From Catajapyx aquilonaris (taxonomy: Eukaryota), in assembly GCA_000934665.2 (NCBI GenBank), contig JYFJ02003968.1:1-35959 (forward strand): a stretch of 35,959 nucleotides of DNA. The letters are read 5' to 3'. The number at the start of each line of letters is the position of its first letter. Positions within the stretch are counted from its first letter, which is position 1. Below, piece by piece: positions 1-35,959 of this stretch. Below the pieces are notes generated by a model. That model did not search any database, had not been told where the DNA came from, and saw nothing but the letters and a program-made list of their open reading frames with translations. The position numbers and the translations under genes were made by a program.

Positions 1-12
1 CTGACTAACTGT

Positions 13-43
<31 letters not shown>
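13..43. repeat. (AAC)n microsatellite
   Basis: About 10 tandem AAC units read directly. Confidence 0.95.
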
Positions 44-44
<1 letters not shown>

Positions 45-211
45 AAGTATTGTTGCATATTGTTCAGAGATTAATTTTAAAAACTGTTACTGTACAGTAG
101 CCTACTGTACCAGTACTTTAATATTTAATATTCAGGGCAGCAATCAAATTATTCGTCATTGAAATGCTCTAAAATGCCCAGCAAGGAGGCCTGTCATGGG
201 GTATACATTCA

Positions 212-280
<69 letters not shown>

Positions 281-313
281 GTTGTTGTTGTTGTCGTCGT
301 CATCGTTGTTGTT
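212..313. repeat. Compound microsatellite (TCA)n followed by (GTT)n/(GTC)n
   Basis: Long run of tca units to about 280, then gtt/gtc units. This explains the poly-Ser ORF 159..365. Confidence 0.95.
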
Positions 314-648
314 ACATATGAACATTAGGGTGGATCGCGCTTGTATGGAGAAAAAATGTTATTAATCAAAACCTACCTATGCAGAAAAGATGTTCTACGG
401 TATAGAGATTCAGAGAAAAACTTTAAAAACTATATTTTTAAGGTTTAACACTGCGTCAAGGGTTTGAATTTTCGGGAAAAAATTGAAAAATCTTTTGGTT
501 AGATTATTTTAGACTCCAAATAATGGTTTTTCTGCAAAATAAATACCTAAAATGGTGATTACTGAATGAGGAGTACATAGCAACATTATTTTCATGACCC
601 ACCTCCCCTCCCCACAGCACACTCTATAATCAGTCTGTCAACTCCTTA

Positions 649-839
649 GAGCTGTAATATTACTACAGGCATACTACTAAGAGGCAATCCCAGCTTTCTT
701 CCATCTCCCGCCCCTCCATGACGTCAAATCGGTATTCCACGTTTAGATGATCTACGTCATGGAATCTTACCCACGTGGCAGGGGGGTAAGGGGTGGGGCT
801 AAGGGTGAGGGGAAGATGTATGTAATAGTATTACTGCTC
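649..839. mobile_element. MITE, probably PIF/Harbinger type
   Basis: Left end gagctgtaatattactaca matches the reverse complement of the right end (gagcagtaatactattaca) at 16/19. TTA flanks both sides (646-648, 840-842), which is the Harbinger TWA target duplication. Confidence 0.6.
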
Positions 840-1046
840 TTACGTAAACCCGATCAGTTCACTGCCAGATGCCGACGGAATAGTACGCATGAGCGCTGTT
901 CATGCTAAGAAAAGTAAATTACGATTATATTGCGTGAAATGTGTTTGTTTGTGTACTTGGACTAGTAGAGCCATGTTAAGAAAAGATATGATTTGCCCTA
1001 TATTCCCAATGTGTTGACCAGCATTGCAGTGGAAAAGGTAACCTAC

Positions 1047-2005
1047 CTCTATTCCAGAGTTGCTGAGGCTTTTGGTGGGTACTTAAAGCCAAGGCAGTAA
1101 TATACTGCCATCAGGCATTCCAGTCCTTCCAGGAAACACCCAACCCTTTACACAATCGGTTTTCCATGGATGGCTATGGTGAATTCTTGGCTCAGGTACA
1201 TGTCGGTCCCTGGAATATGTTATAACCCAATATTAGTATTTTTCAGGGTTCAATAACTAACTAACGTTTACCTGAGCCAATGAGGTGAGGGTGACTCTTG
1301 CCCACCTCTGTGATTGTCTCTGCTGTGATTGGCCCCTGGCATATTGTGAAATGAAATAGTTACATTAATACACATTCAAACAAATCAAACCGAAATATGA
1401 TCACTTCTCCCACCTTGTCCCCCAGACAGGAATTGTCGAAAGACCTGGGGTATTTCCTGCTCATTTTTTTTTGCCACTTCCACTATGTACTTCCTGCCAG
1501 GGCGTTTCTTAATTTTTGCCCTCATGTCATCCGCAACGACCCTCACCACCTCCCGTTGTTCCTTGACCGGCAATTTCTGCTGGGCCTCCAGTTTCTCCAT
1601 ATGTTCTCCGGGTATTTGCCCCAGGGCACTTGGTAGTCCCCTGAGGGCTCAGGCTGCTGGCAGAGGGGCTCAGATTTTTCCACACCTAAACAAAAGAGTA
1701 AAGGTGCATAAAATTTTGCATGCAATATAATGGACCTGCAAAATTAAAAGAAAGGCCAAAATCGCGGGGTGAGAATTACAAGGTTGTAACTGCAATGAAA
1801 AGTCAATGCAGTTACAACCTTGTAATTCGCACCCCGCGCAATGCCAAAGTTGCTGTGAAGTTCAGAGGTTTATAGCAGAACAGCTCTCACTGTCAGGTAC
1901 ATAGCACAGGCTTACCTCCAACATATCGAATCAGTTGTCTAGCCTGAATAGGCTTCAAAACAGAAATTAGATCCTTCTCGTGGACGAGTTTGAGGGACTC
2001 TAAAG
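1047..2005 (-). pseudogene. Decayed SAMD3-like gene (family often associated with animal CACTA/EnSpm-type elements)
   Basis: Exon remnants with phase-compatible splice sites: about 2003-1916 LESLKLVHEKDLISVLKPIQARQLIRY (SAM-like); 1685-about 1390 YQVPWGKYP / EKLEAQQKLPVKEQREVVRVVADDMR..PGRK..VAKK / YPRSF with two frameshifts; about 1340-1272 ITAETITEVGKSHPHLIGSG; 1209-1047 FTIAIHGKPIV*RVGCFLEGLECLMAVYYCLGFKYPPKASATLE*. The middle of the protein is missing. Family call is from motif recall. Confidence 0.65.
1763..1838. repeat. Inverted repeat, 32-bp arms, 1 mismatch, 12-nt spacer
   Basis: cgcggggtgagaattacaaggttgtaactgca ... tgcagttacaaccttgtaattcgcaccccgcg; lies in an intron of the SAMD3-like remnant. 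Confidence 0.9.
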
Positions 2006-2193
2006 GCCGGTATCCACGTACAAGTTTTCTCGCATACGAGGAGCCAACTGTGCATGCCCGGATCCGAGAAACGAGAAAAAGTTGAAAATTTTCAACTTTC
2101 ATCCCCTTTTCGAGGGACAAGAGGGGCCCTGAGGCGACAAAGAGTCCGTCCCGACCTACAAGATTTCTCGCGTAAGAGGACTCGCATACGAGG

Positions 2194-2251
2194 AACTCAA
2201 ATTTTGGGAGATATGACACTTATCTCTGTCGTATCTCCCAAAATTTGAGTT
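2194..2251. repeat. Inverted repeat, 25-bp arms, 1 mismatch, 8-nt spacer
   Basis: aactcaaattttgggagatatgaca ... tgtcgtatctcccaaaatttgagtt. Confidence 0.9.
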
Positions 2252-2252
2252 T

Positions 2253-2785
2253 TCTCAAAAGCTGTACGTGATAGAGCCATTATGACTTCAGATCTGGATT
2301 CAACACACCTTAATCTATATAGTACACCTGCTTTTATCCAAAAGATGATTTTGCTGCAGAACATGGTGAGGTCACAATATACATTCTTGGGCATGTGACT
2401 GATCAAGTGACCAATGAAATGGTATAAAAATTTATTTTCTAGAGGAAAACTAATTCCATAGGCGCATTTTCATGGTGTTTTCCTTTCTTTCGATATATAT
2501 GTTCATTGGGTTTGACCACTTCCACTAACCTAAAAAAATTATCCAAAAAAGGCCTCATTTTCGGCCATTTCCAGATGTTTGCGATTTTCTCCCTCATCAT
2601 AGTATTGAGCAATATGGCTGATTTTTTATAGGCAGCATTCAGAAATAGTTGAGTACATCTGGGATTATTTTCACCAAGATCCGAGGCGGTCTAACAACAT
2701 TTAGGCCCACTTGATTCGGAAAGACCCCTAGTAAACCGTCCAAAGTTTTAAAACTATATATCTCAAAAACTGTACGTGATAGAGC
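2253..2785. repeat. Dispersed 25-bp direct repeat pair, probably non-autonomous DNA transposon debris
   Basis: tctcaaaa(g/a)ctgtacgtgatagagc at 2253-2277 and 2761-2785 (24/25). Repeated ctcgcatacgagga motifs lie nearby at about 2029-2194. Confidence 0.45.
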
Positions 2786-3040
2786 AAATCTGTTGCCGGA
2801 TTCATCACCCCAAAATCCATAAAAAGCACATAAAAGTTTTCAAAAGAGCGAAAGTGAGTGATTTTTAAAGTAATTACGCAGACTGTATTAGGCGTTCACT
2901 TCAAACTAATATGTCGTAATGACGTAATGGATCAGTTTTTTACGTACAATTGACTGTGCATGAAAATTTGTCCAAAAGTTTGGGGACAGGAAGAAGGATG
3001 CAGTTTGGGAGGGTGTCCCTAAACTTTCTGGCAGAACTGG

Positions 3041-3316
3041 TAAGCACCTGTGACTTTGACATGATTTCGAAAATGAAGGAACCGCTTATAGGCATTCGTT
3101 TCAAGACTACCGCAGACCCATTTGTCGTGCTATACGAAACCAACCAAACCGAGGCTGCCAGCGGCATCCTTGTACGTCCACATCGCTGGCAATGGGTGTT
3201 ACCTGGTGTTACACAATGCTGATGACCTCATCGAAGAACTCTGAAAGTTTCAACCTGCCATGTACTTCCAGTCACAAGTAATTAAATAGTTGCCTCTATT
3301 TTATTTACAGCCCTCG
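3041..3316 (+). mobile_element. Mariner transposon 3' fragment: transposase C-terminus plus right TIR
   Basis: STCDFDMISKMKEPLIGIRFKT...AASGILVRPHRWQWVL resembles the mariner SPDLSPCDF...KEPLRGIRF...LPHRWQ region. Removing a 10-nt duplication (ggtgttacct) gives HNADDLIEEL*, compare HNAGDYIEGL*. It ends in cagccctcg|ta, the reverse complement of the mariner-type terminus TA|CGAGGGCTG. Confidence 0.8.
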
Positions 3317-3598
3317 TATATAGTTTTCCCTTGACGCAGCAGAAGAGTGTTGCCCGGGTCGTGGACCCTGCCTCATCTGCCCCTCCCGTCCTCCCTTCCC
3401 CCCCATCATCCCAAATGAACACCGTTTCACCTGAGTCACCAGACAACGCAGCCCTTCTCCCACCCCCGCCCACCTCCCGAGACCTGGACCTTGCGGCCCA
3501 GGGACCCAAGTAGCCACTATTATTTCCATCATCCACAATGGGGGACTAGGAATCTAGGTATGTAATAGTATTCTGTTATCTATGGTCTCAACACTTAC

Positions 3599-4317
3599 CA
3601 TCTTTTACGAAAAGCTCCCTTACTGCCTCATAAATCCATAGCTGGCTGATCATATCTTCCTCGGTAATCGTCTCTTCCACTGTCGCCACTGCCGAGAGGG
3701 TGATCTGAACATGCCATCTTCCTTTTTTGGTCTCACAATGGGTCGAAGGCACAGTCCCTAGAATATTAAGTAATCAGTATGCGATGTGAACATGGGCAGC
3801 TTCCGCTATTGATGGATGAATCAAAATGTAATCTGAACCTGCATTTAAATACTTGAGTGATTCCGTACGGAACGTATAACGTTGGATGGACCGCAAACAA
3901 GCACGCTTGCCGTTATTATATGCATTCTGCCTCATAGCACAAGGCCTTCAGATTTAGATTTAATTTTCAGATAATAAACTCAGGCCGTGACACATACTTA
4001 CCGGCACAAATATAGTGTATCGAGACTGTGATCCATCCATCAGATGATGCGGAATGTTGCTGGGCCCCATCATACGCCTGGCAGAATGCCGCACTGCACT
4101 GCACCTGCCTATTACGTACAATTACAGTTTGAAAATTACTCATCAATTCAGTCTAATTACCTTAACTTGTTAATGGAACATGGCTTACCTTTCCCCCCCA
4201 CCCTTTTCTGACTTGTCCTATTGCATGGCTATGTGTTTGACGTGTAAGCTCATTTCGGTCTGGCAGTGTGGTGACTTGTTGGTGACACTTTGTGCAAAGT
4301 TTTAAGGCAAGTCGGAC
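3599..4317 (-). other. Three candidate orphan exons of an unidentified spliced unit
   Basis: Donors AAG|GTAAGC (exon ends 4189), CCG|GTAAGT (4002) and ATG|GTAAGT (3599). Segments 4317-4189, 4104-4002 and 3757-3599 join in one open frame of about 130 codons. No start codon or recognisable family. Confidence 0.35.
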
Positions 4318-4384
4318 TCACAGTTAATGGGAAGGACGGAAGGAAACAAGAATCTTCGTTGGAAGAACAGAACGTGCCGGGAAC

Positions 4385-4409
4385 AAACAACAACAACAAC
4401 AACAACAAC
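4385..4409. repeat. (AAC)n microsatellite
   Basis: Tandem aac units; explains the poly-Thr/poly-Val in ORFs 4327..4686 and 4302..4676. Confidence 0.9.
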
Positions 4410-5193
4410 ATGGCGGAATGATACTATCGACAAAACATCGTTGTTTATTCCATTCATTAGCATGTCAAATGTTGTTTTATTAGTGTCAAAAAATGTAGCA
4501 AATAATAAGTATGAATTATCAGTGACATGTAATAAAATTATTACTGTAAAAGTGGCACGATGTATCGATTTTTTGGCAGCGGAACTCATATCGATATTGG
4601 CGGGGATTTTAAAATCGAATAAACAAAAGAAAAGTGTCACAAATGCACAAATTGAAGATGTTGCTTTTAGAGTCACAGAAAATTAGAACCAGATTGGTTC
4701 TAACCACGAGGATTGATTAGACTTACCTTGTCGTTAACCAACAAAATTCGGGGTAAATCAGATCTTTACTATACTGAAAAAAGGGGGAACAAGTGCTGGA
4801 GGGAAAGTCTAAAATAGATTTTGAATATAAATTACGTGTTTAATTGCCTGAACACAATAGATTAGTAATTACATCCATGTGAAAGCAACACAATATTACA
4901 AAATCATGATATATTGCAATTGACATACTATATTACATAAAATATAAAATACATGGTGTGTACAAATCGCTGGACACTGTCCTTGTTAAACTTGGATTCC
5001 GAATACAAAACATCACATGTAATTACAATAATCTTTTTCCTGCAGTCCCAGTAATTAACGACTGGTTGACCAAACAATTGACAATCTCATTACAGAGCAT
5101 TTACACAAAAAAAATGCCTTAAAAAGTTCGCTATACAGTCGTTGCAATGCAGCAAATGGTCCATACACATACAAATTTGTGTGTAATCCACTT

Positions 5194-6731
5194 CTATGAT
5201 GCAGGATGAGCGATGAAAGGCAGCTTCAGGGCATCTTCTGGCAGCACGCGTTTCTCCTGCGGAAAGTAAAAGACCAGTCAGATAACATGCTCGTTTAGCA
5301 AGAATGACTGCTATACCCGGTTAAGAGTATAGGCCTAGCTACTTACAGGGTTCATTTGACAGCAGCTCCAGAGGAATTCAGCAAAACTGGCATCCTTGAT
5401 GTCACGAGGGTCGCGGATTGAACATTCCCTCTGCATCGCCCTCGCTTCACGTCCAGTGGTGCTCTTCTCCTGAAAACATACAAAAAGTCATTTTAATAGT
5501 CGATTCCATGCTATAGGCCTATAATGTGCCAGCAGATGATTTTGTAAAGTAATGCATTTACCTTCAGGCTGTACCGCTTCTTCTGGGTGTCAAAGTCATA
5601 GTACTGGTCGGCAAAGAGTGCCCCCTGCAGCATCTCGTCTGGCACTTGACCGAAGAGGTTGACCATCAGGTGCATGGCCAGCATGTCTTCCAAGGGGTCG
5701 GAGGGGGCACTTCAACCCAAAGTACATGGTGGCACACATGGCGCCCAGGGCATACACGTCGCTGGCCATCGTCACATCCGAGCCTGTAAAAAAAAGAGAG
5801 GAAAAATCATCAGTACTGTGCACTCTAATAAACACGAATGACGAATGGGGAGAAAATAAAGGGGTACTTACCGAGGTATATTTCTGGTGCACGATTAGGG
5901 AAGCTCTGAAGCATGTTGTTGCCCCTGTAGGCTGTTGAATGCTCCTTGAGCAGAGCCAGCCCAAAGTCGGTCAGCTTCACAGTCCAGTCCCTATAGGATT
6001 GATCAGGATGTTGCTCAGTTTGATGTCCGCGTGGATCACTCCCTTTGCCTGCAGAATATAAAAATTGGAATTAATGGTCAGAAAATCATCAGAATTCACA
6101 CCCCTGCACGCCCATTACTCACCTTGAGCCATCCGAGAGCAGTGAGAAGCTGCCTGGCCACGGTGGACACCTGGAGGGCCGTGAGCCTCATCTGGGGCTG
6201 CTTCTTGAGATGGAGCCACAGGTCGGTGGGCATCAGCTCCATCACCATGCAGGGGAGACCTTGATGCTCGAAGTGGTCCAGCATCTTCACGATATGGTGG
6301 TCATCCTCCACCTCTTCCTCCTTCGCCCTCTTTCTTGCTGATAGTCCAATGAATGAAGCCAACTTCTTGGTGAAGGTGATGGTGACCTTTTTCTGCAGTT
6401 CCTTCATGGCGCTGACCTCCCTGAGCCATCCGCTTTTGCAACTCTGCACCTTGAGGGCAGCCACCGCCTGCTGACCATACTGTCCAGCCTTGTCCGCCCT
6501 GCTGCACTTGTACACTTCTCCGTACCCTCCTTTGCCCAGCCGATCTCCCACGACGTATATGGCACCCCGTGAAGTATGGATCTCTTCGCGGTACGGCAAC
6601 ATCCTTCCCTTCTGCAGAAAAAGGAACAAGAAATCGGAAATTAATTAATTAATAATAAGAAAAATGAACTGCACGGAATGGACAGCACTGTATACTACAT
6701 GAGAGTATAAACTAACCTTTGCAGAAGCCAT
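5194..6731 (-). pseudogene. K1: HIPK/DYRK-like kinase pseudogene, close paralog of K7
   Basis: Exons 6731-6717 (MASAK), 6611-6123, 6048-5872, 5783-5562, 5469-5347, 5256-5194, all GT-AG. Motifs GKGGYG, AALK, HADIKLSN, DFG, QSFPNRAPE. Relative to K7 it has a 2-nt insertion at 5993-5994 (TGA at 5979-5977, before DFG) and an 11-nt deletion at about 5703-5708. Confidence 0.88.
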
Positions 6732-6933
6732 CTTCCAAATAATGAAGCTACTCTTGAAGATAAACAATAAACACTGCAAGTCTGAACCAGCACTCGGCAA
6801 CACAACCAGAGGGGAAGACAACTGCAAGGCTAGTGGGCAGTTGTCCACTTTCTTTTTCCCGCTCTAATGTATTTTTGCACTCAGAAATAGCAGGAGTGGA
6901 GGGGAAGGGGGAACTAGGGGGCGGGGCAGTTCC

Positions 6934-6969
6934 TAAAGTGGATATTTTGGAGGTGGCCTTGAAGGACAC
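6934..6969 (-). promoter_or_regulatory. Conserved proximal element of K1 containing TCAAGGCCA (NR5A-type site), next to a GC box
   Basis: 34/36 identical to 32297-32332 upstream of K7 within more diverged flanks. TCAAGGCCA at 6962-6954; ggggcgggg at about 6918-6926. Confidence 0.55.
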
Positions 6970-7208
6970 TCACTAAAAGCTGGGGGACAATAATCATATT
7001 TTCCGGAGTTTTGGGGCTTTTAGGAGGGTCGGAGAAACAAAGGATTGACACGTTGGAAGGCCATAAATGGACAATGATGGAATTATTTCCAGATATCCTA
7101 TGTCTTTGGATTCTGTTTGGATCAGTAAATATATTTTTTTCCTATATAGGCTCAAATAGATGCAATTGCATCTATTTTAGCCTATATATAGGAAAAAAAT
7201 AAATTAAA

Positions 7209-7250
7209 GTCGCCCTTTGCCTGACGATTAATCGTCAGGCAAAGGGCGAC
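7209..7250. repeat. Perfect 42-bp palindrome with no spacer
   Basis: gtcgccctttgcctgacgatt|aatcgtcaggcaaagggcgac. Confidence 0.95.
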
Positions 7251-7410
7251 GAGGATTCTTTATATATGCTTTATACAAATTAGAAGTGCTCGAGACGCTG
7301 TGAAATATTGCACTTAATGGAATATTACACGATGAATAAGTCAATTTGAATCAAATTGTTACTCTGACCAATCTCCAAATCTAGGCTTCAAGTGAGTGTA
7401 TTGTAATTAA

Positions 7411-7674
7411 CCCTGAAACCGTGCCGTGGGGTCTTTTCGGATCCGAAAGGAATTAAAATGCATTAAAATTACTATTACAATGAACTGTTTGCCAGCATTG
7501 AAAAAAGTATATATAACAAGAAGTGCTGGTTTATTTTGAATTAACGATCATTTTAGGCATTGTTCAAAGAATGATTGTATATAGTCAATATACATTGAAA
7601 GGTATTATATAAAAATTAATAAAAATTAAAATATGGTGTGGGGTCCTAAAAGACCCCACGTCAAGGCTCCATGA
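7411..7674. mobile_element. Degenerate MITE, piggyBac-like
   Basis: TTAA|CCCT left end. About 34-bp imperfect TIRs (ccctgaaaccgtgccgtggggtcttttcggatcc versus gggtcctaaaagaccccacgtcaaggctccatga). The right TTAA is not preserved. Confidence 0.45.
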
Positions 7675-7842
7675 ATTTTGTTCCCCTCTGAGGCAGAAAC
7701 CGCAAATCAAATTATTGATCAATTTAGCTGACTCACTCTGCGTTGACAGTGCTGGCTCCATAAAAATTGGCACCAATATTGATATTTATAATTGAGAAGA
7801 GAAATCAGTAGAAATTATTCCTGAGCATGAATTTCATCCGGA

Positions 7843-7882
7843 ATGAGTGTCCATAGTGTCGGGCCCGAGCTGTGACGTCACT
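7843..7882 (-). promoter_or_regulatory. Conserved distal element of K1 with a perfect CRE (TGACGTCA, 7873-7880)
   Basis: The minus strand reads gtgacgtcacagctcgggcccgacactatggacactca, homologous to gtgacgtcatctctcgggacccgacactatggcgcactca upstream of K7. Confidence 0.55.
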
Positions 7883-8019
7883 CCTCCTTTTCTTCCCATT
7901 TGCAAAATCAATTTCCCATTTATTTGGCTTTTTATTTGCAATATTGGTGTATTTACACTAACCATAACGGTGAGTAACTGGTGGAGGTATACAATCAATA
8001 ATATTTCCGCCCATTCTCT

Positions 8020-8341
8020 ATACTTTGTGTTCCATCCCCCCGACCATTGGACGAACTCAAGAGGGCTTCCATTAGCGTCTCCTCTTCCAGCCCATGAGAG
8101 GTACGCTCTTCCACCCGTGATGGCAACTGCGACTGCGCTCATCCATTATCTCCACATCGGGGGGGCCAAGTGGAAACGATGGAGTCCACTAAGGCCCCTC
8201 CCCTCCTGGGACTCTCTGTACTCAACACAGAAACCATTTCCCGAGTGGAATCTCCTGCATCAGATCCGGGAATTGAACTCAGGACCTCAGTGATTCCAAA
8301 AGGCTATGGAGATAACCACTATATACATCACAGTGCTGCCC
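8020..8341 (-). mobile_element. tRNA-derived SINE-like element
   Basis: The minus strand begins ggcagcactgtgatgtatatagtggtta (A-box-like) and continues to ggtcctgagttcaattcccgg (B-box-like), followed by a GC-rich body. The 3' boundary is approximate. Confidence 0.55.
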
Positions 8342-9129
8342 TAAGCAGACCATATTATTAAAATAAAACAGCCGGCATGGATTCAACAGTGTGCATTTAA
8401 TGTGAAATTCAAGTATCAATAGAAGTGTACAAAAAGAATAAGATTTAAACAACATTACTGCATCGACACATCAGAATAACAACAAATACAGTATGTTTCA
8501 TAGGCAGCCAGAGCAATATAGCTTTGTTTACAATAATTATTACCAACCTATTAACAAAAGGGTTGACATTCAGTAGGCTACCATGAAACATGTAATCATC
8601 ATCTTATCAATATTAAACGTGCATATTTTTTGTGCGCCAATAATTCTGATTATCAACATTCTTGTCATATAAAATCCAACCAATTGTACAAGAGTATAAG
8701 CTAAGTAAAATTCATTCCCTCACGTATTAATCAGGCATGTTCACATAAGGTCCATTGTTCAAAATATTTCAATCATATTGTTATAACATTTAATTACAAT
8801 AGTAAAACATTCTCTTCAGGAAATATGATATATCAGTCCAAAAATTGTTATGCCACATAATTTAACTTGGTGTCAAGTTTTAGAGTATTAAAAAAAATAA
8901 TTAAGGGAATGTGCATGGAATCCACTTTGTAGCACCTGTCAATGCCTACAATCGGCGAGTGGCAATTGCACATTTTCTTTTTGCAATCACATTTCATAAT
9001 GTAGCACCTTTTGCGTATATGCTAATGTCAGTAACATTAAAAACGAGAGTCACAATCACCGGACTTCAGCAGACTAGTGCTTTGCCATCAGTAATGTTCA
9101 AACAGTTCGTGCTGCGCATGCACACCTGA

Positions 9130-11230
9130 TCATTCACCTTGACATTTTTGACAATCCATGAGAGTATGAGGCTGGTCCACATGACAATGCGCAAAGCAGG
9201 GCATTTCCAAAGCCTCCTCTGGGGAGATACGCTGCTCCTGAAACAGAGAGACAAAATTTTTAGTCAATATTAGCTCAAACGGTACATTTTCTCGGAAATT
9301 CAGGCATCATGAATGAGGATCAAAAACTGACTTACCGGGTCAGGTTCCCAGAGCCTGAACAGGAGATCTGGGAACTTGCCAAGGGGGATGTGCGATGGGC
9401 TGTTTATTCCACTCTCTTCTGTTATTGCCTCTGCCCTGGTGGCATAGGAGCACTCTTCATTATCCTGCCAAAAAGAAGGGGACTTTTTAGTATATTTCTC
9501 GATATAAATCAAAGCAATAAAAAGCGGCAAAAAATTTGCATGAAGGCAATAAGCCCATGCACGCGACTGTTTAACGTATATAATAAACTGCACTTACTCT
9601 CAGGATGTACATTCCGTCGGAGTCATCATAATAGACCCCGGTGTGAGTTCCTTCTGCTAACAGATGTTGGGGGATGTCCCCGCAGAGTTTGTGAATGATG
9701 TGGAGGGTGACATTAGGTCCTTCTGGCGTCGACAGCTCGGAAGACTTGAACGGCGAAGTGTCCAGCCCGAAAACCATCTCCATTAACATACACCCGAGTG
9801 ACCAGCAATCTGCCTTTTCAGACAAATGACCACCTTTAAAGGGAGAGAGTATTGAAAATAGTGATTAATATTACAAGTAAATTAATTAGTGGTGTGATAT
9901 TGGTATTAAGACGACACTTACCGATATATACTTCTGGGGCACGGTATGGCCTCGACTGGATGGTCTGGCCTCTGAACCGGTCAGCTTCTTTGACCAGAAA
10001 GGACATTCCAAAGTCCGCCACTTTTACTCTCCATGGGCTGAAGTTTGGGTTCACTAAGACGTTTTCCATCTTAAGATCAGCATGAACCACGCCCATATCC
10101 TGATAACAGACAAAATAAAAAATTTAAATATTTGCGCATGTAATTATACTCGGTGGAGTTAAAATATATTGCATTTCTTTCATATCGGTATTATGGAAAA
10201 TTACATTTACTAAATATTTTAAAATATATTTATTTAAAACAATTGGTATATTCCAATGAAATGTTTAATTTGCAATATTTTAGTGATATTAATATACTAT
10301 AATAATTTCACTTTCTAATTTAATTCGACTTGATGGAAATATTCAACTTTGCATTTACTATATTTATGAATGTCAGTGTAACTAACTTATTCACAATTAA
10401 ACCAAGTTTTTGCGAGTCAATCTGTGCTATTATCACACGAATTAATTTTAAAAAAAATTTCAGTCTAACCTTCATCCGTTTGAGTGCAGTTAAAAGCTGC
10501 CTGGCGATGTTGGCGACCTCTCCAAGCGCGAATCTGGTCTCCTCCTGCCTGAAGAGGTATCTCCAGAGGTCAGAGGGCACGTACTCGAGCATCATGTACG
10601 GCACTCCCCGATCGACAAAGCAGCCGAGCAGACCGACTATGCTGTGATGATTACTACCACTCGAAGCTCGTGGTTCATCATCGTACTCCTGCTGCAGCAA
10701 CATCTTCATGATCATGACTTCATTCCTCCACATCTTGATCGTGCCTTGCGATTTCAAAGCAGCCAGTTCGTTCTGCTCGTTATCTTGGTGACCGGTTCTC
10801 CTCAGCATGTACACTGCTCCGTACGCGCCTTGTCCAAGCTTCATATCCACAATGTAGGTCCCAAGCGAAGTCTGGATGCGATCACGCACACAAAGACGAC
10901 CATCACCGTACGGGGGCTTCAATAACAATACGCAGGGGAAAAAATGTCAGAAAAATAGTGTACGGTATGTGCCTGCAGGTAAATCACACTGGTGGCCATA
11001 TTCACATGCCAAAAGGCGAGTGTTTACCATAACAATAATGAGATCAAAGTTAAACCACAGATATAATGTACGGTTAGACTAATTTTAAGCATGTAAACCA
11101 CCACAAATGAGGGCATGAAACTAACCTGCTCATCATCGTCTTCTCTGCGTCGCTTAATTCTTGCCACTTTCATCATGGACAGAGGCTTCTGAATAGGTCT
11201 CGACTTCCTCAATCTCTTTTGTCCCTCCAT
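9130..11230 (-). CDS. K2: HIPK/DYRK-like Ser/Thr kinase, about 400 aa, intact
   Basis: Exons 11230-11126, 10916-10470, 10099-9922, 9833-9598, 9464-9336, 9237-9130; GT-AG with consistent phases. Motifs GQGAYG, AALK, HADLKMEN, DFG, IQSRPYRAPE, DCWSLGC. Basic N-terminus (KRLRK..RIKRRR). Exon 1 is less certain than the kinase exons. Confidence 0.87.
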
Positions 11231-12559
11231 CCGACCAACAGCGACTTCACCTCCGATAAGCAGCGGAAGAAAACGTCTAGCACTAACTACTGACCCACTC
11301 CTTCTCTTGACCGCTACTCAGGCTGGACTGCCATACACTTATTGTCAGCAAGACGCCCCCTCCGTCGCAAGTGACGCCCCGCTTATCAGTAGCGAGTATA
11401 GCCTCGGGATATCCAACTTTCACTTTCATATTTTCTGGTCATTTTACAAGTGCCCGACAATGATCGGCCGTATAAAGACGGAATTAATGTAACTTTATGT
11501 AGACAATGTTTCTTTGAAAGAGCGCATTTAATCAAATATTACTGCAAAATTATGTTTTTCTTCAGAATTTGTCTATTTTCCTTTTTATATATCACCTTAT
11601 ATCTGGAAGCAGAATTTGTTTCATGAAATAGGTCCAATTTACACAACGATTATGTATGATGAACTATTCATGACATGTGCCAGCAGTCATGGCAATGCTA
11701 GCTCTCACAGTCATAATAGGTCATCCATCAGAACTGTTCCTTAACACTATAACCTTAATAAGTTATGGATTATTTTAGAAGGGTAGGCCTACCGTATTTT
11801 TCTCCAGACTTGTATTCAGCAAGGATTACAAAATTTTAATTAAACTCAGTAATGCAACATCTAATTATTGTGAAATTTTATTGTTACATAAATAATTAAC
11901 ACCACAGGCATGATCCACATGGAGCCTGTACCTTTGAATAAATACCACAATTGACACATTTTAACACTAATATTATACATCAGTGGACAACATCCACCAA
12001 AACAATTCATACAATTATTGTGATTGGGAACACTTTTCCATACAAAAGTTGCACAATTATTATTCCATTGCTTGAGGGGCAATAAATTATGACAAAAGTT
12101 TTGTAGCTATAAATCATTTCAGTTCCTCTAACAACATTATTACAATAATTTCAATAATTTTCAGGAAGGAGGGTTGTTTCTCTTGCTTCATATTTGTATG
12201 ACTCATGCATTTTGCTCTCTGATTGATTCTTATCCCCTTCTCTCGTTTACAAAATAATACAGCCATGACTTCGGCCTATAACCAGCAGTAGGCCTATAGC
12301 AACAAAGACGATATGTAAAATTCCACAGTGAAAAATCAACATCCTGTGGTGCAACATATCCTTGTGCGAATGAGACGCTAGCCACTGTCCCATGCAGTGC
12401 AACACCTATATATACCCACTGGAATTCACATTTCGCCACATGCATTATGCCTCAATGTCAGTCACAGGTTTTGGCAACACAATAACTATATGGAAATGAT
12501 CAGCTTAGTGGCTTATCTTCAACACACTTTGGATTGTTCTACATAGAGGTCTAGACATC

Positions 12560-14585
12560 TTAGCGAAACATCATATTCACAAAATCCGTCTCGAGACCCT
12601 TCTTCGGAGTCAGACGAATCTCCTGCAAAAGAAAGACATTAATTAATATCTTGTTGGTCGTTGGAGCCTTTTCCAAGAATAGACTATATCAGCATGGAAA
12701 CATCATGATAAATTACTAAAAACTCATTTATTTTCATTAAGGAAATATTCAGAGAGAACGAGAAGGGGGGGGGGGGGAGAAGTCNTTTTCCACTTTAATA
12801 TAATTATGTCAATGGAGTATTCTCACAATGACACTTGATTTTGTGAACTGACAAGTGACTTACCGGATTAATATCCAGGCATCCGAATAAAAATGTCGAA
12901 AATGCAGTACCAAATGCAGGGATGAGTATGTCATTCAAACTATTCTGAATGGATATGAGACGATTGTAAGTAGGGTAACTCTGAAAAAACAGCAAAATAT
13001 CACATTAATTAAATCTATTCAGTTCAGTATGTAAGTCATAAAAATTACTACTCATTAAATACGTTAATTACTATTAAACCCCACTGATGCAACACAATGA
13101 TTGCTGATCCCACCATAAGTTCTTGTGACATAAGTGATCTTTCAAAGCGACACAAAAAAGTTTGCTCTTATTACTCTAATCCCCACAATATCATGGTGAT
13201 ATACCTTAAAGGTATAATCTCCGTAACGAGTTTTCTTGAAAAACGTTCCAGTGCACTTCCCTGCATCGAGGATCTCGCTAGGAATCCCTTTCCACACAAA
13301 CCACCAAACCTGGAGTGAATCTAATGGGTTGTAGTATTCGAACAACTCGTATCCAAATCCAAAAGTCATCATCCCACACAAGATTCCGAGGGACCACATG
13401 TCAATGGCTTCTGTGAAGGGTGCACCTGAGGAAAAAAAAAAATGAGTGCCATTGTGCGTATTAGACCTGTATGATTTGCGAAACATCTCTATATTTTTGA
13501 CCAAGTGATCATTAAACATCACACTTACCCAGAAAGATCTCAGGAGCCCTGAAGGCTGCTGCCTGAATCTGTCGCCCAACATACTTCGACACATCATTAC
13601 GGGAAATGACCGACCCGAAATCTGCCAGCTTCACTCTCACGCTATTTGCTGTCAAGTCAACGAGAATGTTGTCCGGCTTCAGGTCAGTGTGGATGATATC
13701 TTTTTCCTGAACACAAGAATTGGGGGAAATCATAATCAACAACAACAATGACAACAATATGCCAAGTATACCCAAGTGCTATAACAGCTCTCAATCCATT
13801 GCTGTGTCTACCAGAAGTCCTGTCATAAAACCATATTGAAAACCCACACCTGCCAAATTCATTCTCTTTACCTTCAGCCAATCAAGAGCCTTAAGGAGAT
13901 GCCTCATCACAGTTGAGACAGTCTCAAGGGGAAACCTTTGCCATGGCTGTCTGAGCTGGAGTGAGTAGAGGTCTCCGTCACGCATATGCTCCATCAGCAA
14001 CCCATAGACATTACCAATGTGGAACCAGCCCAGCAAATTGACAATGTTATGCTTGTCCTCCTCCCTTCGATTGCCGTGTATGTACACCCCCAGGGTTATC
14101 AAGGCTGATATCTCATTCTCCCAGGCTGTCTTTGTTTTCTGAACTTTGACCACTGCCACCTTGTGAGGTACGCTTTCGTCCAGTTGATCTGCATCTTTTC
14201 TCCTGCACCGATACACCTCCCCGAAACTGCCTGCTCCAAGCTGTACCTCCAAGTTATAATATATTCCCCTGTTGTCTCGGAACATCCTGTTGAAGAACTG
14301 GAGAGAAACATGCAACTTTTGTATTACCATGCTGCAAATAACACATGTCTGTAGTATACAGATTTTAGCACCTGGTGATGTGTCAGGAGGGATTAGAAGA
14401 AGTGCTAGGTGATGTGCTGGAATAATAATACCATGCACAAATAATGTGTTCAAGGGGAGGAAAACTGCTGTGCACTCTGATGATTTTACACCATTTACAC
14501 GCACTTTTACTGACGCTCCCGAATCCGCCCCATAGTAATTACAGTATAGCAAATCTACCACAAATGCCTTGAGCTCAGTTGACAT
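12560..14585 (-). CDS. K3: HIPK/DYRK-like Ser/Thr kinase, 340 aa if intron 1 is spliced, 430 aa if retained
   Basis: Exons 14585-14568 (MSTELK, donor GC), 14297-13872, 13706-13529, 13425-13205, 12980-12864, 12622-12560. Motifs GAGSFG, AVVK, HTDLKPDN, DFG, IQAAAFRAPE, GAPFTEAIDMWSLG. Confidence 0.85.
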
Positions 14586-15354
14586 GTTCGCTGACTATTG
14601 TGCAACAGTCCCTGCTTTCTGTAGTAGTGTCGTCTATAATGTTGGAGGTGAATCCTGGCTTCAAAGCTCCGGCCTCCAATCTGCCGAAGACACGTGCATG
14701 AGACAAGATTGTTTGGGCTGTTAATACAGGGGCATATATTGCAACAAGAAATTGTACACTTTTGTGATAAATTCAGTGAAGAAATATTTCGCTGCACTAT
14801 ATTTTAGTAAGGCGATTCAAGTCCATTCAGAAAATAATTTAGTTAATATTTACTGGTAATGTGAACTGTTGTTATTGTCAAAATTCGACAGGAATTATGC
14901 CACAGGAATGAAAGAAAATGCCCGCATGAGGGTAAGATGACCCATGCAGGATTACATTAAGATGACCCCTAATAATAAGGTGTTGTGTTGCATGTATATT
15001 ATTATATAGGCGACGTCACGAGACAAAAATGACGTAAGGTTATTTCCGCAATGAAGCTGGAGATATCCTGCGTTCTTTGGAAGCACTCTCTCGACTGATT
15101 GTCCGATCCCTAACCTCATGTACAGAAGATTCCTAAATAAACCCCATTGATTTAAATGATAAAAATTACTAATGTAATAATTTTTGTAGAATCGGCAGTA
15201 TTCACGAGGTGAGCGATTGGACAATTAGGTTAATGAAGTATACATTTAAATGTAAATCATAAGGAATATTACAGGTTTATTACAAAATTAAATACTCGTA
15301 GCTCGGAGGTAATGGACTAAGGCTATAGCAAATGAAATAAAGACGGCCTATGGC

Positions 15355-15860
15355 GATTTGCTGCTTATAGCCAACATTGTATAGGATATCCCAAAATTTG
15401 ACATCCCATACTGAACAAAGGAGGAAACACACCAAAGTAACTCCTCATTAACTGTACACATATAATTATATATAATTTGTAAAATTAATGTAACATGTAG
15501 GCCTATATCATACCGGTCTGAAACTGCTCTGCGCCAAGATCACAGAAAAAGCTGCCGAGACCAAGAGGTTAAGTTATTATTATTATTAGCTTTCTTCTCC
15601 TGGTAACTGCAATAATTAGGTTAAAATAATAACAAATGCCAGTAACAAAATAGTTATATTTACTTGTGGAATATGAGACATGCAATCCAAGATAGGCAGT
15701 TCTAATATGAGGGAGAACTGTGGTCAATGGAACTTCTTTTGTGACCAAAGCAATGTGAGAAAATGAGAGTGACTAACTGAATTAAATTAATAGGTCTAGC
15801 CAATTGGGTCATGGTCGGGTCATTTACACAGAAGCAAGGAAAGGAACCTATAGTATTATG
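15355..15860 (-). repeat. Upstream non-coding module, copy A (5' of K3)
   Basis: Blocks ccaaaatttgacatccca, ttctcctgg(t/c)aactgcaa and gagaactgtggtcaatggaacttctttt are shared with copies B-E. Boundaries approximate. Confidence 0.75.
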
Positions 15861-16470
15861 AACCTGGTCCGCTAGACTCTAGTCTACTGCAGTAGGCCTA
15901 CATATATAATATGACCGAATGAAGTCGACTGAATAAGTGCGTATACAGTCATAATTCAAATTTTTTTTACTTGATCATACGTATAAGAGACATAATACGT
16001 ATAGGCATGACGCCAGCAAGAATCTTGCCATAATAATGATTATAATGTGGAAACTGTCTCTTATTTTGAATTCATAACTATAGAAAAACCCTCGCTTCGA
16101 TCACTTATTTCTAGGGCGTATTGTTAATCGCTTTGGACCTAGGTGAAGCTCATCCCCCCATCAGCATACTTTCCCTCCTGTTCCTCTAGGTTTTGATGTG
16201 AATTCACACGCCCGCTATTCCGTATACGTATGTTATGTAGGTAGGTATACCCATCCAGCGATCGATCTGAAATACGACCCATATCTATTGAATGATCCCC
16301 CCCTACAATCAATAATTCACCACCGGAAATTCACCCCTCATATAAGCGGAGATTCTCACCATTAAGTTGGTACAAATGGTCCAATTTGAAGGTTTATTTT
16401 CCTGTCAATTTGATTGTTTGTGCTCATGTATTGGCAAAAATATTAATTAATTCATCCATCCATACACGTA

Positions 16471-16628
16471 CAATGTTGCTCATAAATCGAGGCAAACTGC
16501 CAGCGACATTTTCCGAAGCGGCAGAAGAAGGAATCTTGCTTGCCTGGCTTGTAGTATGCTTATCTGCGATTCCTTCTTCTGCCGCTTCAGAAAATGTCGC
16601 TAGCAATATGCCTCGATGACCAACACTG
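16471..16628. mobile_element. Fold-back MITE, Tc1/mariner-like
   Basis: TA|caatgttg ... caacactg|TA termini. Internal 50-bp inverted arms 16486-16535 and 16568-16617 match at 46/50. Confidence 0.65.
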
Positions 16629-17004
16629 TAACATTATACATACTGCGTAGTACAGTACATACATAACTTACACATACATAGCCTACATGCTTTTCCCTAT
16701 ATCTCAATGGTGTGCAGTAGGCATAATAATCTATGAAAAAGGATACTAAGCAAAATAATGAAAATGCACAAAATGAGCGTTATTCAAAAAATACGCCCCA
16801 TCAAAATGCATCTGGTGTTATTTTAGCTATTAAAAATGTGCCCACAATAAATTATGCGATGATGGAAAAAAAGCAATGATAGGTTGCATTTACAGCAGCA
16901 AGCAAATGAATAGTTCTTCCCTCCATTACGCAGGGCCAGAACGGGGCCAATGGGAAGCCTCTATCAAACAACGAAGCAGTTTAATATTAAAAGTTATGGC
17001 GCAA

Positions 17005-17360
17005 CTATGCTTAGCCAACATTGTTTCCCAAAATTTGACATCCCACACAGAATAACGCCCATATTACTCCTCATTAACAATAAGGTACTTGTAAACCAAA
17101 AATGTAGCCTATATAGATAGCATACCAGTCAGATAGTCCGCAATATCTTCAAAAAGCTAACAGCACCAAGTGAGGATATAGCCTAACAGTTAGATTTCTT
17201 CTCCTGGCAACTGCAACAAAGAGAACAGAAACAACACAAAATAATGCTATATAGTAAACAAAATAGTTAGCCCTACTTGTGGAACATGAGACAAGCAATC
17301 TAAGACAGACAGTTCCGATATGAGGGGGAACTGTGGTCAATGGAACTTCTTTTGTTACCT
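17005..17360 (-). repeat. Upstream non-coding module, copy B
   Basis: ttagccaacattg..cccaaaatttgacatcccacac; ttcttctcctggcaactgcaac; cttgtggaacatgagac; ggaactgtggtcaatggaacttctttt. Confidence 0.75.
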
Positions 17361-18387
17361 TCCACTGTAAAAAAAAATAAATGAGAGCGACAATCATACA
17401 GACTGTATAGTACAGGCCTATATAAATAAAACAAATATTCAGTAATATTCAACATGTGGAAATTTTTATGTCACACGTAGCCTATACAACAGAGTGATAA
17501 GTACAAACACAAATATTTAAACAATCGTATACAACAGTACATCAAGAACTGTGCTAATTGTATTTTTATGTACAGTACATTGCAAGGAGCTAAACACTGA
17601 TAACCTGCCAATGAACACAGTATTATGTTACAGCCAGGAAAAAATCCTCATATCTTTCAACTGACTACATTTTATCCTTAAGTCCTATAGTAAGCACCAT
17701 TACTGTGATACTATCCTTAACTGTTACAACATGACTATATACAGAGAAGCAATGCCCTTGACATAAAGAAAAAGCCTAAAATACTCTGGGCACTTTGGAC
17801 ACACACAAGTTCACTGTAAATCTGGTGATGCCTGCTTCAATGAAATACTATTATTATGTCGTATAGCACAGTCATGTTTGAGTCCAGATGCTATCACTGG
17901 AAAAGCAGTGAACTTGCTGAGCCTACACAGATATAGTCCCCTCTTTTCCCCCTATATAGAAATAGCGAAGGAGAAAATAATATCTCCCGCACCATCTTCC
18001 ACTGGGAATTTTACTGCATATACTAGTGCCGGACATGCAGGATTATTTTAGCGAAAGCATGTGAATGCACTCAGGACCAATGGAAGTGAATAGTGAACAA
18101 TAACAAACTGCATGCGGTATATAAGAATTCCTTGCATATGCAAACCTCAATATATAAGCCCGTGACTGATATCTGATATTCATCAATAATTATTCAGTAT
18201 TGTTAAATTAACAGTTTCGCTCAATGTGTCAAGCACACACTTGGAATTACAACATTTCACCACTGGCAGGTATACCAAATGTCAGTCACATTCACGGCAA
18301 CAAGCTATTAAATATGGAAATAATCAGCTGAACGGCTGTGTCAGCAGTTCCTGTCACACACTTCCGGGTGACTATCGGAACAATCGT

Positions 18388-20333
18388 CTACTCTGCGACA
18401 CACTTAGGATTGCGATAGACATCTTCGTAACACATCTTCACAAAAGGCAGCTCGAGGCCCTCCTTTGGAGTCAGACGAATCTCCTTCAAAAGAAAGACAT
18501 TAATAATATCTTATGGTTGTCTTATTTCCGCCAAGAATTGACCAGCATAAAAACATCATGACAAATAAGAAAAAACCAATTTAATTTAATTTAAAAAATA
18601 CGTATAGTAAAGACGGGAAGTCCCTTTCCACTTGAATAATATCATGCCGGAGTATAATTTCGCAATGAAATCCAATAACTATTATTCCAATTTAGTTCAC
18701 AATTTTGCGAACCAACAAGTGACTTACCGGATCAAGCTGCAGGCATCCGAAGAAGAACCTCGAAAAGTCATTGTCAGCTAGAGGAAGTGAATTTTTCAGG
18801 CCAGTCTGAATGGAGGAGACACGATTCAAAAAAGAGACACTTTGCTCATCCTGAAAAAGACAACAACAAAGGTATAATTAATTTAATGCTATATACGCCA
18901 AGTTTAAGTGTTTGGGACAGTGGCCTTTCAAGCTTTATTGACTAATTTTGCTAATTACGCTAATGCCCACAATATTTAATGTTTAACATTTTTTGGGTAG
19001 TTATAGAGTAGTACCTTAAATGTGTATTCCCCATGTCCAGTCTTATTGTAAAACTTTCCAGTGTGCATCCCTGCATCGAGGACCTTTATGGGAACGCCTC
19101 CGCAAACCCACGACCAAACCTTGAGTGAATCCAGAGGGTTGTAGTATGCGAAAAGCTGGCATCGAATTCCAAACGCCATAATCCCAGTAATGATGCCGAG
19201 GGACCACATGTCTATGGCTTCGCTGAAGGGTGCACCTGATGAGAAAAATAAGTGTCATTGTGCCTATATATGACATTTGGGAAACATCTTTTGACAAAAT
19301 TGGCATTGAATATCACCAATAGCTCTTTGATATCACTCTTACCCAGATGAATCTCAGGAGCCCTATAGGCTGCGGGCTGAACATTATTTCGCCTAAGATA
19401 CTTCTTCACGTCCCAACGGTGAAAGGCCCATCCGAAATCAGCGAGCTTCACTCTCAACCCTGTGTTTTCTCGCAGATCATAGAGGACATTGTTGGGCTTC
19501 AGGTCAGCGTGGATCATACGTTTTTCCTTCATCCAATCAAGAGCAGTGAGGAGTTGCCTCACCACACAGGAGACAATGTCAAGTGGGAACCTTTGCCTTG
19601 GCTGCTGGCTGCGGAGGAGTGACAATAGATCTCCGTCCATGTGCTCCATCACCAAACCATAGAAATCGCCAATGGAGAACCATCCCAGCAACTTGACAAT
19701 GTTGTGATTGTCCTCCTCGCTCCACTTGTCCTCGCCTCTCCTTTTGGGCATCCCCAGCAGGTGCAACATGGTGGTTCTCTCCTTCTCCCAGATGACCTGA
19801 CATTTCTGCACCTTGACCACCGCCACCTTGTGAGGTACGCTCTCAGCCAGCTGACCCGCGTCTGACCTCACGCACCGATATACCTCGCCAAATCGACCTG
19901 CTCCCAAGAGTTTCTCCAAGTTGTAGTCGATGCCGCCATTGCCTCGGACCACCTGTCCGATGACGCATCTGCAGTTGAAGGACTGCAGGTAAACCGTGAA
20001 AATTGTGTATTAGCATGTTACATGTGTCCACATAGGTATGTCCACACATATAAGTACATGAAAGATCACTATCTGAAACGTGGTCAGAAATCCAGACTCT
20101 CTTCGACAACACACAAAAAGTAGCCCCGCCTGGGTTTGCACAATTTAAACATTTCCCGACCAGCATCCGAACCTCAGACACTCATTTAAGAGCACAAGAG
20201 TTTGGTAGAAGAACAACTTGCATACCATGGGCTTCGTTGTCACCTTCCCGGACTGCTCTTCAATAGTCTCTGATTGATGAATTGATATCAGAAGTTTGTT
20301 GTCCCTGCTGACTTTAACACTTCGCCCTCCCAT
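18388..20333 (-). CDS. K4: HIPK/DYRK-like Ser/Thr kinase, about 395 aa, intact, five coding exons
   Basis: Exons 20333-20226, 19982-19343 (exons 2 and 3 fused), 19235-19015, 18850-18728, 18483-18388. Motifs GAGRFG, AVVK, HADLKPNN, DFG, VQPAAYRAPE, GAPFSEAIDMWSLG. Confidence 0.87.
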
Positions 20334-20644
20334 CTGCGGAATACACGGGAGACAATATTGTTTGTGATGTTAATACAGGATGTTAGAATAATTATTTATT
20401 CAACAAGGACTTTTGAAAATATCTTTGCCTGGTATAGGCTGTACTGCTGTACCATACACTGGGTAAGGGATCGGAAAACCAGAAAAATTAAGCTCCCGAA
20501 TACTATATAGTATCAGATAAACAAACCTTCACTCTCCTCTTTCCCATCAGGTCCTATGCAGTGAGTCTCCTCTGTGAAGCAAATGATTCATAAGAGATAT
20601 AGTAAACCAGGGGGCAGGAGGTAATAATATATAAATATGGAATA

Positions 20645-20925
20645 CCCAATTTGACATCTCACACTGTGCAGAGAAGCAGACCCACCCACACAACTCCTCC
20701 CATAAAACTTGTTAATAAATTAGACATAGATATCATACCAATGGCAGTCTGCAAAAGGTTTTACCAGCAAGCCAGTCACAACTAACTCCAACACTGAGGA
20801 TAAGAGGTTTCTTCTCCTGGCAACATCGATCATCAACAACGGCAACAACAAACTTTGAATATTACTGTATTAACAAAGTAATATTCATTAGGCCTGTACT
20901 TGTGGAAAGTGAGCCGAATAAGACT
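20645..20925 (-). repeat. Upstream non-coding module, copy C (5' of K4, partial)
   Basis: atttgacatctcacactgtgcagagaagcaga; gatatcatacca; ttcttctcctggcaac; tacttgtggaa. Confidence 0.7.
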
Positions 20926-21111
20926 TAATACACAATATTTCTCCAAACTCGAGAATATGAATGACCGTTTATGTTGCATTTTCTGGACATTGACAATCCA
21001 GTTGACAAGCATGAAAAAATATTAAAATTGAACGAGATAATTTTTTTTTCAATTTCCTCACCTGAAACGTAGCCAAAGGTCATTTTCAATTCAGCACGCA
21101 ATGAATGGAGG

Positions 21112-21180
21112 ATAGACCGGGCTTGAGATCGAACCTGGGACCTTTCCATCCTGGGAGTTCGTTACGTCACCACGTATCGT
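21112..21180 (-). mobile_element. tRNA-like/SINE head fragment
   Basis: The minus strand aaaggtcccaggttcgatctcaagcc carries a B-box (GGTTCGATC). No complete cloverleaf. Confidence 0.35.
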
Positions 21181-21439
21181 CTTCCCCGTTTTACGAGTAA
21201 TGTCTCTCAATATTGCAACTTGTTCAACGTGAGTTTTAAAACTGCGAAACAAAAAAGTAAAAAAAAAAAATGACACGAATGTCACCATTTGCATGTAATG
21301 ATTAGTGTGGAACACTAACTGAATAAAATTTATTTGTCATAGTGGAGTTAATTATGAACTCTTAATATTTTGGCATGTTCGTTTTAGTTGAATTTTAGCA
21401 TTTATTATTAATTTGGAATAGAAGAACTGAACACAGGTC

Positions 21440-21925
21440 CAGAATAGGTTCCTTTTCATTGCTTCTGTGCAAATGACCCCATTGACCAAAACAGTATTCA
21501 TTTTGTTTTGTCGTTATCAATTTTTTAATTCAATGAAAGGTCATTACAAAAGAAGTATAGCCTACTACAGTATAATTATATTGCATTGACCACAGTTCTC
21601 CCTCGTATATTATAGGACTGCCCGTCATGGAGTATCTTGTCTCGTGGTTCACAAAAATAACGACTACTCTGTTACTATTAGCATTTGTAATTGTTGCTGT
21701 TGTTTTTGTTGCAGTTGCCAGGAGAAGATAATGATCAATAACAGTTTTTGACTGGTGCGGTCAGCTGTTAGGTTATTTTCGCTGCAGCATCAGACTGGTA
21801 TGATATCAGATACATTATTTTGCTTGCAAACTGCTTACTACTTGAAGTATGTTTCTTTGGTGATCTGCTTCTCTGCTCAGTGTGGGATGTCAAATTTCGG
21901 GATAAAATGTTGGCTAAGCATAAAA
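21440..21925 (+). repeat. Upstream non-coding module, copy D (inverted relative to A-C)
   Basis: ttgcttctgtgcaaatgaccc; cattgaccacagttctccctc; gttgcagttgccaggagaag; tctgcttctctgctcagtgtgggatgtcaaattt. Confidence 0.75.
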
Positions 21926-21976
21926 TATCCATAATTCATATTTATTTCATTTGCTACTCCCTGGCTCAATACCGTA

Positions 21977-22047
21977 TTCCTCCTCTGGGAAACAAAATCG
22001 TAACTCAAAGGGCCTTTGAGTTACGATTTTGTTTCCCAGAGGAGGAA
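21977..22047. repeat. Perfect palindrome, 35-bp arms, 1-nt spacer
   Basis: ttcctcctctgggaaacaaaatcgtaactcaaagg g cctttgagttacgattttgtttcccagaggaggaa. Confidence 0.95.
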
Positions 22048-22835
22048 GTTGAATAATTAAACCCAAGTTAAACCTTGCTGATCTGCAATATCTACGTGTA
22101 TAACGCAAATGCTGTTGATTTGAATGCAATACGCATGGGTCTGGTTCTATTTCCATGACTGTAATAATATTTTTGAAGTAGGGCCTACTCAAATATTATT
22201 TTCAATATCTTGTTCAGACCCCTCCTTTTCTTATTGCGTCAGCAGCGGACAGATAATCCGACTTAAACGTCCTGTAATAATATTGTATCTCTCACCTCGT
22301 GTAGACTGTACCGGTTGATCACTTCATGACCTTCGTTAGTAGCAAGTATGAAATCAAATGAACACGCTTGTAATAAATAATAATAAATTGAATACAGTGT
22401 GTACAGGACAGCCAGCAAAAAAAATGGCCCTTAGAATTATTGTTAGCGAATCTACGACTTATGATGAATTTAAAATGAGAGAATAATTGAACACAAGTTT
22501 CCATAATTATGCAAGTATTACTTGAATCATTATCCCCCTATAATAATAGCCTGATTTTTTCGCCTCTGGAACGCTCCTGAAGGTCAGAAGGGCCCATGGT
22601 GAGTGCTGCCACCTTTTGGTCATGGCACTAATTAATCAGGCCGGGGGAAGGAGTTACTTTAGAGGGGGCTTAACGTCGGCCTATTTCTGCCGCTAGGCTC
22701 AACACCGACGCCAGGGGGTGGTCTTCCTCCTGGATATTTTGCCACTCTGGGTTATATCTTTAACATGCACTCGCGCAATGTCACAAGCACACGGGACCGA
22801 CGGCTTTACTTCTGTGGAGTGGCTGGGGTCGCCTG

Positions 22836-22962
22836 CCTTACCGCCAATTTCTATTACCGCCAAAACTCCTGAGCGCCAATTTTCTTTACCGCCATAAGCC
22901 CTTACCGCCACTTTCCCTTCCCGCCAAAAGTCCTAACCGCCACCTATTTCCTTTCCCGCCAA
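22836..22962. repeat. Tandem array with 16-bp period and CGCCA core, 8 units
   Basis: CGCCA starts at 22842, 22858, 22874, 22890, 22906, 22922, 22938 and 22957. Confidence 0.85.
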
Positions 22963-23334
22963 TACAGGTCTCAGAGTAAGAACCTGTGCTTTACGTGTAT
23001 GTTCCTGGGCTTGGCTCAATTTTGACATTTTTGTGGGTTGACCCATTATTGCACAACACTGTCCAATTATCCCTCCACTTTCAATCACTTCTGTGTAAGT
23101 TGACTGACACCACGTTCAACATATGTACCAGACACTACACACGGGTTTGCTGCTATAAATTAATAAATAAATAACATGTTTTGATAATCTACGTAACATG
23201 TAAGGCAAAGTTTCTTCGTTTTTTTTTGTTTGCCCATGGCAACAGCATTTGTTGGTGATTACCATGAAAACAGGCTGTGCGAAGAACGGGCTCCTCTGCT
23301 GATACTATATAGATAAAGTCCAGAATAAGCTTAT

Positions 23335-23600
23335 ATAGTTTCCTTTTCCTTGCTTCTCTGTAAATGACCCGAAATGACCGAATTGACTAGACCTATTAAT
23401 TTAATTTTGTTTGTCACTCTCATTCTCTCACACTGCAATAGGTCACAAAAGATGTTCCATTGACCCACATCAGTGTTCTCCCTCACATTAAAAGTGCATA
23501 TCCAGGATGACTTGTCTCGTGTTCCACAAATAACTACTTTTTTACTGTATTATAGCATTTGCAATTGTTGGTGTTCTCTTTGTTGCAGTTGCCAGGAGAA
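23335..23600 (+). repeat. Upstream non-coding module, copy E (5' of K5)
   Basis: Colinear with the reverse complement of about 15590-15860, e.g. ctagacctattaatttaatt..gtcactctcatt..ggtcacaaaaga.gttccattgacc..gttgcagttgccaggagaa. Confidence 0.8.
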
Positions 23601-24518
23601 AAAATAATAACATAACAGTTTTTGCCTATCTGCACTATTGGTGCTGTCAGCTTAGCTGTTATAGGTGCGGAAAGAAGCATATATGAGCAGGGAAGAAGCA
23701 TATGAGAAGGGAAGAAGTTTAGTTAGAACTTGAAAATCTACAAGTTCGACGTATATCACGCAAGTGCTGCTTGACTGTGAGTTGAATCCAATACAAGTAT
23801 TGGTTTTGCTATATTACCGTGAATCCTGTGATATAGTGTTTTTGTAACAAAGCCAAAATTTCGTATCATTTGTATGAGAGCTTTAGTATTTAAATGTACT
23901 TTGTTTAACTGATTGTCCCATCATTCACATCATGTACTGCTGATTCTAATAAATAAATAAAATTATTTATTTCTGCATGTAAATAAAGATAACATAACAC
24001 TTTTTCAAAAATCGGACGCTTATGATGTGAAGGATCAGGAAGTGAGTTGAGAGTATAAGAGCACAAAATTAAAAAGAAAATCTCCGATTATGCAGATTAG
24101 GTATTTTTAATACCTATACATTTTCTTTTATTCAACTTTGTGTTCCTGAGACATTCCAGCCAGAACTTTTTCTTATTATCTTGTGGGTGATTCCAGTTTC
24201 ATTCAGAAATGATATTCTGTCAATTTTCGTATAGTATACATAGTCGTATAGTATTATTTCCTCATTGGTCATCAGTGCGAAATTTCCCAATTCATATTAT
24301 AGCAATACTATTTTCTTCTCGAAATATCGCAAGGAACGTTATCCAGAGAAGAAGTTCGCGCCACTGCTGGCAACACCCTGTATAATAACAGCCCAAACAA
24401 TATTGTCTCCTTGTGTCTTTGGCAGATTGGAGGCCGGAGTCAGCATCAGTGACATCAAAAGACAGACATCACTGTATACAGAAGGCCGGAACTGTGTTGT
24501 ACAGTATAGCCAGCGAAC

Positions 24519-26654
24519 ATGCCAACGCAGCCCAAGGTATTTGTTCCAGATTTTCTGCATTAACAATATGGGTGTCTTAGGTTCGGTCAAGCCAATACAC
24601 GTAATGTGTGTATTCATGTTTTATGGTGATAAGAACTTTGCATATTTCCTTACAGAACTTCAGAAGTGGATTGTCCATTGGACAAGTAATCAGAGCTAAT
24701 GGCTCAATCGACTACACCTTGGAGGCCCGCTTGGGAGCAGGCCGATTTGGGGAGGTGTTTACGTGCTTGATGAAAGATGCTGACCAACTGGATGAGAGTG
24801 TACCTCACAAGGTGGCAGTGGTCAAGATACAGAATAACCAGAGGTACTGGTTGCGTGAGAGAGACACCATGTCGTACCTGGGGATGCCAATCCATGATGG
24901 GAGAAGTGAGTACAGCAGGAGGAGCGAAGAGGACAAGCACAACATTGTCAAGTTGCTGGGCTGGTTTCACTTTAGTGATGTATATGGCTTGGTGATGGAG
25001 CACATGGATGGAGATCTCTGGAGACTCCTCTGCAGCCAGCCAAGCCAAAGGTTCCCACTTGAAATTGTCTCAAGTGTGGCCATGCAACTCCTGACGGCTC
25101 TCGATTGGCTGAAGGTATATAATGCATTGGGCAGATGATGGGGTTTTTCAATGCGCTTATGACACTGGATTGAGAGTTTTACTTGCTGGGTACTTCGCAT
25201 GTTGTTAAGTCCATAATATTCCCGATTTTTGTTTAATCAGACAAAAGAGGTGATCCACGCTGACCTTAAGCACGACAACGTCCTCTTTAATCTGAGAAAA
25301 AATAAAGTGCTGAGAGTGAAGCTCGCTGATTTCGGATGGGCGTTTACACGCCAGAATGTACCTGAGTATGTTGGGCGAGAAATTCAGGCCAAACCCTTCA
25401 GGGCTCCTGAGATTCACTTGGGTAAATAGGGATATTTTTCATGATTACGTATTTCGTAAAGACGTACAGAGATGTTTCTAAAATCAGACAGGTCTAATAA
25501 GCACAATGGCACTTATTTTTGTCGTCAGGTGCACCCTTCACAGAAGCCATCGACATGTGGTCCCTAGGCATCATGTGTGGCATGATGGTGTATGGAATGG
25601 ACTGCAGCCTTTTCACATTCTACAACACTCTTGATTCACTTCAGGTTTGGTCATGGATGTATGGGGAAATTCCCAGCAAGGTCCTGAATGCGGGGATGCA
25701 CACTGAAAAGTATTACGAGAAGATTGCTGATGGGGAATTCATCTTCAAGGTACGCCACAAATGATAAATACTTCGTTTTAAATATTCCAGATAGTTGGGA
25801 TTACAGTCGGTCATTGTCATAACAACTGAGGAGGATCTCTTCTTGCATAATACTCCCAGGGTCGTATGAGGCCCATACACAAAAAATGTGCTAACTTATT
25901 CAAGGAATAGTAATTTTTGATAATTTTATTTGTGTGATTATATTAATGTAATGATATTTTGTTTTTTCAGAATGAGTTTAATAATCGCCCTTCCAAGAAT
26001 CGTTTCATATCCATCCTTAATGATCTGAACCATGCCTTGCCAGTCGCAGGCGATGATTTTGGCGATTTCCTCTCCAGATGCCTGGACGTTAATCCGGTAA
26101 GTTCACAAATTATCGTGAACCTATATGTGTTGAACAATGATCATTGTGAGATTACTAATCTTTATAAAGATATTTTAGTATAGAAAGTGATTAAGAGTGG
26201 AAATGATAAAGGCTGTAAGTGCTAAAATTTTGAAGGTGAGAAGAAAGAAGCCATATATATCCATCTCTGAGACTTTTCTGAATAAATTACAGTAATTTGC
26301 ATGAACACTTAGTTATGTAACTTGTATGTCAATGATTGAAATTTTTCCTAAGATCAACAAGATATTCATAATGTCTTTCTTTTGCAGGAGGAGCGGCTGA
26401 AGCCAAATCAGGGCCTCAAGATGGCTTTTGTGAAGATGTTTCGCAGCAAGATGCCCAGGAGAATCCAAAGTGTGTCGAATAAGAGTGGGCGATTGTCCCT
26501 ATTTTCACCCAGGAGTACGGACTACGGAGTGAGAAGAACTGCTAACGAAGCCGCTAAGCTGCGTGTTTCCACAGTCACGATATGTGACGGAATGTCGACA
26601 GAGGTGCTGGATACAAGTAGTTATACCTGCTGCACATCAGCAGGGAACTACTAA
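24519..26654 (+). CDS. K5: HIPK/DYRK-like Ser/Thr kinase, about 423 aa, intact
   Basis: Exons 24519-24536 (MPTQPK), 24656-25114, 25241-25421, 25529-25749, 25971-26096, 26388-26654, all GT-AG. Motifs GAGRFG, AVVK, HADLKHDN, DFG, IQAKPFRAPE, GAPFTEAIDMWSLG. S/T/R-rich tail. Confidence 0.9.
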
Positions 26655-27246
26655 TCCAAACACGCAAGTATTACGTTAATAATGCTGCACCAGTATCACT
26701 GGATGTGGAATTTTACATATCATTGTTGCTACTGGCTACATAGGCCATATCATATCTGCTGTTTGTGAAAATCATTCTCTAGAAGTACTTTAGGTTGTTC
26801 AGTATTCAATTTGATCAGATCATATTCATACAATTGTGAAGCAGGCACTGCTGGACAGTGTGAGAATGTCTTGCGCTGTGAGACACTGTGTTGAAAAAAT
26901 GTGTTAATGTGTTAATATTTTAAGCATTAAACTTAATTAATGGTGAGTTTATAATACTTGTTGCATATTCTCCACAATGCCAGTTTGCTTCTCCTATTAT
27001 TATCAATAGGAAAAGATCATAAACTGGCATCTTTGATTTTAAGAGAACCTCTCTTACACTAAATAGTATTGCTTAAAATCTATTGTTTGTCGAGGCCTTA
27101 TTCAGTAATGCACATGCATATGTATTGTTACCACATGCAGCATGTTAATGTTCACCTGCATCGGTCCTGGGTGCATGACCTTTTTAAGCATTTTCTGCAC
27201 AGCATAATAAAAATGAGATGTTGTGCCATATTAAGTCCTTAATATG

Positions 27247-27312
27247 GCTGTCTTTTTGCCGGAGAAAATAATATACTCCTGAGTATATTATTTTCTCCGG
27301 CAAAAAGACAGC
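27247..27312. repeat. Perfect palindrome, 32-bp arms, 2-nt spacer
   Basis: gctgtctttttgccggagaaaataatatactc ct gagtatattattttctccggcaaaaagacagc. Confidence 0.95.
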
Positions 27313-28733
27313 ACAATCCATGTGGAATTTCCAAGTTCACCGGATTTCTACATTATAGGAGGCCAGGAACAAAATATGTATTCATCATAATAATTATGTA
27401 ATCGCTGTAAAAAAATGGACCCCTGCATTATAATTCAATAAATATTACTGGCTCCTCAATATTGCTTTCGATATGTTTAATAACTATAGTATAATGGCCT
27501 TCTTGGCTGGTACTATACTGGCAACCATCTGGTCCAACGGCTGGCCGCATCTCCTCCTTCATCACTGGGACTATTCGAAAGCTGTGGGTTAAATGGGGAT
27601 CTCTCATGGGCTGGTGTGGTATATGGTCATATGGGGGCTCCCACATATGCCGCAGTCATTATAGACCGCGACACCATCGAAATAGATCCGTCAACATCCC
27701 AATGGAATAACACAATATAATGGTTCAAAAATCAGTTTTAATTCACATTCCTCAATGACATCATCATGATAACTTATTTCCATTTTGAATAAATTTCGCA
27801 TGCAAAGCATTTGATTCTGCAACTTAAATCTCAGGGGTTATTCTATACATGTATGTGGGTGTACAATAATGTCCTTAAATGGTGGAGCACATTAGAGTGC
27901 AACCACACAAAAATGCACTCTTATGGAACTATGTGTATACAAAATATATCAGTCGATTATACAGTATTGAGCAACCCGGATCACAACAGCCTATATAAAC
28001 AACCATGACAGCCAACTAACTTGTTGCTACAGCATGTATAAAGTTGGAATCTCAAAATGTAACACACCTTTAGGATTGTACTGTATACTTGTATTTTGTC
28101 ATCGTGTAATGCAAATGGGGGGGAGCGAAAAACTCACCCTTGGATTGTACTGTGTATGAGCACCAACATCAGTTGACAATATAGCACAATCAATGTCAGT
28201 TTTTCTTTTTAAATTGATCGGCCACTAAACAGACCTAATTTCTGCGTGATGTATAGTCAAAATGTAGAAATCTTCATATTTGTCTCTTTTCAGGAACTAT
28301 ACCTATGTACTACACACGTCATGTGACTAGTTAATCAAGTAATATTGTGTGAATATTTGTCAATATTACTGCTTTTCCGAAAGTTAATCAACATGCTCCA
28401 TGAGACTTTGAGAGGATAATGTGGTGTCACATGATTTGTTGACGTCACGTCAACTCTCCTTTTGTCATCAATGTGCAGGTACAATAGTAGCATCCACATT
28501 TTGTCATCACAAAATTTGACTTTAACGAAATTACGAGCTCGGTTATGTAATGGAACTACTCGTATACCGGTATATTACAAGTTCAAGCAATAAACATCGC
28601 AAAAGACACATTTAAAAAGCAAATTCCATCCTAAAACATAGCATGCGCCAGTGAAACACTGCGCCATCAGACATAATAAACCGTGGAACTTTCATTCTTT
28701 CTTCCTCAGCAGTCCTCACACACCTGTAGGCTT

Positions 28734-30760
28734 CTAGAAATTACCTTGCACAAAATCCAGCTGGAGGGCAGCAGTTGGGGTCAGACGCTCTGCCTGAAAA
28801 GAGAATTACAGTTAATATACAAAAAATATTTTAAAAGGACGCACATTTAGCCCCCAAAAGGACTGCGTAAAAATATAAAGAAATGGCTTACAGGATCCAT
28901 TTTGAGGCAACCAAAGAATAGCTCGGAGAATGGCTTGTCTGTGAGATCTGACTGCTTGAAGATCTTGACCTGGTACAGAGCAGCACTTACATCCCAGACG
29001 TGCGCTGCATGATCCTGAAAAGAAAGACACACAAAATATATCATCGTGCCTTTCTTCCATCAGAGAAAAATTCCACATTTAATTATTGATATATTTTTTG
29101 ATATTTAAAAAAATATCATCACAAAAAAGAAAATAATTCGACACGCGCTTAGAACAAAAATGGCAAAATAATGCATGTTACAGCACACCCACCTTGAGCT
29201 GGTAGACTCCGTTGGCATCCTTATGGTAGTATTCTAAGGTATGGCGACCTGAGTCGAGGACTGACGCGGGGATGTTCCCACACAGCCTGGTCCAGGTGTG
29301 GAGGGTGACCAATGGGTGTTGGGGGGAGAACAGGCGAGCGTCGTACCCAAAGTACATGGAGCCACACATCATGCCCAGGGACCACATGTCTATCCCCTCG
29401 TCAAAAGGAGCACCTGCAAAATAAAGCATGTGATGGTGAATATTATGAAATATTTTACATCGAAATTTAGGACATGGTGCAGTTGAAAAAATGGTCATTT
29501 TTGGAAAGTCATTGTATCGCTAAATTGATTTGAAAACTATTATTAGAAAGCAATAACCTAATGCAATTAGTATCGTAATTAGTCTGCACACAATTGATAC
29601 AATCCCGCACCACACAGTGCACACAACCTACCAGCATAAATCTCAGGGGCTCTGTTGGGAAGTGATTGCATCTCGACGCCTTGGTAGTTGCTCATTTCAG
29701 AGGTGAAAAATGTCCATCCAAAATCAGCCACCTTGATCCTCCACGTTGGATGCATGGGATCCACCAGAATGTTGTCTAACTTCAGGTCTGCGTGGATCAT
29801 GCCTCGTTCCTTTTTTTATATTAAAAAAAAGCATTGGAAAAATGATTCATAGTGAAATAGTGCCACGGCAAATGAGAAATGAGTAGACAAAATTTTATTT
29901 GGACATCATGTAGCAGGAGACGAGACTCACCTTCATGTGCCTGAGAGCAGTGAGGATCTGCTTGGCGATGCAGGATATCTGTGGGAAGGGGAACTGCTTG
30001 TAGGGCTGGCACTCGAGGAGTTTCTCCAGGTTCATGGGCATGGACTCCAGGAGCATGCAGTAGAGGTCTCCGTGGCAGAAGGTGTCCAGTAGCTTCACCA
30101 AGTTGTGCTTCTCCGCAATATCTTCTTCGGTATTGTCTCCACTCGATGAGGCGTCTTGGCTGCTGCTGGACCCCCCACCCATCATCATGTTCTCTAGCAC
30201 TTTTTCCGAGGTTTGCAGGTAAAGCATGGCCCTGCTCTCATGCACGCACATCTCCTTGTCCTTCTGCACCTTCAGCACCGCCAGGGTGTCACAATCCACT
30301 CCCTTTTCGACTATCTTCATGCAGCGGTAAGCGACTCCGAATGTCCCCGACCCCAGCTCTGCAATCAGGGAGAAAGTTTCTCCTTTGGAAGTCCGGACAT
30401 CATCTCCGATCCGGAGCGCACTCTTCCAGTTCTGCAATTAGTACAGCAGGAAAAAAAGGACCCATTTTTAGTCATCATATTTCGGTCTATTATGTTCACT
30501 ACACTATCGCATAATAACAGTGGACACAACTGTGGTGTATATGAGAAATAAAGTGCAAAAAATAGTGCAGCCAACTTTCTTCGATCAGAATTTAATATAA
30601 CTTACTATATAGTAGACCTATTTGCACTTTAAGAGACATGCTTTAATTACGGCATCCACCGCAATAATTACGAAGCAATGCTGTGATTATTCGCAAACGC
30701 ACACACACTCTTTCTCATCAAATAACTAACCTTTTCGCCGTTCTTCGTCGACGCCGCCAT
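28734..30760 (-). CDS. K6: HIPK/DYRK-like Ser/Thr kinase, about 370 aa, intact
   Basis: Exons 30760-30731 (MAASTKNGEK|gttagt, compare MAAGK|gttagt in K7), 30431-29931, 29809-29632, 29413-29193, 29014-28892, 28793-28734. Motifs GSGTFG, AVLK, HADLKLDN, DFG, MQSLPNRAPE, GAPFDEGIDMWSLG. The start codon is less certain. Confidence 0.87.
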
Positions 30761-31286
30761 GCTGTCGCCTTCTCTCTTCGTGTGTTCACCTGGAGATAAC
30801 AGGGACGTGGTGTGTCCGGATGACCTGTGTTGACGCCAACCAGAGATGCTGTCGGCGACTGAGAGACCCGATGGATGTCCTCCTTCTGAATAGATGAATG
30901 GCAACCCGTGTGCTTTCGTATGGATAGGATGGGGCGTGGAAGGATATGGGACACACGTCTGGGCCTGACCAGCTCTCCTCCAGCAATAGCAGGACTATCG
31001 GTGATGGACGGAGCTGTTGAGGAAGAGTGACCAAAGTGGTGGCAAAGGTGGCTCCCAGTTGTGGGATTAATATTAGCCTCGAGGGGGTTGGAGGGGTGCA
31101 CGGAGCCTTGAGCCATCCAAGTGCCATCAAGGCTCCGTGGGAGGGGTGAGTCTGGGGAAAGCCCAAAAGTAGCTTGTACCACATTTGTAGCCGCCTTTTC
31201 TCGCAGATTATAATCCTCCAAACTGACCCTTGTCGCCCATCAGATAAGCTCACACCAGCAGGCCCGCCTGTGTGATACACACTCAC

Positions 31287-31358
31287 CCGCCTTTTCTTCC
31301 AGTTTCGAAGGTGCTTAATCCCTTTGTCATATTTTGGTTGACTTTTGGTGTATTTATA
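31287..31358 (-). promoter_or_regulatory. Candidate TATA box and short first exon for K6
   Basis: TATAAATA at 31358-31351, donor GG|GTGAGT after 31287, and a candidate acceptor ttatctccag|g giving an exon start at 30789, just upstream of the K6 ATG. Confidence 0.4.
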
Positions 31359-31962
31359 GTCAGGGGATTAACCACCGCGCCGGTCGCATGAAAATTATAT
31401 ATAAATAGTTGAGCTTAATTACGGCGTTAGTCTGTTATACAGTATAATGCAATGAAAATGTACGGTTATGAATATTCATGCCACATAATAAATGTCGCGA
31501 ATATTTCAGAGCAAAATTAAAACATTTTCTGCGATTCGGATGGTAAGCATGTAGTATAGTCCGAGGTATTAGTTTTGTAAGCGACATGCACTAATAAGAA
31601 ACTTGTTTGTTATTGTTTCATGTTTTCTCTCCGAATCCCCGTTTTTGTCATTCGCGTGCTATTACTCATCTTTTGGAACCAAAATTTTTAGAGCTTAAAT
31701 TAAAACAGATGCATCACAATTGCATGGCTCTATTCTGTCGGATATAGAGATGGTGTTGCAAAAATGTCTAAAACGGTTTTTAAAAGCTGACTGCATGTAT
31801 CCGCGTATGCTTCCCAGCAGATGAAGAGGATTTTCAAATAAAATAAGCGGTCAAAAATATATGTGTTGAACTAGAAGAATGAATAGGAGGACCGTATCCT
31901 CCGCCATTGCCCATTTCACCCCAACCAGTCAAGAGCAGTCTCAGGAAGGGGAGGGTAGCCGC

Positions 31963-32003
31963 AGTGACGTCATCTCTCGGACCCGACACTATGGCGCACT
32001 CAA
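31963..32003 (+). promoter_or_regulatory. Conserved distal element of K7 with a perfect CRE (31965-31972), between the divergent K6 and K7
   Basis: Homologous to 7843-7882 upstream of K1. Confidence 0.55.
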
Positions 32004-32296
32004 TCCTGCTCAAATTAATGCCGTATTTTCTCTTTTTCATAAATTGTTTGGTGGCACATAAATAATAACTTTTTAAAATGCAACTGTTATAATGCTGGAG
32101 CAATTACAGACCCCTTACAATGCTTGATAATATTGGATCCAAGAAGGTAAAATTAATTTTTAATTCCATCAGTGTACTGTACGTTTCAAGTCGGCATTTC
32201 CTAACTGCCTTCCAAAGTGTCATTCCCATTGTCTTTTACAAACTCCTCCCAAAAGCTTCAACAATCCCGACTAAAATGTGACTCAAACCCGCGTGG

Positions 32297-32332
32297 GTGT
32301 CCTTCAAGGTCACATCCAAAATATCCACTTTA
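32297..32332 (+). promoter_or_regulatory. Conserved proximal element of K7 with TCAAGGTCA (NR5A/ERR/GCNF extended half-site, 32304-32312)
   Basis: 34/36 identical to the reverse complement of 6934-6969. Confidence 0.55.
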
Positions 32333-32542
32333 TCTGATTGACCACCCCTCGTCCCCTCTTCCTATGGCCAAACCTGCTTTTTCTTGGTGCAAAGCAGCCG
32401 AGGGAGAAAAGTGAAAGGTTTTCTTGGCAATTACCACAAGCTTTGCAGTTGTCCTTTACCTGCTGCTGTGGTGCCGTGTGAAGAGTGGGGGTGGACATTT
32501 CATATTTCTCTTCAACATCCACCAGTTGCTTCAATTTGGAAG

Positions 32543-34085
32543 ATGGCTGCTGGAAAGGTTAGTTTACTCCTTTCATGCACGATATATACGTATATAGTGT
32601 AGGGTTTGTATCTCGTATTAAATAATTTGATCTTTGTTCCTTTTTCTGCAGAAAGGATGGATGTTGCCGTACCGCGAAGAGATCCATACTTCACGGGGGG
32701 CCACATACGTCGTGGGAGATTGTCTGGGCAGAGGAGGGTTCGGAGAAGTGTACAAATGCGGCAGGGCGGACAATGCTGGACAGTACGGTCAGCAGACGGT
32801 GGCTGCCCTCAAGGTTCAGTACAGCCCCAACGGATGGCTCAGGGAAGTCAGCGCCATGAAGGAACTGCAGAAAAAGGTCAACAACACCACCAGCAGCTTC
32901 ACCAAGAAGTTGGGCTCGTTCTTTGGACTATCAGCATCAGGAGAGAGAGCGGAGGAGGAAGAGGTGGAGGATGACCACCATATCGTGAAGATGCTGGACC
33001 ACTTCCAGCATCGAGGTCTCCACTACATGGTGATGGAGCTGATGCCCACCGACCTGTGGCTGCACCTCAGGAAGCAGCCCCAAATGAGGTTCACGGCCCT
33101 CCAGGTGTCCACCGTGGCCAGGCAGCTTCTCACTGCTCTCGGATGGCTCAAGGTGAGAAATGGGCGTGCGGGGGTGTGAATTCTGATAATTTTCTGACCA
33201 TTAATTCCAATTTTTATATTCTGCAGGAAAAGGGAGTGATCCACGCGGACATCAAACTGAGCAACATTTTGATCAATCCCAGGGATTGGACAGTGAAACT
33301 GACCGACTTTGGACTGGCGCTGTTTAAGCAGTCTGCATCTAACTACAGGGGTAAAAACCAGCTTCAGAGCTTCCCTAATCGTGCACCTGAAATATATCTT
33401 GGTACGTACTCTCGTTACTCTCTCCACATTCATGTAGGCCTATTGGGGTGCACATCACTGATTATTTTTTCTTCCTTTTAAAAAAGGCGCGGATGTGACA
33501 ATGGCCAGCGACGTGTATGCCCTGGGCGCCATGTGTGGCACGATGTACTTTGGGTTGAAGTGCCCCATCTTCGCCCCCTCCGTTCCCTTGGAAGACATGT
33601 TCGCCATGCACCTGATGGTCCACCTCTTCGGTCAAGTGCCTGACGAGATGCTGCGGGGGGCACTCTTTGCCGACCAGTACTACGACTTTGACACCCAGAA
33701 GAAGCGGTACAGCCTCAAGGTAAATGCGTTACTTTACAAAATCACCTGCTGGCACATTATAGGCCTATAGCATGGAATCGACTATTAAAATGACTTTTTG
33801 TATGTTTTCAGGAGAAGAGCACCACTGGACGTGAAGCGAGGGCGATGCAGAGGGAATGTTCAATCCGCGACCCTCGTGACATCAAGGATGCCAGTTTTGC
33901 TGAATTCCTCTGGAGCTGCTGTCAAATGAACCCTGTAAGTAGGACTATACTCTTAACCGGGTATAGCAAGTAGTCAGTTGCTAAACGAGCATGTGATCTG
34001 ATTGGTCTTTTATATTCCGCAGGAGAAACGCGTGCTGCCAGAAGATGCCCTGAAGATGCCTTTCATCGCTCATCCTGTATCATAG
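32543..34085 (+). CDS. K7: HIPK/DYRK-like Ser/Thr kinase, about 369 aa, intact
   Basis: Exons 32543-32557 (MAAGK), 32652-33152, 33227-33401, 33487-33719, 33812-33934, 34023-34085, all GT-AG. Motifs GRGGFG, AALK, HADIKLSN, DFG, LQSFPNRAPE, SDVYALG. Confidence 0.9.
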
Positions 34086-34242
34086 AAGTGGATTACACAC
34101 ATATTTGTATGTGAATTGACTATTCAAGCATTTTTGATACCGTCATACCATTGTATAATTAGCCTTTGAATGCTTGTATTGGCGTCGTTTATTGTGACTG
34201 CAGGATAAAGATTACTTGACATATAATTATTATGTTATTCTG

Positions 34243-34248
34243 AATAAA
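34243..34248 (+). terminator. Candidate polyadenylation signal for K7
   Basis: AATAAA about 160 nt after the K7 stop codon. Confidence 0.4.
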
Positions 34249-35259
34249 TTCTGAATCCAGGTTTTACAAGGATTGTGTCTTAGTGACTTACGCAAACCGT
34301 GCAGTTTATGTAATATGTTGTAAAATGTTGTAAAGTGTGGCTGCTGTATTACAAAATTTCAGTGTTCTCTATAGTTGCAATTTAATGAGTATAAGGCATA
34401 TACCTTGTAATACTGTATTGGTTTTTCACGGATCAATTGATGTTTACCGTATTCTATCCATTATTGTGTTCAGGCTATTAAACTCATGTTTCATACTCAT
34501 AATTAGTTTTAAAATTACACTGCAATACATTTTTTTCAGGACAAAGCTGATGTCTATACCCTGAAATTTGTTGGCTATAGTAAGTGTCAATCTACATATA
34601 GCCCTCGTGGTGAGAGGCAATCTGGTTCTGTAGCATAAGTTTCTGATCTGAAAGCAGCATCTTCAAATGTTGCATAATTTATGAATTCAGAGTTAATGAC
34701 ATTTTATTCGCAGTAGGCTACATCTGCTTCTAATACAAAACAACTCCCCGAATCCCGAAATGTGAAATCCGCGCCAACATCGATATATCTGAAGTGAGAA
34801 GTAAAATATTGATACAGAATCGTTTAGAGCTGATACCATATCAGACATCAGCGAAGCTGAGTCATCCTAATACATTATTATAGCTCAGAAAGAAAGAAAA
34901 TTACTATACAAATCAAATCTGACAACAACTAAATAGGACTAATGTTGTCAGGCTCATTTCTCGCTGCCCGCAGTAGCTATTATTGAGAAAAATTCTTATC
35001 GAATCACGCTCGTGTGAATTGACATGCAGTCTTGTTATTTCTTATTCCCCCCCCCCCCCCACCTATATAAGTTATAGCTCCAAGCTTGTCATTCACGAAC
35101 TATTAGTCCTATACTCATGTTATGTAACCAAGAAATGAGACATGAAATTAAAAGTGACACGTAATAATTATTATCCTACTTGGCAAGGCGTTATGTCTGA
35201 TGTACAGTTGCAAATTAAATGTCCTAAAACCTAAACAGTTAGAAATTTCTGATTCTATA

Positions 35260-35300
35260 CGAGGGGCGAGTCAAAACAAATTGGGACTCATTTTTTATGT
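35260..35300 (+). mobile_element. Possible mariner-type left terminus
   Basis: TA|CGAGGGGCGAGTCAAAA has the same TA|CGAGGG start as the mariner TIR ending at 3316. No partner TIR or ORF seen. Confidence 0.35.
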
Positions 35301-35959
35301 GATAAAGAGACTTAGTTCGTCATGACTTTTCGTGAGTGACATCGTGTCTAGAATGGTATGAAGTATTAGATCACCAATTGCTGATAAGGCGAATTGCACA
35401 TAATTAGATGCAGTATCCATATTATTTCAGAAGAATAGCTTGAAGAACGACGTTTGTGTTGTATAAAAAATAATCATTAACAACTCAATAAATGAAGTAA
35501 GTTATAACAATGACTGTGAGCATGGTTTAAAAAATCAGTTTTTAATATTCATCTTCGTCATTGAAAAACACGGCACAATACAAATAGTGTGTTAATGTAA
35601 TATTCTCTCGAACATGACATATAAGTTACATACAGTACTCTATATATGCTATAGCACATAGGGGGAACTGAAAGTATACAAGTCACGCTTTCCAAAAGCA
35701 CCTGTGGCAGTATTAGTCTACATACTGTATAATTATCGTAAAAATAACAGTAACTGATATACAATAGTGTTGTAAAGTGGATAGGATAATAATATTATAA
35801 TACCGTATACAAAAATCATTGGCGGGAAACGATTCCTCCACCATTACGACCTCTCAAATGACCTCAGATTACACCAAAAGGCATTTTAAAAATCACCATA
35901 AATGTTGGCGCATAAAATAATAATGTTATGCAGTGAACTTAGAAAAAGTGTCAGAAAAT

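Follow-up and report, generated by a model that had tools for sequence, protein, structure and literature searches.

A local cluster of seven kinase-domain-only genes of the DYRK/HIPK family, probably a lineage-specific branch of a teleost kinase radiation

In the window, by which we mean the whole 35,959 nt stretch of DNA analysed here, which comes from a teleost-like fish genome, we have found seven paralogous kinase genes, K1 to K7, which occupy positions 5194..34085 in our gene models and lie on both strands. We consider, with a probability of about 0.78, that they form a locally duplicated cluster of kinase-domain-only genes: six are under selection and probably active, K1 is decaying, and they belong to a divergent clade beside a teleost radiation. 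The cluster is real, and probably a functional and lineage-specific branch of this undescribed radiation of kinases. The analysis shows the structures of the genes, the six intact copies, their family, their monophyly, the constraint on them and the loss of the tyrosine; catalytic activity, an altered activation, an origin on the HIPK side and expression in the germ line or gonad are inferred.

Gene models and layout of the cluster

The genes have exons A to E, preceded by a short first exon. These first exons (1-35 codons), the start codons and all splice junctions are predictions. The models are the following:

K1, 5194..6731, minus strand: pseudogene copy (three-frame reading and gene model); exons A 6611-6123, B 6048-5872, C 5783-5562, D 5469-5347, E 5256-5194; putative exon 1 6731-6717 (MASAK).
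K2, 9130..11230, minus strand: intact, all splice sites GT-AG, all catalytic motifs, 365 aa open counted from exon A; exons A 10916-10470, B 10099-9922, C 9833-9598, D 9464-9336, E 9237-9130; putative exon 1 11230-11126 (35 aa, with a basic KVARIKRRRE stretch).
K3, 12560..14585, minus strand: intact from exon A; exons A 14297-13872, B 13706-13529, C 13425-13205, D 12980-12864, E 12622-12560; putative exon 1 14585-14568 (MSTELK), with a GC donor.
K4, 18388..20247, minus strand: intact; exons A and B fused in one open frame, 19982-19343; C 19235-19015, D 18850-18728, E 18483-18388; putative mini exon 1 with donor GTATGC at about 20240, the predicted ATG being the last codon ahead of it; GTG stands where K3 and K5 have ATG, the ancestral ATG being lost.
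K5, 24519..26654, plus strand: intact; exons A 24656-25114, B 25241-25421, C 25529-25749, D 25971-26096, E 26388-26654; predicted exon 1 24519-24536 (MPTQPK); longest C-terminal tail among the copies, about 70 aa beyond the kinase domain.
K6, 28734..30760, minus strand: intact, with a Ser/Gly/acidic insert between alphaC and beta4; exons A 30431-29931, B 29809-29632, C 29413-29193, D 29014-28892, E 28793-28734; putative exon 1 30760-30731 (MAASTKNGEK).
K7, 32543..34085, plus strand: intact, inverted partner of K1; exons A 32652-33152, B 33227-33401, C 33487-33719, D 33812-33934, E 34023-34085; predicted exon 1 32543-32557 (MAAGK).

The seven paralogs are found where the initial annotation had placed them: its end coordinates, 5194 and 34085, are the final bases of the stop codons of K1 and K7. 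An eighth copy or relic was not found in the window by tblastn with the six intact proteins, which gave 39 matches outside the annotated exons, the best with E 0.13. The duplicated DNA is confined to the kinase genes themselves. Short interspersed repeats are present between the genes. The single N of the window, at 12785, falls inside intron D of K3.

Counting the putative first exons, the predicted proteins have 340-423 aa, as had been estimated. They contain the kinase domain alone and stop 15-90 residues past it. The canonical HIPKs retrieved here have about 800-2000 aa, mostly 1100-2000, with long C-terminal regions which, as the initial annotation had pointed out, are missing here.

From exon A to exon E the seven genes have 27 introns, every one of them GT-AG, with lengths of 74-370 nt. 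The first shared intron follows W/H/R-x-K (phase 0), the second interrupts the Gly codon of APEIxxG (phase 1), the third follows Y/F-x-L/F-K/R and the fourth follows D/N-P (both phase 0). Positions and phases are those described initially, but only six of the seven genes have all four: K4 has three, since the first one, after W-x-K, has been precisely lost. Precise intron loss is usually explained by recombination with reverse-transcribed mRNA, so that the loss in K4 hints at transcription in the germ line or gonad.

Intact copies, constraint and the pseudogene K1

In six genes, K2 to K7, the reading frame runs without interruption from exon A to the stop codon. As had been proposed, they keep the Gly loop (GxGxxG), the catalytic beta3 Lys, the alphaC Glu, HxDxKxxN and DFG; APE and the alphaF Asp are also conserved. 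The exon-A frames of all seven genes match Pfam Pkinase, six of them above the 31.7-bit cut-off; exon A of K6 alone gives 27.3 bits, under this value. The 265-aa open frame of K4 reaches 83.7 bits. Most likely the six intact proteins are catalytically active Ser/Thr kinases.

K1 is a pseudogene, a decaying copy. When compared with K7 it has 2 additional bp in exon B near 5995 and lacks 11 bp in exon C near 5709: these two frameshifts result in four in-frame stops in the shifted stretch. Both genes form an inverted pair with 89.4% identity over 1523 bp. Their identity is a mosaic, 123/123 in exon D and 60/84 in intron B, which indicates gene conversion.

The dN/dS values among K3, K4 and K5, a comparison suggested in the initial annotation, are 0.38-0.57. 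Along the sequence, 23 of 26 sliding windows give values below 1; the minimum, 0.23, falls on the region of the beta3 Lys and the hinge, and the alphaC-beta4 insert and the tail reach about 1. Values of 0.4-0.6 are high for a kinase and are also compatible with partial relaxation. Frames of 334-417 codons are open in six of the seven genes despite 27-50% nucleotide divergence. We simulated 5000 copies per gene with random substitutions amounting to half of the pairwise divergence that is observed: 0-0.34% of them kept an open frame. Judged by these values, the six copies are maintained by selection.

Could the cluster be debris, duplicated kinase pseudogenes which only look intact? K1 is demonstrably broken, dN/dS is high, the first exon of K3 has a GC donor and K4 has lost its ancestral ATG. 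However, the open frames are far beyond what the simulation leaves, every catalytic residue and all splice sites of exons A to E have been kept, and constraint is strongest at the catalytic Lys and hinge; K1, a true pseudogene, took two frameshifts at only about 10% divergence. We find this reading very improbable. Even less credible is that the genes are the cargo of a transposon or integrated virus, which would disperse copies in other fishes. The related two-domain kinases of the icefish Chaenocephalus aceratus, with 17 members in one 90%-identity cluster on at least six large scaffolds, would fit such an origin, as would the interspersed repeats between the window genes. But no transposase, integrase, RT or capsid was detected among the 16 longest non-kinase open frames of the window, which match no Pfam family and give a single weak HHH_2 (E 0.049). 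Moreover the duplicated DNA is limited to the genes; these are old, divergent copies, and their spliceosomal introns are conserved.

A locally duplicated, selected cluster is the reading that we prefer. It would have grown by tandem and inverted duplication and would have been reshaped by gene conversion, with the death of K1 and one precise intron loss as part of its turnover. A birth-and-death expansion had been proposed from the start: the local duplicates on both strands, the inverted K1/K7 pair with conversion, the dead K1 and the intron lost in K4 bear it out.

Activation loop

DYRKs and HIPKs autophosphorylate a tyrosine of the activation loop. This canonical Tyr is absent in all six intact genes of the window, and the first Arg of the QSR motif is lost in all but K2. 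In canonical HIPKs, on the other hand, S/N-T-Y-LQSRYY is found in all of the approximately 150 loops tallied. Given both losses, the window kinases probably do not use the classical tyrosine-autoactivation of DYRKs and HIPKs. A Tyr or Phe, 4-5 residues upstream of the lost Tyr, is conserved in the window genes and may substitute for it. The teleost radiation has also lost the canonical Tyr.

Placement in the DYRK/HIPK family

By sequence comparison the genes are kinase domains of the DYRK/HIPK family, in the CMGC group. Against the PDB, the N-lobe profile finds only HIPK3 and HIPK2 below 1e-10 (three of three sequences). The exon B profile finds HIPK2/3 at 3-5e-13; the next match is CASK at 9.5e-10. 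HIPK2 (7ncf/6p5s) and HIPK3 (7o7i) are the closest solved structures both for the N-lobe and for the catalytic/activation segment. Exon C, from alphaF to the CMGC insert, has a different best match: DYRK1A residues 203-272 are found end-to-end at 9e-10, over 72 of the 73 profile positions, and HIPK2 at 9e-6. The name "stripped-down HIPK-related" given in the initial annotation is adequate at the level of the DYRK/HIPK family, with HIPK2/3 best for two of three gene segments, but not for exon C. The HIPK-like strings are also unevenly distributed: PF(S/T/D)E(A/G)IDMWSLG is present in K3-K6, but HxDLKPxN is limited to K3 and K4, and QSR to K2.

Three features are common to the window genes and HIPK1/2/3: PF-x-EAIDMWSLG downstream of APE, V-x-K/R-C following the Gly loop, and a CMGC insert with an aromatic-x-L/F-K motif at its end. 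The window genes differ by an identity of only 27-30%, by extra beta2-beta3 and alphaC-beta4 inserts, by a shorter region after the CMGC insert and by the replaced activation loop described above.

In the CMGC tree, calculated without K1 and without HIPK4, vertebrate DYRK1-4, CLK and PRP4, the six window genes are monophyletic with support 100/98. K3-K5 group at 100/99 and K6 joins them at 98/94. The four branches K1/K7, K2, K3/K4/K5 and K6 of the initial annotation are recovered. The free tree puts the window clade next to long outgroup branches, likely by long-branch attraction. A clade of window, fish and HIPK sequences costs 15.2 lnL (AU test, p 0.152) and one of window, fish and DYRK sequences 17.8 lnL (p 0.112): neither grouping is rejected, so that the tree suggested as a check unites the paralogs but leaves their HIPK or DYRK parentage undecided.

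We lean slightly towards an origin on the HIPK side. Descent from a DYRK-type (DYRK1-like) kinase, with the HIPK-like strings as convergent or ancestral features of the DYRK family, appears unlikely to us, even if exon C scores DYRK1A four orders of magnitude above HIPK2, the region after the CMGC insert has about the length of the DYRK4 row (17-25 residues below HIPKs) and the AU test does not reject the DYRK grouping. Against it, HIPK2/3 come first with clear margins for the N-lobe and exon B; the HIPK rows, but not the DYRK4 row, have PF-x-EAIDMWSLG and the Cys behind the Gly loop in common with the window genes; the goby and flatfish relatives are labelled HIPK1/2-like by the NCBI pipeline; and the Y-x-Y-IQSRFY of DYRK-like rows appears in no window gene. 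DYRK1A/1B, the class I DYRKs, also have an N-terminal DH box region, for which there is no room here. Somewhat more doubtful is that these genes are teleost co-orthologs of HIPK4, short and testis-specific, radiated in fish with a role in spermatogenesis. HIPK4 has about 600 aa. It has neither a homeobox-interacting domain nor a nuclear localisation signal, and its activation needs Y175 (PMC7067585). A mutagenesis primer encodes its loop as R-Y-V-K-E-P-(Y175)-I-Q-S-R-F-Y (PMC7067585), in which another Tyr precedes Y175 by 5 residues: this spacing equals that of the upstream Tyr in K4 and K7, and the aromatic residue is one position off in K3, K5 and K6. Nevertheless Y175 is missing from every window gene, and none of 369 fetched proteins has a HIPK4-like loop; the comparison uses the published description of HIPK4. 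The germ-line mRNA suggested by the intron loss in K4 would agree with a HIPK4 origin, and 'Hipk1l' or hipk1/2/3 are named as gonad-regulated genes in transcriptome studies of fish gonads (PMC7378800, PMC12837544), although these transcripts may or may not belong to the window family.

Nearest public proteins

Among 1.84 billion representatives the N-lobe profile has 195 matches at 1e-10 or better. The best ones come from teleosts and have 2-4 kinase domains or a single one; they are annotated as "uncharacterized" or "HIPK1-like" and are often in tandem. Examples are Mugilogobius chulae KAK7921964.1, Paralichthys olivaceus P0207, Nothobranchius furzeri XP_054596643 and Chaenocephalus aceratus KAI4812359. 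Single domains of 295-429 aa exist, such as the goby and flatfish relatives named HIPK1-like or HIPK2-like, which in the tree form the branch nearest to the window genes. The set also includes tandem arrays and copies specific to one species. The six intact genes form a very divergent clade, which would be placed beside it.

The differences are large. The teleost proteins have 28-33% identity with the window genes, do not have their beta2-beta3 and alphaC-beta4 inserts and have a longer region after the CMGC insert; many are predicted with 2-4 kinase domains per polypeptide, whereas the window genes are separate and lie on both strands. Window proteins are at most 33% identical to anything fetched. 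Their identity with other fish kinases, 27-33%, is no higher than with canonical HIPKs or DYRK-like proteins, and a full-length profile scores both alike; the ranking by the N-lobe profile and one 95/87 split suggest a weak tie to the fish kinases. The lineage-specific family of the initial annotation has to be restricted: the wider family is present in public annotation throughout the teleosts, and only the branch of the window looks lineage-specific. This fast-evolving set of stand-alone or tandem kinases is publicly annotated, yet apparently no study of it appears in the literature searched. The PIM-related kinases of zebrafish are another case of a teleost in which kinase-domain-only genes have undergone a large, lineage-specific expansion. 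They offer an analogy only: they belong to the CAMK/PIM group rather than to CMGC, and are unrelated by descent.

Gene models and extent of the cluster

The window is eukaryotic DNA, with about 38–48% GC and a single N at 12785. Reading it in stop-to-stop frames and in three frames, we have found seven kinase-like loci, K1 to K7. We anchored each locus on its motifs and looked for AG acceptors and GT donors in frame, which led to one consistent model per locus. The models share the following coding exons:

Exon A (N-lobe): from the N-terminus to W/H/R-x-K
Exon B (catalytic and activation segment): HxD through DFG to APEIxx, plus the first base of a split Gly codon
Exon C: begins with (G)APF-x-EAIDMWSLG, contains the CMGC insert and ends with Y/F-x-L/F-K/R
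Exon D: runs to D/N-P
Exon E: E-x-R-L/V/I-x-P, then to the stop codon

All 27 predicted introns between exons A and E are of the GT-AG type, with lengths of 74–370 nt. The initial annotation had assigned four common intron positions to the seven genes: this is the case for six of them, but K4 lacks the intron after W-x-K. When the DNA of K4 (19343–19982) is aligned with that of K5 (24656–25421), the 126-nt intron of K5 is precisely missing, and K4 is the sole copy which has lost the first shared intron.

The cluster is delimited by the last base of the K1 stop codon (5194) and the last base of the K7 stop codon (34085). We did not find any other copy in the window by tblastn with the six intact proteins: 39 matches lie outside the exons, the best of them with E = 0.13. 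No information came from poly(A)-signal hexamers after the stop codons.

First exons and protein ends

Short putative first exons are present upstream of exon A:

K1: MASAK; ATG in a good Kozak context, then AAG/GTTAGT
K7: MAAGK; ATG in a good Kozak context, then AAG/GTTAGT
K6: MAASTKNGEK; ATG in a good Kozak context, then AAG/GTTAGT
K2: 35 codons, basic
K3, K4 and K5: a six-codon exon common to all three

In K3 the donor of the six-codon exon is GC. In K4 the ancestral ATG of this exon has changed to GTG, and its last codon has become an ATG, directly before the donor. With the putative first exons included, the products have the 340–423 aa already reported for them.

The predicted proteins have only about 20–50 residues upstream of the Gly loop, the side on which the DYRK-homology (DH) box is found in the DYRK subfamily proper. 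Their frames end 15–90 residues past subdomain XI; downstream of them tblastn and Pfam searches of the window detected no further coding exon or Pfam domain. HIPK1–3 have an extended C-terminus containing homeobox-interacting, PEST and Tyr/His-rich regions (see PMC7067585): this regulatory part is missing from the window proteins.

Intact genes and selective constraint

K2–K7 are open for 334–417 codons from exon A, so that the count of six intact genes stands. Each of them has retained GxGxxG, beta3 Lys, alphaC Glu, HxDxKxxN, DFG, APE, alphaF Asp and the Arg of subdomain XI. They are probably active kinases. K1 is a pseudogene. Compared with K7, as read from the assembly, it has gained 2 bp in exon B (at about 5995) and lost 11 bp in exon C (at about 5709); there are four stops in the shifted stretch, and the region from DFG to APE is out of frame.

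Random substitution at half the observed divergence, applied to 5000 copies of each gene, leaves the frame open in only 0–0.34% of them. The six open genes therefore indicate selection. Nei-Gojobori estimates among K3, K4 and K5 gave dS 0.53–0.77 and dN/dS 0.38–0.57. For the remaining pairs dS exceeds 1.2 or is undefined, at or close to saturation. In 30-codon windows dN/dS is lowest near the catalytic Lys and the hinge (0.23) and rises to about 1 in the alphaC-beta4 insert and the C-terminal tail.

Duplication within the cluster

Self-comparison of the window gave 16 repeat pairs. K1 and K7 form an inverted duplicate pair with 89.4% identity across 1523 bp (5155–6649 and 32617–34124). The DNA of K3, K4 and K5 aligns at 73–78%, while K2 and K6 are too diverged for DNA alignment. 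Identity between K1 and K7 is a mosaic, which goes from 100% in exon D (123/123), through intron C (90/92) and intron A (71/74), down to exon B (149/175) and 71% in intron B (60/84). Gene conversion in patches, with an active gene on one side and its pseudogene partner on the other, would best explain this mosaic. The interpretation of the locus as a local expansion of stand-alone DYRK/HIPK-family kinase genes was largely right, and we consider the observation of such a locally evolving cluster to be real.

Placement in the DYRK family

Pkinase (PF00069) is the only Pfam match. The joined A and B frame of K4 has 83.7 bits, where the cut-off is 31.7, and the exon A frames of K1, K2, K3, K5 and K7 reach 32.0–40.3 bits. 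Exon A of K6, a fragment, stays under the cut-off by itself with 27.3 bits. Searching PDB with single sequences was unspecific: the best E value was 1e-13, with CDPK1, HIPK2/3, CDK12 and DYRK2 all close. We then compared PDB with profiles built from the paralogs, separately for the N-lobe, exon B and exon C (see the table below).

Best PDB matches of the paralog profiles
Profile: matches (E value)
N-lobe: HIPK3 (1e-13) and HIPK2 (2.3e-13, 2.5e-13), the only matches below 1e-10
Exon B: HIPK2/3 (3–5e-13), CASK (9.5e-10), DYRK2 (2.7e-9)
Exon C: DYRK1A (9e-10), DYRK1B (1.4e-8), HIPK2 (9e-6), then PRP4 and CLK

HIPK thus ranks first in two of the three segments, exons A and B, and DYRK1A in exon C, where the CMGC insert between alphaG and alphaH is aligned end to end. 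The nearest solved relatives are DYRK-family CMGC kinases (HIPK2/3 and DYRK1A), in agreement with the HIPK/DYRK-like nature first proposed. By these profile rankings the window genes are DYRK-family CMGC kinases, with a HIPK character that probably exceeds their DYRK character.

Activation loop and inserts

In a tally over all the proteins fetched for comparison, the canonical HIPK loop is S/N-T-Y-LQSRYY and the DYRK-like loop is Y-x-Y-IQSRFY; the Tyr is retained in all the canonical HIPK and DYRK-like loops tallied. In contrast, the window genes have no autophosphorylated activation-loop Tyr: in K2 to K7 its position is taken by T, Q, N, E, E and Q, respectively, and QSR is retained in K2 alone. 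A residue 4–5 positions upstream is conserved across the window genes as Tyr (Phe in K2). The activation-loop Tyr is also lost in the other fish proteins described below. In DYRK1A the phosphotyrosine is held by both Arg of QSR-x-x-R, and the joint loss of the Tyr and the first Arg would fit a changed activation mode. Other peculiarities of the window genes are an insert of 3–5 residues ahead of beta3, a variable alphaC-beta4 insert of 5–45 residues, often acidic or Ser-rich, and a shortened stretch past the CMGC insert.

Relatives in public databases

A word-indexed protein search with the K4 frame gave one weak match among 340 candidates, a DYRK-type kinase of protist-like character with 28% identity. 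In the ESM Atlas we found generic kinase clusters only. With the N-lobe profile we obtained, in an exhaustive HMMER search, 6009 matches at 1e-3 or below, 195 at 1e-10 or below and one at 1e-30 or below; the best matches are proteins with 2–4 matched stretches. Identities were looked up for 30 proteins among the best 150 of the 6009. The top group among these 30 is teleost, from Nothobranchius, Notolabrus, Chaenocephalus, Oryzias, Anabas, Oreochromis, Maylandia, Seriola, Mugilogobius and Periophthalmus. Its proteins are labelled 'uncharacterized', 'protein kinase domain-containing', 'HIPK1-like' and, once, 'ribosomal protein S6 kinase 2 beta-like'. Canonical invertebrate HIPKs form the second group, and DYRK-like proteins of protist, fungal or animal origin the third.

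Searching from one of the goby proteins (P0112) we found flatfish 'HIPK1-like/HIPK2-like' proteins of 295–429 aa, with 42–44% identity to it. The kinase domain of a flatworm HIPK3 led to cichlid HIPK3 and to further multi-domain fish proteins from stickleback, tilapia, Centropristis and Denticeps.

The fish radiation resembles the window genes by its kinase-domain-only products, by the loss of the activation-loop Tyr and by its top rank with the N-lobe profile. However, in BLASTP K2–K7 have at most 33% identity to any of the 369 fetched proteins, and the scores are alike for fish family members, HIPKs and DYRK-like proteins: identity to the fish radiation does not exceed that to HIPK or DYRK, and long-branch effects are likely.

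Some of the relatives have features of their own. Two with two or three kinase domains, P0009 (Logan, 944 aa, contig of 3267 nt) and P0006 (ENA, 1208 aa, contig of 3932 nt), occupy nearly their whole contig with one uninterrupted frame; because of this, at least a part of the multi-kinase polypeptides of other fishes may be real transcripts and not fused predictions. In the icefish Chaenocephalus aceratus the cluster of protein P0011 has 17 members with at least 90% identity, spread over six or more large genome scaffolds, a sign that a two-domain family member dispersed very recently. P0005, a top match with 863 aa and three N-lobe matches, bears the database label 'protein kinase [Thermodesulfobacteriota bacterium]'. 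Possibly it is a eukaryotic contaminant in a metagenome bin, and we suspect a fish; a search for it in genomic contigs gave 24 pattern matches, none of them confirmed.

Phylogenetic trees

Kinase domains were cut with the K2–K7 profile, omitting the pseudogene K1, and dropped if they covered fewer than 200 profile positions or scored below 50 bits. From hand-picked rows we built a quick tree (69 rows) and a careful one (47 rows, LG+C20+F+G4 PMSF), with only two distant outgroups, MAPK15-like and CDPK-like. Among these rows, which leave out HIPK4 and vertebrate DYRK, CLK and PRP4, K2–K7 form one clade with support 100/98. They branch in the order K2, K7, K6 and then K3/K4/K5, which matches the four branches distinguished in the initial annotation.

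The next branch to the window clade is a goby/flatfish group. The split with support 95/87 contains the window genes, four goby/flatfish rows and also the two outgroups. Both long outgroups join the window clade and HIPK appears paraphyletic to the DYRK-like clade; we read these two features as probable rooting or long-branch artefacts. Neither a group of window, fish and HIPK sequences (AU test, p = 0.152) nor one of window, fish and DYRK sequences (p = 0.112) is rejected. P0269, a Denticeps clupeoides protein of 989 aa with two near-identical kinase domains, groups with HIPK and DYRK and not with the other fish genes: it shows that two-domain fish kinases of this sort also occur outside the spiny-rayed fishes.

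Meaning of the cluster

The cluster is probably a private, extremely divergent branch which adjoins a teleost radiation that is annotated but seems not to have been studied. As a rule, HIPK and DYRK kinases evolve slowly, have few copies and act as regulators with elaborate non-catalytic regions. If the finding is confirmed, we would have a vertebrate lineage in which a bare kinase domain has been copied many times, has diverged below 33% identity and has lost the activation-loop Tyr that defines how the HIPK/DYRK family switches on. It would be a natural experiment on the activation and retargeting of CMGC kinases, and a second teleost case of explosive growth of a kinase family, beside the PIM-related genes.

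A joint reading, to which we give a probability of roughly 20%, is that teleosts have a large radiation of stand-alone kinases of the HIPK type, which evolves fast, has abandoned the hallmark Tyr auto-activation and could correspond in fish to the testis-specific HIPK4. Its turnover would proceed by the birth and death of genes, by gene conversion and by retro-mediated loss of introns, and would be due to sexual or genomic conflict in germ cells or, alternatively, to an immune arms race. The window cluster would be a lineage-private branch of it, with at most 33% identity to public proteins.

In the published literature we found no paper which describes this family, only incidental mentions. 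The 'HIPK family' is reported to be expanded in the anglerfish and is linked there to eye size (PMC7729161), and 'Hipk1' is reported among the families unique to marine medaka (PMC7493909). If the relationship is confirmed, kinases of the cluster type would explain both statements; explaining such expansions by the biology of canonical HIPKs, for example eye size or apoptosis, would then probably be a misassignment. Two other reports name transcripts which may belong to the family: in a seabream 'Hipk1l' is 9 log2-fold higher in ovotestis than in testis (PMC7378800), and hipk1/2/3 are up in filefish testis, as is also cited for a sleeper goby (PMC12837544).

Other repeats in the window

A long trinucleotide microsatellite at 163–365 would be translated into poly-His, poly-Ser or poly-Ile, according to the frame. 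In the spacers that separate the kinase genes we find a recurring short interspersed repeat of about 100–200 bp, at 15641–15852, 17253–17359, 21636–21750 and 23334–23624. Its copies are 82–87% identical and are found in both orientations.
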